Shown here: positions 1 through 64,000 of the stretch, in pieces | How the letters are laid out: each line of letters opens with the position of its first letter | How positions within the stretch are numbered: the stretch's first letter is position 1 | IMG/VR virus record: IMGVR_UViG_3300045119_000457 | Location: 5,194 to 69,193 of that record | Strand: one strand, 5' to 3' | Source of the DNA: a virus | Length of the DNA stretch: 64,000 nt | Notes under the pieces: model-generated | What the model was told of the DNA's origin: nothing | Database searches by the model: none | The model's input: only the letters and a program-made list of their open reading frames with translations | Made by a program: the position numbers and the translations under genes

Positions 1-7
1 CCCCATG

Positions 8-202
8 TCAACCCTCTCCTGTAGATAACTTCATCCAGACACGGCTGGCTTCCGGGCAGCGGCCGTCGCCTGTCGCCAGGGAGAGATGCTGCAGGCAGAT
101 AGCGGCGCACTGGGAGGTACCAAGACGACGGCACAGGGCACTGGCCTCTTCGGGTGTCGTGGCCCTGGTGGTCTCCCACCAGGGCTTGTCGTTGATGAAC
201 AT
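8..202 (-). CDS. small hypothetical protein (Cys-containing)
   Basis: The MFINDKPWW... part of ORF 8..310 starts at a TGATG overlap with the stop of the upstream gene. Confidence 0.5.
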   Translation of the reverse strand: MFINDKPWWETTRATTPEEASALCRRLGTSQCAAICLQHLSLATGDGRCPEASRVWMKLSTGEG

Positions 203-1161
203 CAGAAGGCCACCTCGACGAACTTGAGACCAGGGCGGTTCAAGCGGCCCGCACATACGGGGCCGATCCCGGCGTCGACGCTGTCCTGGTTCTCCAGGTG
301 GCGGCCGCACACGCTGCAGCTCGAGGTCAGCTGGGCGTAGGCGATGCCGGCGGCCAGGGGGTCAGCGGCGATCGCGGCGATGCGGGCGATCACCTCGGCG
401 GTGGCGTCACGGCCGGGGCGGAAATTGCCGCCGACGATGCGGCCGTACTTGGCCGTGCCGTAGCCGCCCTCGGAGATCCAGATCAGGGCCAGGTCGTGCT
501 TGTCGACCTGGAAGTGGGCGCCGGTGAAGCGCAACGTGAAGCGCTTCAGGCCGGCCTCCTGGGCCCGCTGGAAGGCATCGACGATCTTGGACACATCCAT
601 CGCCGGGGCGGTGCGGACCGTCTGGGCGGCCGCCGCAGCCGTCTGGGGCGCCTGGACACGCTTGGCGGCGTACTCCGCGTCGCGCAGCTGGCCCTTGGCG
701 ATCACCGCCATCTGCTTGTCGCTGAGCGCCTGGCCGTTCTGCAGGCGGGCCAGGAAGTCGCCCAGCATGGTGGCGTAGCCCTCGGGCAGGCCCTGCTGGC
801 CGAGCTTCTTCTGGAGCCAGGCGATCTGCGGAGCGGCCTCGGTGCGGATGGCGTCCTTCTGCTCCAGGCGACGCTCCTTGGCGCGCTCCAGGGTGGCCGG
901 GGCGGTCTTGCGGCTGAGCTTGCCGGTGCCCTTGCAGGCGTAGCACGGGAAGCTGCGCCAGGTGCCGCGCCAGGTGCCCGAGCCGCCGCACTTCTGGCAG
1001 CTCACCTGGAAGGCCTTGGCGGCCGGCACCAGGCCGATGCCCTGGTCGCGGATGCGGACGAGCTGTTCGTCCTGCGGCAGGGTCTTGGGGGCGGGGGTAT
1101 TGTCGCCGCCCAGGAAGTCCCCGAGGTCGTCACCGTTGTCGAAGGAAAAAGGCTTGTTCAT
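202..1161 (-). CDS. DUF6011-domain protein with N-terminal DnaJ-type zinc finger
   Basis: CQKCGGSG...CYACKGTG repeats; C-terminal CSVCGRHLENQDSVDAGIGPVCA typical of DUF6011; GGAGA RBS before ATG at 1161. Confidence 0.75.
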   Translation of the reverse strand: MNKPFSFDNGDDLGDFLGGDNTPAPKTLPQDEQLVRIRDQGIGLVPAAKAFQVSCQKCGGSGTWRGTWRSFPCYACKGTGKLSRKTAPATLERAKERRLEQKDAIRTEAAPQIAWLQKKLGQQGLPEGYATMLGDFLARLQNGQALSDKQMAVIAKGQLRDAEYAAKRVQAPQTAAAAAQTVRTAPAMDVSKIVDAFQRAQEAGLKRFTLRFTGAHFQVDKHDLALIWISEGGYGTAKYGRIVGGNFRPGRDATAEVIARIAAIAADPLAAGIAYAQLTSSCSVCGRHLENQDSVDAGIGPVCAGRLNRPGLKFVEVAF

Positions 1162-1182
1162 CGATGTCTCCGTGGTTGGTCT

Positions 1183-1215
1183 GATCATAGTGGGCCCACT
1201 ATCACGCATCGTCAA
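1183..1215 (-). promoter_or_regulatory. putative early promoter with 16-bp palindromic operator
   Basis: TTGACG...TATGAT on the minus strand with an atypical 20-nt spacer; perfect palindrome ATAGTGGGCCCACTAT at 1187-1202. Confidence 0.45.
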
Positions 1216-1359
1216 CAGCTATTTTCAGGGGCTTGCCGGGTCGCTGGGGATGGGCCTAGCCTGGGCCTCGTTCCGGCCCTGACACCTCCCCCGTCCGGGG
1301 TCCGGGGTGCAGCGGGGCCACGCCCGCACTCCCAGGGGCTGAAGGCCCCGCTGCTCTCC

Positions 1360-1710
1360 TCAGCGCGCCGCCTTGGCCGGCGGGTCGTAATAGCGCGCAT
1401 CGAGCATGCTCAGCAGGCGGCAGCGCTCGATCGGGTCGGCGCCATCGAGGAGCCTGATCAGGTCGTACAAGACGCCGAGCTCGTCCTGCAGCGTATCGCG
1501 CGGCGGGGTGCGCTCGAAGTTGACCGATTCCAGATTGGCGATCGGTTTGGTTTGCCGGATTTGATGAACCAACGCATCTCGTTCGCTTTCGGCGACGACG
1601 CGGAGACTCGATACCTGGTCGTAGTCATCTGTGAGCATCTTGAGAGAGGCTTTGAGCTTGCGGATCTCGGCCTTGGCAGCGGGCAGTCCTGGCGCGGCTT
1701 TACGTGGCAT
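1360..1710 (-). CDS. hypothetical coiled-coil protein
   Basis: ORF with heptad-like helical segment and AAGGGG RBS. Confidence 0.6.
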   Translation of the reverse strand: MPRKAAPGLPAAKAEIRKLKASLKMLTDDYDQVSSLRVVAESERDALVHQIRQTKPIANLESVNFERTPPRDTLQDELGVLYDLIRLLDGADPIERCRLLSMLDARYYDPPAKAAR

Positions 1711-1832
1711 CGTTCGTATCCCCTTCAACATTTAATACTATTAGTTGCACGCATCGTTATAGCCGCATAGCTTGACAGAGGCTTCGTGGGACCACAAGCT
1801 TTGTTCCGCGGATCAATATCACGGAGGATTTC

Positions 1833-2441
1833 ATGGCCCGTCAAAAGAAGCTCACGCGTGCCCGGCCCATGCACAAGTTTGAATACGAGGTCGACTACCT
1901 GGACGGCCGCGGTGTGCAGACGGTCGAATCGTTTGCCAAGGTCACCCTGGCGAGAAAGCCGGTGACCCTGTTTCTGTCGATCGCCGATATCGACGAATCG
2001 ATCGCCCTCGACGGCATGGGCAACTCGACGCGCTGCGCCGTATCGCAAGCCTGCAAGCGGCAAAAGAGCCACTTTCCGCATCCCTTTGTCGGCATGATGG
2101 ACTGGTTCTATAAGACGACGTTCATCGCCACCAAGATGAAGAACGGCCTGCCAATCGAATGCATGAAGTACGAGCACCGCGACACCATCGCCCGCGATTT
2201 CGATACTGAGGTCGGTATCCGCCGGCTGCGTGAGCGGGCCGAGGCGCATGATGGCAAGATCACCATCAAGCTTCTGCCGTCGCGCAACCGCGTCGGCGAG
2301 ACTGCCAAGGGCGGCAATGTCCCGGCCAGCGGCAAGCGCGTGAAGGTGAGCCCGTTCGGCGGTGGCCTGAAAAAGCACGAGCGGCGCCACGCCGAGATGG
2401 TCGCCGGGCGGGCGCTGTCTTTGAAGGCCAAAGCCGCTTAG
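1833..2441 (+). CDS. hypothetical basic protein
   Basis: 202-aa ORF with GGAGG RBS and upstream TTGACA at 1772. Confidence 0.7.
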   Translation: MARQKKLTRARPMHKFEYEVDYLDGRGVQTVESFAKVTLARKPVTLFLSIADIDESIALDGMGNSTRCAVSQACKRQKSHFPHPFVGMMDWFYKTTFIATKMKNGLPIECMKYEHRDTIARDFDTEVGIRRLRERAEAHDGKITIKLLPSRNRVGETAKGGNVPASGKRVKVSPFGGGLKKHERRHAEMVAGRALSLKAKAA

Positions 2442-2733
2442 AAGTTCAGGATACGTTCGCGCTCCCGGAACCGTGCAAATATCCGGGGAGGTTCTGGGGA
2501 TATGTGGATAAGGCGGTGGATAATCCGGATACCGCCTTACCCCGTTTCAAACGGGTGAGAAGCCCGCAGCCTGGCGAGGATTGACCAGTAGACGCCGTGT
2601 TATGACATGGGGGCGGCGTTTTCAGGCAGGTGCGGCTTGTTGTGCGGAGCGGTCCGGGGCAGCTCCTAAGAAGCCAGGCTCCCCAATTCCTCCTTTGTTC
2701 TAGACGTGGCAGTTTAATGTCCGCCACGGCTTT

Positions 2734-3048
2734 TTATAGCCGTGTCGGCGGCCAATCCTGCGAGGCAAGATCGAAGCCGGTCGCCGGTTCGAATCGTTTT
2801 ACGCCTGTGTCGCCGGCGGTGACGATGTAGCCATAGGGCGTGCTTTCGCGCCAATTGTCGAACAGGCTTTTCTGATCAGGGACGAAGACGAAGTCGTCGA
2901 CGGCGATGCCCCATTGACGTTTGGTCATCGCCTCGCCGTGTCCGTTCAGGTCGTGGATGTGATGGCGGTTGAAGTCGTAGATGTAGGCCTGGATGCGGCT
3001 CATCGTTAGGCCGCACACCGCGCCCCAGGGTGGTAGTTCTTTGCTCAT
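2734..3048 (-). CDS. hypothetical protein
   Basis: ATGA overlap with the helicase stop codon. Confidence 0.6.
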   Translation of the reverse strand: MSKELPPWGAVCGLTMSRIQAYIYDFNRHHIHDLNGHGEAMTKRQWGIAVDDFVFVPDQKSLFDNWRESTPYGYIVTAGDTGVKRFEPATGFDLASQDWPPTRL

Positions 3049-4367
3049 CGCCGTAGTGCTCCCCAAAGATTGTCCTGGGTCCGTGCCTTGGCCACGGCCA
3101 TCTCGGCCACCGCCTGGTCGATCGTGTCGCGCGCCGCCAGTTCATAGCTGAACACATGGTCGTCGACCTGGCCGCGGCGCCGCAGGCGCGCCACGGTCTG
3201 ATCGTAAAGCTCAAGATCATCGGGGAGCTGCCACCAGACGATCGAGTTACCGCCGGACTGCAGGTTGAGGCCATGTCCGGCCGATGCAGGATGCAACGCA
3301 AGCTTGTCGAGCTGGCCGGCGTTCCAGGCGTTGATGGTGAGCTCGTCGTGCTTGCTGCCGCCACCGATCCAGCGCAGCTCGGGCCAGCGCCGCAGCATCG
3401 CCGCGAGCTGCTCGCGGAATTCATACGCGATCAAGATCGGCCGACCGTTCTGCTCGATGATGACGTCTTCCAAAGCATCGAGGCGGTAGGGGTCGAGGGC
3501 GATCGGGGCGCCGGCGTTGTCGTAGATGAAGCCGCTCGCCATCTGCCTCAATTTGCCACGCAGGACACCGGAATTGGCCGCCAGGATTTCGTGATCACTC
3601 AGCGTGAAAGTCTTGCGGAATTCATCATAGGCGGCGCGCAGGGGCTCCGGCATCTCGAGTTCGATCGAGGGTCGCACGATCGGCGGCAGCTCGACGGCGT
3701 TGTCTTCCAGGACGAAGGTCCACGGCTTGATGATCTCCGCGAGCTGGTTGGGCGTCTCGCGAAAGGCCGCCCATTTACGCTGCTCGAAGTCGGTCGGGTA
3801 GAAGTACTGCCGGAGCCAGCGTTCGTAATTCCTCCCGAACATGTCCAGGCCGACCGTCGCCGCCATGCCGTAGAGGCTCGTGAGGCCGTTCGGCGCCGGC
3901 GTGCCGGTCCCGCCCGATTTGATCTTGAAGCCTTTCTTCGTGAGCTGGCGCATCTGTTTCTGGCGCTTGCCGGTGCCGTTGCGCCAACGGCTGAGCTCAT
4001 CGAACACGATAGCGTCGCAGCCATGGCTGCCGTCTGCGATAAGCTTGCACGCCATTTCGACGTTCACCAGGAGGACCTGGCTGCCGCCTTCGACCGCGGC
4101 GCGGTTCTGGTTGCCGGTGCGCTCGCCGGTGACCCGCTCCATGGTGAGCGGGATCGCCCACTTGTCGCGCTCCTGGCGCCAGACGTTCTCGACGACCCGC
4201 AGCGGGGCCACGACCAGGATTCGCTTGGCGGCGCCGGTCTCCAGCCAATCCTGCATCGCCATAAGGTAGCTCAGCGTCTTGCCGGTGCCCATGCGGGCCA
4301 GCATCATCGAATGGTCGCGCTCGAAAACAAATTGAGACGCTTCGATTTGGAACGGCGCTGGTTTCAT
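3045..4367 (-). CDS. SNF2-family (SF2) DNA helicase
   Basis: Walker A ARMGTGKT, VVAPLRV, DELS Walker B, TGTPAPN, SAGHGLNLQ, QTVARLRRRGQ. Confidence 0.92.
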   Translation of the reverse strand: MKPAPFQIEASQFVFERDHSMMLARMGTGKTLSYLMAMQDWLETGAAKRILVVAPLRVVENVWRQERDKWAIPLTMERVTGERTGNQNRAAVEGGSQVLLVNVEMACKLIADGSHGCDAIVFDELSRWRNGTGKRQKQMRQLTKKGFKIKSGGTGTPAPNGLTSLYGMAATVGLDMFGRNYERWLRQYFYPTDFEQRKWAAFRETPNQLAEIIKPWTFVLEDNAVELPPIVRPSIELEMPEPLRAAYDEFRKTFTLSDHEILAANSGVLRGKLRQMASGFIYDNAGAPIALDPYRLDALEDVIIEQNGRPILIAYEFREQLAAMLRRWPELRWIGGGSKHDELTINAWNAGQLDKLALHPASAGHGLNLQSGGNSIVWWQLPDDLELYDQTVARLRRRGQVDDHVFSYELAARDTIDQAVAEMAVAKARTQDNLWGALRR

Positions 4368-4657
4368 TTTCTGAAGGTGCTCAACTTGATGACCTCGGCC
4401 CGCTTGCCGTAGCGCACGCTGAACTTCTCGCGGGCGGTGGCGTGGCGCTGCACGATGTCGTTGCGAATCCATTTCTCCATATCCGCGGCGAGCTTGCGCG
4501 CCCGCTCGACGTCACCAAGGTCGGCGCTGAGCGCGCGGCCCTTGGCGATCTCGAGCTCCTGGCGGCGCGCCCATTGTCGGATCAGGGAGGGCGCCAGCGG
4601 GTCGCTGGCGCGCAGGACGAACGTCGGTTCGACGAGCTCGAGCTTGTCAGTGGTCAT
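4364..4657 (-). CDS. hypothetical phage protein
   Basis: EPTFVLRASDPLAP motif; coupled to neighbours by overlaps. Confidence 0.65.
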   Translation of the reverse strand: MTTDKLELVEPTFVLRASDPLAPSLIRQWARRQELEIAKGRALSADLGDVERARKLAADMEKWIRNDIVQRHATAREKFSVRYGKRAEVIKLSTFRK

Positions 4658-4947
4658 TGGCGGAGCCCTCTCTTGTGGCAAAGGGTGCAGAAATCGGCGT
4701 AAGCACTGATCTCGAAAGCCGGTATGGCGAGGGCCTCCAGGCGGTGCTGCCATAGCGTCTGTGGCGCGCTCTTGCGCCCCCTACCGCCTGGATGCTTGAA
4801 TTCGATGAAGGCGACATAACCGGGTGGTAACAGCAGCAAACGATCGTGGAAGCCGCGCGTTCCAGGGATACGTATTTTGAGCAGATAACCACCCAGGCTC
4901 TGGGCGTGCAGTCGGCACTGGCGCTCGAGGTCGCTCTCTGTTGCCAT
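4654..4947 (-). CDS. VRR-NUC domain nuclease (putative Holliday junction resolvase)
   Basis: ESDLE...GFHDRLLL...FIEFKHPGG..SAPQ PD-(D/E)xK pattern next to an SNF2 helicase. Confidence 0.88.
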   Translation of the reverse strand: MATESDLERQCRLHAQSLGGYLLKIRIPGTRGFHDRLLLLPPGYVAFIEFKHPGGRGRKSAPQTLWQHRLEALAIPAFEISAYADFCTLCHKRGLRQ

Positions 4948-4970
4948 GTCCGAAGCTCTAGTCGAAGCAC

Positions 4971-5015
4971 CATAGCGGGGATTTATTGACACCGCTATGA
5001 CTTGTCAAGTATAGC
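4971..5015. promoter_or_regulatory. overlapping divergent sigma70-type promoters with inverted repeat
   Basis: TTGACA (4986) and inverted TGTCAA (5003); TATAGC and TAAATC -10-like boxes; CATAGCGG/CCGCTATG inverted repeat. Confidence 0.65.
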
Positions 5016-5047
5016 CACCCCCGAACCCAATACCCGAGAGGATCAGT

Positions 5048-5242
5048 ATGGCTTCCAGGATGCCCAAACGCCCCAAAGGCGAGACGGTTCGCGCCCATGT
5101 CCAGATGCCCCCAGAATGGCGTCGGGCGATCGATCGCGCGGCCAAACGACTCCATGTCTCACGCTCGAGTTACATCGCCAATGCGGCGTTTCGCGTCGCC
5201 TCAGGTGAGCTGGTGCCGGCCACCGCCGACAGCAAGAGGTAA
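5048..5242 (+). CDS. ribbon-helix-helix (CopG/Arc-like) transcriptional regulator
   Basis: 64 aa; beta strand VRAHVQM followed by IDRAAKRLHVSRSSYI helices. Confidence 0.8.
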   Translation: MASRMPKRPKGETVRAHVQMPPEWRRAIDRAAKRLHVSRSSYIANAAFRVASGELVPATADSKR

Positions 5243-5247
5243 CGCCC

Positions 5248-6357
5248 ATGCCCGTGACCAGACACAGCGTCTATGGCGGCTCTAACGCCAGCATGTGGCT
5301 CAATTGTCCGGGCGGTGTGGCGCTCCGCACCCAGGTGCCGCGCCACCCGGCCGGCCTGGCCGCTATCCACGGCAGCGCCCAGCACGAGGTCATGGAGCAG
5401 CTTCTGCTCGACCCCGACAAGATGCCGGAGGATTTCTTGGCCTCGACCGTGCTCGGGGTGAAGCTTGAAGGTCATCACATCATGGCGATCAAGCTGGCGC
5501 TCGAGGAGTACCAGAAAATCGAGGAGACTTTTCCCGTCCTCGCCTCGCTGTATTCCGAGCGCGAAGTCGGCATGACCGACGAGGCCTATGGCTCGCTGGA
5601 TGCTGCCCTGGTCGGCGGCAAGCGCGCCGCCATCATCGATTTCAAATTTGGCGGCCAGGAGGTCACGGCCGATTCCGACCAGGGCATGGTCTACGCCTGC
5701 TATGCGCGCAAGAGTATTCCGGAATTCGCCAAGGTTGAGGAGATCGACCTCTATATCATCCAGCCGGCGATGGATCCGCCGACCGACAAGCGTACCGTGT
5801 CGGCCGCCGTGCTCGACGCTTTCGAAACGACGATCGGCACGGCCATCCGCGTTTCCAAGCAGCCCGGCGCGCCCTTCGTCGAGGGCGAATGGTGCCAGTA
5901 CTGCGCCGCCAAGCTGGTTTGCCCGTCCAAGACACAGCGGCTCGACACCCTGGTGGCGCCCAACCACACCATGAACCTCGACGAGATCGCCGATCGCCTG
6001 CTCAAGATCCGGGGGTGGAAGAAATGGGCCGAGGAGGCCGAGGAGCGTCTGCAGCACGAGATCGAGAACGGCGTGAAGGTCAAGGGTTGGAAATTGGTCG
6101 GCAAGCGCGCGATCCGGCAGTGGCGCGACGAGGCCGCGGCGATCGCGTTTTTCAAATCGCGCAAGGTCCCGGCGGCGCAGTACCTGGTAACCAAGCTGCT
6201 GTCGCCGGCGCAAGCCGAGAAGGTGATCCCCAAGACCGAGGTCAACAAGCTCGCCAACCCGGTGAGCTCGGGCAACACCATCGCGCCGGTCGCTGATCCG
6301 CGGCCCGAGGTGGTGTCGCCGCAGATGTTCGCGAATGTGTTGAAAAAAATCGCGTAG
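5248..6357 (+). CDS. DUF2800 / Cas4-like PD-(D/E)XK exonuclease
   Basis: WLNCPG, GSLD, IIDFKFG, IIQP, WCQYCAAKLVCP, GWKLVGKR motifs. Confidence 0.88.
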   Translation: MPVTRHSVYGGSNASMWLNCPGGVALRTQVPRHPAGLAAIHGSAQHEVMEQLLLDPDKMPEDFLASTVLGVKLEGHHIMAIKLALEEYQKIEETFPVLASLYSEREVGMTDEAYGSLDAALVGGKRAAIIDFKFGGQEVTADSDQGMVYACYARKSIPEFAKVEEIDLYIIQPAMDPPTDKRTVSAAVLDAFETTIGTAIRVSKQPGAPFVEGEWCQYCAAKLVCPSKTQRLDTLVAPNHTMNLDEIADRLLKIRGWKKWAEEAEERLQHEIENGVKVKGWKLVGKRAIRQWRDEAAAIAFFKSRKVPAAQYLVTKLLSPAQAEKVIPKTEVNKLANPVSSGNTIAPVADPRPEVVSPQMFANVLKKIA

Positions 6358-6425
6358 CGTGTAGCGTGCGTCGTGCTGCTTAGGCAGCATACAGGTGACA
6401 GGAAATGTAAATTAGGAGTCGAATT

Positions 6426-7238
6426 ATGAATAACGTGGTGAAATTCAAAGGAGCTCAACTGCCGACCCAAGGAATGACCAGTGCATTTCTGCGAGCCAAA
6501 GATGTTGTCGGCGTAACTGGAAACACTGCCTTTCTGCGTCTGACTAAAGGAACTGGCGAGTGGGTTTACGGACAGACCAATACTGAAGTTGAAGAAAACA
6601 GCCTGTGGGCCATTAATCCTGGCTCGTTTTCGACCGGCTATATCGCCTGGAAGGGCGGTAAGCCGGTCGGCAAGCGGATGAAGCCGATCAACGATCCGAA
6701 CCCGGTAACGCTCGATGAATTACCGGCGTGCGGGGCCGAATGGGATGTCAACGTCGCCTTTGAGCTGCAGTGCGTCTATGGCGAGGATGCCACGTTGCCG
6801 GTGGTCGTGGAGTACACGGCCAATAGCTTCGGCGGCAAGAAAGCCTTCTCTGCGCTCATGTCGTCGATGCATCGCCAGTCGATCGAAGACCCCGCGCATA
6901 TCGTGCCCGTTGTGGAGCTTCTGAACGATTCCTATCAGCACCCCGAATGGGGTCAGATCTACAATCCCATTTTCCAGATTCGGAAGTGGGTGGCCTACGA
7001 CAGCGGACAAGCGGCACAGCCCGAGGCGTCGCCGCAAGAACCCGAACCCACAGCGCGCAAGGCGCCGCCGAGCCAGCCGCCGCGCGATGCGGCGGCCAGC
7101 GAAGCAGCGCCGACGCGTAGAAGGGCGGCCGCTCCGGTGACCGACGTAGAGGATGAACCAGTCGAAGCGGCCAAGGCTGCTCCAGAGCAGTCTGAGCCGG
7201 TCACGCGCCGTAGGCGCCGCGCCGCCGCTCCCGCTTAG
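6426..7238 (+). CDS. putative single-stranded DNA-binding protein
   Basis: Position between the Cas4-like nuclease and the polymerase; DSYQHPEWGQIYNPIF motif; disordered acidic/Pro-rich tail. Confidence 0.65.
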   Translation: MNNVVKFKGAQLPTQGMTSAFLRAKDVVGVTGNTAFLRLTKGTGEWVYGQTNTEVEENSLWAINPGSFSTGYIAWKGGKPVGKRMKPINDPNPVTLDELPACGAEWDVNVAFELQCVYGEDATLPVVVEYTANSFGGKKAFSALMSSMHRQSIEDPAHIVPVVELLNDSYQHPEWGQIYNPIFQIRKWVAYDSGQAAQPEASPQEPEPTARKAPPSQPPRDAAASEAAPTRRRAAAPVTDVEDEPVEAAKAAPEQSEPVTRRRRRAAAPA

Positions 7239-7254
7239 GCCGGGGACGACTGAC

Positions 7255-7301
7255 CCGCCGGGGTTTCCCAAAAATATTTGGGAAACCTCGGCGGTTTCTT
7301 T
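7255..7301 (+). terminator. rho-independent terminator
   Basis: 18-bp stem CCGCCGGGGTTTCCCAAA/TTTGGGAAACCTCGGCGG followed by TTTCTTT. Confidence 0.8.
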
Positions 7302-7313
7302 GGGGGCACTACC

Positions 7314-7409
7314 ATGAGCTATCTGCAACTGGCCTTCGTCATCATGGCCGTTGCCGTGCCGATAATGGCCTGGATCATCGTCGCCGTTGGCGACGACCGT
7401 CCGCGATGA
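7314..7409 (+). CDS. 31-aa single-pass membrane peptide
   Basis: MSYLQLAFVIMAVAVPIMAWIIVAVGDDRPR; GGGGG RBS; ATGA overlap with next ORF. Confidence 0.55.
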   Translation: MSYLQLAFVIMAVAVPIMAWIIVAVGDDRPR

Positions 7410-7501
7410 GCCACGCTGAACTGATCATCATCGCCCTGCCGGTTGCCGGCCTGACAATCGTCGTCGTGATGGTCATCCTTGGGATTGTGATCGGCAAATG
7501 A
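7406..7501 (+). CDS. 31-aa single-pass membrane peptide
   Basis: MSHAELIIIALPVAGLTIVVVMVILGIVIGK; ATGA overlaps at both ends. Confidence 0.6.
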   Translation: MSHAELIIIALPVAGLTIVVVMVILGIVIGK

Positions 7502-7698
7502 ATATCGAGTCGGGAGATTTCGTATTGATCGGCGGCAGCGATCTCATGTGGCGGGACTGCCTGTTGCTGGTTGAGGAAGTCCGGTCCTGGGGCGTCATTG
7601 GTGTCGTCATCGCCCCGGAACAGACGCTTTACCCCAGGCGCGTGGCCTTGGATGAAATCCTGGCGGTGTACAAAAAGGTCAGCGATGAAGATCTGTAA
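7498..7698 (+). CDS. hypothetical protein (SH3-like beta fold possible)
   Basis: 66-aa ORF in a coupled chain leading to the polymerase. Confidence 0.65.
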   Translation: MNIESGDFVLIGGSDLMWRDCLLLVEEVRSWGVIGVVIAPEQTLYPRRVALDEILAVYKKVSDEDL

Positions 7699-9745
7699 TT
7701 GGGATCTTGAAACTGGCTCCGAGGCCGACCTCACCCAGGTCGGTGTCTACGTTTACGCCGCGCATCCGTCGACGCGCGTCCATGTGTTGAAATACACTTT
7801 TAATCGCGCGCGAACGATGCAGACCTGGCACGTCGGCCGCGGCGATCCGATACCGGCCGACCTCGACGCCGCGCTCGACGATCCGGAGATTATGTTCGAG
7901 GGTTGGAACGCCAATTTCGAACGCATCGTGTTTCGCGATGTGTTGCTGATCGACATTCCGATCCGGCGTTTCCGATGCACCATGGCGCGCGCCCGCGCCA
8001 TGGCGCTGCCCGGCTCCCTCGGTCTCTGCGGCAAGGCACTCGACCTCGACTGGCAGAAGGGCGACGACGCCATGATGCGCAAGTGGATGCGGCCGATGTC
8101 GAACGGCCAATGGGCGAGCGACCTCGAAGAGTACGATATGCTGTGCCACTATTGCGGCCTCGACGTCATCGCCGAGGTCGAGATCAGCAAGGTGTTGTGC
8201 GACCTCACCGCCGAGGAATGGGAGGACTACTACCTCACCGAAGAGATCAACGATCGCGGCATTCCGATCGACCTCGAGCTCGCCAAGGCGGCCCAGGCCT
8301 ACGCCGAGGAGGAGCTGCACGACATCCGCGAGACGCTGAACGTGCTGACCCACAGCCAGGTGACGTCGCCCAAACAGTTCGGCCGCATCAAGAAATGGCT
8401 GAACGAGAACCTGCCGCCGCACTGCCGGCTGATGCCCGACGATAATGGTAAGGTGAGCTTCGATCGCGCGGTGCGCGAGACGCTTCTGGCCGCCGACAAT
8501 GAAGACGAGATCACCGGAGACGTTCGTGAATTCATCCAGCTCATCCACGACGGCGGACGTGCTAGCACTGCTAAATTTAATGCGATGCAGAGTCGAGCGG
8601 GGCCCGATGGGCGTGTCCGAGGTGCTTATGTATTTGCGGGCGCTGGACAGACGCATCGGTTCTCGTCGCACGGATTGCAAGTTCATAACTTCGTTCGAAA
8701 AAAGCTTCCGGACGTCGAGAGCGTGGTCGACGCCATCAAGGCCAACGTCCACCCCGACGCGCTGATCGACGTCGCCAGCCGCGACGCGCACGACCGTCTC
8801 TACATTGAGCCCGGCGAATCGGAGCGGCTGAAGAAGCCCTACGACATCATGACCATCCTCAGCCGCTGCCTGCGTCCGGCGATCGTCGCCGAAGAGGGCA
8901 AGCTGCTGGTGTGGGGCGACTGGGAGCAGATCGAGGCGCGCGTGCTGCCCTGGCTCAGCCTGCAGAACAGCGCCAGCGACCTTCTCGACAGCTTCGCCCG
9001 CGGCGAGGATGTCTACACGCGCCAGGCGGCGCTGACCTACAACATCCCGCCCGATCAGGTGACCAAGACGCAGCGCCAGAACGGCGGCAAGATCCCGGTG
9101 CTGGCCTTCGGGTTCGGCGGCGGGGCGGGCGCCGTGCTGTCGATGGCGCGGGCTTACGGTGTCAGCCTGACCACCGAGGAGGCTGAAGATCTCAAGACCA
9201 AGTGGCGCGTCTCCAACCCGTGGGCGCAGCGCTTCTGGCTGCAGCTCGAGATCGCCGCCTACAATGCCGTGAAAGATCCTGGCGTGGAGTACCCTGCCGG
9301 CCGCGTCACTTACCTGTGCGATAAAGACCTGGTGCTGTGGTGCCGCCTGCCATCGGGCAAGCAGCTCGCCTATCCCTACCCGCGCGTCGAAGAGGTGCCG
9401 GGGCGCTTCGGACCGCAATCTCGCGTGACCTGCATGAAGGGCTCGTGGCGACCCAAGAAAGACGAGAAGGAGTGGCCGCGCATGACGCTGTGGGGCGGCC
9501 TGCAGTGTGAGAACATCACCCAGGCCGAGGCCGCCAGCCTGCTGCGCTACGGCGTGCGCGAGCTCCACCGCAATGGCTGGCCACTGATCGGCCACACCCA
9601 TGACGAACTGCTGCTCGAGGTGTTCGAGGACGAGGTCGACGAGGCCAAGGCCGCGCTGCACGACATCATGGTGCGTCCGCCGTCGTGCTTTGACGGTCTG
9701 CCGCTGGCGGCAGAGGTGCGTGCGTCCGATGTCTATGGGAAGTAG
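7685..9745 (+). CDS. polA: family A DNA polymerase with 3'-5' exonuclease domain
   Basis: ExoI DLET, NANFER, YCGLDV; motif A DWEQIEAR, motif B RQNGGKIPVLAFGFG, motif C HTHDE. Confidence 0.95.
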   Translation: MKICNWDLETGSEADLTQVGVYVYAAHPSTRVHVLKYTFNRARTMQTWHVGRGDPIPADLDAALDDPEIMFEGWNANFERIVFRDVLLIDIPIRRFRCTMARARAMALPGSLGLCGKALDLDWQKGDDAMMRKWMRPMSNGQWASDLEEYDMLCHYCGLDVIAEVEISKVLCDLTAEEWEDYYLTEEINDRGIPIDLELAKAAQAYAEEELHDIRETLNVLTHSQVTSPKQFGRIKKWLNENLPPHCRLMPDDNGKVSFDRAVRETLLAADNEDEITGDVREFIQLIHDGGRASTAKFNAMQSRAGPDGRVRGAYVFAGAGQTHRFSSHGLQVHNFVRKKLPDVESVVDAIKANVHPDALIDVASRDAHDRLYIEPGESERLKKPYDIMTILSRCLRPAIVAEEGKLLVWGDWEQIEARVLPWLSLQNSASDLLDSFARGEDVYTRQAALTYNIPPDQVTKTQRQNGGKIPVLAFGFGGGAGAVLSMARAYGVSLTTEEAEDLKTKWRVSNPWAQRFWLQLEIAAYNAVKDPGVEYPAGRVTYLCDKDLVLWCRLPSGKQLAYPYPRVEEVPGRFGPQSRVTCMKGSWRPKKDEKEWPRMTLWGGLQCENITQAEAASLLRYGVRELHRNGWPLIGHTHDELLLEVFEDEVDEAKAALHDIMVRPPSCFDGLPLAAEVRASDVYGK

Positions 9746-9901
9746 CGCAATGTGCGCTGCAGAAGCCCAAGCTATCGAAGTAGTAGAGCGGCGCCAGCAC
9801 CGACCAGGTCCGCAGCGGCTTGGACGGTGCGCCGACATAGTAGTCGTGGTGGTACATGGCGCAGCGCGCGCCGCAGCGCGTGCATATCGAGGGCAGCGCA
9901 A

Positions 9902-11323
9902 TCACAGAGCGATCGCCACGTTGACGGCGATGGTCGGCTGGATGTTGTTGTGAGCACCGTCGCTGCCTCTGGCGTCGGTGGTCAGGAGATTAGATTGTAT
10001 TCCGGTTGTATTGGCCGGCAGGTAGCCCAGCCAGTTTCCTGTTCCGGTGGTGGGGGTGACTAGATCAGAAACTATGACACCGGCATTAAAGAATGCGAAC
10101 ACGGAAGGAGGGGCGCCAGCTCCCACATGGACGTGGTCGCCCACGACATGACCATGAGACGCCGACTCCGCCAAGCTCAACTGGTGGGTCTGTTCACCAC
10201 CTGTGATGCCGGGGCCGGTGTAGCCGTTCAGAATGCCGCGCGCGGTGCCGCTGAGATTATCGCGCGCCGCCATGACGCGTCCGCTGTGATCGGGCAGGGC
10301 CAGGCGCTTGTTGGCAGGAGCTGCAAAGTCGAGCGCGGCGCTGGCACCGCGCGTCGTCAGCACGCCGGCCGACGTGTAGATGGCTAGGCCGGTGTAGTTC
10401 CACAGTATGCTGTACAGGTTCAGGCAGTCAGTGTTGGCGCGCGCGCTCGCACCTGACGCTGCGCTGCCGATCGTCTTGCCGTCGAGCATGACATAGCCCG
10501 GAGGTGCCGTGTCCCAGTAGCCCTCGATGATCGTGCCGGCGGGCGCGCGCGGCGCCGCTGCTGTCGTCTGGTTGGTACCGTCGGGGAAATAATAGCCGCC
10601 GGCCGTGCTGGTGATCACGCCGCCGACCGTCAGCGCGGAAGAGCCGTAGGGCGCCACCGCGTTGATCATGACCTGGTTGTAGGGCGAGGCGCCCAGGCGC
10701 AGCTGGCTGGTGTTGACGTTGAGGCCGTTGGGCGCGCTGAGTGCCGTGCCGTTGATGGCGAGCGTGTCACCGGCGGCGGCGCCCAGGGCGGCGCTGCCGG
10801 TGACGTTGAGGCCGTTGGTGGTGAGTGTCGTGCCGTTCCAGGTAAGCGTGGCGGCGCCGCCCAGCACACCGGCATTGTTGAACTGCACCTGGCTGTCGGT
10901 GCCGGCCGCCACCGGCGAGGTGTTGATGGCCAGGAACATGCCGGCCGCTGTGCCGTCGCACGTCACCAGTGTGTTGGTGCCGACCGGCACGGTGATCACC
11001 GAACCGCCAGCGGCCGAGCTGATGGTGATGGCAAAGCCGCCGGTCGTGTTGTTGCGCACCACCCACAGGCCGCCGACGGTCGAGGGCACGACCAGGTTGG
11101 TGTTGGCGGTCGGCGCGCCCGAGGCGATGATTTTTAGCGGCTGATACTGCGTCGGCGTCAGGACCTGGTTGCCGCTGAGGCCTGTCAGGTTGACGCTGAT
11201 CGCGCCACCCAGCGCCAGGTCGAGGATACTCCAGTCGGCATTCACAGGAATGTTCCAGGAGTTCACATAGTCATTGAACGCCGGCAGCTCGATGCGCTTG
11301 TTAGGACTGAACGTCGAAACCAT
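9902..11323 (-). CDS. tail fibre / collar-domain protein
   Basis: Thr/Gly-rich beta repeats; PAGTI..APPGYVMLDG..LPDHSGR collar domain; HNNIQPT C-terminus. Confidence 0.82.
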   Translation of the reverse strand: MVSTFSPNKRIELPAFNDYVNSWNIPVNADWSILDLALGGAISVNLTGLSGNQVLTPTQYQPLKIIASGAPTANTNLVVPSTVGGLWVVRNNTTGGFAITISSAAGGSVITVPVGTNTLVTCDGTAAGMFLAINTSPVAAGTDSQVQFNNAGVLGGAATLTWNGTTLTTNGLNVTGSAALGAAAGDTLAINGTALSAPNGLNVNTSQLRLGASPYNQVMINAVAPYGSSALTVGGVITSTAGGYYFPDGTNQTTAAAPRAPAGTIIEGYWDTAPPGYVMLDGKTIGSAASGASARANTDCLNLYSILWNYTGLAIYTSAGVLTTRGASAALDFAAPANKRLALPDHSGRVMAARDNLSGTARGILNGYTGPGITGGEQTHQLSLAESASHGHVVGDHVHVGAGAPPSVFAFFNAGVIVSDLVTPTTGTGNWLGYLPANTTGIQSNLLTTDARGSDGAHNNIQPTIAVNVAIAL

Positions 11324-14300
11324 CTAGAGCCCCCTGCCGGCGATCGCCAGCGCCTTGGCCACCGCGTCGTCGGGGGCATTGAGAAGGACCTTGGTGTGGC
11401 GCGCGTGGCGGCGGCGGATCTTATCGGCCTGGCTCACCAACCGGGCGGCGCAAGCGGCGTGATCGCACTTGGCCTTGACCGCGCCACCGGCCGCGTGACC
11501 TTTGCGCTTTCTTTCATCGAGTTGCTGCTGACCAGGCTGCACGACATAGGGCGAGGCGAGCACCATGGGCCCGACACGCTGCCACCAGCGCTGACTGCCA
11601 GGGCCTTCGGCGGCGTACTGCAGCATGCGCATGCCGAGCTTGGGGTCGACCATGCCGGCGCGATAGGCATCCTGAACGCCGTTGATGCCGTGCGCCTTGA
11701 GCTTGCTGCCCAGGTAACCCAGCGTTCCCAATGTGATCGCCGTCCCTGCAGCACTGATCATGGCGCCCGGATGCTGCAGTCCGGCCAACATTCCACCGCC
11801 ATAGCCGGCCAGGCCTGCCAGGCCGCCGAATCCGCTGCTGAGGCCTATGCGCGCGCCCAGGGACGGCGGTGTGACGGGCTGCAGGCTCTCGCCGAGCTTG
11901 GTGTAGAACTGCGTCGGGCTGCCGGGCGAGCTCTGGTTCGAGAAGCGTGCGTGCTGCTGCTGACTGGCGGCGTCCTTTATCAGGCTCTCCAGCACCGGCA
12001 TGTGTTCGGCGCCGAATATCTTCGTGAGCGCCGGGCGATAGTCGTGGAGCTGACCGGCGAGCTTCTGGCCGAACCCCAGGGGATTGTTGCCGGCCGTCTC
12101 ATACATGTGATCCAGGGCAAGTTTCTTGAGCCCCTCGATCACGGCAGGATCGTGTCCAGCGTCATTAAGCAGAGCATTGAGCTTTGACGGACCGTTGATC
12201 TTGTCGCGCAGCAGCTTGCCCATGACGGCCTGCGCCGTCTGGACATCCTCGGCGCCGAGGAAGCTGCGCGCCAGCTCGCTATGGGTGTTGGCGAGGTTAT
12301 CGAACCGTTTGGAGAAGCCTGGCTCGACCTCGTCGATCGCCTTCAGCGCCGGGCCTTTTTTCTGCTTCCACTTATCGAGCGCCGCAGGGTCGAGATGGTT
12401 CTTGTCCATCACCTCGCGCAGCGAGGAGATCACCGCTTCCTTGATCGCCGGCAGAACATCGGGGCCGCCGGCCTCGAGCACCGCCCTGGTGACGTTGCCG
12501 CCGTCGGGACCGTCGGGAAACGCCTTCTTCGGCACATAGGCGTCCTTGACGTTCCACGCCTGGCCCCATTTGTCCTGCTTCAGGAGATCGCCCACCACAC
12601 CTTCGCGGAAGGTCGTGCCGAGCGCTTTCTGCGCAGCGTTGGCTTCCTTCAGGGCGGCGACACCGGCCAGGCTGAGCGGCACTTTCGGTCCCTGGGGCTC
12701 TGCCACGCCGTTCATGAATGCTTCGCGCATTTCGGTCAGCCGGGCTTCCATGGCCGCCTCGGCATTGGCTCCGCGTTCGCCCTCTTTGCCGAATTCCGAT
12801 TCCAGGCGGTTCTTCACGGCGCCATGCAGGTCGTCCCATACGGCTGAGCGCAGCGCCTGGGCGCGTTGGACCTGCTCGCGCATGCCTTCCGTCGTGCTGC
12901 TGCGATTGTTGGCGATGAAGTTGTTGAGGCTCTTCAGATAGACGCGTAGCTGACTGAACTGCACCTCGTTCGGCATCTCGCGGGCGAGGTCGATGTGCTT
13001 GGTCGTCTGCGCTTCCGGCTCGAAGCCCTCGACGTGCTTCATCAGCGCTTCGGCCCGCTCCTTCAGGCCGGGGATCTTTAGCCACTGACTGCCGAACTCC
13101 CGCTCCATGTTGTCATAGAGCTTGGTGCGCGCGGCCTCGGCTTTCGTCTGGGCCTCGGCCAGCGGGTTGCGGATGCCGCCGCCGATCTCATCAATGTCGC
13201 TGGTCTTCGGCAACGCCTTGTTGATGCGTTCGTCGAGCTCGGCGGCGCCCAGTCCCAACGTGTCCTTGACCTCCATGCCGGTAGCGTTGGGATCGGTCGT
13301 GCTGCGTCCTGCCTCCTGCTGCGCCGCCATACGCGCTGCCTGGCGTTCGCCGAGCTGCGCACCTGTTCCGGCTGGATCGGATTTCTCGGCGGCGCGCTCG
13401 CCCAGGGCCAAGCCACGCGACTGCGACAGCTCGCCGATCGTCGGTGTCGCCTCGTCGCGGTCCTTCAGCCAATCAGGCAAGTTGCCGAGCGCCTCACGCG
13501 CCCGGCTGAGGGCGTTGGGAACAGCGTTCGGTTCGTGCGGCTCGGCTTCCCTAATATTCTTGCCGTAACGCTCGGCGGCGGCGCGCGTACGGGCTTCATT
13601 GGTGATCGGTCCCGTGATCGCCCGCCGCGTCGCCAGGGCGCCCTCGATGCCAAGCGGCGTCACCAGACCCGGCACGGCGGTCCAGAAGGGATTGTCGGTG
13701 TGGCGTCCGACGAGCTCGCTGGCAACGCCGCCGGAGCCGGTGAGGGCGATCGGCTTGACGGCCTGTCCCAGCGTCACCGCGCGCTCGGCCAGGGTCGGCG
13801 CGCCCAGGGCGACGCGAGCGACACCTGTGCCGGCCTTGAACTTGCTAGCTACGCCAGGGCCGGCGGCCTGGATGAAGGCCGAGCCGGTCTTGCCCCAGTT
13901 GGTGACCGGCTTGTATTCACCCAGCGTCGGTTTGACGAACTTCTCGTAGAGATCCTGGGTGGTCGGTGCGTAGTGGCCCTCGGGCGCACCCGCTTTCATC
14001 TTGGCGTCCCAGTCCTCCTGGCTCATCCACCAAGGTTTCCCCTGGGCCTTCATTTTTTCGAAAGTGCCCTTGGCTTCTTTGTCGCTTTCGGCGGCCTGCT
14101 CGGCCTTGATTTGCTTGGTGGTCTTGTCGCTGAATACCGATTTGACGCCGGCTTTCATCGTGTCAATCAGGTCCAACGTGTCGCCGGCAAAACCCGGCGC
14201 GCCGAGCCCCATTTTGATGCCTGACGTGCCGACGTTCTTGATCTCGCCATAGGGATCGTCGGTGCCGACGTTACCCAGGACGCCGCCCTGGCCAGGTTCG

Positions 14301-14380
14301 CCGGTCCCTTCGACTTTGCCCCAGTCGCTGGCATCTGTAGATGCCGGCGGCCGTTTTACGGGTTCCCAATCACCGGCCAT
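11324..14380 (-). CDS. large internal virion / DNA ejection protein
   Basis: 1018-aa helical protein at the end of the virion operon, following the SLT-bearing protein. Confidence 0.7.
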   Translation of the reverse strand: MAGDWEPVKRPPASTDASDWGKVEGTGEPGQGGVLGNVGTDDPYGEIKNVGTSGIKMGLGAPGFAGDTLDLIDTMKAGVKSVFSDKTTKQIKAEQAAESDKEAKGTFEKMKAQGKPWWMSQEDWDAKMKAGAPEGHYAPTTQDLYEKFVKPTLGEYKPVTNWGKTGSAFIQAAGPGVASKFKAGTGVARVALGAPTLAERAVTLGQAVKPIALTGSGGVASELVGRHTDNPFWTAVPGLVTPLGIEGALATRRAITGPITNEARTRAAAERYGKNIREAEPHEPNAVPNALSRAREALGNLPDWLKDRDEATPTIGELSQSRGLALGERAAEKSDPAGTGAQLGERQAARMAAQQEAGRSTTDPNATGMEVKDTLGLGAAELDERINKALPKTSDIDEIGGGIRNPLAEAQTKAEAARTKLYDNMEREFGSQWLKIPGLKERAEALMKHVEGFEPEAQTTKHIDLAREMPNEVQFSQLRVYLKSLNNFIANNRSSTTEGMREQVQRAQALRSAVWDDLHGAVKNRLESEFGKEGERGANAEAAMEARLTEMREAFMNGVAEPQGPKVPLSLAGVAALKEANAAQKALGTTFREGVVGDLLKQDKWGQAWNVKDAYVPKKAFPDGPDGGNVTRAVLEAGGPDVLPAIKEAVISSLREVMDKNHLDPAALDKWKQKKGPALKAIDEVEPGFSKRFDNLANTHSELARSFLGAEDVQTAQAVMGKLLRDKINGPSKLNALLNDAGHDPAVIEGLKKLALDHMYETAGNNPLGFGQKLAGQLHDYRPALTKIFGAEHMPVLESLIKDAASQQQHARFSNQSSPGSPTQFYTKLGESLQPVTPPSLGARIGLSSGFGGLAGLAGYGGGMLAGLQHPGAMISAAGTAITLGTLGYLGSKLKAHGINGVQDAYRAGMVDPKLGMRMLQYAAEGPGSQRWWQRVGPMVLASPYVVQPGQQQLDERKRKGHAAGGAVKAKCDHAACAARLVSQADKIRRRHARHTKVLLNAPDDAVAKALAIAGRGL

Positions 14381-17300
14381 CAGGGCGCTCCCTTCGGCTT
14401 GCCTGTTTTGTCGTACTCCTTGCCCGTATCAGCATCCCTGAACTCGCCGGTCTTCTTGTTGCGCTCCAGGTTCTTGACGCCGCTCAGTGCCTCGGGGACG
14501 GTGCTGCCAGTCTCGGTCTGCTCGGTCTTGCCCTGATCGCCAACGCGGCCATAGGTCGGCGGATACATCTTGTTGTCGCGGTAGTACTGATTGCGCCGCG
14601 CCCAGTAGTCCTCGTTGAAGACGTCGCCCTTGTGCAGGTGATCATAGATGCCGGCGTCGAAGTTTGCCTTCGGTAGCAGAACGTGATCGATCATGAACGC
14701 CGCCGCGGCCGCCGACAATTGCGTGCCCGGCGTGTTCTTCAGCACCTGGTCGAAGATGCCCTGGGTTTCCTTGCTGCCGAATCCTGATGCGGCAATCGCC
14801 TGAGCCAGCGCGATCTTGCTCTTTTCGGCAACTTCACGATCAGAGCTGCTGATGCCCGTTATGTAGCGCGCCACGTCACCATTGCCGAGCAGTTGCTGGG
14901 ACAGTTGGGCAAGCGGACCGAGCAGCTCGCCGAGCGGGCCCATCGTGGTTTTCGGATTACCGTTCTCGTCGAACAGCGTGCTCTTGTATTTCGCCAGCTC
15001 CTGCTTTTGAATCTCGGCCGCCAGGGACTGCCCCTGAGCCCACTCGAGCGTCTTCTGGTTCTGTTGGTGCTGCCATTTCTTCTGGTCGAGATCGAAGGCG
15101 CCTGGCGTGGGCTTCACGACTTCCTTGCCATCCTCGGTGACCATCTTGGTGCCGCCACGCGCCGCCTCGCGCAGGCGCTGCGCCTCGGCAGCGGCCGCCG
15201 CCGCTCCTGGTGCATCGCCTAACCCACCGAGCGCCGTCGAGCGGCGGTCCCAGTGTTCGGGATTGTTACGGTCGAACTGTTCTCCCGTGGGCTGTGGCGT
15301 TGCGCCAGCCGCGGGTGGCGGTGGCGCCGGTTTCGCGGTTGGCCCCGGCAGCTTGCTGCTGGGCGGCGGCAGAGGCGCCATTTGCGCCTGCTGAATGTTG
15401 TCGTCATTGACGTCGGCATCGGTCGCCACGGCGGGCGTCGTCACGGCGTCGGGGTCGTCAGTGGCTGACAGGTCGGGAGACAAGCCACCAAAGCGGCGGC
15501 CGACACGACCACCCGCGCGCATGCCGGCGGCACGGCGCTGCGCCTCGAGGCGTGCCTGCAAGTCGTCGTATTGCTTCCGTGCGTCGGGCGGCAGGCCGTT
15601 GCTATCGGGGACGTTGTAACGCTGCAGGATGCTCTTCTGCTCATCCATGATACGGCCCACCGCGGCCTGCGGCGTCTGCTGCGTGCCGGTGGTTTCGGCC
15701 GACGCCGACTGTGTCTTGAACCGGAGCAGCGCCTCCGTGAGCTCGGGTGTGAGGCCCAGGGCCTTGCCATCCAATCCGACGGCCTGCCCGGCACGCGCCC
15801 GCTCGAGAGCCGCGTCGGCCTCACGCAAGCGAGCTGCGCGCTCGGTCGGGTCCTGGGTCGTCATGGCGTTCTGGTAGAGCGCGACGAAATTGTCGCGCGG
15901 TGCGACCTGACTGCTGAAAGTCTGAATCGCGGGTGCCTGGGTCTTGATGTAGTCGGCGTAGCTGCCGGGTGTCGTGTTGATGCTGATCCCGCCAGCTCCG
16001 ACCAGTTGAAGGTTCTTGTTCCGCAACTGGTTGTAGATTTTGTCGTAGGCCGACACGTCGGCGTGCGGATTGGCCGCCAGGACACCAGAGCGCTCACGCG
16101 CGATGTTGGTCATGGCCTCGGTGATCTTGCCGGCCTGAGCGATGTTCTGCGTCTGCTTCTGGATGTCGATGCCCTGCTGGCGCTGGCCCAGCGTGCCGTA
16201 CTGCGTGCCACCAGCCACCATGCCGGTGCCGAGCGAACCCAGGAAGGTGCGTGACGGGCTCGAGAACATGGCACCGAGGCCGGTCAGCAGCGGCACGCCC
16301 CAGCTCTCGTTGCGGTCGATCCAGTCCTTGGACTGGCCCCACAGGCTCTTGGACTCGGGGCTGGCGCCACCCAGGCCGCCAGCCGATGGCTGGACGTCGG
16401 CGGCTGTATCGGCCGGCGCGCCGGGGGCCTTGGTCGAGGCGTTACCGACACCACCGCCACCTTTGCCCGGCGTGCCCATGCGCTGCCCGGACACGACCCA
16501 CAGATGGTTTTTGGTTTCGTCCGGTACGTAGTCGGTCCAGCTACCGCCCTGCTTAGCCGCCTTGGCCGTGGCGTCCTTGACGCACTGCTCGCCGCAATTA
16601 TAGGCCGCCGCAGCCTTGTAAGGATCGTCGGGGAAGACCTGCTCGAGGTGCGTGTACAGGGCGTTGCTGAGCTTCTTGTTGTATGCCTCATCGGTCCTGG
16701 CTTTTTCGGGGCTCCACACCTCACCCGCGAGTTCTGCTGCCTGCGGCCCGCCGCTTGCCAATTGTCCCCAGCCAACCGCGCCAGTCTTTGACGTGATCAC
16801 ATTGCCGTTCGCATCGAACTGGCGCTGGCCGCTCTCCTGAGTGAAGTGGCGACCCCTGATGTTGATCGGATCGTCGAAAGGCTTGTCCGGATCAGTAGCC
16901 GGCTGTTGCCTTTGCTGCCCTGGTCCGGGCGGCTTGGGTGGCGGCGGCGGGGTCGCCGGGGTCGTATCCGGTCGCCAGGTGCCGCCCTGCATGACCAGGG
17001 GCTTGTCGCCGAACAGGGTCTTCGTCCCCTCGGCAACGGGGTAGGTCGGCAAGGAAGCTTCGATACCGCCACCCAGCCCTGGCTGGGCCGGTTGCGGCGC
17101 CTCCACGGCCGGTGGCGGCGGTGGCGGTGGCGGGGGCGGGGGCGCAGCCTGTGCCTGCACGACGTTCGGATCGGCCGCAGGTGCTGCGGCCGGCGGCGCC
17201 GGCATGCCCGGCCCGGCGACCATCTGATCCGCTGCGCCAACGCCTGGTGCGGGCTGTGCTCGCGCCAGCTCACCGCCTTTCAGAATCTCCCGTGCCGCCG

Positions 17301-20300
17301 GTGTGGGCTCGACCGGCGCAGGCTCGGTCCTGGCCGCGCCCAGAGCCTCTGCCTCACGCTCGCGCAGTTTCCTAGCTACCAGCTCGCGCTCGGCCTCGTC
17401 GTCCTCAGCGGTGACCTCGCCGGCATCGGCAAAGGCCAGGCGGCCGCCATAGGCGCGTTTACGTGTCGGCGGGATCGGCTTGATGAAATGGTCGTAGGCT
17501 CCATAAGCATCGTCTCGCTTATCGCGAATCCGACGCGCCCGATATTTGTCGGTCGCTCGGCCGACCATCTTGTGACCCTGACTGCGCGAGAAGATGCCGT
17601 AGTGGACGTTGTCGGCCGGCGCGATTGCCTCGGCGGCGGGGGCCAGGCCGGGCTCCGGCGGCTCGTTGTCGTTGACCTCGCCGCCTTCGGCGTAGGTCCG
17701 TCCGCCGCGCGCTGCAAGCATGCTGGCACCGGCGCCGCCGATCGTCGCGCCGAGGCCGGCGCCGACCAGGGTGCCGATGCCGGGCACGATCGAGCCAATC
17801 GCCGCACCGGCGCCCATGCCGGCCAGGGTGCCGCCCGCCTTGGCGGCGCTGTTGTCCTTCTTGCCGCTGCCGCTGCCGCCCTTCTCATCGGGCTTGGGCG
17901 CCTCGGCCAGCTTGGATGGATCGTCAGCGTTGTAGATACCCTCGGGCAGGATGCTGGTGCCATAGAAAGGAACGGCGCTCGAATCCTTGTCGACGCCCGA
18001 GTAGCCGACCCGCCCGCCCTTCCTGGCGAACATGGCGGCGTCCTCGAGCACTGGCGCCACGTCGGCCACCGCCGTGCCGCTCTCGGCCAGGTTGGCGGCG
18101 TCACCCAGGTTGCCGGCGTCGGCCAGCAGGTTGGCGCTGTCGGCCAGGCCGCTGAGGTCGGCCACGTTGGTGTCGGTGCTGAGGTCGCCCAGGGTCTTGG
18201 CACTGTCGGCGGTGTCAGCGACCTGGACAGGGGCTGCAGAGGCCACAGGAGCGGCTGGCAGGGTCGTGGCAGCCGGATTGGAAGATACACTGGTAGGTGG
18301 CGCCGTGGCCGCTGGACTGGGCGCCGGGGCCGTAGCAGGGGCTGTAGCGGGGGCTGTGGCAGGGTCGGTCTTAGGCGGCGCTTCCGCGCCCCATTTGCCG
18401 TGGTGGCCGAACCAGCCGCCGGTCGCCGGCTTGTAGTTATCCGAGGCCGGAACGGCCTTGACGTAGTTCGAATCGCCCGGCTTGCCGACCCCTGCTATGG
18501 CGGGCGTGCCCTTCTCCGGCTCTCCGACCAGGACATCCTTGCCCATGCCGTAGGCCTTCTCGAGGCTCTCGGCAGTCTTCACGGCGTCGTTGGCGGCGCC
18601 CAGGCCCTCCTGGGCGCCGGTCTTCGCCGGCGCTGCCGGAGCCTTGGGGAGGTCCGGCTTGATGAGCTGCGAGGCCTTGGCGGCCTGGAGCTGCGGGATG
18701 ATCGAGCCGGTGCCGGCGGCGGCCTTCTGGGCCCACGGCGCGTTGCCGTACATCGAGGCCTGGGCCGCCATGATGTTATCGAGGTCGCCGAAGCCGCCGG
18801 CGTAGCCGTCGGCCTTGCTGCCGCCCTTGGCGTAGCCGGTGCGCCCGCCGCTGGCGTAGGTACCGCCGTCGTCGCCGCTGACACCCTGACCCGACGTACC
18901 AGCCGCGGCGCTGCCACCGCTGCCGTCGGTCGCCGAGCCGCCGACGCCGCCCGTGCCAGCTTCGCCGCTGCCGCCGGGAGAATTGACCAGGAGAGACTGT
19001 GCGGCGGGTCCTGCCTCGGCGGCCGCGGCGGCCGCCACAGGGGCTGTCGGATCTGCCGGCCTGGGCGGTGCGCCAGCGCCCGCCGGAGGCGCTGTGGGAG
19101 CCGATATGCCGGCCTGTGAGGGCAGCCCCAGGGGCGCGCCCGGTCCCGAGCCGGGAGCGTTGGCGCCGAACATCGCCTTCTGCCGGGCGACGATGTCGCC
19201 CAGGCCGCCCGTCGGAGCGCCGCCGGGTAGGGTGGGCGCGATGCCTAAAACGCCGACACCGGGCGCCAGGGTGTTGGGCGGGATGTAGCCGAAGGGGTCA
19301 CCGCCCAACGCTCCGCCACCGGCCTTGCCCGGCCGATCGGCAGCGTCGGCGGTGGCGGCGGCGTAGTCGACCGCCTTCACGCCGCCGTGTTCACTGACGG
19401 CTTCGGGGTGCCTCTTCTCGACCTCCTGCGCCGACAGGCCGATCTGGGTGCCGGGCTGGCCGCGATAATTGAATCGATAGATCGCCTGGCCGTCGTGCGT
19501 GCGGCCGATCTGCTCCATGTTCTCTTTGACGCGATCGTCACTGAAAAACGGTTGCGGGGTGAAGGCACCGCTGTAAGAGCTTGATCCAGAAAGAGGACCC
19601 GTCCCCATGACGGCGTTGGTGTAGAATTGCGACGCCTGGTACGGGTAGCCTTGCTCCTGCAGCCACTGGTTATACATCGCCGAATCTTGGGCCTGCTGGG
19701 TCTGCTGCTGCATGGTGCCGAAGCCCATCTGGCCCTGCGCCGTCTGCAGGTTCTGCCCGAACGCCTGGCCGGCCAGCGCGGCCTGCTTGGCCGCCACGTC
19801 GCCATACATGCCGTAATTGGCCGCCCCCAGGCCCTGTTGGGCCTGTCCGGCGCCGACGCCCTGGCCGTACATCTGCTGGCCCATCTGGCCGGTGTACTGG
19901 GCCTGGCCCATGCCCTGCGTGTACTGCTGCGCCCCCAGGCCCTGCTGGGCCGTGCCCGCGCCCTGCAGCGCCTGGCCGTAGCCCAGGCCCTGCTGGTAAC
20001 CCTGCTGGCCGATGCCCAGGAGCTGGCCGGCGCCCTGCTGGATGGCCTGGCGGTTGGCCTGGGCGGCGCCGAGGCCGACGCCCTGCTGCTGCTGGGCAGC
20101 GCTTAGGGCCTGGCCATAGTTGGCGGTGTTGAGTTGGCCCAGCACCTGGGCTGAGGCCAGGTTCTGCTGGTTCACCATGTTGGCGTTGGCGACGCCTGAC
20201 CTGTCCCCGCCGAACGAGCCCTCCTTGATCATCTGGCCGCGCTGATCGTTGCGCTGCTGGGCCTGCTGCTGGCCGAGCTGGGCCATCGTCGCTTCAGTGA

Positions 20301-20856
20301 CCTGTTGCTGGTACGGATTGTAGAACTGGTTGAGGTTGAGCTGTGAGGGATCGACCGCGCCCATGCCGGCCACCGCGGCGCCAGTTGCAGCGCCCTGGTA
20401 GGGCTGAGCGCCGGCATAGGCGCCACCATACTGTCCGATGGCCTGATTGAATGCCTGGCCGGCCTGCTGATTGTAGGGCTGCGCCTGGTTGTAGGCCTGG
20501 GCGGCCTGGCCGAGGCCGGCGGCGCCCAGGGCCTGGCCCTGGATCTGGCCGGTGTTGATGCTGCCGCCGGCCTGGTCGAGCAGCGGCGCCGCCGCGTTGA
20601 CGCCCTGCGCCAGGCTCTGGTTGGGCATCTGCCAGCCGGCATTGGTGTAGTTCTGGCCGGCCATCATGGTGCCGTAGCCGGCTTGCTGGGTGTCGTTGAC
20701 GGGAGCTACGAATTCGCCGCCGTAGTTGCTCCACGGCGTCTGCGACACGTTCTCGGCGCGGTCGGTCGCCTTGTTGTAGCGTTGCAAGACTTCTTGCGGG
20801 ATCTGCACGCCGCTGTACTGCGTGGATGTCCCGCCGCCACCTTTGCCGCCGCCCAT
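14380..20856 (-). CDS. giant ejection protein with internal S74 chaperone domain and lytic transglycosylase domain
   Basis: Gln/Gly-rich N-terminus; FSDDRVKENM...IGLSAQEVE...AVDY (S74); QESG..GAVGWGQL..AAAYNCG..ETKN (SLT). Confidence 0.8.
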   Translation of the reverse strand: MGGGKGGGGTSTQYSGVQIPQEVLQRYNKATDRAENVSQTPWSNYGGEFVAPVNDTQQAGYGTMMAGQNYTNAGWQMPNQSLAQGVNAAAPLLDQAGGSINTGQIQGQALGAAGLGQAAQAYNQAQPYNQQAGQAFNQAIGQYGGAYAGAQPYQGAATGAAVAGMGAVDPSQLNLNQFYNPYQQQVTEATMAQLGQQQAQQRNDQRGQMIKEGSFGGDRSGVANANMVNQQNLASAQVLGQLNTANYGQALSAAQQQQGVGLGAAQANRQAIQQGAGQLLGIGQQGYQQGLGYGQALQGAGTAQQGLGAQQYTQGMGQAQYTGQMGQQMYGQGVGAGQAQQGLGAANYGMYGDVAAKQAALAGQAFGQNLQTAQGQMGFGTMQQQTQQAQDSAMYNQWLQEQGYPYQASQFYTNAVMGTGPLSGSSSYSGAFTPQPFFSDDRVKENMEQIGRTHDGQAIYRFNYRGQPGTQIGLSAQEVEKRHPEAVSEHGGVKAVDYAAATADAADRPGKAGGGALGGDPFGYIPPNTLAPGVGVLGIAPTLPGGAPTGGLGDIVARQKAMFGANAPGSGPGAPLGLPSQAGISAPTAPPAGAGAPPRPADPTAPVAAAAAAEAGPAAQSLLVNSPGGSGEAGTGGVGGSATDGSGGSAAAGTSGQGVSGDDGGTYASGGRTGYAKGGSKADGYAGGFGDLDNIMAAQASMYGNAPWAQKAAAGTGSIIPQLQAAKASQLIKPDLPKAPAAPAKTGAQEGLGAANDAVKTAESLEKAYGMGKDVLVGEPEKGTPAIAGVGKPGDSNYVKAVPASDNYKPATGGWFGHHGKWGAEAPPKTDPATAPATAPATAPAPSPAATAPPTSVSSNPAATTLPAAPVASAAPVQVADTADSAKTLGDLSTDTNVADLSGLADSANLLADAGNLGDAANLAESGTAVADVAPVLEDAAMFARKGGRVGYSGVDKDSSAVPFYGTSILPEGIYNADDPSKLAEAPKPDEKGGSGSGKKDNSAAKAGGTLAGMGAGAAIGSIVPGIGTLVGAGLGATIGGAGASMLAARGGRTYAEGGEVNDNEPPEPGLAPAAEAIAPADNVHYGIFSRSQGHKMVGRATDKYRARRIRDKRDDAYGAYDHFIKPIPPTRKRAYGGRLAFADAGEVTAEDDEAERELVARKLREREAEALGAARTEPAPVEPTPAAREILKGGELARAQPAPGVGAADQMVAGPGMPAPPAAAPAADPNVVQAQAAPPPPPPPPPPPAVEAPQPAQPGLGGGIEASLPTYPVAEGTKTLFGDKPLVMQGGTWRPDTTPATPPPPPKPPGPGQQRQQPATDPDKPFDDPINIRGRHFTQESGQRQFDANGNVITSKTGAVGWGQLASGGPQAAELAGEVWSPEKARTDEAYNKKLSNALYTHLEQVFPDDPYKAAAAYNCGEQCVKDATAKAAKQGGSWTDYVPDETKNHLWVVSGQRMGTPGKGGGGVGNASTKAPGAPADTAADVQPSAGGLGGASPESKSLWGQSKDWIDRNESWGVPLLTGLGAMFSSPSRTFLGSLGTGMVAGGTQYGTLGQRQQGIDIQKQTQNIAQAGKITEAMTNIARERSGVLAANPHADVSAYDKIYNQLRNKNLQLVGAGGISINTTPGSYADYIKTQAPAIQTFSSQVAPRDNFVALYQNAMTTQDPTERAARLREADAALERARAGQAVGLDGKALGLTPELTEALLRFKTQSASAETTGTQQTPQAAVGRIMDEQKSILQRYNVPDSNGLPPDARKQYDDLQARLEAQRRAAGMRAGGRVGRRFGGLSPDLSATDDPDAVTTPAVATDADVNDDNIQQAQMAPLPPPSSKLPGPTAKPAPPPPAAGATPQPTGEQFDRNNPEHWDRRSTALGGLGDAPGAAAAAAEAQRLREAARGGTKMVTEDGKEVVKPTPGAFDLDQKKWQHQQNQKTLEWAQGQSLAAEIQKQELAKYKSTLFDENGNPKTTMGPLGELLGPLAQLSQQLLGNGDVARYITGISSSDREVAEKSKIALAQAIAASGFGSKETQGIFDQVLKNTPGTQLSAAAAAFMIDHVLLPKANFDAGIYDHLHKGDVFNEDYWARRNQYYRDNKMYPPTYGRVGDQGKTEQTETGSTVPEALSGVKNLERNKKTGEFRDADTGKEYDKTGKPKGAP

Positions 20857-20862
20857 GCGTGC

Positions 20863-21390
20863 TTACTCCGCCGGAGTATCGCCCGCTGCTCCCCCAGTGT
20901 GCGCGTTGTAGAGAAAGTAGGCTCCGGCCGGTTGGCCGAAATGCCGTTTGTACAACCGGACTTTGGCCTCGGTCCGGTGATTGCTCAACACGCCGATCAA
21001 CAGCGGCAGCCCCATGCGTTCAGCGACACGTTTGCTGAACTCGCACATCCTGCTCGCCCTGCCCCCCTTGGCCGAGCGGTGATCAGGATGAATGAAGATG
21101 CCGCGCTCTTCGACAACCTGCTGGTCTGAATACCACAGCGAGACCAGGCGTAACAGCACCGCGCCCTCGGGCTTGCCGCCGGGCGGACCGATGATGCCGA
21201 CGATGCCGTGGTTGAGGTGCAGCGCCTGCCAGATGTCGTCGAGCTGCTTGGCTTCGCTCGGCTGAATGAAGCCGTTCTCCTCGCTAGCCAGCTTGGCGAG
21301 CTCCATCAGATCGTGGATGTCTTCCGGCGTGCCGGTGCGCACTTCTAAAACAGGTTCGCTGGGTTGTTCGGTGATGGTTTGATCGGGCAT
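20863..21390 (-). CDS. GNAT-fold virion-associated protein
   Basis: VRTGTPED start and IFIHPDHRS motif; position before the ejection genes. Confidence 0.6.
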   Translation of the reverse strand: MPDQTITEQPSEPVLEVRTGTPEDIHDLMELAKLASEENGFIQPSEAKQLDDIWQALHLNHGIVGIIGPPGGKPEGAVLLRLVSLWYSDQQVVEERGIFIHPDHRSAKGGRASRMCEFSKRVAERMGLPLLIGVLSNHRTEAKVRLYKRHFGQPAGAYFLYNAHTGGAAGDTPAE

Positions 21391-21400
21391 AGGCAGCTCC

Positions 21401-22210
21401 CTAATTTCTGGCTGGGCCAGGGAGGTCCTTCAGCGTCTTGATGTGCTTCTTGCGGATCTGTTTGATGAAGGCATCGATGATGGCGTGGCCATCGTCGCGA
21501 TCGTCGCTGCCGTTGACGCGCGCCTGATGCGCGACCTCGTCGGGCGTTAAAACATGCTCGCCGCCGGCGGCGATGATCGGCACGCCCTTCTTCGGCTCGG
21601 CCGCCAGGTTGAACGGCGAATCGCCCTGCTGGCCGCCGGCGGCCGCCTTGCCGGGCGGCGGGCCGACACCGTAGGCGTAGCCCTTGAGATTGAGCGGTCG
21701 CTTGGCCTTGTAGGGCAGGCCGGCGCCGGTGCCATAGGGGCTGCCCTTGAGGTAACTCGGCACGGCGAAGAGATCCTTCACCACCTTGTAGCCGGCCACC
21801 GTGTTGCCCTCGCCGAGCGCCGACACGACGTCGGCCGGGATGACGTGGCTGCCCTCGGGCACCGTCATGTTGAGATGGTCGGTCCGTCCGGCGACGCCTG
21901 AGCTGATCGGTCCGCTGTGCATCTTGACCTGGGCCTGCGGCGCCTCGGGCTCTGCCGGCGCCTCGGGTGGCTTCCAGGCGTCGACCTCGCCGGACTCGTG
22001 ACTGAGCGGTGCCTCGTGCCGCGTGAAACTGTAGTCGGGGTGGCTGGGGTCGAGGTCGGCGGCACCGGCGGCGGCGCGCTTCTTGCGCCGCGCTTCGCGG
22101 GAGATGCGCATCGCCGCGGCAACCGCCTGGTCCTGCGGATGGCCGGCGTGAACCATCTCGCTAATGTTCTTGCTGACGACCTTCTCGCTCTTGCCTTTGG
22201 CTAATGGCAT
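21401..22210 (-). CDS. conserved hypothetical virion protein
   Basis: MPLAKGKS..SKNISEM..QAVAAA N-terminus; GRTDHL..EGSHVIPADVV and GGEHVLTPDEV repeats. Confidence 0.75.
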   Translation of the reverse strand: MPLAKGKSEKVVSKNISEMVHAGHPQDQAVAAAMRISREARRKKRAAAGAADLDPSHPDYSFTRHEAPLSHESGEVDAWKPPEAPAEPEAPQAQVKMHSGPISSGVAGRTDHLNMTVPEGSHVIPADVVSALGEGNTVAGYKVVKDLFAVPSYLKGSPYGTGAGLPYKAKRPLNLKGYAYGVGPPPGKAAAGGQQGDSPFNLAAEPKKGVPIIAAGGEHVLTPDEVAHQARVNGSDDRDDGHAIIDAFIKQIRKKHIKTLKDLPGPARN

Positions 22211-22211
22211 G

Positions 22212-22403
22212 TCACTGGCCTTTTCGCCCGCGCTGATAAGCTTCCTCCAGCGCTTCTTCCATTTCGTCGTGATAGTGATGCCAAAGGCAATCCGGCGCGA
22301 TCAATTTGCGTTCGGTGTAGTCGCTCGAGCAGGTACAGGGGCCCAGCACGCGATAGGTCACGACACCGTGGATTTCATCGCGAGCTTGTTCTGGCGTTTT
22401 CAT
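22212..22403 (-). CDS. small hypothetical protein
   Basis: 63-aa ORF filling the gap within the operon; CTC..DC motif. Confidence 0.55.
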   Translation of the reverse strand: MKTPEQARDEIHGVVTYRVLGPCTCSSDYTERKLIAPDCLWHHYHDEMEEALEEAYQRGRKGQ

Positions 22404-22404
22404 A

Positions 22405-22761
22405 TCAGGTCCGCGCATAGAAGACGGCGACCACGCACGAGCCGGTGTTCTCCTTGAAGGCCAGGCCGTCGGTGAACACCATGTTGGTCGGATAGAAGCC
22501 GGGCGTGTTCGAGATGGTATAGACCGCATTGGTGGTCGAGGCACTCGATAGCGCCGCGGTGTCATGCAGGGTGCCCTGGCCGCCCGAGCCGGACACCACG
22601 CTGACGCCGAGCACCCGCACGTAACCCGGCTGGATCAGCTTGTCGGTCGTGAGCTGACCCGACGAGAGCTGCGGCACGAGATGGGTCAGCGCGTCGCGCA
22701 TCTGCGCCAGCTCAGCGATACCGGACTGGATGCACGAGACGATGTCGGTCAGGCCGGCCAT
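22405..22761 (-). CDS. hypothetical structural protein
   Basis: 118-aa beta-rich ORF in the tail cluster. Confidence 0.7.
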   Translation of the reverse strand: MAGLTDIVSCIQSGIAELAQMRDALTHLVPQLSSGQLTTDKLIQPGYVRVLGVSVVSGSGGQGTLHDTAALSSASTTNAVYTISNTPGFYPTNMVFTDGLAFKENTGSCVVAVFYART

Positions 22762-22762
22762 G

Positions 22763-24880
22763 TTACTTGACCTTGCCGTCGATCTGGGCGCGGTAACGCG
22801 TGCCGCCGACGCGCCAGGTCGTGCCAACGTCCGTGCTGTAGAATTCGAGCGAGACCAGCCGACCCCTGAACCGGGGGGTGACGTACTTCACCGCAGTGGT
22901 CAGCGTGAACGGACCATGCACCTCGTCGGGCTCATTGGGATAGTTGGTGACGAAGAACGTCATGAAAATGGTCGCGTTCGAATCGGGCGGCACGCCCCAT
23001 TTGAAATCGGGCCACACTTGATCGACGAACATCAGCACGTCGGCCTCGGTCAGCACGAAGTAGCCGGTGCGCAGCAGCGGCAGCATGGCCTGGCCGTCGG
23101 CGTCGTGCGATGTCTCGTGCTGGTAAAGCAGGCGGTTCGTCCCGTCGGCGCCGATCGGGTAGCCCAGGATCGACTGATCGATCCAGGCAGTGCGCGACAA
23201 CGAGCCGTAATCCCAGCCGGCGCCTGGCGGCATCAGGATGTTATTCTTGACGTAGCTGTCGATCTCGCCGGTGCCGGTCTTGCTGGCGTAATACCAGCCG
23301 ATCTCGTTGAACAGCGAGTTGGCAAAGAACCGTATCTTCCATTCGCTGCCGGGATAGAGGTTCCTGAACACCAAATCCCAAATCGGACAGGGCATCGGGC
23401 CGACGCCCTGGTCGCCCATCGAGAAAAACTGCGCCGCGCCCATCCAGTAGGCGGTGGTATTGAGCGTACCGAGCGCCTTGCGGCCGATGCAGCCGCAGCC
23501 GCGCGCCACCTCCTGGATGGAGTAGACGCCCTGGCCATCGATGAACTGCATCGTCCAGGCGCCGACGTCGGTGATCAGCAGACCCTGCAAGCCGAGCTGG
23601 ATGCCGCTGACAATGCGGCTGCCGCGCGACAGGCGGCGCGAACCGGCGCGGTTGGTCGGCGTGGCGATCCAGTCGTCGAAATTGTCGATGTCGCACCAAC
23701 GCACCAGGAGATGGTCCTGGATCCCGGTGAAGCTCGAGCCCCAGGCGATGATCTGGCGCTGTGGCATGGCGATGAAGGCGCCGTCGTTGACCGGCGGGCC
23801 GTTCGACATGAGCTGCGGCGTCGCCGGCCGGTTCAAGGGCGACCACCAGAACAGCGGCCCGCCATGAACCGTCGTCATGCCCGATGAGCCAAAGTTGGTC
23901 TCGACCGGGCAGATGATCAAAAGGTCGCCCCAATTGTCGAGGGTCCAGTCGCGCGTCTGTAGCATGTTGCCGGTCGGCCCCACCGGCACGACACCCGAGC
24001 CGTAGCCGCCGGCGCCGTAGCCCGCCGTGCCGTAACCCGAGCCAGTCGGCATCGGGCCGCTGCCGAGATAGAACTCGTAGCGCGCCTGACCGCCATTGAT
24101 CGACACTGTCGTGCCGCTGCTCGCCGGGTTGGCCGCCAGGATCGTGAAGTGATCGAGGTCGCCGACGCTCTGCACGATGTAGTCGCCGGCCAGGTAGACA
24201 CCGCCCGCCGTGGTCGGAATCAGGATCGGGTAGGTGTCGCCAGGCTGGTAGTTGTGCTTGGCCAGCAGCACGGTGATGACATTGCTGTTGAGCAGGGTGG
24301 TGTAGGTGGCAACGGCGCCACCATTGGTCACCGTGGCCGTGGCCAGCGAGGGGTTGCCGAAGCGATCATTGACGGCGATGCGGAACACGCTCGAGCTCAC
24401 CGCGATGCAACGGTAGAGACCAAAGACGATGAGGCCGCCGGCGGCGATGTGGGCGGGGACGTAGACGGTGTCGAAGGCGGTGGCGTTCGAGCCGGCGTCG
24501 TCGATGTCGACCAGGTTGCTGCCGATCGTAGTGTCGAGCGACACCGCGACATTGTCCTGGCGTACGACCGGCGTGATGTCCTGCAGCGCGCCATCCTTGA
24601 TGATACGCAGCGGCGCGCCAACCGCCGGCAGCATGGTCTCGCAGCCGACCGCCAGCCACTTCTGGTCGTTGGTGTCGCTCCACGCCCACAGCGCCCGCAC
24701 GATCGACGGCATGGGCTGCGGGAAGAAGCGCAGCCAGCCGCCGAGCTTCTGCCATAGCCCGAGGCCGGAGCGGTCGAACATCTGGCGCATCAGCTGGGTG
24801 ACACTGACCGCCGCCTGGTTCAGCGTCGGGGTTTTATTCCGATCGACGCCGGGGGCGAACTTCATGGTTTCATGCGGCAT
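22763..24880 (-). CDS. tail nozzle / stabilisation protein (P22 gp10 or T7 gp12-like beta propeller)
   Basis: WTLDNWG, LLVRWCD, AGSRRLSRGSRI, RTAWID motifs; size and position. Confidence 0.75.
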   Translation of the reverse strand: MPHETMKFAPGVDRNKTPTLNQAAVSVTQLMRQMFDRSGLGLWQKLGGWLRFFPQPMPSIVRALWAWSDTNDQKWLAVGCETMLPAVGAPLRIIKDGALQDITPVVRQDNVAVSLDTTIGSNLVDIDDAGSNATAFDTVYVPAHIAAGGLIVFGLYRCIAVSSSVFRIAVNDRFGNPSLATATVTNGGAVATYTTLLNSNVITVLLAKHNYQPGDTYPILIPTTAGGVYLAGDYIVQSVGDLDHFTILAANPASSGTTVSINGGQARYEFYLGSGPMPTGSGYGTAGYGAGGYGSGVVPVGPTGNMLQTRDWTLDNWGDLLIICPVETNFGSSGMTTVHGGPLFWWSPLNRPATPQLMSNGPPVNDGAFIAMPQRQIIAWGSSFTGIQDHLLVRWCDIDNFDDWIATPTNRAGSRRLSRGSRIVSGIQLGLQGLLITDVGAWTMQFIDGQGVYSIQEVARGCGCIGRKALGTLNTTAYWMGAAQFFSMGDQGVGPMPCPIWDLVFRNLYPGSEWKIRFFANSLFNEIGWYYASKTGTGEIDSYVKNNILMPPGAGWDYGSLSRTAWIDQSILGYPIGADGTNRLLYQHETSHDADGQAMLPLLRTGYFVLTEADVLMFVDQVWPDFKWGVPPDSNATIFMTFFVTNYPNEPDEVHGPFTLTTAVKYVTPRFRGRLVSLEFYSTDVGTTWRVGGTRYRAQIDGKVK

Positions 24881-25082
24881 CGGGTGCTCGCAGTTCCTCA
24901 ATGCGTCGATAAATCTCGTTCTCGCCCAGGCACGTCCAGGCCGGATCATTATAGGCGTGCATGGCAAAGCTTGCCTTGGCATGGTCGATTGTCGGCGCGT
25001 ACTCGCAACAGATCGGCCATAGCAGTTTCAGATCGATCGAGCGCTGATGCGCGTGCCATTTATCGGACAGCCAGCTCAACAT
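24870..25082 (-). CDS. small hypothetical protein
   Basis: 70-aa ORF overlapping both flanking tail genes. Confidence 0.5.
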   Translation of the reverse strand: MLSWLSDKWHAHQRSIDLKLLWPICCEYAPTIDHAKASFAMHAYNDPAWTCLGENEIYRRIEELRAPDAA

Positions 25083-25816
25083 CAGCCGGGGGCCTGCTGG
25101 GCGTTGCGTCCGGGCGAGGCGACGAGCGGCGGCGACAGCGAGCTCCAGGCGCTGGCCTGGAATTTCTTGCGCGCCTCTTCGACCATCGCGCCCTTGAGCA
25201 TGGTCATGTACTGCGATTCGTAACTGACCGACTGCTGCGGGTCGTCGGACTGCCGACCGAAGTTGCGCTGGTAACCACTGATCCACACCATGCTGGCCAG
25301 GATGAAGAGATCGGGCAGGTAGGTGGCGATGAAGGTGTTGCGGTTGGCATCGCTGATCGACGCCGGCCGTACCGTGCCGGTGATCACTGCGGCGTAGTTC
25401 TGGTCGGGCCACGGACCGAAGGCAACCAGGGTTTCGTTGATCACGGCGAAGACCCGCGGCAGGCTCGCGCCGGCTGAGCTGTTGTGAACGGTGTTGAGAT
25501 ACTCTTTGGAGGTCGGCACGAGCGGGTGACGCATGCCCGCATTGGGGTCACTGGTGCCGACCGGGGTGATGACGTTGATCTCCTGGATGGTGATAAAGGT
25601 GGCAATCGGCAGGGTGAGGGTCGGCCGATTGGCGATCAGCGAGAAGCCGTCGACCGGGGTCACGGTGCCGATCAGGTCGAGGTCACGCATGATGCGCAGC
25701 TCGGCGTAATTCACCATCTGCGGCGCCAGGGCGACGAAATTTTCATCGTCGACCGCGACCACCGCCAGGCGGGCGATCGTGTCGAGGTAGCTCGTCCAGG
25801 TGAGCGGCGTGACCAT
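25082..25816 (-). CDS. tail adaptor / tubular protein A-like
   Basis: AELRIMRDL, FGPWPDQNY, YLPDLFILAS motifs. Confidence 0.75.
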   Translation of the reverse strand: MVTPLTWTSYLDTIARLAVVAVDDENFVALAPQMVNYAELRIMRDLDLIGTVTPVDGFSLIANRPTLTLPIATFITIQEINVITPVGTSDPNAGMRHPLVPTSKEYLNTVHNSSAGASLPRVFAVINETLVAFGPWPDQNYAAVITGTVRPASISDANRNTFIATYLPDLFILASMVWISGYQRNFGRQSDDPQQSVSYESQYMTMLKGAMVEEARKKFQASAWSSLSPPLVASPGRNAQQAPG

Positions 25817-25826
25817 GGCTGGCTTT

Positions 25827-26015
25827 CTAGGGGAGGACGGGGCTCGCGCCGTTGGTCGCCGACTGACGCGCCGCTTCGACGGCAGCGTCACCCTGCTGCT
25901 TGAGCTCGTTGATCAGCTCAGCAACCTCGACGAACGGACACTGGCCGAGCTTGCTCAAGATCAGGTTGACCTGAAGCGCCGTGAGACGAACGGTGATGAC
26001 AAAATCCTTGTCCAT
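25827..26015 (-). CDS. hypothetical protein (possible fibre chaperone)
   Basis: VNLILSKLGQCPFVEVAELI, seen in small ORFs downstream of phage fibre genes. Confidence 0.65.
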   Translation of the reverse strand: MDKDFVITVRLTALQVNLILSKLGQCPFVEVAELINELKQQGDAAVEAARQSATNGASPVLP

Positions 26016-26018
26016 GTC

Positions 26019-26198
26019 TTACCCCTGTATTGCGGCGCCAAACACGCGCCAGCCTAGAAGTGCAAACAGCAGGAACAGCATCAGGGTGTTGCCCCACACG
26101 CCGACCTGTTGATTAGGTCCGAACCAGCCGAACTGCAGGCCAAGGCCGAGCAGCAGCCATAGCAGCATAATAACCCAAAAGATCAGACCAAGCGGCAT
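26019..26198 (-). CDS. small two-TM membrane protein
   Basis: MPLGLIFWVIMLLW...; TGATG overlap and GGGAGG RBS. Confidence 0.7.
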   Translation of the reverse strand: MPLGLIFWVIMLLWLLLGLGLQFGWFGPNQQVGVWGNTLMLFLLFALLGWRVFGAAIQG

Positions 26199-26353
26199 CA
26201 CAACCTCCCGAGTAAGAGAAGAACGACAAGGATGATGAGGATGACGCCGACCACGCCGCTCGGGGCGTAGCCCCAGTTGGCAGCATGCGGCCATGTCGGC
26301 AGCCCGCCGATCATGATCACAATCAGGATGATGATGAGGATGGTGTAGAGCAT
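26198..26353 (-). CDS. DUF3309 family small membrane protein
   Basis: MLYTILIIILIVIMIGGLPTWPHAANWGYAPSGVVGVILIILVVLLLLGRL; GAGGAGG RBS; missed by the ORF track. Confidence 0.85.
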   Translation of the reverse strand: MLYTILIIILIVIMIGGLPTWPHAANWGYAPSGVVGVILIILVVLLLLGRL

Positions 26354-26366
26354 TACAGTGACCTCC

Positions 26367-29300
26367 TCATGTCTTGATGATCTTGTTCATGATCATGGTC
26401 GGCTGGGTGTTCTGGTGCGCCGTGCCCGATCCCGCACCGCCGGTATTGACGGCGGCAGAGTTGCCAGTGTTGGGTGTTGTCTCCATGTCAGCCGTCAGTG
26501 TTGGACCACCCGGTATGCCGGCTGTTGAATTATTAATTGCGTCAATGCCAATCCAATTGCCGTCCGAACCGCTGAGATAGCCGTAGAGTTGACCGGCATT
26601 GACTAAACCAAACCAGCCACCAGTAGGACTATGAACATGGTCTGGTATGCGATGTTGATGCCCGCCCATCGCATGCGCATGAATGGCCTGGGCGTGCAAG
26701 TGATTGGCCAACTGAGCTTCCGCCAACGCATGCGTTTGCGTGCCGCCAGAGGCACCTACCGTCGCGCCATCAATCCCCGCACCCGCCGTCGTCAGCCGCG
26801 ACGCCGTCAGCTCCTTGCCGGCCGTCACCCGGCCGCCAAGATCGGGCAGGTTGAAGTTGGCGCCGCCGCCGCCGTACTTGTACTGGATGGCGTTGAACAG
26901 GTTGGTGTAGGTCGCGACCGCCACCGACTGTCCCTGGCACAGCAGCCAACCGGCTGGGGCGTTGTCGCCGGCGAAGTCGACGACCGTGCCGGGCGGCACA
27001 CCCCCCGCCACCGCCGCGGTCACGAAGGCCGTCGTGGCGACGCGCGTGCTGTTGGTGCCAGGCGGCTCGGTCTGGCTGCTCACCGGGCCCGTGAAGACGT
27101 GACCGCCGGTCAGCGCCGGGCCGGTGAAGTAGTTCATCGACGGCGTCGCGCCGTTGTGGACCTCGATCAGGCCGTAGCCACTAGCAACGCCGGCCAGATT
27201 GAACAGTAGGCGGACATCGGCATTGGCGCCGGCGCTGGCATTCGCCAGACTAAGGGCGGTGTGGATACCATCGATATTGCCGCTCAGAGACGCCAACTGG
27301 CCATTGATCGGGCCACCACTGAAATTATGCGCTCCGACTTCGGCGGTGTAGCCGATATTGCCGTTGTCGTAGCCGATGTAACCGAGACGCGTATTGTCGG
27401 CCTTGAAGAAGCCAACGTAACCGGAATTGACCGGCCCGCCGGCGTTCAACGAGGCGTAGCCGCCACCAGCTCCGCCGCCCAGCGGCTTGGCGACGAAGTT
27501 GTCCGCCGTGATGCTGCTGTTGAACGTCGCCGACGTGCCGGTCATCGGCTGGCTGAGGTGAAGCGGCGTATAGAAAGTCCAGCCGCCGACGCCGTTGATG
27601 TCGAGGTCCCACAGGCCGACCACGCTGCCGCCTGTCTTGAGGTAGGAGAAGCCGCGCCAGAGGCTCTGGTACAGGTCGATGCTGAGATTGCGCGCGCCGC
27701 TGCTGGCGGTCTGCCAGAAGGTCTGCGCACCCTCGTCGGGGTTGCTCTCCGGGGTAAGCGTCAGCACCCCGACCCCGAGGTTCCCAGCCGTCACCGCGCC
27801 GGTGAACGTCGCGTTCGTCCCCGTCAGGTTGCCGCCGATGTTGACCGCGCCGCCCTTGGTCAGGGTGAAGCCGGTCGCCAGCGTGTCGCCGAAATGCACC
27901 AGGTGGAACATCGACGCGGTGGCGTTCTGCTCGTAGATGAGGTTGATATTTTCGTTGTTGGTGCCGAGCGTCTTGCCCATGCGAATGGTCATCGAGCTGC
28001 CATTCGTCAGACCGGGCGCCTGTATCGCCTGTATGAGGTCTGGGTTTGACCCGCCGACGTTGATGTAGAGCGGGAGCGTTCCTGGATCGATGCCGATGCC
28101 GACGCCATGGGGCGCTATGAAGCCACCGTCCCGTTTCCATTCGAACTGGGTCTGCAGCGAGCTGTCGTCGGCCAGGGCCGACAGGTACATGTTGCCGTCG
28201 TCGTACTCCCAGAACGTCCAGAGCTTCAGGTTGGCGGCATTGGTCGTGTCGTTGAACATCAGGCGCGGCTGAGACGAAGTGAGCCTCACGCTAGCCGTGA
28301 ACGTGGTCAGGCCGTTCACCGTGCCGCCGCTCGCCAACGACAGGTACTCGTCGGACAGCACGCCCGGCGCGATCGTCGGGTTGGGGTAGTTGCTGCCGGC
28401 GAGGTCACCGCCCGCGACGCCCGACGGCGGCCCGCCGCCGCCGAAGGCGATCGCTGCCCAGACGAACGCCGTGGTCGCGACCTGGGTGTTGCTGAGCGAG
28501 GCCGGTGTCGGCGTCGGCGCGAAGGCCGGTAGGTTGAAGGTCCCCCCGGCGGAAGTTATCTCCAGCCAACCGACGGTGCCGCTGAAGTCCTGGAAAGCGT
28601 GCTTGTCGTTGCGATGGTAGTTCGTCTTGTCGCTGCCGCCGCCCAGGTAGAGACGGACGCCACCGTTAACGGGGTCCGCCAACGCCAGGAAACCCGTGGG
28701 CGAATGCGCCATGACGGTGACGCCGCCGAGCTGATAGAAATTGCCCGTAGCGTTGAAATAGTTTGCCGCAACGTAGCTGCTGAACCCCGCCGTCGTGCCG
28801 GCCAGGTTGCCGTTGACAGTCAGGTTGCCAGGTCCGGCCAGCGTGCCGCCGGTGATCGGCAGGTATTGGCCAACCACATCGCCGACCAGGGCCAGCGTGC
28901 CGGTCGACGACGGCAACGTGATCGTAGTATCCCCTCCAGTCGCCGGCGCCTGCAGTCGCGCGCTGCCCGAGGTCGCGCCGTAGAAGATCACCTGCTTGTT
29001 GTCGATGGTGAGTTGCGCCACCGTCCCGGCACTGTTGGAGAAAATGTGGCTGTCGAAACAACTGCCCCGAATGGCAACGCCACCGAAACCCTGCTCAGTG
29101 AGTACCCCGAAGAAGACGCTAAGGGTTCGGTCGACATAGTACGAACCGACCTGCTGCCTGAAAGAAACCCCGCCGCCTGTATTCTGGTGGGTGATCATCG
29201 AGGCGGTAGTGTTGTCCAGTATGTGGAGCCGGCTGGCCGGCGCTGACGTGCCGACGCCCAGGCGCTTGTTGGTGTTGTCCCAGAACAGGTTGGCAGGATC

Positions 29301-29831
29301 CTGGGCGAGCGCCGCCGCCCCGGCGAAGACCACCGAGCCCTGCGTGAAGTTCGCCGCGCCGGTGCCGCCGTGGGCGGAGTTGAGGATGCCGCCCAGGGTC
29401 ACGACGCCGGCCGTGTTGGTGGCCGGCGTGAGCCCGGTCGTGCCGGCACTGAAGCTGGTCACCAGGCCGGTGGCGGCCGCCTGCCAGGTCGGCGGCGCCC
29501 CCGTGTTGCCGACCAGGACCTGGCCCGTCTGTCCGGCGGTGACCGTGCCAACCGGCTCTGCGCCGTTGCCGTAGACCAGGCCGAACGATGCCAGGCTGGT
29601 GGCGCCCGTGCCGCCCGAGGCGATCGGCACCGTGGTGAGCGTCACCGTGGTACCGAAACGCTGCAGCGGCATGACGAACGTCAGGTCGCTGTCCAGCAAC
29701 GTCTTGAAGTAGTCGTGGACCTGGTTGAGGTTGGCCCGCGCCGACACGCCGGCCTGCACCAGTTCGAACTGCTCGACACCGCTTAGCGCGACGACAGCGG
29801 GCAGGTTGGGGATCTGTTTCTCGACAGCCAT
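26367..29831 (-). CDS. long tail fibre protein with C-terminal collar domain
   Basis: YLPITGGTL, VATTAFV, GGDLAGSNYPNPTI repeats; PPGTVVDFAG..PAGWLLCQG..FNLPDLGGR. Confidence 0.88.
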   Translation of the reverse strand: MAVEKQIPNLPAVVALSGVEQFELVQAGVSARANLNQVHDYFKTLLDSDLTFVMPLQRFGTTVTLTTVPIASGGTGATSLASFGLVYGNGAEPVGTVTAGQTGQVLVGNTGAPPTWQAAATGLVTSFSAGTTGLTPATNTAGVVTLGGILNSAHGGTGAANFTQGSVVFAGAAALAQDPANLFWDNTNKRLGVGTSAPASRLHILDNTTASMITHQNTGGGVSFRQQVGSYYVDRTLSVFFGVLTEQGFGGVAIRGSCFDSHIFSNSAGTVAQLTIDNKQVIFYGATSGSARLQAPATGGDTTITLPSSTGTLALVGDVVGQYLPITGGTLAGPGNLTVNGNLAGTTAGFSSYVAANYFNATGNFYQLGGVTVMAHSPTGFLALADPVNGGVRLYLGGGSDKTNYHRNDKHAFQDFSGTVGWLEITSAGGTFNLPAFAPTPTPASLSNTQVATTAFVWAAIAFGGGGPPSGVAGGDLAGSNYPNPTIAPGVLSDEYLSLASGGTVNGLTTFTASVRLTSSQPRLMFNDTTNAANLKLWTFWEYDDGNMYLSALADDSSLQTQFEWKRDGGFIAPHGVGIGIDPGTLPLYINVGGSNPDLIQAIQAPGLTNGSSMTIRMGKTLGTNNENINLIYEQNATASMFHLVHFGDTLATGFTLTKGGAVNIGGNLTGTNATFTGAVTAGNLGVGVLTLTPESNPDEGAQTFWQTASSGARNLSIDLYQSLWRGFSYLKTGGSVVGLWDLDINGVGGWTFYTPLHLSQPMTGTSATFNSSITADNFVAKPLGGGAGGGYASLNAGGPVNSGYVGFFKADNTRLGYIGYDNGNIGYTAEVGAHNFSGGPINGQLASLSGNIDGIHTALSLANASAGANADVRLLFNLAGVASGYGLIEVHNGATPSMNYFTGPALTGGHVFTGPVSSQTEPPGTNSTRVATTAFVTAAVAGGVPPGTVVDFAGDNAPAGWLLCQGQSVAVATYTNLFNAIQYKYGGGGANFNLPDLGGRVTAGKELTASRLTTAGAGIDGATVGASGGTQTHALAEAQLANHLHAQAIHAHAMGGHQHRIPDHVHSPTGGWFGLVNAGQLYGYLSGSDGNWIGIDAINNSTAGIPGGPTLTADMETTPNTGNSAAVNTGGAGSGTAHQNTQPTMIMNKIIKT

Positions 29832-29835
29832 TGTG

Positions 29836-30957
29836 TCACCAACCCAAATCGATGCCGCCAAATTGCGCGTCCGCAACGGTGGTGGCGAACGGCTCTGAAG
29901 CACCCCGATACGCCGCCATAACAGACTGAGCAACGGATTGCGCGGTCATCGGACCCTGCCCGATGAACGCCTGACTTGCTACAGTGACCGGCTTGACGAG
30001 CACGTAGGTAACGCCGGGAACCAGCGTAATCGGCGTGATGGAGGTCCACGCAGACGAACCGGCATTCTTGCCGGTCATGTCAACCGATGCCGTGGCCAGC
30101 AATACCAGTGAAGCGCCATCGTAGAGATTGACGGTGTGCAGCCCGGTGTTGGCCGTCGTGACACGAGCCCCCATCCAACTGATCGACCTGCTGGCGTTTA
30201 CCTGAAATTGCCAACCGACTTCCCCGCCGAAATCGGTACGGTCGCCGCCACCCGTGAACGACGTGGTGAGGCGCGTTGACGGTGCCGGTGGCGCTGGACC
30301 GTAGAACGCGATGCGGATGCGTCCAGTACCGCCCGACGGATTGGTGCCGGTTGACGTGTGCGAACCGCCGGCACCACCCGGCTGGGTGCCGCCTGCATTC
30401 GAGGCGCCGCCAGTACCGCCGCCCAAGAGTGACCCCGGCGACAGGCCGGTCGTGTCGGTGCCTGCCGTGAAGCTCGACCCTGCCGTGGTCGCACCACCGC
30501 TGCCGCCACCGCGTGCGCTCGTACCGACTGCGCCGTTGCCGCCCGCATTGACCGTACCGACACAGCCTGCCGGATTGCCGACACCGGCCGTCGCCGAGGC
30601 AGCGTTAGTGCCGCCCTTGGCCAGGCAGCCAGTAGCTGACGATGTAGGCGCGACATTGAGCGTGTTCACCCAACTGTCGAAGCCCGCCAGCGAACCGACG
30701 TAGTAGTAGATCGTGTCGCCTGGTGTCGTCGCGATATTGACGTTGCTCCTGACGTATGGCGCGCCGCCGCCACCTGCTCGATTGCCCACCGTCGTGTTGC
30801 CAAAGCCGCTACCGCCGTTGCCAATTCCCTCGGCGGTGAAAAACCCCGCCCCGCTAGGCACGGTAATACTGTTCGCGCCCGGTACTGAATTGACCGTCAC
30901 GCTGATCAGGCCGCTGCCGGTCGTTCGCGCAAGCATGAGGGATAGATTGCCGCTCAT
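29836..30957 (-). CDS. glycine-rich tail fibre accessory protein
   Basis: GGGG-rich domain followed by a beta-sandwich-like C-terminus. Confidence 0.7.
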   Translation of the reverse strand: MSGNLSLMLARTTGSGLISVTVNSVPGANSITVPSGAGFFTAEGIGNGGSGFGNTTVGNRAGGGGAPYVRSNVNIATTPGDTIYYYVGSLAGFDSWVNTLNVAPTSSATGCLAKGGTNAASATAGVGNPAGCVGTVNAGGNGAVGTSARGGGSGGATTAGSSFTAGTDTTGLSPGSLLGGGTGGASNAGGTQPGGAGGSHTSTGTNPSGGTGRIRIAFYGPAPPAPSTRLTTSFTGGGDRTDFGGEVGWQFQVNASRSISWMGARVTTANTGLHTVNLYDGASLVLLATASVDMTGKNAGSSAWTSITPITLVPGVTYVLVKPVTVASQAFIGQGPMTAQSVAQSVMAAYRGASEPFATTVADAQFGGIDLGW

Positions 30958-33593
30958 GTCAGGCCCGTGCCCGATATGAGCCAGCGCGTTGCCGTCACCT
31001 TGAGTGCCGTGGCGATGCCGCCAATACCCAAGGTGCGAAAGCCTGTCGTCGTGCCGGGCGACCACACCAGCGTGTCGGTGGTGATGTTGATGGCGATGTT
31101 GTTGGCGCTGTCATTGACGAAGGTCAGCGTGGTGCCGATCGGGTAGGCCACCGTACTGTTGGCCGGGATCGTCCACGTCGCCCCCGCCGCGCCGCTGGCG
31201 TGGTAGATGTGCTTGCCGCTGTCGGCCAGCACAGGCGCGTAGTTGCTGGCCTGGATGTTCTGCGGCACGGCGAGGTAGCCCGCCGTGAAGCCGTTGGTCG
31301 AGACCACACCAGAGAACGTCGCCGTCGTGCCACTCACCGGGACGGAGAACGTCGCCGCGGTGGTGGTTAGCGACGCAATGTTTGTGAGCGCCCGATCGCG
31401 GATTATATGAACGTCGTTGGTGTAGTAGTTCGTCGGATTGACGTCGTCGCCAACGGTAATGCGATTGACCGCCGTGCCCGGTGCGCGGATCGAAGTGTAA
31501 TCAGTTGACTCAGCGACCAGCCGGGCAGAACCGGCGATGTAGTACCCGGACCCCGAAGTGTTGGGCGTCACATAGACGTTTGAGGGGGAGATGAACTCGC
31601 CAGCCCGCGACCACTCGAATTGGTTCTGCAACGCACCGACATCGTTGACGAACGACATATAGACAGCGCCATCATCAAATTCCCAGAGGCGCACAGTCTT
31701 CTGGTCGGCAGCGTTACTCGGGTGAGTAAAGAGAATGCCTGGCTGGTTCATGGAAATAGTCAGAGCGCCGTTGAGCGTCGCCGCCGCTCCCGTCAGCGTG
31801 CCGGTAAAGGCCGGATTGGCGATCGGCAGATAGGCACCCGATACGTTGGCCGGGGTCATGTAATCGGTGCCGGCAACGCCTGCACTGATCGCCGTGCCGT
31901 TGCCCTTGAGCATGCCGGTAATTGTGGTCGACAAGGTAATCGCGGGCGTCGTGGTGGCTGTCGCCACCGTGCCGGCCAGACCATTGGCGCTGACCACCGA
32001 CGTGCTGGTAACAGTGCCACCGCCGCCGCCACCGCTCGGCGTCGCCCACGCCGAGACCCCGCCGACCGTCGTCAGCACCTGGCCGTTGGTGACGCTGGGC
32101 TTGATCGTCGGGTTGGGATAGGTGCCGCTCAAGTCACCGCCCGCCGCGCCGTTGGGCGGCAGGGTTGTCGGAATTTGCGTCGTCAGCGCCAGCGTACCCG
32201 TGGACGCCGGTAGCGTAATGGTTAGGTCCGGCGCGGAAGCCTGAGCCTGCACCTTCGACTGACCGGATGTTGTGCCGTAGAAGATGACTTGCTGGTTTTG
32301 AATGCCAAGTTGATTGAGCGTACCGGCCGAATTCCTGAAGGTATGACCATCAAAGTCATGGGTACGACCGAGCACGCCAGTACCAAACTCATGCAGTACC
32401 CCCACCCCGAAGGTATTAATGAGGCGTCTGCTGACGGAAAGGCTGGTCCCCAAGTTTTGCCGGATGACCTGCGCGCTGCCGACGACGCCGGTATCAAGAT
32501 TGGCAAAGATGACCGTCACATCGCCAACAACAGTACCAGCAACGTCAAGGAGAGCCGTCGGCGTGCGGCCGATGCCGAGCGGGCCAGGTAGGACCGTGGC
32601 GCCGTTGACACGATTGAACGTCCACGTCGCCGATGACGTTTCGAGATCGTCTGCGGTTGCCTCAAGCAGGAGTAGGTCGGGGTTCGTGCTGGAGGCCCAG
32701 AGATGCCACCACCTGTGATCGACCGCAGCCGCCGGACTGAAGAACGAGACGATCGGGCTCTCTTGCAGCAAAGGGTCAGGGCTGAGGGTGTTGAGCGGCG
32801 GCATGATCTGCAGCCAGCCGGGGATGGTCGTGTAGCCCGCACGATCGGCGCGCTGGAACGTCCAGGTAAGCTGAGGGGCGCCGGCGTCGTTCAGGGCCTG
32901 CAGAAGGAAATGACCGTTAGGTGCTACCGAGGTCTGGAACTTCTTCTTATCGACCGGATTTGCCGCTGCGTTGTAGATCAGCGGGCCAGGCAACGTCAGG
33001 CTGCCAGCACGACTGAACAACCAGGTCTGCAAGGCCGTGGCGTAGGCATCGTCATAGGCAACTATGTTGAACGACCCATCGATGCCGGCATTGATGTTCC
33101 AGACCTTCTGGTTGACCCCGGCGGTCCTCTGGGTGAAGTCCATGCCGGCCCAGCCGACCCTGCCGTTGATCGAGATCCAGCCTTCGTCGAATAGCTGAAC
33201 ACCGCTGGCGGTGGCAGGGGCGCCCACCAAGAGATCGTTGCTCAAAGTGCCGCCGGTCAGCGGAAGGTAGCCACTGCCGCCTGCCGTGACCGCCGACATC
33301 ACGAACGACGTGGTGGCAACGCTGGTCGAGTTATTGGGATAGGCCGGAGCGTTGCTGAACGTCGCCGTCGTGCCCTGGAGCGGGCCACTCAGTGTGCCTC
33401 CGGTCAGCGGCAGGAAAATATCCAGCGCCATCGTCGTGAAGGCTGTGGTTGCCAGCTGGACGACCTGGCCCAGTGAGGCCGACATGGTGGCGCCGCCGGT
33501 GCTGACCTCGATCAGGTCAGTGACGTGCGCCGCGCCGGCTCTGGGCAGGCCCGAGATCGTGACCGGCGGGAGCTTGGTGTAGCTGTCGCCCAT
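30954..33593 (-). CDS. tail fibre protein
   Basis: FLPLTGGTL, GGDLSGTYPNPTI repeats; C-terminal DSGKHI..TIPANSTVAYPIGT..WLISG. Confidence 0.85.
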   Translation of the reverse strand: MGDSYTKLPPVTISGLPRAGAAHVTDLIEVSTGGATMSASLGQVVQLATTAFTTMALDIFLPLTGGTLSGPLQGTTATFSNAPAYPNNSTSVATTSFVMSAVTAGGSGYLPLTGGTLSNDLLVGAPATASGVQLFDEGWISINGRVGWAGMDFTQRTAGVNQKVWNINAGIDGSFNIVAYDDAYATALQTWLFSRAGSLTLPGPLIYNAAANPVDKKKFQTSVAPNGHFLLQALNDAGAPQLTWTFQRADRAGYTTIPGWLQIMPPLNTLSPDPLLQESPIVSFFSPAAAVDHRWWHLWASSTNPDLLLLEATADDLETSSATWTFNRVNGATVLPGPLGIGRTPTALLDVAGTVVGDVTVIFANLDTGVVGSAQVIRQNLGTSLSVSRRLINTFGVGVLHEFGTGVLGRTHDFDGHTFRNSAGTLNQLGIQNQQVIFYGTTSGQSKVQAQASAPDLTITLPASTGTLALTTQIPTTLPPNGAAGGDLSGTYPNPTIKPSVTNGQVLTTVGGVSAWATPSGGGGGGTVTSTSVVSANGLAGTVATATTTPAITLSTTITGMLKGNGTAISAGVAGTDYMTPANVSGAYLPIANPAFTGTLTGAAATLNGALTISMNQPGILFTHPSNAADQKTVRLWEFDDGAVYMSFVNDVGALQNQFEWSRAGEFISPSNVYVTPNTSGSGYYIAGSARLVAESTDYTSIRAPGTAVNRITVGDDVNPTNYYTNDVHIIRDRALTNIASLTTTAATFSVPVSGTTATFSGVVSTNGFTAGYLAVPQNIQASNYAPVLADSGKHIYHASGAAGATWTIPANSTVAYPIGTTLTFVNDSANNIAINITTDTLVWSPGTTTGFRTLGIGGIATALKVTATRWLISGTGLT

Positions 33594-34085
33594 CTACGAC
33601 CTCCTCCATTCCCTGATGCGCGGGCGGCCGTCCTCGGTGACGCGCTCGCCGGAGGTGTCGGTGAGGCCGGTGACACGGCTTTCGCCGACAAAAGTGTCGC
33701 CGGTTGTCTGGGTCACGCGCGGCTCATCGTTCTGGGTGGTGCGCCTGGCGCCCTGCGGGATAGCGATGCCGTGACGATGCTTGTCGGTCGCGGCGCTATC
33801 CGTGAAGCGGTAGTCGGTATAGGCCTCGATCGGCTGCTCGGGGCGCGGGTTAAGGATTGGCATCGGGTCGGCCGGCAGGATGATGGCGCGCAGTTGCTCC
33901 TGCGGGCGGTCAACGCACGGACCACACACCAGGATGCGCTTGTTGACGAGGGACGTGCCGGCCCAATCAAATTGAAAGCGTAGCTTGTCGTGATTGAACC
34001 AGATGCCACACCTGTCGCACACCGCGAAGGCGCGCGGCCTCGATGCGCTGACGCGAGCTCGTCCTGCTTTGGATGCGTAGGCCAT
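33594..34085 (-). CDS. conserved phage protein with CxxC zinc-binding motifs
   Basis: AFAVCDRCG...LVCGPCVD..PQ..DP.P..NPRP. Confidence 0.75.
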   Translation of the reverse strand: MAYASKAGRARVSASRPRAFAVCDRCGIWFNHDKLRFQFDWAGTSLVNKRILVCGPCVDRPQEQLRAIILPADPMPILNPRPEQPIEAYTDYRFTDSAATDKHRHGIAIPQGARRTTQNDEPRVTQTTGDTFVGESRVTGLTDTSGERVTEDGRPRIREWRRS

Positions 34086-34777
34086 TAGTAGCGCCAATAC
34101 CCGCCGAGCATCGGCGTGATGTAGAAGTGCGCGTGCTCGACATCATTGCCGGCCGCGGTCGCGTAACTCTTCTCAGCAAACGGCGCCAGGGCCGGGATCA
34201 GCGCCGGCGCCCAACTACGCGCGAGCTGCAGCGCCAGGCCATCGGCGAAAGCATTGAACCAGCGGTAGGGCAGGTCCATCGACGTCGCCCCCGGCAGGAC
34301 GGCGTCCTGTATCTGAGTGACGCGGTAGTAGTGCAGCTCCTTTCCAGTCCACTCGGTTGGCACCGGCCACAGCGTGATCGTCGGACTGATCAGTCGATCG
34401 AACCAGAACACCGTCGGGAAGCCCGGCTGGACCTTGTTGGGATAGCTGGCGTACTCCGAACGCGAGACCGGCAGGATAATGCGATCGGTGAGCGTGCCGG
34501 CGTCGTCGGTGTGGATGTAGGCGTCGAGCACCAGGATGGTCTTGGGATCGACGGCGTAAGTCGCCTCGCCCTCGACCAACGGCGCCACCACCAGGTCGAC
34601 CTTCCACAGGTTGACGCCCTGCTGGCTCCAGTCGGCCAGCAGCATGTTGGCCGCCATCCTAGCCGTCTCCATGTGCTCCTGGACGAGCGCCGGCGAGCGG
34701 ATCTGGCACAAGTTGAAAGCATAGAGGACAATCTCGCCCAGGCTGGGATTGAAGGCGTAGGTTCCTGAACTGGCCAT
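34085..34777 (-). CDS. head-tail connector / adaptor protein
   Basis: MASSGTYAFNP, WSQQGVNLW, SRSEYASYPNK, LWPVP motifs. Confidence 0.75.
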   Translation of the reverse strand: MASSGTYAFNPSLGEIVLYAFNLCQIRSPALVQEHMETARMAANMLLADWSQQGVNLWKVDLVVAPLVEGEATYAVDPKTILVLDAYIHTDDAGTLTDRIILPVSRSEYASYPNKVQPGFPTVFWFDRLISPTITLWPVPTEWTGKELHYYRVTQIQDAVLPGATSMDLPYRWFNAFADGLALQLARSWAPALIPALAPFAEKSYATAAGNDVEHAHFYITPMLGGYWRY

Positions 34778-34783
34778 GATCGC

Positions 34784-35815
34784 CTACGTGAACGTGATAG
34801 ATTGCAGGGGCGACGGGTCGGTCGGCACGACGTAGCCCGCGGCGCCGACGACGGTGCCCGGCAAGTTGATCGTGCCCGACACACGCACGATGGCGACGTT
34901 ATAGGTTCCCAGAGGCGGCGTCAGGGTAAGCACATCGGCGGCGCGGGTCAGCGCGGTGCCGGTGCTGATGATCGGGCTCATGTTGGTGAGGCTGCCCACC
35001 TGTATGACCGGCGCGCCGATGTCGATCGTGAAGTCCATCGCGCCGGTGCCCTGATAGAAGATGATGGACGCATTCGGCATCGAGTAAGGCGCCGGGCCAA
35101 TGGCCGGTACGGTTTGCGGATTGCCGAAGAAAGTAAGGGTCGATGTTGGTGCGAACCCAGCCTGGCTGTCGCTGTTGATGCCCCCCAGGTTGTCCAAGAT
35201 TTGTCCCCAGTGATTGACAGTGAAACCGTTAGTGGTCGTGACATTCAGGGCAACATAGGCACCTTGCATATACTGCGTTCCGACAGTCATGCCGGTCACA
35301 CCACCAGCCCACTCGTAACCGACCGAACTGACGCCACTTGAAGGCGTACCGAAGAAACGTGTCCGCAAAACCTGAATGCCGTTGACCGTGAACAGACCGA
35401 CGATCGTCACCGTCACCCCGGAAGGAGAGGTCACCCAAGAAACCGGCGGCGTCCCCGGTGTTCCGGCCACCGCGCCGCTGGCCGACGAGTTGCGCACGTA
35501 GTTGGTCTGCGTCGGCTCGACCAGCAGGCCGCGCAGCTGGTTCGACACCAGGCCATAGTCGAAGCGCGCCACGTTGGCGGCGGCGCTGGTCAACGTATTG
35601 GCGCTGTTGAAATACCAGCCGACCGAGGCGCGTGTCAGGGTCGCCCCGAAGGGCAACGTGCCCGTCATGAAGTTGAAGCTCTTGCGCGCGCCACTGCCGC
35701 CGCCTGTGCCGCCACCCGTCGTCAGGCCGGTGCCGCTGCTGGTGCCGCGCGCGCTCAGGATCAGCGACGCGCCGGTCGCCGACAGCCCCGTAGCATTCGA
35801 CAGGCCAGTCGGCAT
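34784..35815 (-). CDS. minor structural / head-fibre-like protein
   Basis: TRAS..ARFDY..GLLVEPTQTNY and TRAADVL motifs. Confidence 0.7.
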   Translation of the reverse strand: MPTGLSNATGLSATGASLILSARGTSSGTGLTTGGGTGGGSGARKSFNFMTGTLPFGATLTRASVGWYFNSANTLTSAAANVARFDYGLVSNQLRGLLVEPTQTNYVRNSSASGAVAGTPGTPPVSWVTSPSGVTVTIVGLFTVNGIQVLRTRFFGTPSSGVSSVGYEWAGGVTGMTVGTQYMQGAYVALNVTTTNGFTVNHWGQILDNLGGINSDSQAGFAPTSTLTFFGNPQTVPAIGPAPYSMPNASIIFYQGTGAMDFTIDIGAPVIQVGSLTNMSPIISTGTALTRAADVLTLTPPLGTYNVAIVRVSGTINLPGTVVGAAGYVVPTDPSPLQSITFT

Positions 35816-35816
35816 G

Positions 35817-36485
35817 TCATGATGCCCCGGACTGCGTGAAGGTTGCCGTCACCTGGCCGACGCCGCTGTTCAGCAACACCCGCGCGTAGGACGGCACGAA
35901 CAGGAAGTTGCTCTGGGCGCTGACGACGGAGTTGACCACGGCAGCGTCGCTTGAGTTGACCCAGGTGACGCCGGCCACGTTGTTGTAGACCGGACTGTTG
36001 ACGTCGTTCGGGTCGTCGAGCGTCGACTGCACTGTGTAATTGACCGCGGACGCGACGTTGACCTGGATGGCCACGTCACCAGGCGACCATGTATCGAAGG
36101 CGACCCAGGGGCTCGTGCCGGTGCTGGCCGTGCCGATGCTGACAGTGCCGGCAGAGGCCCTCAACGCAGTGACCGAGGGGACCTTTAAGTACTGGTTGAC
36201 CGACATCACCGTGCCGGCGGCGATCGGGCCGTAGATCGTCTCGCTGACCGGGTAACCCTTGGCGTTGGCACCGCTAATCTGAAGGAGCGGCAGCGCGGTG
36301 TTCTCGGCTGCGGCGAAGGTGAACAGGACGTTGCGTTCTGTGGCGAACGCCGCGACGCCGTTGACCACTCCGACGCCGTCCAGAACGAGCGTGCCGGGGC
36401 CCGTGACCGGCAGGGCAGTACGGATCAGGGTCGGACTGACAGGCGTTATGATCAGGAAACCGACAGAAACAGTGATGGGGCGCAT
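35817..36485 (-). CDS. hypothetical structural protein
   Basis: Beta-rich ORF with NYTVQSTLDD motif; AAGGAG RBS. Confidence 0.7.
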   Translation of the reverse strand: MRPITVSVGFLIITPVSPTLIRTALPVTGPGTLVLDGVGVVNGVAAFATERNVLFTFAAAENTALPLLQISGANAKGYPVSETIYGPIAAGTVMSVNQYLKVPSVTALRASAGTVSIGTASTGTSPWVAFDTWSPGDVAIQVNVASAVNYTVQSTLDDPNDVNSPVYNNVAGVTWVNSSDAAVVNSVVSAQSNFLFVPSYARVLLNSGVGQVTATFTQSGAS

Positions 36486-36539
36486 CGCATTCTCCTTGGC
36501 GCGCCCACGGTCACGCTGTCAGCGGCACGCCCTCTATGG

Positions 36540-36842
36540 TTACTTGCTGCCGGGGGTCGAGTGGCCCTTGGCGTTCTTGGCCGACGACGCAGTGCCCGCC
36601 ATCGGACTACCCTTCCAGCCGCTCATGCTGCCGGCGTTGCTGATGTTCCGACCGCCCGAGGCGCGCGGCGAGCGACCCATCGTCTTGGGCGGGGCGCCGC
36701 CCTTGATCTTGATACCACCGCCAAACTTCCTGGCGACCGGACCACCGGCTGCCTTGGCGGCGCCGCCGCTCTTCTTCGCCACCGGACCGCCTGCAGCCTT
36801 GGCTACAGAGCCGCCATCAGCTTTTCCCGCGCGACCCTTCAT
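36540..36842 (-). CDS. small basic protein built of xAxGGxV repeats
   Basis: 100 aa, Lys/Gly/Ala-rich; AGGAG RBS. Confidence 0.75.
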   Translation of the reverse strand: MKGRAGKADGGSVAKAAGGPVAKKSGGAAKAAGGPVARKFGGGIKIKGGAPPKTMGRSPRASGGRNISNAGSMSGWKGSPMAGTASSAKNAKGHSTPGSK

Positions 36843-36852
36843 GTTTGATCTC

Positions 36853-37947
36853 CTAGGCCTGGGTGACGCCGTACAGGCCAGCCGTGTCGCCCAGGAACAG
36901 AGGTGACGGCGACTGCCTGACGGTCAAGCGCTTGCTGCCGTCTGACGCCGACTGTACCGCGTAGGTGCCGCGGACGTCGCCTGTCGTCGTCGTGGCGACC
37001 GTGGCGACGCCAGGCAGGTAGCCGGTGCTGGCCGTGACCAGGGCGGCACCCCAGGTGATCGAGACGTCCTGGAAGGTGCCAGTGAACAGCGGGAAGGCGA
37101 AGACGTCAGTCGTGCCGACCGTCACCGTGGCGCCGACCGTGCCGACCGGCGTGACGCTGGCCAGCCACTTGATGCCCTTCTTGCCGGGCACCGTAGTGGC
37201 ACCAGCAGCCTGGAACGCCTCACTCACTGGCTGGCCGTAGACGTCATAGCCACGCACCGTGTAGACCGCACTGTCGCCCGCCGCCGTGGTGATGCTGAGC
37301 GCGCGGCTCGACATCGCCAGGGGATTGTAGAGCGACGTGCCCTGCTGGCTGACGTTGCTCGGGATCTTGGGCACGCCATTGAGGCCCGGCGCGCCGATCA
37401 GGGCGCCTGACGCGAAAGTCTGCGAGCTGTCCAGGAGGTACGTGCCAACGTCACCGCGGCCAGTGCCGTAGCCGACGATCGTCGTCGGCGCGATCGCGCC
37501 AGCGGCTGAATAGACCACCGTGCCCGGCGTGAGCGTGCCGCTGATTACCGTCACGCTGAGCACGTTGCCGGCGATCGACGCCGTGATCGACACACGCAGC
37601 GCATCGATCAGTACGAGATTGGTCGCCGAGCCGATCCTGGCGCCGACCGTGGCAACGGTACTGTTAACCGTCGGCAGAACAAGCGGCGTGCCGTTGACCG
37701 GCGTCTGCGAGGCGATGACCGTGGCCGCGCCCAGCGCCGTCGGGATGAAGTCGATCGTCGTGATGGCGCTGGTGCCGTACCAGCCGGATGACATGCGAGA
37801 CGACGACTGGCCAGGATTGTAAGTGCGCGGATCGAGCGTGCCGACGCCGTTGGCGAACAGCGACGGACCATTGTCGGGATTGTGATCCAGGCCGGCAGCG
37901 CCCTCGTTGAAGACTACCAGCGGCCCGGAGAAAGCAGTGACTGCCAT
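36853..37947 (-). CDS. structural protein downstream of capsid
   Basis: MAVTAFSGP start; GYDVYGQ, TTTTGDVRGT motifs. Confidence 0.75.
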   Translation of the reverse strand: MAVTAFSGPLVVFNEGAAGLDHNPDNGPSLFANGVGTLDPRTYNPGQSSSRMSSGWYGTSAITTIDFIPTALGAATVIASQTPVNGTPLVLPTVNSTVATVGARIGSATNLVLIDALRVSITASIAGNVLSVTVISGTLTPGTVVYSAAGAIAPTTIVGYGTGRGDVGTYLLDSSQTFASGALIGAPGLNGVPKIPSNVSQQGTSLYNPLAMSSRALSITTAAGDSAVYTVRGYDVYGQPVSEAFQAAGATTVPGKKGIKWLASVTPVGTVGATVTVGTTDVFAFPLFTGTFQDVSITWGAALVTASTGYLPGVATVATTTTGDVRGTYAVQSASDGSKRLTVRQSPSPLFLGDTAGLYGVTQA

Positions 37948-37956
37948 TGGTTTCTC

Positions 37957-38871
37957 CTACGAGGTCGGGTAGCTTCCGAAAATCGCGCGCCAATTGTAGT
38001 AGGCGAACGAGTAGCGCTCGTATCCCTTGACCAGCAAATTATCTGTAATGAAATCCACTTGCATATCTGTTTCGAAGGATATGCGGGTCATGTAGCTCAG
38101 ACCATCGATGTTGGTCAGCATGAACCAGGGATAGGGCGAGGTCAAGAAATCAAGGACGAGAAACCCTTCAGGTAGACCACCTGCGGTTGAGAGGATCGCA
38201 TTGACATCGTTGTCTGCTGTACCAGGCCGCAGCTCGGTCTTGGTCAAGCGAATCGCCGTGGGCTCGTTGGCTGGTGCAATCACAAGCTTGCGGGCGCGCG
38301 CCAGGATCTTCAAACCGGCGATGTCGCGGAAGTTGGTGCGAATGGCGATCTGCGCGTTGAGCAGCGAGGCTTCGTTGAGGTCGATGTCGACCGCCGCCCG
38401 GTTCGACAGCACCTGGCCGTCGATCGGATGGTTGGCATCGATCAGCGGCCGACCGTCGCCGCCGATGTTGTTGTTGTAGACGTTGCCGGTATTCAAGATG
38501 TCGGCGGCGTAGACTTCCTTGGTCTGGTGGAAGCTCTCCGTCAGGCCAAGGTTAGAGGGAGCGAACTGGGTCTTGTAGAGGTTGTCGTCGATCGCCTTCC
38601 TGGTCATCGCGTAGCCCAGGCCGACCTCGATGTGTTCCTGATTGTAAACGTAGCGCTCGCCGGAGCCATTATCGAAGGCGGTCTGGCCACCTTCGGTCTT
38701 GAGCTGGGCGAGGCCGAGGTAACGCATCTCGGCAGTGCGCTCCAACGCCATCTTCGACTCATGCTTGGCGAAGACTTTGTCGTATTGGCTCGGGATCTGC
38801 TCGTACTTGCCTTCGACACCACGAAGACCGGGGAGCAACAGGTCCTTGATCTGGGAGAGATTGACGGCCAT
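37957..38871 (-). CDS. major capsid protein (HK97 fold, Mu gpT-like family)
   Basis: LLLPGL, KTEGG, GGDG..L...HP, PGTADNDVN, ERYSF motifs; 304 aa. Confidence 0.9.
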   Translation of the reverse strand: MAVNLSQIKDLLLPGLRGVEGKYEQIPSQYDKVFAKHESKMALERTAEMRYLGLAQLKTEGGQTAFDNGSGERYVYNQEHIEVGLGYAMTRKAIDDNLYKTQFAPSNLGLTESFHQTKEVYAADILNTGNVYNNNIGGDGRPLIDANHPIDGQVLSNRAAVDIDLNEASLLNAQIAIRTNFRDIAGLKILARARKLVIAPANEPTAIRLTKTELRPGTADNDVNAILSTAGGLPEGFLVLDFLTSPYPWFMLTNIDGLSYMTRISFETDMQVDFITDNLLVKGYERYSFAYYNWRAIFGSYPTS

Positions 38872-38883
38872 GGCGCGGGCTCC

Positions 38884-39513
38884 TTACGCGATACCAGTCG
38901 GGCCGGCGCCGTTGGTGCGCTGCCACTGATTGTTGAAGCCGACGATCACCTGATTGTAGGCCGTGGTCGGATCAGCTCCGGGAGCACTCGACGGCCAGTC
39001 GCGCAGGCCGCGCACGATGAACGGGAAGGTGACCGTGGTGCCGACCGCATTGAGATAGGCACCCGAGCGGCCGGTAAAGGCATTGCCGGTGCCGATCGCA
39101 AACTGGGCATAGAGCCCGATCGGCGAGGTACCCCAGGCACTCAGCGTGCCGGAAATGTTGAAAGTCGTGCCGTTGCCCATGACGACAAACTGCGCATTGG
39201 GATCGTCGATGATCCGGCAATGGACGTCGCCGCTAGCGTCAGAGCCGGGCCAGTAGTTGCTCCAGGTCTTGCGCTTCTGGGCGATCGACATGTAGTCGCA
39301 ACCGTCGAAGATGCCGTCGATGCGGGTGGTACCCGGCGCGGCCTGGGTGACGTAACCCGTCGCCGTCGCGATCACCGGCATGACCGGATCGCCGCTGTAA
39401 ATCGGCGTGGTGTTGCTCGAGGCTACACGGCGAGTGGACAGGGCAAAGGTCGGGACACCGCCCGAACCGCCGTACCACTGATTGAATCCATTCGGCGCGT
39501 TGGTGTTCGCCAT
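38884..39513 (-). CDS. capsid decoration / cement protein
   Basis: MANTNAPNGF, IYSGDPV, GIFDGC, DDPNAQF; directly upstream of the MCP. Confidence 0.75.
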   Translation of the reverse strand: MANTNAPNGFNQWYGGSGGVPTFALSTRRVASSNTTPIYSGDPVMPVIATATGYVTQAAPGTTRIDGIFDGCDYMSIAQKRKTWSNYWPGSDASGDVHCRIIDDPNAQFVVMGNGTTFNISGTLSAWGTSPIGLYAQFAIGTGNAFTGRSGAYLNAVGTTVTFPFIVRGLRDWPSSAPGADPTTAYNQVIVGFNNQWQRTNGAGPTGIA

Positions 39514-39646
39514 GACGGACTGCTCCCTGTGAGGGAGGCTCCGTCATCACCGCCGAGGCAATTATAGGGGCCGGGAAATCAGACGCGCTCACACCGGGGA
39601 GCGCACTAGTGGGCGCACGATGCGCAGAAACACCAGATCTTGTAAA
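39512..39646 (-). promoter_or_regulatory. structured leader of the capsid operon with putative promoter
   Basis: TTTACA -35-like box; hairpins at 39585-39604 and 39512-39547, the latter covering the RBS and start codon. Confidence 0.6.
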
Positions 39647-39653
39647 GAGCCCC

Positions 39654-40268
39654 TTACTTGGGACGGTCGGTCGGGATGTTGAGCGGCTCGTAGCCGCGCC
39701 GGATATTGACCAGGCTGGCGCCCTTGTTGTCGCGCTCGAAGGTGCCGGCCGGCGCTGCGTTCATCTGCTGCTGCTTCAAGCGAATCTGTTCACGCGCCCG
39801 GTTGTAGGCCATGGCGTCGCGCCGCTCCTTCACCTGCAGCGGGATCTCCATCAGGATCATGCCTTCGCGCTCGATCGCCAAGTAGTTGCCCGCGCTCGGC
39901 ATGAATTCGGGATGGCGCGCTGCCGGCACCGGACGCCAGCCGCTGGTCGCCATCTGGATGGCGTAGGCGCGATCTTCGAAGCCCAGCACCGATTTTTTCT
40001 TCCAGTTATAGGCCCAGCCATCGGGCGGGCCGCCGCTCGGCATGGGGAACTTGTCGATGAAGTCGCCGGCCAGGTCGTCGCGCTCGAGCAACTCATTCGA
40101 CAGCTTGTCGGCCTCCTCGCGCGAGGTGAGCTCGCGCGGCGCCTGGCGCGGCTCGGGGCGCTGCGCTTCATCGCGCGGGATCTCGCGGACCGGTGGCTCG
40201 AGCTGCGGCGCCAAGTCGGGACCTTCGATCGGCGCAATGCGCCGACGACGGCGTGGCATTTCATTCAT
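39654..40268 (-). CDS. conserved head-cluster hypothetical protein
   Basis: PPDGWAYNWK..GWRPVPA..HPE..GMILMEIP. Confidence 0.8.
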   Translation of the reverse strand: MNEMPRRRRRIAPIEGPDLAPQLEPPVREIPRDEAQRPEPRQAPRELTSREEADKLSNELLERDDLAGDFIDKFPMPSGGPPDGWAYNWKKKSVLGFEDRAYAIQMATSGWRPVPAARHPEFMPSAGNYLAIEREGMILMEIPLQVKERRDAMAYNRAREQIRLKQQQMNAAPAGTFERDNKGASLVNIRRGYEPLNIPTDRPK

Positions 40269-40276
40269 GGCTGCTC

Positions 40277-41125
40277 CTAGTGCCGCGTGATGCGACCTTC
40301 CTTGACCAGGGCGTCCTGCGACGCGGCGTATTCTTCGTCGGTCTGGCCGGCGATGCGGGCGTATTCCTGTTCGGTCGAACTCAGCCGGCGGCTGTTCTTA
40401 CTGGGGCCACTGCGCACCGGCGCGGCCGGTGGCGCCGTGTCGTCGCTGCGCGCGCGCACGGTCCGCGCCGCCGTCGAGCGAGCGTCGCCGTCGCGGTCGA
40501 CGCCGTTGGTCGCACTCGGTTCGATCTCGAGGATGCGCTCAATGTCGGCGAAGTACTCGTCGCTGTCGGCGCGGTGCTTGGTCACCGAGGCGTTGTGGGC
40601 ACCGACCAGGGCACTGACCTTCTCCTCGCTGTGCGCCCATTCGGGATGACGACGCACCCAGGCCGCCGATTTCTCGCTGAGGCCCTTGGCGATGCGCTCG
40701 ACACGCTCGCTGAGGCTGAGGGAATTAAACGGCCGGACGTCGGCACCGGGCGGCAAGGGCGGATTGTCGATCTGCTGCTGCAGCGCGAACTTGCCCTGCT
40801 CGATACCGAGCAGGCGGGCACTGACGTCGCCCATCTCGGCGGTGGCCTCGGCCACCGTATCGTGATCGCCCTCGGCCGAAGCGGTGCGCAGGCGCGCCTT
40901 CAGGATATCACGCGCCGTCTTGAACTGTTCAATGTCGCTGTCGAACATCGCCATGCGACTGCGCTGCACTTCGTTGCCGCTGGCGACACTGTCCTGCACC
41001 GCGCGCTGGGCGCGCCGCTCGGCGTTGTGGGCGCGCTGCTCGGCGTTGCGCCGGGCCTCCGCCTCCTCCTCGATGCGGGCTTTCAGGCTGTCGATGCTCT
41101 CGTCGACTTTGAGATCGTCGGCCAT
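40277..41125 (-). CDS. putative capsid scaffolding protein
   Basis: Coiled-coil N-terminus, PPAAPV, C-terminal LSSTEQEYARIAG..EEYA. Confidence 0.75.
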   Translation of the reverse strand: MADDLKVDESIDSLKARIEEEAEARRNAEQRAHNAERRAQRAVQDSVASGNEVQRSRMAMFDSDIEQFKTARDILKARLRTASAEGDHDTVAEATAEMGDVSARLLGIEQGKFALQQQIDNPPLPPGADVRPFNSLSLSERVERIAKGLSEKSAAWVRRHPEWAHSEEKVSALVGAHNASVTKHRADSDEYFADIERILEIEPSATNGVDRDGDARSTAARTVRARSDDTAPPAAPVRSGPSKNSRRLSSTEQEYARIAGQTDEEYAASQDALVKEGRITRH

Positions 41126-41134
41126 GGCGCGCTC

Positions 41135-41524
41135 CTACCAGCAAATATCCGGCGAGGGGATTTTCATGCGCACCGCGGTGTCGTTCATCATCCGACAGCG
41201 TGCCTTGTTGATGGAGAGCTGCCAGGTGTCGCCGGGGCGGGCGATGATCCAGTCACCGACCTTGGGTCCGCCATGGGTGAACCACTTGTCATCGGACTGG
41301 AAAGCGCTCGGGCCGGTCTTGAGGATCAGCATGGCCTTGCCCTGGTACTCGTCTTCCTTCTGCGCACCGGGACCGACATAGATGCCGCTCTTGGACTTCT
41401 CCGGCCGCATGTAGATCGCGACCAGGACCTGGTTGTTGAAAACCTCGACCTGGCTGAGATCGCCGACCTGTTTGAGCAACACTTCGGTCGGATCTTCGTC
41501 ATGTGCCATGGCGATTGCAGGCAT
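41135..41524 (-). CDS. GroES-like co-chaperonin
   Basis: NQVLV..EKSKSGIYV..GP.AF..KVGDWI..RMMND. Confidence 0.85.
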   Translation of the reverse strand: MPAIAMAHDEDPTEVLLKQVGDLSQVEVFNNQVLVAIYMRPEKSKSGIYVGPGAQKEDEYQGKAMLILKTGPSAFQSDDKWFTHGGPKVGDWIIARPGDTWQLSINKARCRMMNDTAVRMKIPSPDICW

Positions 41525-41526
41525 AG

Positions 41527-41724
41527 TTAACCTCGCTGAATGTCGCTCAGCGCCTGCGCCAGGAATTCCTTGGACAGACGTAAGCCGGCAATGATGCCGC
41601 AGTGGAATTTGTAGTCGCTGTGCGCCGTCAAATTGCCGGCCGACAGTGTTTGCAACGTATCTTCGATCGCCTTGTCGAGGCTGCGTTGCACCAGCCTCTC
41701 AATCCGTTCGTCGAACGACGCCAT
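41527..41724 (-). CDS. small conserved hypothetical protein
   Basis: LSAG..DYKFHCGIIAGL motif upstream of the GroES gene. Confidence 0.75.
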   Translation of the reverse strand: MASFDERIERLVQRSLDKAIEDTLQTLSAGNLTAHSDYKFHCGIIAGLRLSKEFLAQALSDIQRG

Positions 41725-42830
41725 TACCCCTTAAAGCCGGGGGTGTGCTGTCCTTCCTTGTGAACCTTGCGCAGCCGGCCAAGGCCCGAGCCGGCGCCAG
41801 CATCCTTGCTCATGTAGCCAGCTCGCCCACCGCGGGCGCGCGGCATGCCGGGAGGCATGCCTGGCGGCCCGCCAGGGGGCATTCCAGGCGGCGGGCCGGG
41901 CGGTGGACCCGGCGGGGGCCCGCCCATGCCAGGCGGCGGCATGCCTGGCGGCGGGGCGTTCTGCGGCGGCGGTGGGGGCCGTACCGGGGCCTGGGGCGGC
42001 GGCATGTTGGGATGCTGACCGCCACCTGGCGCGCCGATGATGATGTTGATCTTGGTGGCGCCCTTGGCGCGGCCGCCCTTGGCACGCTCGACCCGACCAC
42101 CGGCCGAATCCTCGGCCTCGCCGCCCTTCTTGAGCTTGGTCAGGGGCTCGCCCTTGTGATCGTGCTTCTCGTGCTTGTGGACGGCTTCCTTGGCCTCTTT
42201 TTTGTAGGGCCCGATCTTGACCGGCGCGTCCTTCGGCAGCTCGGCTTTCTTCAGCATGCCGCTGACCGCCTTGGCGACCTTGGGCGCCTCTTTCTCGACC
42301 TCGCCGCCCTTCTTGAACTTCGGGTTGCCGCTCTCGTCGGTTTCCTTGACGTTGGGGAATGTCTTGCGGACGTTGGCCAGCTTACCGGCCGGGGTGTTCT
42401 CGACCTTGGCACCGCCGATGTTGACGTACTTACCCTTCAGCGTATCGGTATCGGGCTTGTCGACCTTGCCACCCTTGGCCATCGGCCCGCCGCCGCACTT
42501 CTCCGGCCGGCCGCCCTTGTTGTAGCCACCCTTGTGGAAGTTGCCGAGCTTGGACTTGTTCTCGTCGGCCGTGTCGTGGATCGACAGCGCGCCTCCGTCA
42601 GCCTTGCGCGGCTCTTTGCCAGCGTTCACAGGGCCGCGATCGCCCTGGATGCGGCCGCCGTGCTTGTAAGCCTTCGCCCTGATCGGCCGGGCGCCGGTCT
42701 TCTTGTCGGCGTTGAGTGCGTCGGACGGGCTCCACGAGCTTGCGTCGACCTTGCCAGGGGTTTTCTGGTTGGCCAGGCGGTTGGCTTTTGCGCGCATATC
42801 GGAGCGCGCTTTCTTGGATTGCTCAGACAT
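41724..42830 (-). CDS. Lys/Pro-rich protein with many xxxGGxV repeats
   Basis: 368 aa; repeated KGG motifs, PPGMPP tract, GAGSGLGRL end. Confidence 0.75.
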   Translation of the reverse strand: MSEQSKKARSDMRAKANRLANQKTPGKVDASSWSPSDALNADKKTGARPIRAKAYKHGGRIQGDRGPVNAGKEPRKADGGALSIHDTADENKSKLGNFHKGGYNKGGRPEKCGGGPMAKGGKVDKPDTDTLKGKYVNIGGAKVENTPAGKLANVRKTFPNVKETDESGNPKFKKGGEVEKEAPKVAKAVSGMLKKAELPKDAPVKIGPYKKEAKEAVHKHEKHDHKGEPLTKLKKGGEAEDSAGGRVERAKGGRAKGATKINIIIGAPGGGQHPNMPPPQAPVRPPPPPQNAPPPGMPPPGMGGPPPGPPPGPPPGMPPGGPPGMPPGMPRARGGRAGYMSKDAGAGSGLGRLRKVHKEGQHTPGFKG

Positions 42831-42889
42831 CGAGGTTGGCCTCGCATACAAGGTCTTGTGGGCGCTTTACCATGCAAGCCTCCATTTGC

Positions 42890-45800
42890 CTAGGGATAGC
42901 GGCCGCCGACGTCGATCGTCTTGCGCAGCTTCTGATAAATGTCGTCGTGCAGGCGCTCGGAGATGCGACCGCCTGAGGCGTAGCCCTTCTGGCCGGCCAG
43001 GATGCTGGTGCGCATCCGCGGCGTGATGGTGAGCGCGTGCAGCTTGTGCGGCGGATGAGCGGCCAGGTAGTCGCGCACCATCGCGCCCTTCTGGTCGCGC
43101 CGAAAAGCATTGTGGATGTGGCCCTCGTCGCCGATGTCGGCGTACTTGGGATTGTTCCTGACCCAGTTCTTGAACGCCTGGTAGTTGTCGTGCGTCGCCC
43201 GCAGGAGCTCTGCCTGGTTGTCGATGGTGTGCGCATGCGGTTGCACCCTGGCCTCAGGGTCGTGCTGCTTGGCCAGCTTCTCGAGCGCCTTGGGCAGGAT
43301 GGTGTCGTAGAAGCCCTTCATGCCCTGGCCACCGATCTTGAGACCGTCGCCGCTCATCGTATGAACGCCGGAACTGGGCAGTCGATTATCAGGATGCATC
43401 AATCTCTCAGCAGCTTCCTTGCCAATGTGCGAGGCAAGGTTCTCCGGCGTTACGCCTTTGATCTGCTGCGGATCGGCCATGCGGGAATTTTCTTTAGGTG
43501 TCACTTCCAGAATCTTAAATTTGGGATCGTAACTTAGAGAGCTGACCTGCTGACTGAGATCGTAGCGCTTGGCCTGCTCCTCGCCCGGCGTCACCACCAG
43601 CCTGTCGTAGCCGCCCTTGGCGGCCTCGTGCAGCGCGCGCTTGAGGCCGAGGTCGGTCCACTTGGCGGTGCTGTCGACATAGGGCGCAGGTGGTAGTTTG
43701 TTTTCGGCTGTCTTATCGACAGTGTCGCGGAGCGCACGATATTTGTCCGCGGCAGCTTGCTCACCGACCTCGCCGAGCGAACGCACAACACCGCCATCGC
43801 CTAAATTATCGACGTGGTCGTGGACATTCTCGAGGGACATGTGCGTTCCGGCCAGCAGCTTCTGCTTCAAGAGCTCGCGCATGTCGCCCTGGTGGATCGC
43901 CAATGCCTTGACCGCCGCCTTGTGTTTCTCGGGATCATGGAAACCACCAGCCTCGCGCACGTCCTGGCCGTAGTCGCTCTGCAGCTCCTCGAGGTGCAGG
44001 ATCTTCTCGTGCTGCTTCATCGTTTTAAGTTCGAGATTGCCGTGCAGCTTTTCTGGCAGCGTTGTCAGATGACGCCGCGCCTCGTCTTCGCTGTCAAAAG
44101 CCCTGGTCGTGGCACCCGAAGTCTTGTTGCGCCAGACATACCTGGGCACCGGCGGTCCATCGCGGTCGCTCAGGCGCAGGTGAGCCAACACGTTGGGTTC
44201 GTCCCAGTGCGATGAACGATATTCCGGTGTCCTGAGTGGTTTATTTACGTTGTCGTATTCCTTCGACACTTCGGCGCGTTGTTCCGGTGATAGACTATTC
44301 CAGTCGCCATAGCCTTTTTCGCGCGCTACATCGTTCAGTGTTTTCTTGTGCGTCGGTGTGGACGGCAAGTGCAGCACGACCTCGCGGTAGTTCTTGCCAC
44401 CAGGCAGTTGGTAGTCGTGATACTTCGTCCCACCGGACGGGCCCGTGTCATCGGCATAGTCGTAGTTCTTGTCGCCGTATTCCATTTCCTCGATCTTGGG
44501 CAGGTGCTTCGTGAAGTGGTCGCGGACCTCGCGCTTGGTGACGACGTTCTTACCAGCGAAGGCCTGGTCGTAGCCCGACCACTTGAACTCGTCAGGCTTG
44601 ACGCCGCGCTTCAGCAGCATGGCCTTGAACTGCGCCGGCGAGCCCTTCATCTGCGGCTGCTTCCAGGTCTCCTCGGCGGCGTGAGAGTAGAGCCCGATCG
44701 GTGACAACGTGCGCCGGCCCTCGTCGATCGGCTTGATGTAGGAGGGCGTGTCGAGCGCGCTGCCGATCTGCTGCGGCGGCGGTGGCGGTGGCGGTGGCGG
44801 TGTTTGATCGTCACTCACCGGACCACCATCGGCGAAGCCGGCCTTGGTCGCCTCCTGACCCTGGCTGTTGATCTTGCCAGACGACGCCGCACCGGCAGCG
44901 AACACGCGGGCCGTCGGATCGGCGCTCGGATCATTGGCCACCTGCATGGCAAATTCATTGGCGTTGGCCGGGTTGCCTGGCGTGCCACTGCCCGAACCAC
45001 CGCCACCGAGCAAGCTGGAAAGGCCGGCGGCCTTCTTGACGCCCTTGCCAGGCTCACCAGGCGGACCCTCGCCGGCGCTGTACGGCGTGCTGCCCATGTC
45101 GACCGTGCCGCCGTTAGCTTTTTTTCGTCGCAGCGCCTGTTCCGCTCGCCACACGGCATCATAAAAGTCCTTATCGCGTTTGACCGGCCCGCCGTCGGCC
45201 TTGGTGGGCCGACGGCCCAGGCCACGCAGCAGGTCTACGCCTTCTTGTGAGCCGGATGCGCGGATGGCTTTTTCGAGTCGTGTGTCGCGCTTGAGCCCGT
45301 GCTCTTGGGCGAAGGCTTTGTCGACGGCTTCGACTTTCGGTGCGAGAACATCTGATACGAACCGGAGAACATCGGATCGTCCGGCGGCACTAAGCCGTGC
45401 TTTATAATCTTCGCCATTGGGGTTCGCTTTCCAGTCATTGCCGCGCAGCTCGCCATCGCTGGCGAACAGACGCTCGTGCGCCGTTATGCCACCACTATCG
45501 AACTTTTGCAAGGCCTCGTCGACCGCCTTATGGAAGACCTTGTGATCGGCCATTTTGCTGAAATTGACGATGCGCATCGTACCCGGACCGCTCGGGATCA
45601 GCGCCGTGTCGGGGATCTGATCGACCAAGGCGCCCAGATGACGGATCTGATCGCCCGACAGCGGCTTTTCGAACTGGTACTCGACCCCGTTCGCCTTGCT
45701 GACCTGCGGATTGTAGTAGGGCCGGTGGTAGCCAACCCCGTCCTGCTTCAGTAAGAGCCCGCGCGCATTGGCATAGTGGTCCAAAAGATCACGCGAGGCG

Positions 45801-47242
45801 GTATCGATATCAGGTTGCTGACCAGCAGCCTTAATACGGGTCGCCGCGACCTGCAGATGCGAGGCGGGATTAACGTCGCCCTGCCAATAACCCGGTGCTT
45901 CTACGGTGCCGGGTGACAACATGCCAAGATGCTTGGCCAAAAGGTCGTTGCCGTCCGAATCCTGCAACGCTTCGCTGATGCGCTTGTGATAATCGGCGCG
46001 TTTCTCCGGTGACAGGTTCGAAAGACCCGCCATATGGTCGACCGAACGGCTCGGTGTCGCTTCCCACGACACATGCGCCAGGTTCTGATCGAGAAAATCG
46101 GAAAAATCGCGGGCACTTTTCTTGATGTGATCAGCATCGAGCACTTTTTCGAGCGCGCGATCGCGCATCAGGCTCGAATAGGCGTCCTCCTGGCCCTGGT
46201 TGATCTGAAACTTAGGCTTGCCCTTGTCGCTCGGCACCATGGAGGCCATGCCCTTGTCGAGCGCCTCCTTCATGACGTCCTTCTTGACCGCCTCCTGGCG
46301 CGTTTTCATCGCCGTCCAGATCGCTGCCTGCACCTGGTGCGGCTTCCAGCCGAGCTCCTTGCCCAACTTGTGCGTCAGCTTCTCCATAAAATCGTATTTC
46401 GTGGCGTTCGACACGGCGTCGTCATGGAAGCCGAAGGCGCGCGCCATCCAGAGGTCCTGGGTCGAGCCTTGATCGATCGTCGGATCGATGTGGACCATCA
46501 AGTTGCGATAGAAATTGTTGGTCTTGCGACCTTCGAACGGGATCCCCTCGTTCATCAGCAGGTGAGCTTTGAGATCGCGGTCGGCGGTGGCGATATTCTC
46601 GTAGCCCGCCATGTTGTGACGGGCGAACAGGAAACGCTTGCCGCTGTCATCGAGCGGTACCTTGGTGATGGTCGAGCCGGCATTGCCACCGCCACCACCG
46701 GGATGCTGCTTGGCCAGTTCCTTGGCGTAATCAGACGCGCCCTTGATGGTGTCAAACGTCTTGTCGCGCTCGAGAATATCGCCGGCCCACATCGGTTGAC
46801 CTGACTTGGCGCGGTTATAGGCCTTGATGGCGTTCTGGGTGTTGACGTCGACCGCGGTCTGCGGCGAGTAGATCGCGATCAGCTGAGCGATCTTGTGGGC
46901 TTCGCCGCGATCGCCCTGGACGTAATCAAGAATCCGCTTGCTCGACTTCTCGTACCACATGCGACCCGGCTCGCCCTCCTGCGCCAGGCCCTTGAGGTCG
47001 GCATGCAGACGCTTGACGGCGGTGCCCGGTGCCGGCTGCTGATAGCGATCGACCATGCGGCCGATCTGGGTCTGCCGGGCCTTGGCCAGCAGGCGGCCCA
47101 GAAAGGCGTGGCTGGCCGTCGGATCAGCATCAGGTGGCGGCGGGGCGGCCGGCGTCGCGGGCGGTGCTGCACTGGCAGCACCCAAACCAGGTGCCGGTGG
47201 CACTTCGTTTGGTTGCGGGTCGGGCAGCTCGTCAGGGGTCAT
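42890..47242 (-). CDS. large multidomain (polyvalent-type) protein
   Basis: 1450 aa; N-terminal WY..SPQ..KTNNF..DLWM..QAAIW domain and C-terminal PGGKNYRE..SHW..EELQSD domain. Confidence 0.8.
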   Translation of the reverse strand: MTPDELPDPQPNEVPPAPGLGAASAAPPATPAAPPPPDADPTASHAFLGRLLAKARQTQIGRMVDRYQQPAPGTAVKRLHADLKGLAQEGEPGRMWYEKSSKRILDYVQGDRGEAHKIAQLIAIYSPQTAVDVNTQNAIKAYNRAKSGQPMWAGDILERDKTFDTIKGASDYAKELAKQHPGGGGGNAGSTITKVPLDDSGKRFLFARHNMAGYENIATADRDLKAHLLMNEGIPFEGRKTNNFYRNLMVHIDPTIDQGSTQDLWMARAFGFHDDAVSNATKYDFMEKLTHKLGKELGWKPHQVQAAIWTAMKTRQEAVKKDVMKEALDKGMASMVPSDKGKPKFQINQGQEDAYSSLMRDRALEKVLDADHIKKSARDFSDFLDQNLAHVSWEATPSRSVDHMAGLSNLSPEKRADYHKRISEALQDSDGNDLLAKHLGMLSPGTVEAPGYWQGDVNPASHLQVAATRIKAAGQQPDIDTASRDLLDHYANARGLLLKQDGVGYHRPYYNPQVSKANGVEYQFEKPLSGDQIRHLGALVDQIPDTALIPSGPGTMRIVNFSKMADHKVFHKAVDEALQKFDSGGITAHERLFASDGELRGNDWKANPNGEDYKARLSAAGRSDVLRFVSDVLAPKVEAVDKAFAQEHGLKRDTRLEKAIRASGSQEGVDLLRGLGRRPTKADGGPVKRDKDFYDAVWRAEQALRRKKANGGTVDMGSTPYSAGEGPPGEPGKGVKKAAGLSSLLGGGGSGSGTPGNPANANEFAMQVANDPSADPTARVFAAGAASSGKINSQGQEATKAGFADGGPVSDDQTPPPPPPPPPQQIGSALDTPSYIKPIDEGRRTLSPIGLYSHAAEETWKQPQMKGSPAQFKAMLLKRGVKPDEFKWSGYDQAFAGKNVVTKREVRDHFTKHLPKIEEMEYGDKNYDYADDTGPSGGTKYHDYQLPGGKNYREVVLHLPSTPTHKKTLNDVAREKGYGDWNSLSPEQRAEVSKEYDNVNKPLRTPEYRSSHWDEPNVLAHLRLSDRDGPPVPRYVWRNKTSGATTRAFDSEDEARRHLTTLPEKLHGNLELKTMKQHEKILHLEELQSDYGQDVREAGGFHDPEKHKAAVKALAIHQGDMRELLKQKLLAGTHMSLENVHDHVDNLGDGGVVRSLGEVGEQAAADKYRALRDTVDKTAENKLPPAPYVDSTAKWTDLGLKRALHEAAKGGYDRLVVTPGEEQAKRYDLSQQVSSLSYDPKFKILEVTPKENSRMADPQQIKGVTPENLASHIGKEAAERLMHPDNRLPSSGVHTMSGDGLKIGGQGMKGFYDTILPKALEKLAKQHDPEARVQPHAHTIDNQAELLRATHDNYQAFKNWVRNNPKYADIGDEGHIHNAFRRDQKGAMVRDYLAAHPPHKLHALTITPRMRTSILAGQKGYASGGRISERLHDDIYQKLRKTIDVGGRYP

Positions 47243-49605
47243 GGCTGGCCCTTCATGTCGCCCCCGAGATCACCGAACGTCTTGCCGTGCTGCTTGACGT
47301 CCTGGTGCTGCTGACGCTCTTTGATGTCCTGGAAGGCCTCGCGGGCGATCGGCTCGACCAGGCCGGCGCTCTCGGGATGGACCGCCACGTTCTGCGCCAG
47401 GTCGATGAGCTGCAGGCGGGCACCCATCAGGCGATCCTGCTCCTTCGAATCGAGATCCTTCTGCTTGGTCTCCATGTCGACCCGCGCCTTGATGGCGCCG
47501 AGGCCCTGCTCGGTGGTCTGGCCCTGCTGCTTGAGCTGCAACTCGGCCTGGCCAAGGGCCTGCTTGCCCTGCGCCTCGCGCTCCTTGACCTGGACCTCCT
47601 GCTGCTTGACGCCGACGTTCTGACGCTTGATGTCGAGCTCGGCCTTGGCGTTCTCCATGTCCGGCGTCGGCTTGCCGAGGGCCTCGGGCGGCGCCAGCAG
47701 CTGATCTGGATTGAAGCCAATCGTCCTGACAACAATTCTTTCCACGGCAATCGGATCGTACATACCCGGCGGCGCCGCGGACTGGGCGCCTTTGAGCGCG
47801 ACAACTTTAGCAATGCGCTGGGTCTGCGAGGCGGTGTTGGGATCGGCCACCGGCACCAGGTTGCACTGGCCGAGCGCACGCTCGAAAGTTTCCTGGTCCC
47901 ACGGGTAGCTCGGCGCGTCGCGGCACTCCCAAAACGATTCGGGATGCTCCTTGAAACACTCGGCGATGCAGGCGAATTCGAGCGCTTGTGCCGCGTGCAT
48001 GCGCTTGTGGACGGAGTTTATAATCTTCTGGGCCTGCTCGATTGTGGCGAGCGTGGTCCCGACCGGGGTGTTGCCTCGGGGCTCCTCTACCGGCTGTTCG
48101 GAAGTGCCGCCGAGGCGCATCCCGGTTTGCGCCATGTTGTCGACCAGGGTCATCAACGGCGCCATCTGCGTGGTGTTGTAGGGCAGCGGCATCACGGCCT
48201 GGCCGATCGGCATGCCCTGGGTGTCGATCGGCGAGCCGCCGCCTGGGGGAACACGCTTGAGCAAGGTGTCCTGACGCCCTGCCTGCTTGGCATATAAAAA
48301 GCCCGGAAAATTGGCGAACATCCCGTTGTCCAACATCTCGCGCCAGGCTGCTGTGATGGCGTTGGTCGTGTTACCCAAGATGTGAAGCAAGCCGATGCCA
48401 TAGAAGCCAAATCCGGGAACAAAGACGTAGGGCACAAAGGTACGCCGGCGCTCGGGCAGCGGCCCAACGGATTTCTTGTTGTAGTCGCGACAGACCGCGA
48501 GGATTTGGCGCGAGCTGACGTCGATGGTAACGCGATAGGGCACTTCGAGCCCGGAGGGTTTGCCGCGCCATTTGTGTTCATAGCCCTCGATGTCGAGCTC
48601 GCAGTAGCATTCGTAGATCTCGCGGTCGCGGTCTTCGGGCCGGCTCATGTTGCCCTGGGCGACGCCCTGCTGCTCCTTCTCGGCCTTGTCGATGGCGTTG
48701 AGGTCGGGCTGCCGGGCAGTGCCGACATCGACGTCACGGTAGACACCCAAGATCTGCATGCGCTTGAACGTCGACTTTTTCAGCCAGATGCGATGGGTAA
48801 TGCGCGAGGCGTTCTGCAGTGACGTCGCCTCGTTGTTAACGATCAGGTCCTTGGCCTCGACGGTCTCGCTGACCGGCCTCTGGCGGATCGGGCAGTAGTA
48901 GATTTTCTTGAAACCCATGCCCTGGAAGCCGAGCTTCAGGAACATGCGATCGGTGTCAGGATAAAACTCGTGCGCCGTCGAGGTCAGGTAATGGTTGAAG
49001 TCTTTCTGGTACTGGTTGGCCAAATCGTCGAAGTCCGGGGTGGAGTTGTTGTCATCATCGCGGACCTTTACCGGCCCGTCGACGGGCAGGAACTCTCCGT
49101 TCGCGTTCGCCTGGAAGCGCAGGCAGGCTTCGAGCAGAAGTGGGTGGCGGACGCGCGACATGCCCTCGACCGCCGCACCATCGCCCGAGGTCCCGGACTG
49201 TGGATTTTCAAGCTTAAGACCGAGCAGGCTTACGCTATCGGCCACCATGTCCACCCACTCCTGGCGTGACTGGTCGTCGTCGGCGATGCCGCGCATCAGA
49301 TCCTCGCAGATCCGCGTCAGCTCCATGTCGGAAATGTCGTCGGCCAGGTTCTTGAACCAGCCGGTGCGCTCGGCCCGCTCGGCGCTCTGCAGGGGCTTGC
49401 CGTTGATCGATACCGTGACCGAGCCGTCAGCGTGCTCGATTTTTATGACGTTGCCCTCAGCGTCGAGAACCGGCGTGTCCTCGGGCTCTTTCGGGCGCGG
49501 CTCGACGGCCTCATCGTCGCCCTGCGTGATGGCGACCGGCTGCACGGCCTTCGCATCGGTTGGGCGATTGTCGACCAGCCTCAAATTAGGATTCAGTCCG
49601 GCCAC
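47239..49605 (-). CDS. portal protein
   Basis: HPLLLEA, GFKKIYY, PGFGFYGIGL, PVGTTLA, PVADPN motifs; follows TerL; GTG start with GGGAGA RBS. Confidence 0.9.
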   Translation of the reverse strand: MAGLNPNLRLVDNRPTDAKAVQPVAITQGDDEAVEPRPKEPEDTPVLDAEGNVIKIEHADGSVTVSINGKPLQSAERAERTGWFKNLADDISDMELTRICEDLMRGIADDDQSRQEWVDMVADSVSLLGLKLENPQSGTSGDGAAVEGMSRVRHPLLLEACLRFQANANGEFLPVDGPVKVRDDDNNSTPDFDDLANQYQKDFNHYLTSTAHEFYPDTDRMFLKLGFQGMGFKKIYYCPIRQRPVSETVEAKDLIVNNEATSLQNASRITHRIWLKKSTFKRMQILGVYRDVDVGTARQPDLNAIDKAEKEQQGVAQGNMSRPEDRDREIYECYCELDIEGYEHKWRGKPSGLEVPYRVTIDVSSRQILAVCRDYNKKSVGPLPERRRTFVPYVFVPGFGFYGIGLLHILGNTTNAITAAWREMLDNGMFANFPGFLYAKQAGRQDTLLKRVPPGGGSPIDTQGMPIGQAVMPLPYNTTQMAPLMTLVDNMAQTGMRLGGTSEQPVEEPRGNTPVGTTLATIEQAQKIINSVHKRMHAAQALEFACIAECFKEHPESFWECRDAPSYPWDQETFERALGQCNLVPVADPNTASQTQRIAKVVALKGAQSAAPPGMYDPIAVERIVVRTIGFNPDQLLAPPEALGKPTPDMENAKAELDIKRQNVGVKQQEVQVKEREAQGKQALGQAELQLKQQGQTTEQGLGAIKARVDMETKQKDLDSKEQDRLMGARLQLIDLAQNVAVHPESAGLVEPIAREAFQDIKERQQHQDVKQHGKTFGDLGGDMKGQP

Positions 49606-49697
49606 GGATAAGTCTCCCTCGAGGGGCACTCCGTGGCGCCGCCGAGGCGCGTCCAGGGGCTTTTAAATCTCTAGCGACCCGCCGCCGGGGCAGGCCT

Positions 49698-49976
49698 TCA
49701 ATGCAGGACGGGCAGCCGCTCCGAGAATTCCTCCTCGAACAGTTTCAGGCCCTGCGCCGCCGCAGCATTATCATCGATTGCCTTCACGGTGTAGACCTTG
49801 CGCCGCGGATAGGGCCCGTCGCGCCAGTCGCGGCGCTCCTCGACATGGACGTGCCACCACGACAGCGCGCTCTCGTTCTCGACCGGGCGGCACCAGTCGA
49901 CCATGCAGTGGCAGGCCACCTTAACCAGGATAGAGCGGGACAACGCGTCGGTGGGAGAGGGCATCGAGACCTTCAT
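49698..49976 (-). CDS. hypothetical protein
   Basis: ORF between TerL and portal; start uncertain. Confidence 0.55.
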   Translation of the reverse strand: MKVSMPSPTDALSRSILVKVACHCMVDWCRPVENESALSWWHVHVEERRDWRDGPYPRRKVYTVKAIDDNAAAAQGLKLFEEEFSERLPVLH

Positions 49977-51600
49977 CGAGCTCGGCCATGCGCTCGGCCG
50001 GCCGCGTCAACATGCCAAGATCGCGGAGATGTCGCAACGCCTGTGACGTGGAATCCACCAAATCGTCGTGCTCGGCGTTGGGGAAGGTACCGCACTGGGC
50101 GATGACCTCCTCGGCCCACGCTCGATCGGGGGCAAACACCATGCGCTCCTCGAAGATGTTCTGGCACGAATACAATCTTGCGACCTTGTCGACGCGGCCG
50201 GGATTGTTGAGCTGGATGCCAAAACCTTCGTGGGCGAACAGCCGGCGCAGCTCCTGGGCGACGCTGATGCCCGAAGCCTTCGATTCGATCAGAAGCTTGT
50301 CGACGCTGAGACCGGGGCGCTTGCGGACGCACATCTTGGCAACGTGCTGGACCAGCTCATGGAGCTCGAGGCGGCCGGCCCAGGCGTACATCAGCATGAC
50401 CCGCTGCGCCGCCGCGCCGAACACGCGATGCGACTGGCCGAGAGCGCCGTACTTGATGTCGCGCGCCACCACGTCGCCGGTGAAGATGCCCCAAATCGTC
50501 AAAGCTGACGGATCGTTCATGGTGTCTTCGGTGTAAGCCGAATCGAGCGAGGCCAGGATATAATCCATCGGCGGAAAGGCGGCCGGCTTGATCGGCTGGC
50601 CGAGTTCGTCGACCTCCTCGCCCTCGGGCGGCCAGAGCTGCCAATGAACGCGCTTGATGATGCCGCCGCCGGCTGGTTCTGGGCGCTGCTGCAGCTGGCC
50701 CGCGGCGCGCCAGCTCCCCAGGTTGCTCTTGAGGCTGGCCACTTCGCGGTGTCCGAAGCGCTCGGGCCAGAGTAGTTCTCCCTCGCTCTCCCTAGGATCT
50801 TTCCAGCCGATCGACGTCACGAAGCTGCGGCGGCTCTCATACTCCATCGGCAGGCAAAGATGTGTCCACTCCGGCCATTCGCTTTTGCGCATGATGTGGC
50901 CGCTCAGATCCGATTCGCCGAGACGCTGCTGGATGACAATGTAGGCGCCGGTTTTCTGATCATTCAATCGGGTGCTCATCGTGCCGTCCCACCAATCTTC
51001 GTTGGTGGTTTCGACGATGGCATCGGACAGCACTTCCTTGGCATTATTGGGATCGTCGATGATGACGATGTTGCCGCCCTCGCCGGTCACACCTCCATCC
51101 ACGCTGATCACCAGGCGCTCGCCGCCGGCCTCGTTGCCGAAGCGGATCTTCATATCATTGTCAGAGCTGATCTTGACGCGCTCGCCCCACAGCTCCTGGT
51201 ACCACGGCGATTTGATCAACCTTCGACACTTGATCGAATCACGGACGCTGAGCTTGAATGAATAGGAGCCGCAGACGATCGGCACGGCCGGGCCCGAGGT
51301 CGGTGAGCGATGCTCCTGGGCCCACACCCAGGCGGGAAAAGCGACGCTGCAAATGCTCGACTTCGAGCAGCGCGGCGGGATGTGAATCATTAATCGTTTC
51401 GCCTCGCCGTCGACCACCGCCTCGAGATGATCGGCCAGCGCGTCGATCACCCAGCCGTGGCGGAACTCGGCGGGGTCGATGTAGCGCCAGGCGCGGGCGA
51501 GAAACGCCGCCAGCGATTCCTCGCAGTCGAACTTCTCGAGCGCTGCGAGCTGCTTGGTGGCGTCGAGCTTCTGGCCGTTCCAGTTGATCAGGGTTGCCAT
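49921..51600 (-). CDS. terL: terminase large subunit
   Basis: IPPRCSKS Walker A, IIDDP Walker B, QQRP, SLDSAY, IESKASG, FPNAEHDDLVDS. Confidence 0.95.
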   Translation of the reverse strand: MATLINWNGQKLDATKQLAALEKFDCEESLAAFLARAWRYIDPAEFRHGWVIDALADHLEAVVDGEAKRLMIHIPPRCSKSSICSVAFPAWVWAQEHRSPTSGPAVPIVCGSYSFKLSVRDSIKCRRLIKSPWYQELWGERVKISSDNDMKIRFGNEAGGERLVISVDGGVTGEGGNIVIIDDPNNAKEVLSDAIVETTNEDWWDGTMSTRLNDQKTGAYIVIQQRLGESDLSGHIMRKSEWPEWTHLCLPMEYESRRSFVTSIGWKDPRESEGELLWPERFGHREVASLKSNLGSWRAAGQLQQRPEPAGGGIIKRVHWQLWPPEGEEVDELGQPIKPAAFPPMDYILASLDSAYTEDTMNDPSALTIWGIFTGDVVARDIKYGALGQSHRVFGAAAQRVMLMYAWAGRLELHELVQHVAKMCVRKRPGLSVDKLLIESKASGISVAQELRRLFAHEGFGIQLNNPGRVDKVARLYSCQNIFEERMVFAPDRAWAEEVIAQCGTFPNAEHDDLVDSTSQALRHLRDLGMLTRPAERMAELDEGLDALSHRRVVPLYPG

Positions 51601-51602
51601 TG

Positions 51603-51902
51603 TCAGGCGGGCTCGGGATCCCTGTCAGGCGGCGGCGCTGTCTGGCGGAACATCTGCTGTTGCAGCTGATCCTGGGCTTGGTTTGATAGTTTGGCTTGCT
51701 GATTGAGCCGTTGATAGTCCGCGCCGCCAACCGAGATAGCGCCGAGGAGAGGCTTGGCGTGCTCAATCCACTCAATCAGGATCTCAATGTCGTCAGCAGG
51801 ATCGGGCGGGGTGTCTTTGTCGAGCGGCGGTTCCTGTTTGAGCAGCGCGACATAGGCTTTCATGCGATAAAGGGCACTGTCGAGAGACGTCGGGTCTGCC
51901 AT
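51603..51902 (-). CDS. hypothetical protein
   Basis: AGGAGG RBS; 99 aa directly upstream of terL. Confidence 0.65.
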   Translation of the reverse strand: MADPTSLDSALYRMKAYVALLKQEPPLDKDTPPDPADDIEILIEWIEHAKPLLGAISVGGADYQRLNQQAKLSNQAQDQLQQQMFRQTAPPPDRDPEPA

Positions 51903-51962
51903 CGTGGTCCTCCTATGGTCCGCGCCGATCATAACCAAATGCGCCAGGAGCGCATATGCTTG

Positions 51963-52196
51963 ATGGCCGACCGCCCGCCGTTCGATCCGCAGAGAGCCGC
52001 CTTCTGGTTGATCGCCTTTGTCGTCGGCGTGTACGGCATCGTCATCATGACCTTTGCCGCCGCCTGTTTCATGCACCACCAGGAGATCATCACCAGCGAC
52101 GCGGTGTCGTGCGACCCCAACAACCGGCTGATGGGCCTTCTCGCTGCTGCCCTGGCAGCTGCCTTAGCGTTCGCCGGCAGCCGCATCAACAAATAG
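51963..52196 (+). CDS. two-TM membrane protein, holin candidate
   Basis: Two hydrophobic helices; upstream of the peptidase in a plus-strand cassette. Confidence 0.55.
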   Translation: MADRPPFDPQRAAFWLIAFVVGVYGIVIMTFAAACFMHHQEIITSDAVSCDPNNRLMGLLAAALAAALAFAGSRINK

Positions 52197-52206
52197 GGAG
52201 GACGCC

Positions 52207-52389
52207 ATGATCAGGCCCTACGCCATCGAGATGGACGAGCCGATCCCGTGCGAGGTGTGCGGCACGCTGAACGCCTGCCGGCCGTTCGGACCGAACGCCG
52301 AGCTGGTGTGCTACAGCTGTGCCATCAAAGACCGCGCCGCCTTCCTGCGCGGCTTCCGGCGCTGCTTCGAAAAAGAAGGAACCGCCTGA
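52207..52389 (+). CDS. small zinc-binding hypothetical protein
   Basis: CEVCG..CRPFGP...CYSC; GGGAGG RBS. Confidence 0.7.
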   Translation: MIRPYAIEMDEPIPCEVCGTLNACRPFGPNAELVCYSCAIKDRAAFLRGFRRCFEKEGTA

Positions 52390-52841
52390 TGACGACCATG
52401 CTCACCGAACATTTCAGCCTCGAGGAATTCCTCCACTCCGACACCGCCGAGCGCGAATCGATTCCAAACGTGCCGGATGAAAGCGCGCTCAAGAACCTGA
52501 CGCGGCTGGCCAGCGTGATGGAAGAGGTCCGCGCGATCTGCGGCAACTATCCGGTGACGATCACGTCAGGCTACCGCGGGCCCGAGCTCAACGCGGCGAT
52601 CGGCGGGGCTAGTAACTCAGCCCACCTCTACGGCCTGGCCTGCGACTTCACCATCGCCGGCGCCGGCCCGCCGATCGCGATCTGCACGACGCTCGAGATC
52701 TACCTCGAGCCGCTCGGCATCGACCAGCTCATCCTAGAATATGACGACTGGACCCACCTTGGCCTGGTCGACGAATCGATGGCGCCGCGCCACCAGGCGC
52801 TGACCATCAATAACTCGGGCACGACAACCGGCTTTGCTTGA
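52389..52841 (+). CDS. peptidase M15 family endolysin
   Basis: LTEHFSLEEF, ITSGYR..LNAAIGG..SAHLYGLACD, WTHLG. Confidence 0.9.
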   Translation: MTTMLTEHFSLEEFLHSDTAERESIPNVPDESALKNLTRLASVMEEVRAICGNYPVTITSGYRGPELNAAIGGASNSAHLYGLACDFTIAGAGPPIAICTTLEIYLEPLGIDQLILEYDDWTHLGLVDESMAPRHQALTINNSGTTTGFA

Positions 52842-52919
52842 GCGGCGGGGCGTATATGATGCGGCCGCTGCCTGACCACACGGGCAGCTCCACAACCACC
52901 TGCAGAAGGGATTCGCCAC

Positions 52920-53393
52920 ATGCCTATCGTGTCATTGCGTCCAATGGGAGAGAGCGGCCTCTACCACATGCACGTACTCGAGGGCGCCGTCGACCCGGGC
53001 TTCGGCTCGGGCCGGCCCGATCGCCCGAACCAAGGCCTGCCGGGCTACGGCCATCCTGACCAGGGCCTGCCAGGCTACGGCCACCCCGATCAAGGGTTGC
53101 CGGGCCACGGCCACCCCGGCAATCGGCCGCCGGGGAGCTGGGGCGGACGCCCTGACAACAGCCTGCCGGGAGGCGGTGGCGGCCTGCCCGACACCAAGCC
53201 GCCGCAGCTCCTGCCGGGCTACACGCTGGTGCTGGTGCGCGGCCAGGACGGCAAGTGGCACTACGCCGCCATCATGCCGGGCAGCGCCCCGCCGAAGCCG
53301 CTGCCCGAGCCGCCGCACCCCGACCAGGGCCCGGTCGACCCCAACGCGCCGCCGGCGCCCGACCAGACACTGCCGCCGCTCGCCCCGGCCTGA
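52920..53393 (+). CDS. Pro/Gly-rich protein with PDQGLPG repeats
   Basis: Tandem GHPDQGLPG repeats. Confidence 0.7.
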   Translation: MPIVSLRPMGESGLYHMHVLEGAVDPGFGSGRPDRPNQGLPGYGHPDQGLPGYGHPDQGLPGHGHPGNRPPGSWGGRPDNSLPGGGGGLPDTKPPQLLPGYTLVLVRGQDGKWHYAAIMPGSAPPKPLPEPPHPDQGPVDPNAPPAPDQTLPPLAPA

Positions 53394-53410
53394 TCCTTCG
53401 GTAGACCAGC

Positions 53411-53441
53411 ACAACGCCGCCAGCTCACCTGGCGGCGTTGT
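53411..53441. terminator. hairpin between convergent units
   Basis: 13-bp perfect stem ACAACGCCGCCAG/CTGGCGGCGTTGT. Confidence 0.6.
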
Positions 53442-53561
53442 CGTGTCGGGAAGAAAATTCACGCCGGCGCGGCGCCGGCCGCGCCGACGTGTGCCACCAC
53501 GAGGGATGGCTAACTGACGAGCGGACCAGCAAACAATCCGCTCGCCCCCTCTCGTACCGTG

Positions 53562-53840
53562 TCAGGGCGCATTGTAGCGCCACAGAAACAACGGCGTGTT
53601 CTCACCGACCCAGGCGCCCAACGTGTTGTAGCTAAAAAACTCCTCGGCCTCCGCCCAGCTCATGCCGTCGCGGTCGACCAGGATTTCGATGCAGCGCTTG
53701 GCATCGTAGACCGCCAGAGGCTGCTTCGAGCAACGCTCGGCGACGCCAATGAGAGCCTCCTCGAGGCCGTCGGCGAGCAGTGCATCCTCATTGTAAACGG
53801 CGACCCATTCACGCAGCGCCTGGTGCTCCTGATCGGTCAT
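53562..53840 (-). CDS. conserved phage hypothetical protein
   Basis: ADGLEEALIG..AVYD..EAEEFFSYN..GAWVGENTP. Confidence 0.8.
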   Translation of the reverse strand: MTDQEHQALREWVAVYNEDALLADGLEEALIGVAERCSKQPLAVYDAKRCIEILVDRDGMSWAEAEEFFSYNTLGAWVGENTPLFLWRYNAP

Positions 53841-53951
53841 GCGATCCCTCCCCGGATCGGCCGAAGCCGCGGCGGCTGGCGCCGCCGCTGCCCCTGGCCA
53901 GCTCTGTCAAAAGCCGAACGGCGCGAGCCGTTGGCCGGTCTCTTAACGCAG

Positions 53952-54035
53952 CTAAGAACGCAATGCCAGGAACAGGATGATGGCAAGGCCGAGCACGATC
54001 AAGGCGTAGGGCAGGACATCGAAGAGCCCGGTCAC
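53952..54035 (-). CDS. 27-aa membrane peptide
   Basis: GTGA overlap with the upstream stop; MTGLFDVLPYALIVLGLAIILFLALRS. Confidence 0.45.
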   Translation of the reverse strand: MTGLFDVLPYALIVLGLAIILFLALRS

Positions 54036-54280
54036 TTGGTGAGGTGTTTGACCGCCCAGAATACCGCTTCCTCCATCTTGGTCTTGGCGAGTGAAATCTC
54101 GCGGCTCTGGCCGAAGCTGTCGACCATCTCGATGAACTCCAAGCCCAAGTCCTTGACGGTCTTCATCTTGAGTTTTTCATCGTCGCTGAGCACGCGGTAC
54201 TCGTGGCGCATCACGTTGTTGGTGACGCGCTGGTCGGAAGTCGAGGGTACGAACTCGGGGTTGGTGTCGGGGACGCTCAT
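54032..54280 (-). CDS. Acb2/Tad1-like helical-hairpin nucleotide-signal sponge (anti-defence)
   Basis: YRVLSDDE...VKDLG..F and SREISLAKTKMEEAVFWAVK; GAGGT RBS. Confidence 0.75.
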   Translation of the reverse strand: MSVPDTNPEFVPSTSDQRVTNNVMRHEYRVLSDDEKLKMKTVKDLGLEFIEMVDSFGQSREISLAKTKMEEAVFWAVKHLTK

Positions 54281-54286
54281 GTGACC

Positions 54287-55483
54287 TCACTTAACCGGCG
54301 TCAAATTGACGGTGCCGGTGAAGGTGCCGTTCAGCGTGCCGCTGACCGTGCCGGTGTAGTTGGGCGGCGGTGTCGGGGTTCCGCCACCGCCGCCCCCGCC
54401 GCCACCGCCGCCCGGATCGGGCGGCGTCGTGCCGCCGCTCGACATCGCGCCGAACTGCGCCACCGTGGCAGCCGTCGGCTTGCAGTTGCCGACGACGTAG
54501 CAGACGCCGAAGAAGCGCTCGACGCCCGCCATATCGGGTTGATCCAACATTTCATATACAACCACCTCGGCAAAGACGTCGCTGTACTTGTTGACGACCT
54601 CGTTGAGGGCCTGGGTCAGCGCCGTGACGCAGGTCCCACCGCCATCGGTATTGCCATCATAAATTTCACCGCAATTGGTTTCGTTAAAAAATACCGGCAC
54701 GCCGAATTTCTTCGACGCGGCCTTGGCTTGGCCGAGGTACTTGTCCATCCAGTAGCCGGTGTCGTGGACTCGGGGATAATAGTGGAAGCTCACGTAGTTG
54801 AAATTCCAGCCCGACGCCTTGGCCATGTCGAGGAACCAGCCGTCGCCCGAGGGGTCGCCGGCACACTGAGACTCGGCGGCGTCATTGTTGCAACTCATGA
54901 TGTTGATGGTGGTTTTTAAGCCCGCGTGCAACTCGGCCTCGGCCTGCTCGACGCCACGCACGCTCGGCAGCATGGCGTTGATGCGATCCTGCGCGCCTTG
55001 CTTGGGCGCATCTTGTTCATTGCCAATTTCCCAAATCTTGATGTCGTTGGCGTAGCGTTTGGCGATCGTGTAGGTCTGGGCTTGCGAGGCGGGATAGAGC
55101 ATCGGCCGCACCGTGATGCCGTATTTTTTCGCCAATGGCACAACCTTATCCAAGATGTCGAAGCTCGTTGCGCCGACATCGGTGCGCCACAGCGTGAGAT
55201 GGTTTTGCTGCATCCACTGCATGCGCTGCTCGACCTCGGCCAGCGGATAGTAGGCGCGGCCATCATGACCGTTCAAACCGAATGTAATGGCCGTCGTCCC
55301 GGCCGCGGCCTGCGGCCGCACGATGCCGGTATGGCCGGCGATGCGCGGTATGCGCACCTCGGAAGGCGCTGACTTGGCGGGTTCGGGCGCGGCAGGCTTG
55401 GGCTGCGCCAGGACAGGATTGGGGCTGGCGAGAAGCAACGGCAGAACGGCGGCGAACTTCAACATGTTGAGAATTTTGGCCAT
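54287..55483 (-). CDS. secreted clan GH-A glycoside hydrolase
   Basis: Signal peptide, WEIGNEQD acid/base, SFHYYP, FNETN nucleophile, YEMLD. Confidence 0.8.
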   Translation of the reverse strand: MAKILNMLKFAAVLPLLLASPNPVLAQPKPAAPEPAKSAPSEVRIPRIAGHTGIVRPQAAAGTTAITFGLNGHDGRAYYPLAEVEQRMQWMQQNHLTLWRTDVGATSFDILDKVVPLAKKYGITVRPMLYPASQAQTYTIAKRYANDIKIWEIGNEQDAPKQGAQDRINAMLPSVRGVEQAEAELHAGLKTTINIMSCNNDAAESQCAGDPSGDGWFLDMAKASGWNFNYVSFHYYPRVHDTGYWMDKYLGQAKAASKKFGVPVFFNETNCGEIYDGNTDGGGTCVTALTQALNEVVNKYSDVFAEVVVYEMLDQPDMAGVERFFGVCYVVGNCKPTAATVAQFGAMSSGGTTPPDPGGGGGGGGGGGTPTPPPNYTGTVSGTLNGTFTGTVNLTPVK

Positions 55484-55549
55484 GCCTGCACTCCGGGTTG
55501 GGGCCCCTATAGCCCAGGGTCGACTGGGATGGCAAATTGGGGCCTGAAC

Positions 55550-55670
55550 GGGTCCCCTATTTTTTCCGCGATTTTTTGGGTCCCCTAGGGTCCCCTTTTT
55601 CAATTTTCAATTTTCCCGTAGCCCTCCGCCTAGGGTCCCCTTTTTCAATTTTCAATTTTCCCGAAGCCCT
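55550..55670. repeat. tandem ~42-bp direct repeats and GGGTCCCCT iterations
   Basis: CCTAGGGTCCCCTTTTTCAATTTTCAATTTTCCCG(T/A)AGCCCT twice; GGGTCCCCT four times. Confidence 0.9.
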
Positions 55671-55753
55671 GTGTAGGCGCTCCGTAGGCGGCCACGGCGG
55701 GGCGCCGCGGCCCGGCTTTCGGTCGCTTCGACGACCACCATCTGGCCTGGCCC

Positions 55754-55946
55754 TGAGTGAGCGCTCACTAGGTAGTGAGGCCTCACTCATCTTCAACCGA
55801 TGCCGATCGTCGTCGGTCGCCACCAGGCCGCGCGCCATCTCGAGCTTCTCGGCGCATGAGCTGCACCAGGTCCAACCATCGAGGCGCTCGACGATCAGGC
55901 GTCGCCGGCCGCAGCAGCTGCAACGATCAAGTGAGTGAGGCCTCAC
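55754..55946. repeat. GTGAGnnCTCAC palindromes
   Basis: Two adjacent copies at 55754-55789 and a third at 55932-55946. Confidence 0.85.
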
Positions 55947-56136
55947 ACCCATGATAAGCCTAGCTCCTTAACAAGTTAAGTCTTAAGTATCGTATAATGG
56001 CTATTATGGAAAATGAGCCATTATCGCCCCGTAATGGAGCGCGGCTACTAACGTCCGCTCATGAGACGATAGAGCACGCTGCCGAGCAGCAGGCCGCCGA
56101 TGAACCACAGCACCAGCTCGAAGGCGAACGCCGCGC

Positions 56137-56403
56137 TCACAAGGCGCCGCCGCTGCGCCAGCGCTCGAGGCTGCGGTGCAGCTCAGTCATCGCCTGGCGC
56201 GCGTCGCGCCTCAAGGGGTCATAGCGGGCCGCGTCGAAGCCGAGCACAGGCTGCGTGAAATCGGTCGCGGCGAAATCGGCGAGCTCGCTCACCACCGCGG
56301 CGAAGCGCGCGGCGACCGCGCTATCACTGCGCGCGTACGCGTCCGCGAGCACACTATCGGGCTGTTGGTTGAGCGGCTCACCGGGCCGGGAGATCACTGG
56401 CAT
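56137..56403 (-). CDS. hypothetical protein
   Basis: ORF overlapping the end of terS. Confidence 0.5.
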   Translation of the reverse strand: MPVISRPGEPLNQQPDSVLADAYARSDSAVAARFAAVVSELADFAATDFTQPVLGFDAARYDPLRRDARQAMTELHRSLERWRSGGAL

Positions 56404-57043
56404 CGCTGTCCTCTGCATCGAGCTCTTGCTTGGCATCATCCTCCGGCCCGCGCTCGATCGATGTCAAGACGCGCCTGAGCTCGAGGCGCTGACGCGGTGA
56501 AAGATCCCGCGGATTCAAAACAACATGAGCGTGCTTGTGCTCGTGCGCGATCGTTCCCGTGTGCTCGACCTTGTCGGGCTGCAGCATGTTGATCAGCTTG
56601 GCCAGGTTCATCAAAGCGCTTTGTTTATCGGCCATTTTGATCTTAGTGCGCACGCCGGCAACGCTGCCGTCCTTGGCCCTGAACTCATCGGTCACGATCT
56701 CTGTCAAGCTCGCCATCTGATCACGCGTTACATTTTCGAAGCCGACCATCGCCTGGTTGTCCTGGCTGAACTTGACGAAGTCCTCGAGGTTACTGAACGC
56801 CATCAGCGCCATCTCCCGGATGATGCGTTCTGGCGCCACATAGTAGCGCTCGGTCTTGAGCGCGATACGCTTGTCGATCTCCTGTCTGATCTTGGGATTA
56901 GCGAACCATTTAGATCCTTGAGCGCTGGCATTGGACGGTTTAACGCCTGCCTCGATGGCAGCATTGGTGATGTGTTGCGATCTGACATAATGAAGAATGA
57001 ACAACTGCTGTTTTGCAGTGAATTGCTCGATCGGGAATTGCAT
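56378..57043 (-). CDS. terS: terminase small subunit
   Basis: KQQLFILHY..TNAAIEAG HTH, MALMAFSN, KIKMADKQSAL, KVEHTG. Confidence 0.9.
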   Translation of the reverse strand: MQFPIEQFTAKQQLFILHYVRSQHITNAAIEAGVKPSNASAQGSKWFANPKIRQEIDKRIALKTERYYVAPERIIREMALMAFSNLEDFVKFSQDNQAMVGFENVTRDQMASLTEIVTDEFRAKDGSVAGVRTKIKMADKQSALMNLAKLINMLQPDKVEHTGTIAHEHKHAHVVLNPRDLSPRQRLELRRVLTSIERGPEDDAKQELDAEDSDASDLPAR

Positions 57044-57049
57044 ATCGTC

Positions 57050-57394
57050 TCACACCCTGTGCTCATGCACCTGTTCAGGCGCTGGGATCTCCATCCAATG
57101 GCAGCCGGCCACGATATTCTGCCCCGCGTACTTCTCCTGCTCACTCTTGGCCCGGCCATAACACTGCTCGATGAATTCGAAAGGTGTTCCAGTCAGAATA
57201 CCCCCGACAATCACGCGCCAGCCCCATTGCGGCCAATCGCCTTGCACCTCGGGCTCGTCATGCCAACTCGTCTTGACCGGCTCAGGCTTCACTGGCGCTT
57301 GAGCTGGCGGCATCACCACCGTGATGTTGATCACAGGAGGCGGGGCTGAGCAACCCATCAGCAGCGCTGCCAGGCCGAAAGCCAGGCGCCTCAT
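57050..57394 (-). CDS. putative lipoprotein
   Basis: MRRLAFGLAALLMGC lipobox. Confidence 0.6.
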   Translation of the reverse strand: MRRLAFGLAALLMGCSAPPPVINITVVMPPAQAPVKPEPVKTSWHDEPEVQGDWPQWGWRVIVGGILTGTPFEFIEQCYGRAKSEQEKYAGQNIVAGCHWMEIPAPEQVHEHRV

Positions 57395-57627
57395 GACGGC
57401 TCCTCCAGACCGGGCTGGTAGCGCACGCCTGTGCTGGTCGTGAGGTCCTGCAGGTCACGCACCAGCTCGAGCAGCCGGATCACCGCGACCGGCACGGCGA
57501 CCGTGCCGTGGACCCAGCGCGTGATGGTGCTGCGATCGACGCCGGCGAACCGGGCGATGTCGCCATTGGTCATGTCGAGGCGCTCAAGCAGCGCCACGAA
57601 ATGCGTGTGCGAGATATCAACGCTCAT
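57391..57627 (-). CDS. Xre/Cro-like HTH protein
   Basis: TNGDIARFAGVDRSTITRWVHG. Confidence 0.8.
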   Translation of the reverse strand: MSVDISHTHFVALLERLDMTNGDIARFAGVDRSTITRWVHGTVAVPVAVIRLLELVRDLQDLTTSTGVRYQPGLEEPS

Positions 57628-57802
57628 GACGTTCCGGCATCTTCGCGTAGATATCCTGCAGGAGCGCCTCGATCCCTTCGAGCGCATCAGCCATCCGCTT
57701 GGCACTGATTGCCAGCGAGAGCTGCACGCCCGAATCGCTGGGGAACTCACCCGCCCTCACTTCAAGCGACAGAGCTCTCGTCTCATCCTTTGACAATGCC
57801 AT
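57617..57802 (-). CDS. hypothetical protein
   Basis: SLAISAKRMADALE motif; GGAGGG RBS. Confidence 0.65.
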   Translation of the reverse strand: MALSKDETRALSLEVRAGEFPSDSGVQLSLAISAKRMADALEGIEALLQDIYAKMPERHER

Positions 57803-57877
57803 TGATCCCTCCTGTGGCAGAGCGCGAAGCCTAGACGAGCCGTGTGCATAACACAACACTACGCCCTCATAGACGCG

Positions 57878-58087
57878 CCCCCCGCTTAGGGGGGAAAGGG
57901 GGGAAGGGGGGGAGCATTTCCTATTGTTTGTTTTAAAATAGATTAGATAAATTCTAATCTAACTCCCATACGTGAGAGCTATATTTAATCCCCCCTTTCC
58001 CCCTAAAAAAATAAGTATTTGATATATATAGATTTTATTGAATTTTTGAGGGGGGATTACAGGGGGGGAAAGGGGGGAAAGGGGGGA
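57878..58087. other. putative replication origin: G-tract iterons around an AT-rich core
   Basis: GGGGGGAAAGGGGGGA repeats in both orientations flanking the most AT-rich stretch, directly after the primase/helicase genes. Confidence 0.65.
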
Positions 58088-58096
58088 TCGCTGAGC

Positions 58097-59959
58097 TCAG
58101 TCGCCGTCTTTCTTGGACGTTCCCGGCTTAACTAGTTGCAGATTGTGGCTCTTCATAGTTGACGGCAGCGTCATCTTCTTCGCTGGCACCCACCAGCCAT
58201 CCTTGCCTCTGATTTTTGCTTTTTGTGCCCAGCCGCTCCGCGCCAGGCGCGCATTGAGGTCGCGCCGGCTCGAACCGATACGGCTCGGCGTTGTACGATT
58301 GTCCAAGAGCTCCTTGGCTGACTTATGCACCCAGCTATCGTCACGTTCGCCACCCTCGCGGTAGAATTCGAGCTCGACCATCACGTCATTGACGTCGCTG
58401 TCGGCCTGGTGATCACGCGATATTTTGGCGTGCAGTTTCTCCTCGTCCTTGGTCAGCCAGTACTGCTCACCCTGCTCCATCAGGGCCATGGCCTGGGCCA
58501 TGAGCTGCTGCTTGTCGATGTCGTGCTGCCAATGGCAGCGCTCCACCGCCAGCGTCCAGAAGCGACGCTCGCCGCTCGAATCGACCAGGTAGTCGTCGGG
58601 ATTGATCGTCGGCAGAAAGACCGTGCAGCGCGCCCGCGGCTCGGGCACGCGGCCCCACATCGGCCGATAGAGGTCGACCGTCGTCGTCAGCACGTTCTTG
58701 AGCGCCGAGATGTCCGACTTCCTGAAGGTCGCTTCGAGCTCGGCCAGCTCGGTGATCGCCGTCATCGTTGCCCGCTGGATGGTGTCGCGCTCGTTGCCAC
58801 TGTCGAGCTTGAGCGACATGTCGCCCTTCACCCACTGCGCCGGCAGCACGCCGTACTTGGCCCACTTCGACTTGTTAATGCCCTGCGCGCCCTGCAGCAC
58901 CAGGCAGTAGCCGACGTCGACCGGGATCTCGCGCTGCCAGTTGGTCAGGGCTGTAGCCAACTGGATCAGATAGCGCCGCACCACGACATTGCGCCACGGA
59001 TTGAGCTTGGGGTCGCGCATCACCAGCGTGTCGGCCAGGTCTTTTATACGATCGACACCGTCCCAGGGCTTGCTGTCGATCCAGTCGAGCACCGGGTGGT
59101 AGCACCGGGCAGCGGCGTAATTCTGGAAGGCGTTCCAGATCTGGTTGTCGCGCGCCGCCATGCAGCAGCGCGTGCAGGCATGGACCAGCAGGTCGACCAG
59201 GAGCTTCACCTCCACCTTGTCCGGCCAGCCGGCCAGGGTCGCCTCGGCCGCCCAGGTCATCGTGTTGAGCCGCGCATCGAGCCCGATCGCCTCCATGACC
59301 ACGGCGACGTTGAGCGCCGTCACCGGCTGCGCCCGTGCGATATTACCGACCGCTGTCAGGCTGGGGTTGGGCAGCAGTCCCGGCCCCAGCGGTACCGCAT
59401 TGATGTGCTCACCCAGGCGGATGGCGATCGACGAGCCCTCGTAGGCATCGCTGCCTGGCGGCCGGCGGAAGCGCACGCTCTCTTCGGAATCGGAACGCTG
59501 CTCGGGATTTTCGCGCGACCTCCGTTCCGCTTCGGCCAGCGCCGCGGCGATGCTGGCCCCGATGCCCTGGAGGTCGACGCCGGCCAGCACCTCGAGCTCG
59601 GCCAGGCTGGCGTCCGGATCCTGCTCGACGATCCACGCCTTGAGATCGCGCGTCGTGCGGCCCTCGCAGTGGCCATGCAGGCACTTGAAGCCACCCGGCG
59701 CGCCAGGGTGATAGTCAGTGCCCTTGGCCGCGCCCGGCCCTGGCGTGTGCTGATCCTCCCACGGGCAGGCGATCGGCACCCAGCCCCTGGAGGCGCTGCC
59801 CAGCACCCTGTCGTGGTCCTGGAGCCATTCGAAGACCGGGTCGACCTGACCGTCGCCCAACCCTGGGGGTGCCTCTGGCAGGGCTGCCAGGCCCTCTGGC
59901 AGCACATTGAAAGCCACTGTCAGCCTGGCCAGACTGTAGATCGGACCGTGCTCAGCCAT
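58097..59959 (-). CDS. VapE-family P-loop helicase with N-terminal zinc finger
   Basis: CPWEDQH..FKCLHGHC; YHPVLDW..WDGVDR; LQGAQGINKS; ELAEL; YRPMWGR; DSSGERRFW. Confidence 0.9.
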   Translation of the reverse strand: MAEHGPIYSLARLTVAFNVLPEGLAALPEAPPGLGDGQVDPVFEWLQDHDRVLGSASRGWVPIACPWEDQHTPGPGAAKGTDYHPGAPGGFKCLHGHCEGRTTRDLKAWIVEQDPDASLAELEVLAGVDLQGIGASIAAALAEAERRSRENPEQRSDSEESVRFRRPPGSDAYEGSSIAIRLGEHINAVPLGPGLLPNPSLTAVGNIARAQPVTALNVAVVMEAIGLDARLNTMTWAAEATLAGWPDKVEVKLLVDLLVHACTRCCMAARDNQIWNAFQNYAAARCYHPVLDWIDSKPWDGVDRIKDLADTLVMRDPKLNPWRNVVVRRYLIQLATALTNWQREIPVDVGYCLVLQGAQGINKSKWAKYGVLPAQWVKGDMSLKLDSGNERDTIQRATMTAITELAELEATFRKSDISALKNVLTTTVDLYRPMWGRVPEPRARCTVFLPTINPDDYLVDSSGERRFWTLAVERCHWQHDIDKQQLMAQAMALMEQGEQYWLTKDEEKLHAKISRDHQADSDVNDVMVELEFYREGGERDDSWVHKSAKELLDNRTTPSRIGSSRRDLNARLARSGWAQKAKIRGKDGWWVPAKKMTLPSTMKSHNLQLVKPGTSKKDGD

Positions 59960-60482
59960 GGATCACCCGTGCGCGGAAGGGCTGGTCATATTTGTCGTTG
60001 AGGCTGCCCGGCAGGCGCAGCACGCGATTAGTGCCCTGCGAGCCCTTGTCGGTGTAGCCGGCCCTGGCGAGGGCAGCGATCAGCGCTGCGGCGTCGGCCG
60101 GCAGGGCTGGTCGATCGAGCTTGTAGAGCCACTGCTCATTGCCCGGTGAGCTTTCGACACGCAGCGTTGGCGTGGGCAGCTTGGCCGGGTCGACCTTGCT
60201 GTTGGCCGCCCGGCCAACATCGTCGAGGCCGATCACGAAGGTCCGCTTGAGGTCCGTGAGGCGCCGCCGCAGCTTGCGGTCGCGCGGCGGCGCGCTGACC
60301 GTCGAGATGCAGAAATAATGGCGCCCCAGGGGGCTGGGCAGCGTGCCGGGCCGCCACCGCGTGTGCTCCCAATAGGGCTGCTTGCCGGGCTCCTGCTTGT
60401 GCTCGGCGACCACCACCGCCTCGGTCGGGTCGTCTTTGTTGACATTGGGAAAGAGAAACTCCAAGAACTCATCTACATCCAT
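59952..60482 (-). CDS. RepB-like DNA primase domain
   Basis: GLDDVG, ESSPGNEQW, TDKG, RLPGSLN motifs. Confidence 0.88.
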   Translation of the reverse strand: MDVDEFLEFLFPNVNKDDPTEAVVVAEHKQEPGKQPYWEHTRWRPGTLPSPLGRHYFCISTVSAPPRDRKLRRRLTDLKRTFVIGLDDVGRAANSKVDPAKLPTPTLRVESSPGNEQWLYKLDRPALPADAAALIAALARAGYTDKGSQGTNRVLRLPGSLNDKYDQPFRARVIHG

Positions 60483-60639
60483 GGTGGCTCACCCCTTCTT
60501 GCTACTATGGGTAGGTCCGCCGTTCCGTCACGCCCTCCCCGGCTGCCCGGTACTACGCGACCTTTCTAGGCGCCTGTGGCAGGGCGCGCACGCTACAGGG
60601 CCGCGGGTCAGTAATGGCCGGCGGCCTTGTCGTTTCGTT

Positions 60640-60894
60640 TCACAGCAGGTTCATCTGGTTGTCCGGATCGCCCAGGGTCGTGTCGCCGGGCGCTTTGTCA
60701 GGCAGCCAGGGCGCCAGCTCCTGGCAGGTCATCTCGACCACCTTGTGCCGGCCGTCGCGCCACACCGCGGCCTTGGCCGGATCGAGGGTCACTTCCATCA
60801 TGATGTTGTCGATCGTGCAGATCCCCCAGGCGCGCCATAAGACAATCGCGCGGCCCGTGTCGGTGTAGGCGATCAAAGGTGACTGTGTCGTCAT
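60640..60894 (-). CDS. hypothetical protein
   Basis: 84-aa ORF with GGAGGG RBS. Confidence 0.65.
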   Translation of the reverse strand: MTTQSPLIAYTDTGRAIVLWRAWGICTIDNIMMEVTLDPAKAAVWRDGRHKVVEMTCQELAPWLPDKAPGDTTLGDPDNQMNLL

Positions 60895-61017
60895 TGTTTG
60901 CCCTCCAGGTCGCCTGCGCAGTCGACGGAGAGAAGGTGCGGCGACGCCCCGCCGTGAGGCAGTTGCGGGGCGCCGCCGCGGCCCGGTCAGATCACACTGA
61001 GGTGTATCTGTGCTCTT

Positions 61018-61839
61018 TCAACCAACCACGGAAGAGGGAGCAGACCGGGCGAGTTCCGCAAACTGTGAGGCGACATGCCATAGCTTGTGGTTGAAGTCGG
61101 CGTCGATCGCAAGCGAGCGGATCGGCGGCAGTTGGCGATAGCCGCCCGCCTTGCTGCGACCGTGCAGGCCGCCCAGGCTGAGGTTCTCCTGGGCCCGATT
61201 GAAGATCGACCACAGGCTGGTGTTCTCGTCGAGCGGGCGCTTGGGCCACAGGATCAGGGCCTGCTCAACCTCGAGCGTCGAGCCCCGCGCCTCGAGCGCT
61301 GCTTTGGCGAACTGACGCTGCTGCTCGCCATCGAGGTCGATCTCGCTCCACTCCTGGGCGACCTCGACGATGCGACCGAACTGGCTGGTGATCGCCTGCA
61401 CCGCCGTATGAAAGGAATCCTGCACGTTCTTGCCGACATGGCGCACGGAAAAGCGCATGTCGGCCTCGCTGATCGTCATGCCATTGAGGCACACCAGGCG
61501 GGTCATGCCGGCCCGCATGTCGGCGCCGCTCGTGCGGTCGTGGCTGTTACGGAACACCGCCTCGGGCACCAGGCTGCCGAGCTCTTTGGTTTGGCTTGCC
61601 CAGTCGGTGCCGGCCTTGCGGAAGCGGATCTCGTGCAGGGCGTACTGGCGGCCGTCGGGCGCTTTCTTGGTGCCCTCGCGCACCTTGACCGCCTCGAAGC
61701 CGAGCGCGCGCATGTTGCGCACGACATGGTAGGACGGCAGGTAGGCGTACTTGTCGGAGACTTTGGCGCTCGGGTGCGTCGCGAACACGCTGGGCGCGGC
61801 GGCGCGGATCTGATCGTCGTTCATTCCATCGAAAGGCAT
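61018..61839 (-). CDS. DUF932/DUF945 family protein
   Basis: APSVFA..SDKY, NSHDRTS, RLVCLNG, LWSIFNRAQENL, NHKLW. Confidence 0.9.
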   Translation of the reverse strand: MPFDGMNDDQIRAAAPSVFATHPSAKVSDKYAYLPSYHVVRNMRALGFEAVKVREGTKKAPDGRQYALHEIRFRKAGTDWASQTKELGSLVPEAVFRNSHDRTSGADMRAGMTRLVCLNGMTISEADMRFSVRHVGKNVQDSFHTAVQAITSQFGRIVEVAQEWSEIDLDGEQQRQFAKAALEARGSTLEVEQALILWPKRPLDENTSLWSIFNRAQENLSLGGLHGRSKAGGYRQLPPIRSLAIDADFNHKLWHVASQFAELARSAPSSVVG

Positions 61840-61859
61840 TTTGAGCTCCGTGGTTGAGG

Positions 61860-62087
61860 TTACTTGATCGTGTCGATGAGGCGCGATGACGGCAGGCGCT
61901 GAGCTGCTTGTTCTTTCTCGTCGAGGTCGCCGAAGGCAGTCTGCCAGACCTCGCGCATACGCTCACCGAGCTCCTGGTCGGTGTAGGCACCGCTGCGCTT
62001 CATCTCGCCGATCGCGTACATCTGCACCTGGTAGAAGCGCTTGCGCGCCGCCAGGCTCTCGTCCTTGGGCTTGCCTTGGGGCATCAC
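61860..62087 (-). CDS. hypothetical protein
   Basis: Coupled early-gene ORF. Confidence 0.6.
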   Translation of the reverse strand: MMPQGKPKDESLAARKRFYQVQMYAIGEMKRSGAYTDQELGERMREVWQTAFGDLDEKEQAAQRLPSSRLIDTIK

Positions 62088-62275
62088 TCACCCGCCTTGG
62101 TCGCGGTGTCGACCGCGACGATGCGGGTCTCGATGATGCGCCAGCGGCCCTTGATCTTGCGAGCCTCGCGCATCGCCTCGGCACGCGTCTCGTAGCTTGA
62201 GTGGCTCGTGAAGATGTCCCAGGCCCCCTTGCGGGGGTCTTCGAACACCTGCTGCAGTTCGAACACGCTAGACAT
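62084..62275 (-). CDS. hypothetical protein
   Basis: MSSVFELQQ... coupled ORF. Confidence 0.6.
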   Translation of the reverse strand: MSSVFELQQVFEDPRKGAWDIFTSHSSYETRAEAMREARKIKGRWRIIETRIVAVDTATKAGE

Positions 62276-62549
62276 CGGAGAAGCTCCATCGATTGTCGGT
62301 GCCGCCTTTGGACGGCGTGATCTCGATCGTGTCGACGTAGCGCCGCGCCGCGGCCGACGAGCTGAACGAGCGGTTGCCGGTGAACGTGCCGCCCACCGTG
62401 TAGGTCGACAGGCGGGCGCGCTTGCGGCCGGCATGGGTCAGGAACGTCGCGATGAGGTAGAGGCCGTAGCGGCCGTTGGCGCGGATGAGACGCTCCAGGC
62501 TGGGCAGGGCCGGTGAGTTGTTGAAAGCGGTAGCGGGGCGCCAATTCAT
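62268..62549 (-). CDS. hypothetical protein
   Basis: 93-aa ORF in the early cluster. Confidence 0.55.
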   Translation of the reverse strand: MNWRPATAFNNSPALPSLERLIRANGRYGLYLIATFLTHAGRKRARLSTYTVGGTFTGNRSFSSSAAARRYVDTIEITPSKGGTDNRWSFSDV

Positions 62550-62560
62550 GATTGCACCGA

Positions 62561-62812
62561 TTAAAAACGGAAGCCGAACTTGGCCAGGATCTTCGCGACA
62601 ATCAGGTTGTCGGTGTAGAGCGAAGCAACGAAGGCCTCGTCCATCAGGCGCTGGCGCTCTTCCAGGTCGACCACCTTGTTCCAGCCCTGGTCGATGAAGG
62701 TCTGGCTGGCGTTGTCCTCGGCGTTGCCGATCGTGTGGAACAGCTCGACCATGGTCACGCGCTCCGGCCGGCTGGCGGCCGTGCCGTAGCGCTTCTCCCA
62801 GGCCCGGCTCAT
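62561..62812 (-). CDS. hypothetical protein (possibly frameshifted at its N-terminus)
   Basis: MSRAWEKRYG...; preceded by an 18-codon ORF with a GGAG RBS. Confidence 0.6.
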   Translation of the reverse strand: MSRAWEKRYGTAASRPERVTMVELFHTIGNAEDNASQTFIDQGWNKVVDLEERQRLMDEAFVASLYTDNLIVAKILAKFGFRF

Positions 62813-62918
62813 CAGAAGAGAGAGAGGGCGGCGGCTTCCTTGGCGACGTTGCGAGGCTGGCGGGTCATTTCGGTCTCCGTGGTTGGAAGCAGGATACTGG
62901 GCCCGTAGACGCACCACG

Positions 62919-63179
62919 TCAAGCGGTCGTTGCCTGTGGATAACCTTTAGGCCACCACGTCTGCGGCCGCGGTTCGAAGTAGCGCGCGCCGACCATCGCC
63001 AGCACCCGCCTGCGCTGGTCGATCGACAAGGGCTCGATCAGTTGGATGACGCCGCACAGTGCCTTGAGCTCGCCGTCGAGCGTCGCTGGCCTGGGCTCAG
63101 GCGTGGGCTGCTGCAGCGCATCGAGCCGTTTGAATTCCTCGATCACCTCGCGCTGGTAGGCCTCGTGCTTGTCGGTCAT
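62919..63179 (-). CDS. hypothetical protein
   Basis: AGGAGGG RBS; C-terminal half resembles that of ORF 1360..1710. Confidence 0.65.
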   Translation of the reverse strand: MTDKHEAYQREVIEEFKRLDALQQPTPEPRPATLDGELKALCGVIQLIEPLSIDQRRRVLAMVGARYFEPRPQTWWPKGYPQATTA

Positions 63180-63349
63180 GTCGCGCCCTCCTTTGTCGGG
63201 TCATAGGCGATGCACTTGCAGCGCCAGCCCGGCTCGCCGTCGCAGAACCGCCTGGCCTCGGCCAGGCAGGCCGCCTGGTCGATGAAGCCGAACACCGTGA
63301 TGCCGGCCGGCGGCAGGCTGTTGAGCACCAGCACGACCAGCGTCCACAT

Positions 63350-63616
63350 CTAAGCGCGTCCCCTGCTGGGCGGCATCGGCTTCTGGGTCTGCCACTCGGC
63401 CACGCCCATCCCCTTCTCTTTGGCAACATCCTCCAGCATCATCTTGAGAACCTCGATAAAGGCTTTGCGGATGGTCTCGTTCTCGGCAGCACGCAGCCGG
63501 ATACGGCCAAGCTCAAGCGTGTGCTCCATCGAATCGAGAGGGGCCAGCATGCCGACCCACCAGCCGTCGCCAGTGTCGCGCAGGGCGATGCGGAAGGGGG
63601 CAACCTTACGGGTCAT
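63350..63616 (-). CDS. hypothetical protein
   Basis: RIALRDTGDGWW...LGRI motif. Confidence 0.65.
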   Translation of the reverse strand: MTRKVAPFRIALRDTGDGWWVGMLAPLDSMEHTLELGRIRLRAAENETIRKAFIEVLKMMLEDVAKEKGMGVAEWQTQKPMPPSRGRA

Positions 63617-63822
63617 TTCTTAATCCTTGGACAGCCCGTGAACATCATGATCTTGAGCGTTTCCGGGTCCTTGCCCCAAAAACAATTATTTGGACCAGCA
63701 GGCCCAGCTTCAACCGGAGTAACCCATTCCATGTGGTCGATCTCGTGCTGCGCCCAGCCGCCGATGGCGTAGAAGCCGATGAACAGCAGCACGGCGGCAG
63801 TCAATGTCAGCAGTAGCCTCAT
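63613..63822 (-). CDS. small membrane/secreted hypothetical protein
   Basis: N-terminal hydrophobic segment. Confidence 0.55.
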   Translation of the reverse strand: MRLLLTLTAAVLLFIGFYAIGGWAQHEIDHMEWVTPVEAGPAGPNNCFWGKDPETLKIMMFTGCPRIKK

Positions 63823-64000
63823 GTTGCTTCACCGCCCGGTTCACTTGTGATGATGGCGATGCTTGAAGTCATGGCGTTCGGCTTCGTCCATCACGTCGAC
63901 CCAGGCGGCGTAGAACACCAGGCCGACGAACACGGCGAGCGCTTCGTCGATCGCGGCGTCGCTGATGACGTAGTAGTCGCGACCATGCACGGTGATGTTC

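Follow-up and report, generated by a model that had tools for sequence, protein, structure and literature searches.

The pattern [FYKRM]-[AK]-x-G-G-x-[VIAL], which recurs in dissimilar proteins encoded by the 64,000-nucleotide stretch of viral DNA analyzed here (the window), is a short linear peptide signal under protein-level selection. The motif looks like a previously undescribed label for proteins with a probable place inside the head, and the literature searched held no description of it. From sequence comparisons, we tentatively prefer to view it as an uncut docking element that could serve co-packaging. The first-pass annotation of this DNA had proposed a sorting or cleavage signal; its central idea of a class-specific, conserved peptide signal stands, and the choice that it left between a tag and a cut site now leans toward an uncut tag. 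Our analysis extends that annotation by a disordered, multi-copy hub protein family, polyvalent cargo in relatives, a C-terminal helix, and two copies of a comparable motif in the tape measure protein of phage lambda.

Occurrence and shape of the motif

All 23 motif instances listed in the first-pass annotation were present in the named ORFs (seven in the 368/375-aa, four in the 100-aa, four in the 1450-aa, seven in the 2158-aa, and one in the 1018-aa ORF), and its pattern fits 16 of them and misses the other seven. When applied to 57 rough gene calls from the window (19,226 residues), this strict pattern gave 19 matches versus a shuffle mean of 1.62 (sd of 1.26 for whole-protein shuffles and 1.19 within 30-residue blocks; maxima of 6 and 5), and none of the 200 shuffles of either kind reached 19. 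The motif thus clearly exceeds a composition-matched background. Eighteen of the 19 matches are in the 2158-aa (3), 100-aa (5), 375-aa (6), and 1450-aa (4) ORFs, and the remaining one is in a glycine-rich, fiber-like ORF (29836-30954). The earlier estimate of about 30 copies is reached with a looser pattern (30 observed versus 5.1-5.2 expected, with 6 of the 30 in fiber-like ORFs), whereas the strict pattern gives only 19. As had been claimed, the capsid, portal, terminase, and replication ORFs among the window gene calls contain no strict match. The codons of the motif vary from copy to copy in the window, which points to selection at the protein level and rules out a DNA repeat.

The consensus in the large enzyme-bearing proteins is approximately R-x-G-[Y/F/K]-A-x-G-G-x-V-[D/E], and a basic flavor, R-x-x-[R/K]-K-x-G-G-[R/K]-[A/V/T], is found in two families of disordered basic proteins. 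Each half of the motif predicts the other. With the N-side alone fixed (n = 206), position +2 was V or I in 61% (background of 9%); with the C-side alone fixed (n = 209), position -2 was A (50%) or K (19%) and position -3 was Y or F (40%). The constraints around G-G are roughly mirror-like, which would suit a turn or hairpin more than a protease substrate in extended form.

Tagged and untagged proteins in the window and in relatives

The proteins that carry the motif, and the head proteins set beside them, are encoded as follows:
47239..49629, minus strand: portal protein (SU10-like), at the start of the cargo gene block; no motif
42890..47242, minus strand: 1450-aa polyvalent-cargo-type protein, encoded directly after the portal gene
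41724..42830, minus strand: 368-aa disordered basic "hub" protein
40277..41125, minus strand: 282-aa helical protein with an acidic N-terminus, a probable scaffold; no motif
37957..38871, minus strand: major capsid protein, 304 aa; no delta domain, no motif
36540..36842, minus strand: 100-aa very basic protein (19 K+R, 1 D+E)
14380..20856, minus strand: 2158-aa ejection-type protein, with phrog_4287, phrog_6121, SLT, and Peptidase_S74 matches
11324..14380, minus strand: 1018-aa protein with one loose copy, HAAGGAV, at aa 962

The 368-aa protein, whose ORF would encode 375 aa if started at an upstream TTG (42851), carries six strict and seven loose motif copies along with a Pro-rich stretch, and its C-terminus holds a conserved 'AGAGSGLGRLRK' element. 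Its family is large (1441 relatives at E ≤ 1e-3), lacks annotation, and is mostly disordered, with the GG islands as invariant columns of the alignment. The AF2 model has a mean pLDDT of 52, with confident helix limited to residues 10-28. In the 100-aa protein all five strict copies lie within the first 45 residues, and small basic ORFs with 2-5 copies occupy the equivalent place in relatives (L009, L027, L030, L055, and L063), several kb downstream of the hub gene. The 1450-aa protein possesses DUF7178 at residues 215-315, three motif copies within a Gly/Pro-rich linker (aa 681, 708, and 803), and a fourth at aa 1421, 30 residues before the C-terminus. It shares 25-35% identity, over segments of 139-549 aligned residues, with giant ART-containing proteins of other elements (L089-L091), and 20 related ORF calls are "1450-like". 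The 2158-aa protein matches a "DNA ejection protein" family over its N-terminal ∼500 aa, a part that closes with a Peptidase_S74-like element, and contains an SLT transglycosylase at aa 1354-1436; its copies at aa 511, 667, 675, 944, 1055, 1134, and 1779 are all within low-complexity linkers. The C-terminal helix of the 1018-aa protein, 'DDAVAKALAIAGRGL' (nt 11327-11371), belongs to the type of helix with which the cargo proteins of relatives terminate. Gene position, gene order, and domain content suggest that the tagged proteins are carried in the head and ejected.

The motif was absent from homologues of the portal (0 in 56; 38,725 residues), the capsid protein (0 in 30), and the 282-aa protein (0 in 47). 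The last of these is probably the scaffolding protein, judging by its position and composition, and it ends in a conserved C-terminal element, '...RLT..E.E.A...GMT..EYA.NK..L.KEG' (tails of 46 relatives). A conserved 204-aa protein of unknown function was predicted with a confident fold (pLDDT of 78.8) that had no solved-structure match at E ≤ 0.001. Median identity to relatives was 77% for the capsid protein, 54% for the portal, 50% for the terminase, and 31-45% for other head genes. Because it is far better conserved than its neighbors, the capsid protein is our first guess as the candidate reader of the motif.

Since the pattern had been written post hoc from these proteins, independent sets provide the real test: phage record MW202675, 80 IMG/VR loci, and the pelagiphage HTVC027P. 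Class counts were made for 81 related loci with 100 shuffles each; these loci were gathered via the hub protein and form one clade rather than independent samples, and their ORFs were called crudely (longest ORFs, greedy).
Hub homologues: 340 observed, 9.0 expected
ORFs between the portal gene and the hub gene: 96 observed, 3.4 expected
1450-like ORFs: 41 observed, 1.5 expected
Portal: 0 observed, 1.4 expected
Capsid: 0 observed, 0.5 expected
282-aa family: 0 observed, 0.2 expected

No copy was found in the 204-, 209-, 65-, 167-, 222-, and 230-aa families or the GroES-like family of the related loci, and one is present in 62 of the 74 cargo-position ORFs that reach 300 aa. The tagged proteins of relatives are "polyvalent" multi-enzyme proteins, and the large post-portal proteins combine LPD23, ART-PolyVal, InPase, PcfJ, and cell-wall hydrolase domains within a single polypeptide. 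The AT-rich HTVC027P has four copies versus 0.5 expected, a number reached in none of 300 shuffles. The motif is lacking (0 versus 0.4 expected) in Caulobacter phage GB2A, whose head module is related but whose portal gene is not followed by genes of this type.

These data also bear on a trivial origin, in which a genome of 64% G+C, through low-complexity stretches rich in Gly, Ala, and Lys, would generate the pattern without any selection. The motif-bearing stretches are indeed rich in G, A, K, and P, and glycine-rich fiber ORFs supply 6 of the 30 loose matches. Nevertheless, shuffling within 30-residue blocks preserves local composition and yields 1.6 matches against the 19 observed, either half of the motif is predictive of the other, the hub family keeps its GG islands invariant, and enrichment extends to AT-rich HTVC027P; on these grounds we rejected chance or composition as the origin, which we regard as extremely improbable. 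Moreover, GG-rich fiber ORFs (35 GG in a 1188-aa ORF) are without a strict copy.

Module joints, C-terminal tails, and possible roles

The motif had been described as lying in linkers, at domain borders, and near C-termini, and its positions at module joints agree with this. Among the distinct ART-PolyVal copies, 11 of 11 have the motif after the conserved domain end, and the motif precedes the 'GITAYHGSPHDF' ('GITAYHG') module in 10 of 13 contexts; in two further contexts this module opens a separate ORF at the very point at which a motif copy would be complete. In three polyvalent proteins that are more distantly related (L089-L091), the position after the ART domain is taken by another conserved joint (DIRFS, DIRRS, or DISRS), so the joint at this place seems functional in itself. 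Cargo proteins are laid out as body, motif, and short tail, with three tail classes, and a short helix at the C-terminus usually comes after the last copy. Using a helix pattern that, like the motif pattern, was composed after inspection of the data, an amphipathic helix was found within 25 residues after the motif for 33 of 50 C-terminal copies, 8 of 137 internal copies, and 27 of 1900 random places.

A protease that cuts at or next to G-G could free the polyvalent modules, take off the C-terminal targeting tails once loading is done, and break the disordered basic proteins down into short peptides. A motif bracketing single modules is what a polyprotein cut site would be expected to look like, whereas a docking tag is needed once per protein, and this counts against docking. 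The exact placement at ART-PolyVal ends and 'GITAYHG' starts, the two separate ORFs, and the alternative joint in L089-L091 all speak for cutting, and the body-motif-tail layout resembles a removable targeting peptide. Furthermore, Iyer et al. (2017) proposed, in the text searched, that polyvalent proteins are processed into units (PMC5512222), and lambda gpH is cut in a glycine-rich region (PMC12617516) that adjoins similar motifs. Against such processing, which we consider unlikely on balance, family searches identified no head-maturation protease among 63 ORFs of the whole 69-kb genome (Pfam), among 18 ORFs of the genome (PHROGs), or in 46 ORFs of relatives located after the portal gene or near the hub gene (Pfam), in keeping with the annotation, which had recognized no prohead protease. 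The HExxH signature is absent from the 1450-, 2158-, and 1018-aa proteins, and no zincin-type site was seen there. A capsid protein without a delta domain accompanied by a separate scaffold-like gene also argues against cutting; this combination is found in P22- and T7-type assembly, which uses no protease. Positions +2 and +3 are constrained, and we know of no G-G-directed cysteine protease with a requirement at these positions. Cutting makes little sense at copies near ORF ends (three cargo ORFs terminate within three residues of the motif) or at those with Pro directly after G-G (4 of 21 window copies). Finally, according to MAG titles, the hosts seem to include SAR11 as well as other aquatic bacteria, and any host protease shared among them would need to be universal.

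Less probable still, to our minds, is a merely physical role, in which the motif would be a flexible, turn-forming linker for unfolding and threading through the portal and tail, or would supply condensing "sticker" residues (Y/F and K/R around G-G) by which basic disordered proteins and cargo linkers associate mutually or with DNA. The hub protein, predicted to be disordered, is strongly basic (71 K+R versus 35 D+E), as is the 100-aa protein. Hub copies are basic, whereas the C-side of cargo copies is neutral to acidic (net charge of -0.23 at position +3), so charge pairing is possible. Ejected crassvirus proteins are thought to unfold partly on exit, according to the portion of PMC10172136 consulted, and the lambda tape measure protein, which is likewise ejected, has similar copies. 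A plain hinge, however, would not call for Y/F/K, A, and V to be conserved at fixed spacing; no copy was found in the T7 ejected proteins gp14-16, so the motif is no general need of ejection; and the non-basic cargo copies would not bind DNA by themselves.

If the motif is instead an uncut docking element, as we tentatively favor, its two glycines may make a small turn, flanked on either side by matched residues, that one common partner would read during head assembly, and every cargo module would thereby be tied into the prohead. The disordered 368-aa protein, with 6 to 10 copies, could act as a multivalent hub, and the helix after the last copy could provide a second anchor. Candidate cargo would include the post-portal polyvalent effectors, the transglycosylase-bearing ejection protein, and the disordered basic proteins.

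Comparison with known systems

Polyvalent proteins of phages and conjugative elements were described by Iyer, Burroughs, Anand, de Souza, and Aravind in 2017 (PMC5512222). The post-portal multi-domain chains of the relatives lie beside virion genes, as for the phage type in the searched text of that paper, which proposes processing by a zincin-like peptidase and makes no mention of a joint motif there; no such peptidase domain was found here. In lambda gpH, FATGGFT occurs at 733 and YATGGYV at 778. Cleavage to gpH* takes place in a glycine-rich region, with the cut site and enzyme given as unknown in the consulted portion of PMC12617516, and both copies lie in the unresolved N-part of the C-terminal fragment, adjoining that region. 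Although gpH is also an ejected protein, it belongs to a siphovirus tail rather than a head, has just two copies, and comes with no hub protein; it was the only one of 10 lambda structural proteins scanned to have copies.

Adenovirus protease sites, (M/I/L)-x-G-G|x, occur in core protein precursors and require a packaged cysteine protease. There too, G-G-centered sites recur in proteins of the virion interior, some of them very basic, and cutting would yield short basic peptides. The phage differs in having no recognizable cysteine protease, in that A/K rather than M/I/L would stand four residues before a cut, and in its constrained prime side.

The capsid-targeting sequence (CTS) of phage T4 is carried by internal proteins IPI-III and Alt and is removed by the prohead protease gp21. 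As proposed here, one short peptide sends unrelated proteins into the head, and small basic proteins and an ADP-ribosyltransferase are among those tagged. The T4 tag, however, is a single N-terminal leader cut at L-x-E by a recognizable protease, whereas the present motif is internal or C-terminal, multi-copy, and G-G-centered, with no recognizable protease. Encapsulin cargo-loading peptides are short, often C-terminal, and Gly-containing, and they dock uncut inside an HK97-fold shell. Both systems place a short Gly-containing peptide on unrelated cargo, and the C-terminal 'AGAGSGLGRLEK' unit of the hub protein looks similar. The encapsulin consensus is different and usually present as one copy at the extreme C-terminus, whereas the phage has many copies at joints plus a disordered hub, with capsid binding only a candidate. 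Lastly, CsoS2 of alpha-carboxysomes is a large protein, disordered and basic, in which many copies of short motifs link cargo to shell as assembly proceeds. Although its sequence and motifs are unrelated and it serves a bacterial microcompartment rather than a virus, CsoS2 may be, by functional analogy alone, the nearest analogue of the role proposed for the 368-aa protein.

A Gly-Gly motif shared by putative virion proteins of the window and its relatives

The first-pass annotation had listed 23 heptamers, under the pattern [FYKRM]-[AK]-x-G-G-x-[VIAL], in otherwise dissimilar proteins of the window. All 23 were recovered where it had placed them; 16 fit its own pattern and 7 did not. In 57 rough gene calls, comprising 19,226 residues, that pattern occurred 19 times, compared to a mean of 1.6 after shuffling of whole proteins or of 30-residue blocks (maxima of 6 and 5, respectively), and 19 copies were reached by none of the 200 shuffles of either kind, so the suggested enrichment over composition-keeping shuffles was borne out. 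Eighteen of the 19 matches fall in the 2158-, 1450-, 375-, and 100-aa ORFs. When the pattern was loosened, 30 copies were counted (5.1-5.2 expected), 6 of them in glycine-rich fibre-like ORFs; the reported total of about 30 therefore holds for the looser reading and not for the annotation's own pattern. The codons for Gly, Ala, and the flanking residues vary from copy to copy, which places the signal at the protein level and rules out a DNA-level repeat. We regard the observation of a shared motif as solid.

The source record (69,193 bases, of which the window is bases 5194-69193) is rated 100% complete, the G+C content of the window is 60-71%, and no near-identical DNA was found in the phage collection. 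The virion genes all lie on the minus strand in the following order, where "hub" denotes a basic protein with many motif copies.

Virion genes of the window, in order
49921-51600 (-), large terminase
47239-49629 (-), SU10-like portal
42890-47242 (-), 1450-aa protein with DUF7178, after the portal gene
41724-42830 (-), hub, 368 aa (375 aa from an upstream TTG), after the 1450-aa gene
after the hub (-), 65-aa ORF
41135-41524 (-), GroES-like protein, 129 aa (Pfam Cpn10, E = 0.002, below cutoff)
after the GroES-like gene (-), helical scaffold-like protein, 282 aa
after the scaffold-like gene (-), conserved unknowns of 204 and 209 aa
37957-38871 (-), capsid protein, 304 aa
after the capsid gene (-), ORFs of 364, 100, and 222 aa
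after the 222-aa ORF (-), tail and SU10-like adaptor genes
after the tail and adaptor genes (-), fibre-like ORFs
21401-22210 (-), 269-aa protein
20863-21390 (-), GNAT acetyltransferase, directly upstream of the 2158-aa gene
14380-20856 (-), 2158-aa protein; residues 1-500 match "DNA ejection protein" families, SLT domain at 1354-1436
11324-14380 (-), 1018-aa protein, last in order

Conservation of the motif in homologues, as the first-pass annotation would have it, was evident in related phages. We fetched 80 IMG/VR loci with the hub alignment, called their ORFs crudely, sorted these by BLAST against the window proteins, and counted the motif in distinct sequences against 100 shuffles per class; the counts thus describe loci that were gathered via the hub, belong to one clade of common ancestry, and have rough ORF calls.

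Motif copies in ORF classes of the related loci (observed; expected from shuffles)
hub family, 60 proteins: 340; 9.0
ORFs between portal and hub, 66 proteins: 96; 3.4
ORFs upstream of the hub with the portal off the contig, 23 proteins: 24; 0.6
1450-like ORFs, 18 proteins: 41; 1.5
all other ORFs, 588 proteins: 43; 7.0
portal, 56 proteins (38,725 residues): 0; 1.4
capsid, 30 proteins: 0; 0.5
282-aa family, 47 proteins: 0; 0.2
terminase, 36 proteins: 3; 0.6

The surplus among the other ORFs stems largely from missed cargo ORFs (cargo being the large, putatively head-packaged motif-bearing proteins) and from short basic ORFs (80-160 aa, 2-5 copies each), located several kb downstream of the hub at the place occupied by the 100-aa ORF in the window. 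Among the 74 cargo-position ORFs with a length of 300 aa or more, 62 had at least one copy. In the nearest deposited phage, MW202675 (portal 58% identical), the motif appears at aligned places in three large post-portal ORFs and in a 383-aa hub homologue. The AT-rich pelagiphage HTVC027P has 4 copies (0.5 expected). Caulobacter phage GB2A, which has a related head module, contains none (0.4 expected), and the stretch examined has neither large post-portal ORFs nor a hub-like gene. A single-protein search of viral contigs with the 1450-aa protein found no relatives, and tblastn of one hub relative against phages returned MW202675 and one short match. We also scanned a genome collection for ART-PolyVal domains, looking for the motif in non-phage polyvalent proteins; this small sample of seven loci, all MAG contigs, comprised three of the same phage kind, three with giant proteins lacking the motif, and one distant giant.

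Motif footprint, module joints, and C-terminal tails

The motif is two-sided. When the N-terminal side was held fixed in cargo ([FYKRMH][AK]xGG, n = 206), position +2, counted from the G-G, was Val in 52% and Ile in 9% of the copies (combined background 9%), and +3 was Asp or Glu in 35%. With the C-terminal side fixed (GGx[VI], n = 209), position -2 was Ala in 50% or Lys in 19%, -3 was Tyr, Phe, Lys, or Arg in 73%, -4 was Gly in 22%, and -6 was Arg in 21%. Hub copies are basic in flavor, with Lys at -2 in 78% and Arg or Lys at +1 in 70%. This footprint, which is roughly mirror-symmetric about a G-G turn, favors an uncut docking element, the reading toward which we lean while rating it somewhat below an even chance.

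Placement of the motif at module joints or near C-termini, also proposed at first pass, agreed with the data. The motif follows the ART-PolyVal end, 'QIKSAxGNxGxFDPxxPDI-[T/N/H]-KAxGGxV', in all 11 distinct copies, and the final tenth of the protein contains 44 of the 161 cargo copies. It precedes a module starting with 'GITAYHGSPHDF' in 10 of 13 contexts, with a few acidic residues between; this module opens a separate ORF at that point in two contexts and has no motif in one. Most cargo copies are internal, with 43 of 161 situated no more than 40 residues from the C-terminus and 3 no more than 3 residues from it, and 7 of 187 copies start within 30 residues of the N-terminus. The three giant-protein loci without the G-G motif (L089, L090, and L091; polyvalent proteins of 1297-3789 aa) have DIRFS, DIRRS, or DISRS at the place after the ART-PolyVal domain, and these may represent a second type of joint motif that is more widely distributed among polyvalent proteins.

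Strict location of the motif at each joint between modules, and gene boundaries that coincide with it, are what would be expected of a processing site, and copies similar to the motif beside the cut region of lambda gpH provide a precedent. Some copies lie right at protein ends and some have Pro after the G-G, which favors docking instead, and we consider it unlikely that the motif is a site of cleavage. A separate element of the 2158-aa protein resembles a self-cleaving domain: residues 439-487 (19396-19542, minus strand; 'FFSDDRVKENMEQIG...') match Peptidase_S74 just below the cutoff (Pfam E = 4.6e-4). It closes the N-terminal "DNA ejection protein" part, and the first G-G copy follows at residue 511. 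Peptidase_S74 elements cut themselves off in tail fibres, so this giant protein may be split there.

Beyond the last copy, cargo proteins typically end in a short tail of one of three classes, as seen at the C-termini of portal-to-hub ORFs in the 80 related loci: '..HKALEIIHHLL', '..VDRALMLVSRKA..RGRP', or 'HP...IPGVHI...G.PVF.G'. A pattern for the first two classes, written after they had been seen and scored on the last 45 residues, matched portal-to-hub ORFs in 35 of 59 cases and 1450-like ORFs in 12 of 18. Among 60 hubs it had no match and among 56 portals one, and it was absent from terminase, the 204-, 209-, and 282-aa families, and the capsid proteins. A helix comes after the motif in 33 of 50 C-terminal copies; among internal copies this was the case for 8 of 137, and among random places for 27 of 1900. 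Such a helix terminates the 1018-aa protein of the window (11327-11371), and the window's 1450-aa protein closes with a copy plus a divergent tail. The tail helices also favor docking. Some phages (e.g., L013 and L066) have two tail classes, each on a different protein.

Tagged proteins, hub, and head assembly

In the window, and in those relatives with the portal in view, a 1450-type gene comes directly after the portal. The large post-portal ORFs of relatives carry LPD23, ART-PolyVal, InPase, PcfJ, cell-wall hydrolase (Hydrolase_2), and DUF7178 domains. All five large portal-to-hub ORFs scanned from relatives had Pfam matches, four combining distinct families and the fifth (from L026) having several copies of ART-PolyVal only; with multiple effector domains per chain, the large ORFs of the relatives fit the definition of polyvalent proteins given by Iyer et al. 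(2017). DUF7178 is the sole recognized domain of the window's 1450-aa protein, which aligns with the giant ART-containing proteins of L089-L091; a PDB sequence search with it gave nothing useful, and its residues 850-1410 matched only unnamed ESM Atlas clusters (<0.9).

Several features surround the other large proteins. The 2158-aa protein begins with 'MGGGKGGGG' (20830-20856), the GNAT gene adjoins it upstream, and the pair is kept in a Caulobacteraceae MAG contig (L088). There, homologues of both adjoin a homologue of the 269-aa protein that bears an ART-PolyVal domain and five G-G-G copies. The first 47 residues of the 269-aa protein match phrog_2423, and 'PIIAAGGEHVLTPDEV' near its C-terminus resembles 'PAGIVHRGEFVFTKEAT' of lambda gpH.

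The hub is predicted to be disordered (mean pLDDT of 52), and the only helix modeled with confidence spans residues 10-28. At least 1441 relatives were detected at E<=1e-3 among 8000 scored candidates, with a Pfam match in 1 among the 120 matches listed, and the invariant columns of a 31-row hub alignment are mostly motif glycines and their neighbors. A C-terminal unit, 'R-K-x-G-G-R-T ... D-A-G-A-G-S-G-x-G-R-L-E-K' (alignment columns about 830-900), is duplicated in some hubs. Long hubs (520-945 aa; L024, L035, L036, and L060) insert extra repeats, including the modules 'H-x-D-E-x-x-D-K-A-L-I-K-K-M-V-K-P' and 'W-I-x-G-A-I-K-H-P-G-A-L-H-K'. A disordered hub with multiple copies is a further point in favor of docking; a physical role for the motif, as a hinge or as condensation stickers, has a low but not negligible probability.

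The median identity of the capsid protein to its homologues in the related loci was 77%, compared to 54% for the portal, 50% for the terminase, and 31-45% for other head genes. Conservation so far above that of the neighbors is what one would expect if many partners recognize the same surface, and again favors docking. Such constraint is unusually strong for a capsid protein; 6258 capsid relatives were found at E<=1e-5, and a PDB sequence search with the family gave nothing useful. A single-pair complex prediction, without controls, of the capsid protein (94-row alignment) with hub residues 44-92 scored 0.00 in both runs, which speaks neither for nor against binding.

The GroES-like gene is kept beside the scaffold-like gene (57 ORF calls of related loci), which suggests that head assembly depends on host GroEL; its product is annotated as a co-chaperonin in MW202675 and HTVC027P. 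In GroES, a hydrophobic triplet after the G-G of the mobile loop binds GroEL. The motif lacks this triplet, and mimicry of the mobile loop was rejected; the phage's own GroES-like protein has a different loop.

The first-pass annotation had recognized no prohead protease, and broader searches led to the same result. A Pfam scan of 63 ORFs over the whole record gave no match to a head protease family, the only peptidase-type matches being a cell-wall M15 peptidase and the sub-threshold S74 element, and none was found in a PHROG scan of 18 ORFs. Pfam detected no peptidase in 46 unassigned ORFs of relatives, situated near the hub or downstream of the portal; these yielded homing endonucleases and cargo domains. 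The homing endonuclease genes (HNH_3 in 4 of the 46, Endonuclease_7 in 3) are interspersed with the head genes or follow them closely in L008, L015, and other loci. No cysteine protease of the Ulp1/adenain clan appeared in any Pfam or PHROG scan. The conserved 204-aa protein was considered as a hidden protease and rejected: it folds well (pLDDT of 78.8) and has no PDB structure match at E<=0.001, and a PDB sequence search with its family gave nothing useful. Head assembly of the P22/T7 type is not known to involve a protease. The lack of a detected protease, together with a head module built like that type, favors an uncut docking element; an unrecognized or host protease is possible.

A candidate address code and comparison with known systems

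Taken as a whole, these phages, which are abundant, aquatic, and short-tailed, might use a modular address code. In it, polyvalent and ejection proteins would be docked onto the assembling head by a Gly-Gly turn motif at each of their module joints together with a tail peptide of one of the three classes, via the disordered multi-copy hub and without proteolysis. We hold this fuller scheme to be possible rather than probable, and it may be echoed in the lambda tape measure protein. A universal motif of ejected proteins was rejected, as T7 gp8 to gp19 have no copy. To our knowledge, how tailed phages select head-carried, injected proteins is known in detail only for T4. Shared address peptides are already known from T4 and encapsulins, and processing of polyvalent proteins was proposed by Iyer et al.; the portions of the literature searched contained no description of the motif, the hub family, or the tail peptides. 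The findings provide a specific candidate signal that is defined by sequence and occurs in hundreds of uncultured phages, along with a candidate hub and tail peptides, and would let the injected protein set of such phages be predicted from sequence alone. If the address code is true, such capsids could be loaded with any protein that is given a 7-30-residue tag; if the motif is a cut site, it points to an unrecognized protease.

The T4 capsid-targeting sequence is a single N-terminal leader of ∼10 residues that is removed by a prohead protease of the head module, whereas the copies described here are internal and C-terminal and no head protease family was matched. The encapsulin cargo-loading peptide sits at the extreme C-terminus, is not cleaved, and binds the inner face of an HK97-fold shell protein; here, the 43 of 161 copies within 40 residues of the end are outnumbered by internal ones. 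Adenain cleaves G-G/x sites with Met, Ile, or Leu four residues before the cut and has no known prime-side requirement. The motif differs at both places, having Ala (50-80%) or Lys at the former position and, on the prime side, Val or Ile at +2 in 61% and Asp or Glu at +3 in 35%.

Phage-type polyvalent proteins are encoded among late or virion genes, which implies their delivery with the DNA (Iyer et al. 2017); here, the gene lies directly after the portal. In that study (PMC5512222), a zincin-like MPTase domain is proposed as the processing hub; it is reported in ∼36% of members and is not obligatory. Such a domain is often present in polyvalent proteins and was not detected in those described here: Pfam matched no zincin or other peptidase in the window cargo or the large ORFs of relatives, and the 1450-, 2158-, and 1018-aa proteins contain no HExxH. 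Lambda gpH carries FATGGFT and YATGGYV beside the glycine-rich region of its cleavage, for which PMC12617516 gives both cut site and enzyme as unknown; the motif may bear on this decades-old question. By analogy to CsoS2, which organizes carboxysomes, the hub is proposed to organize cargo docking in these phage heads.
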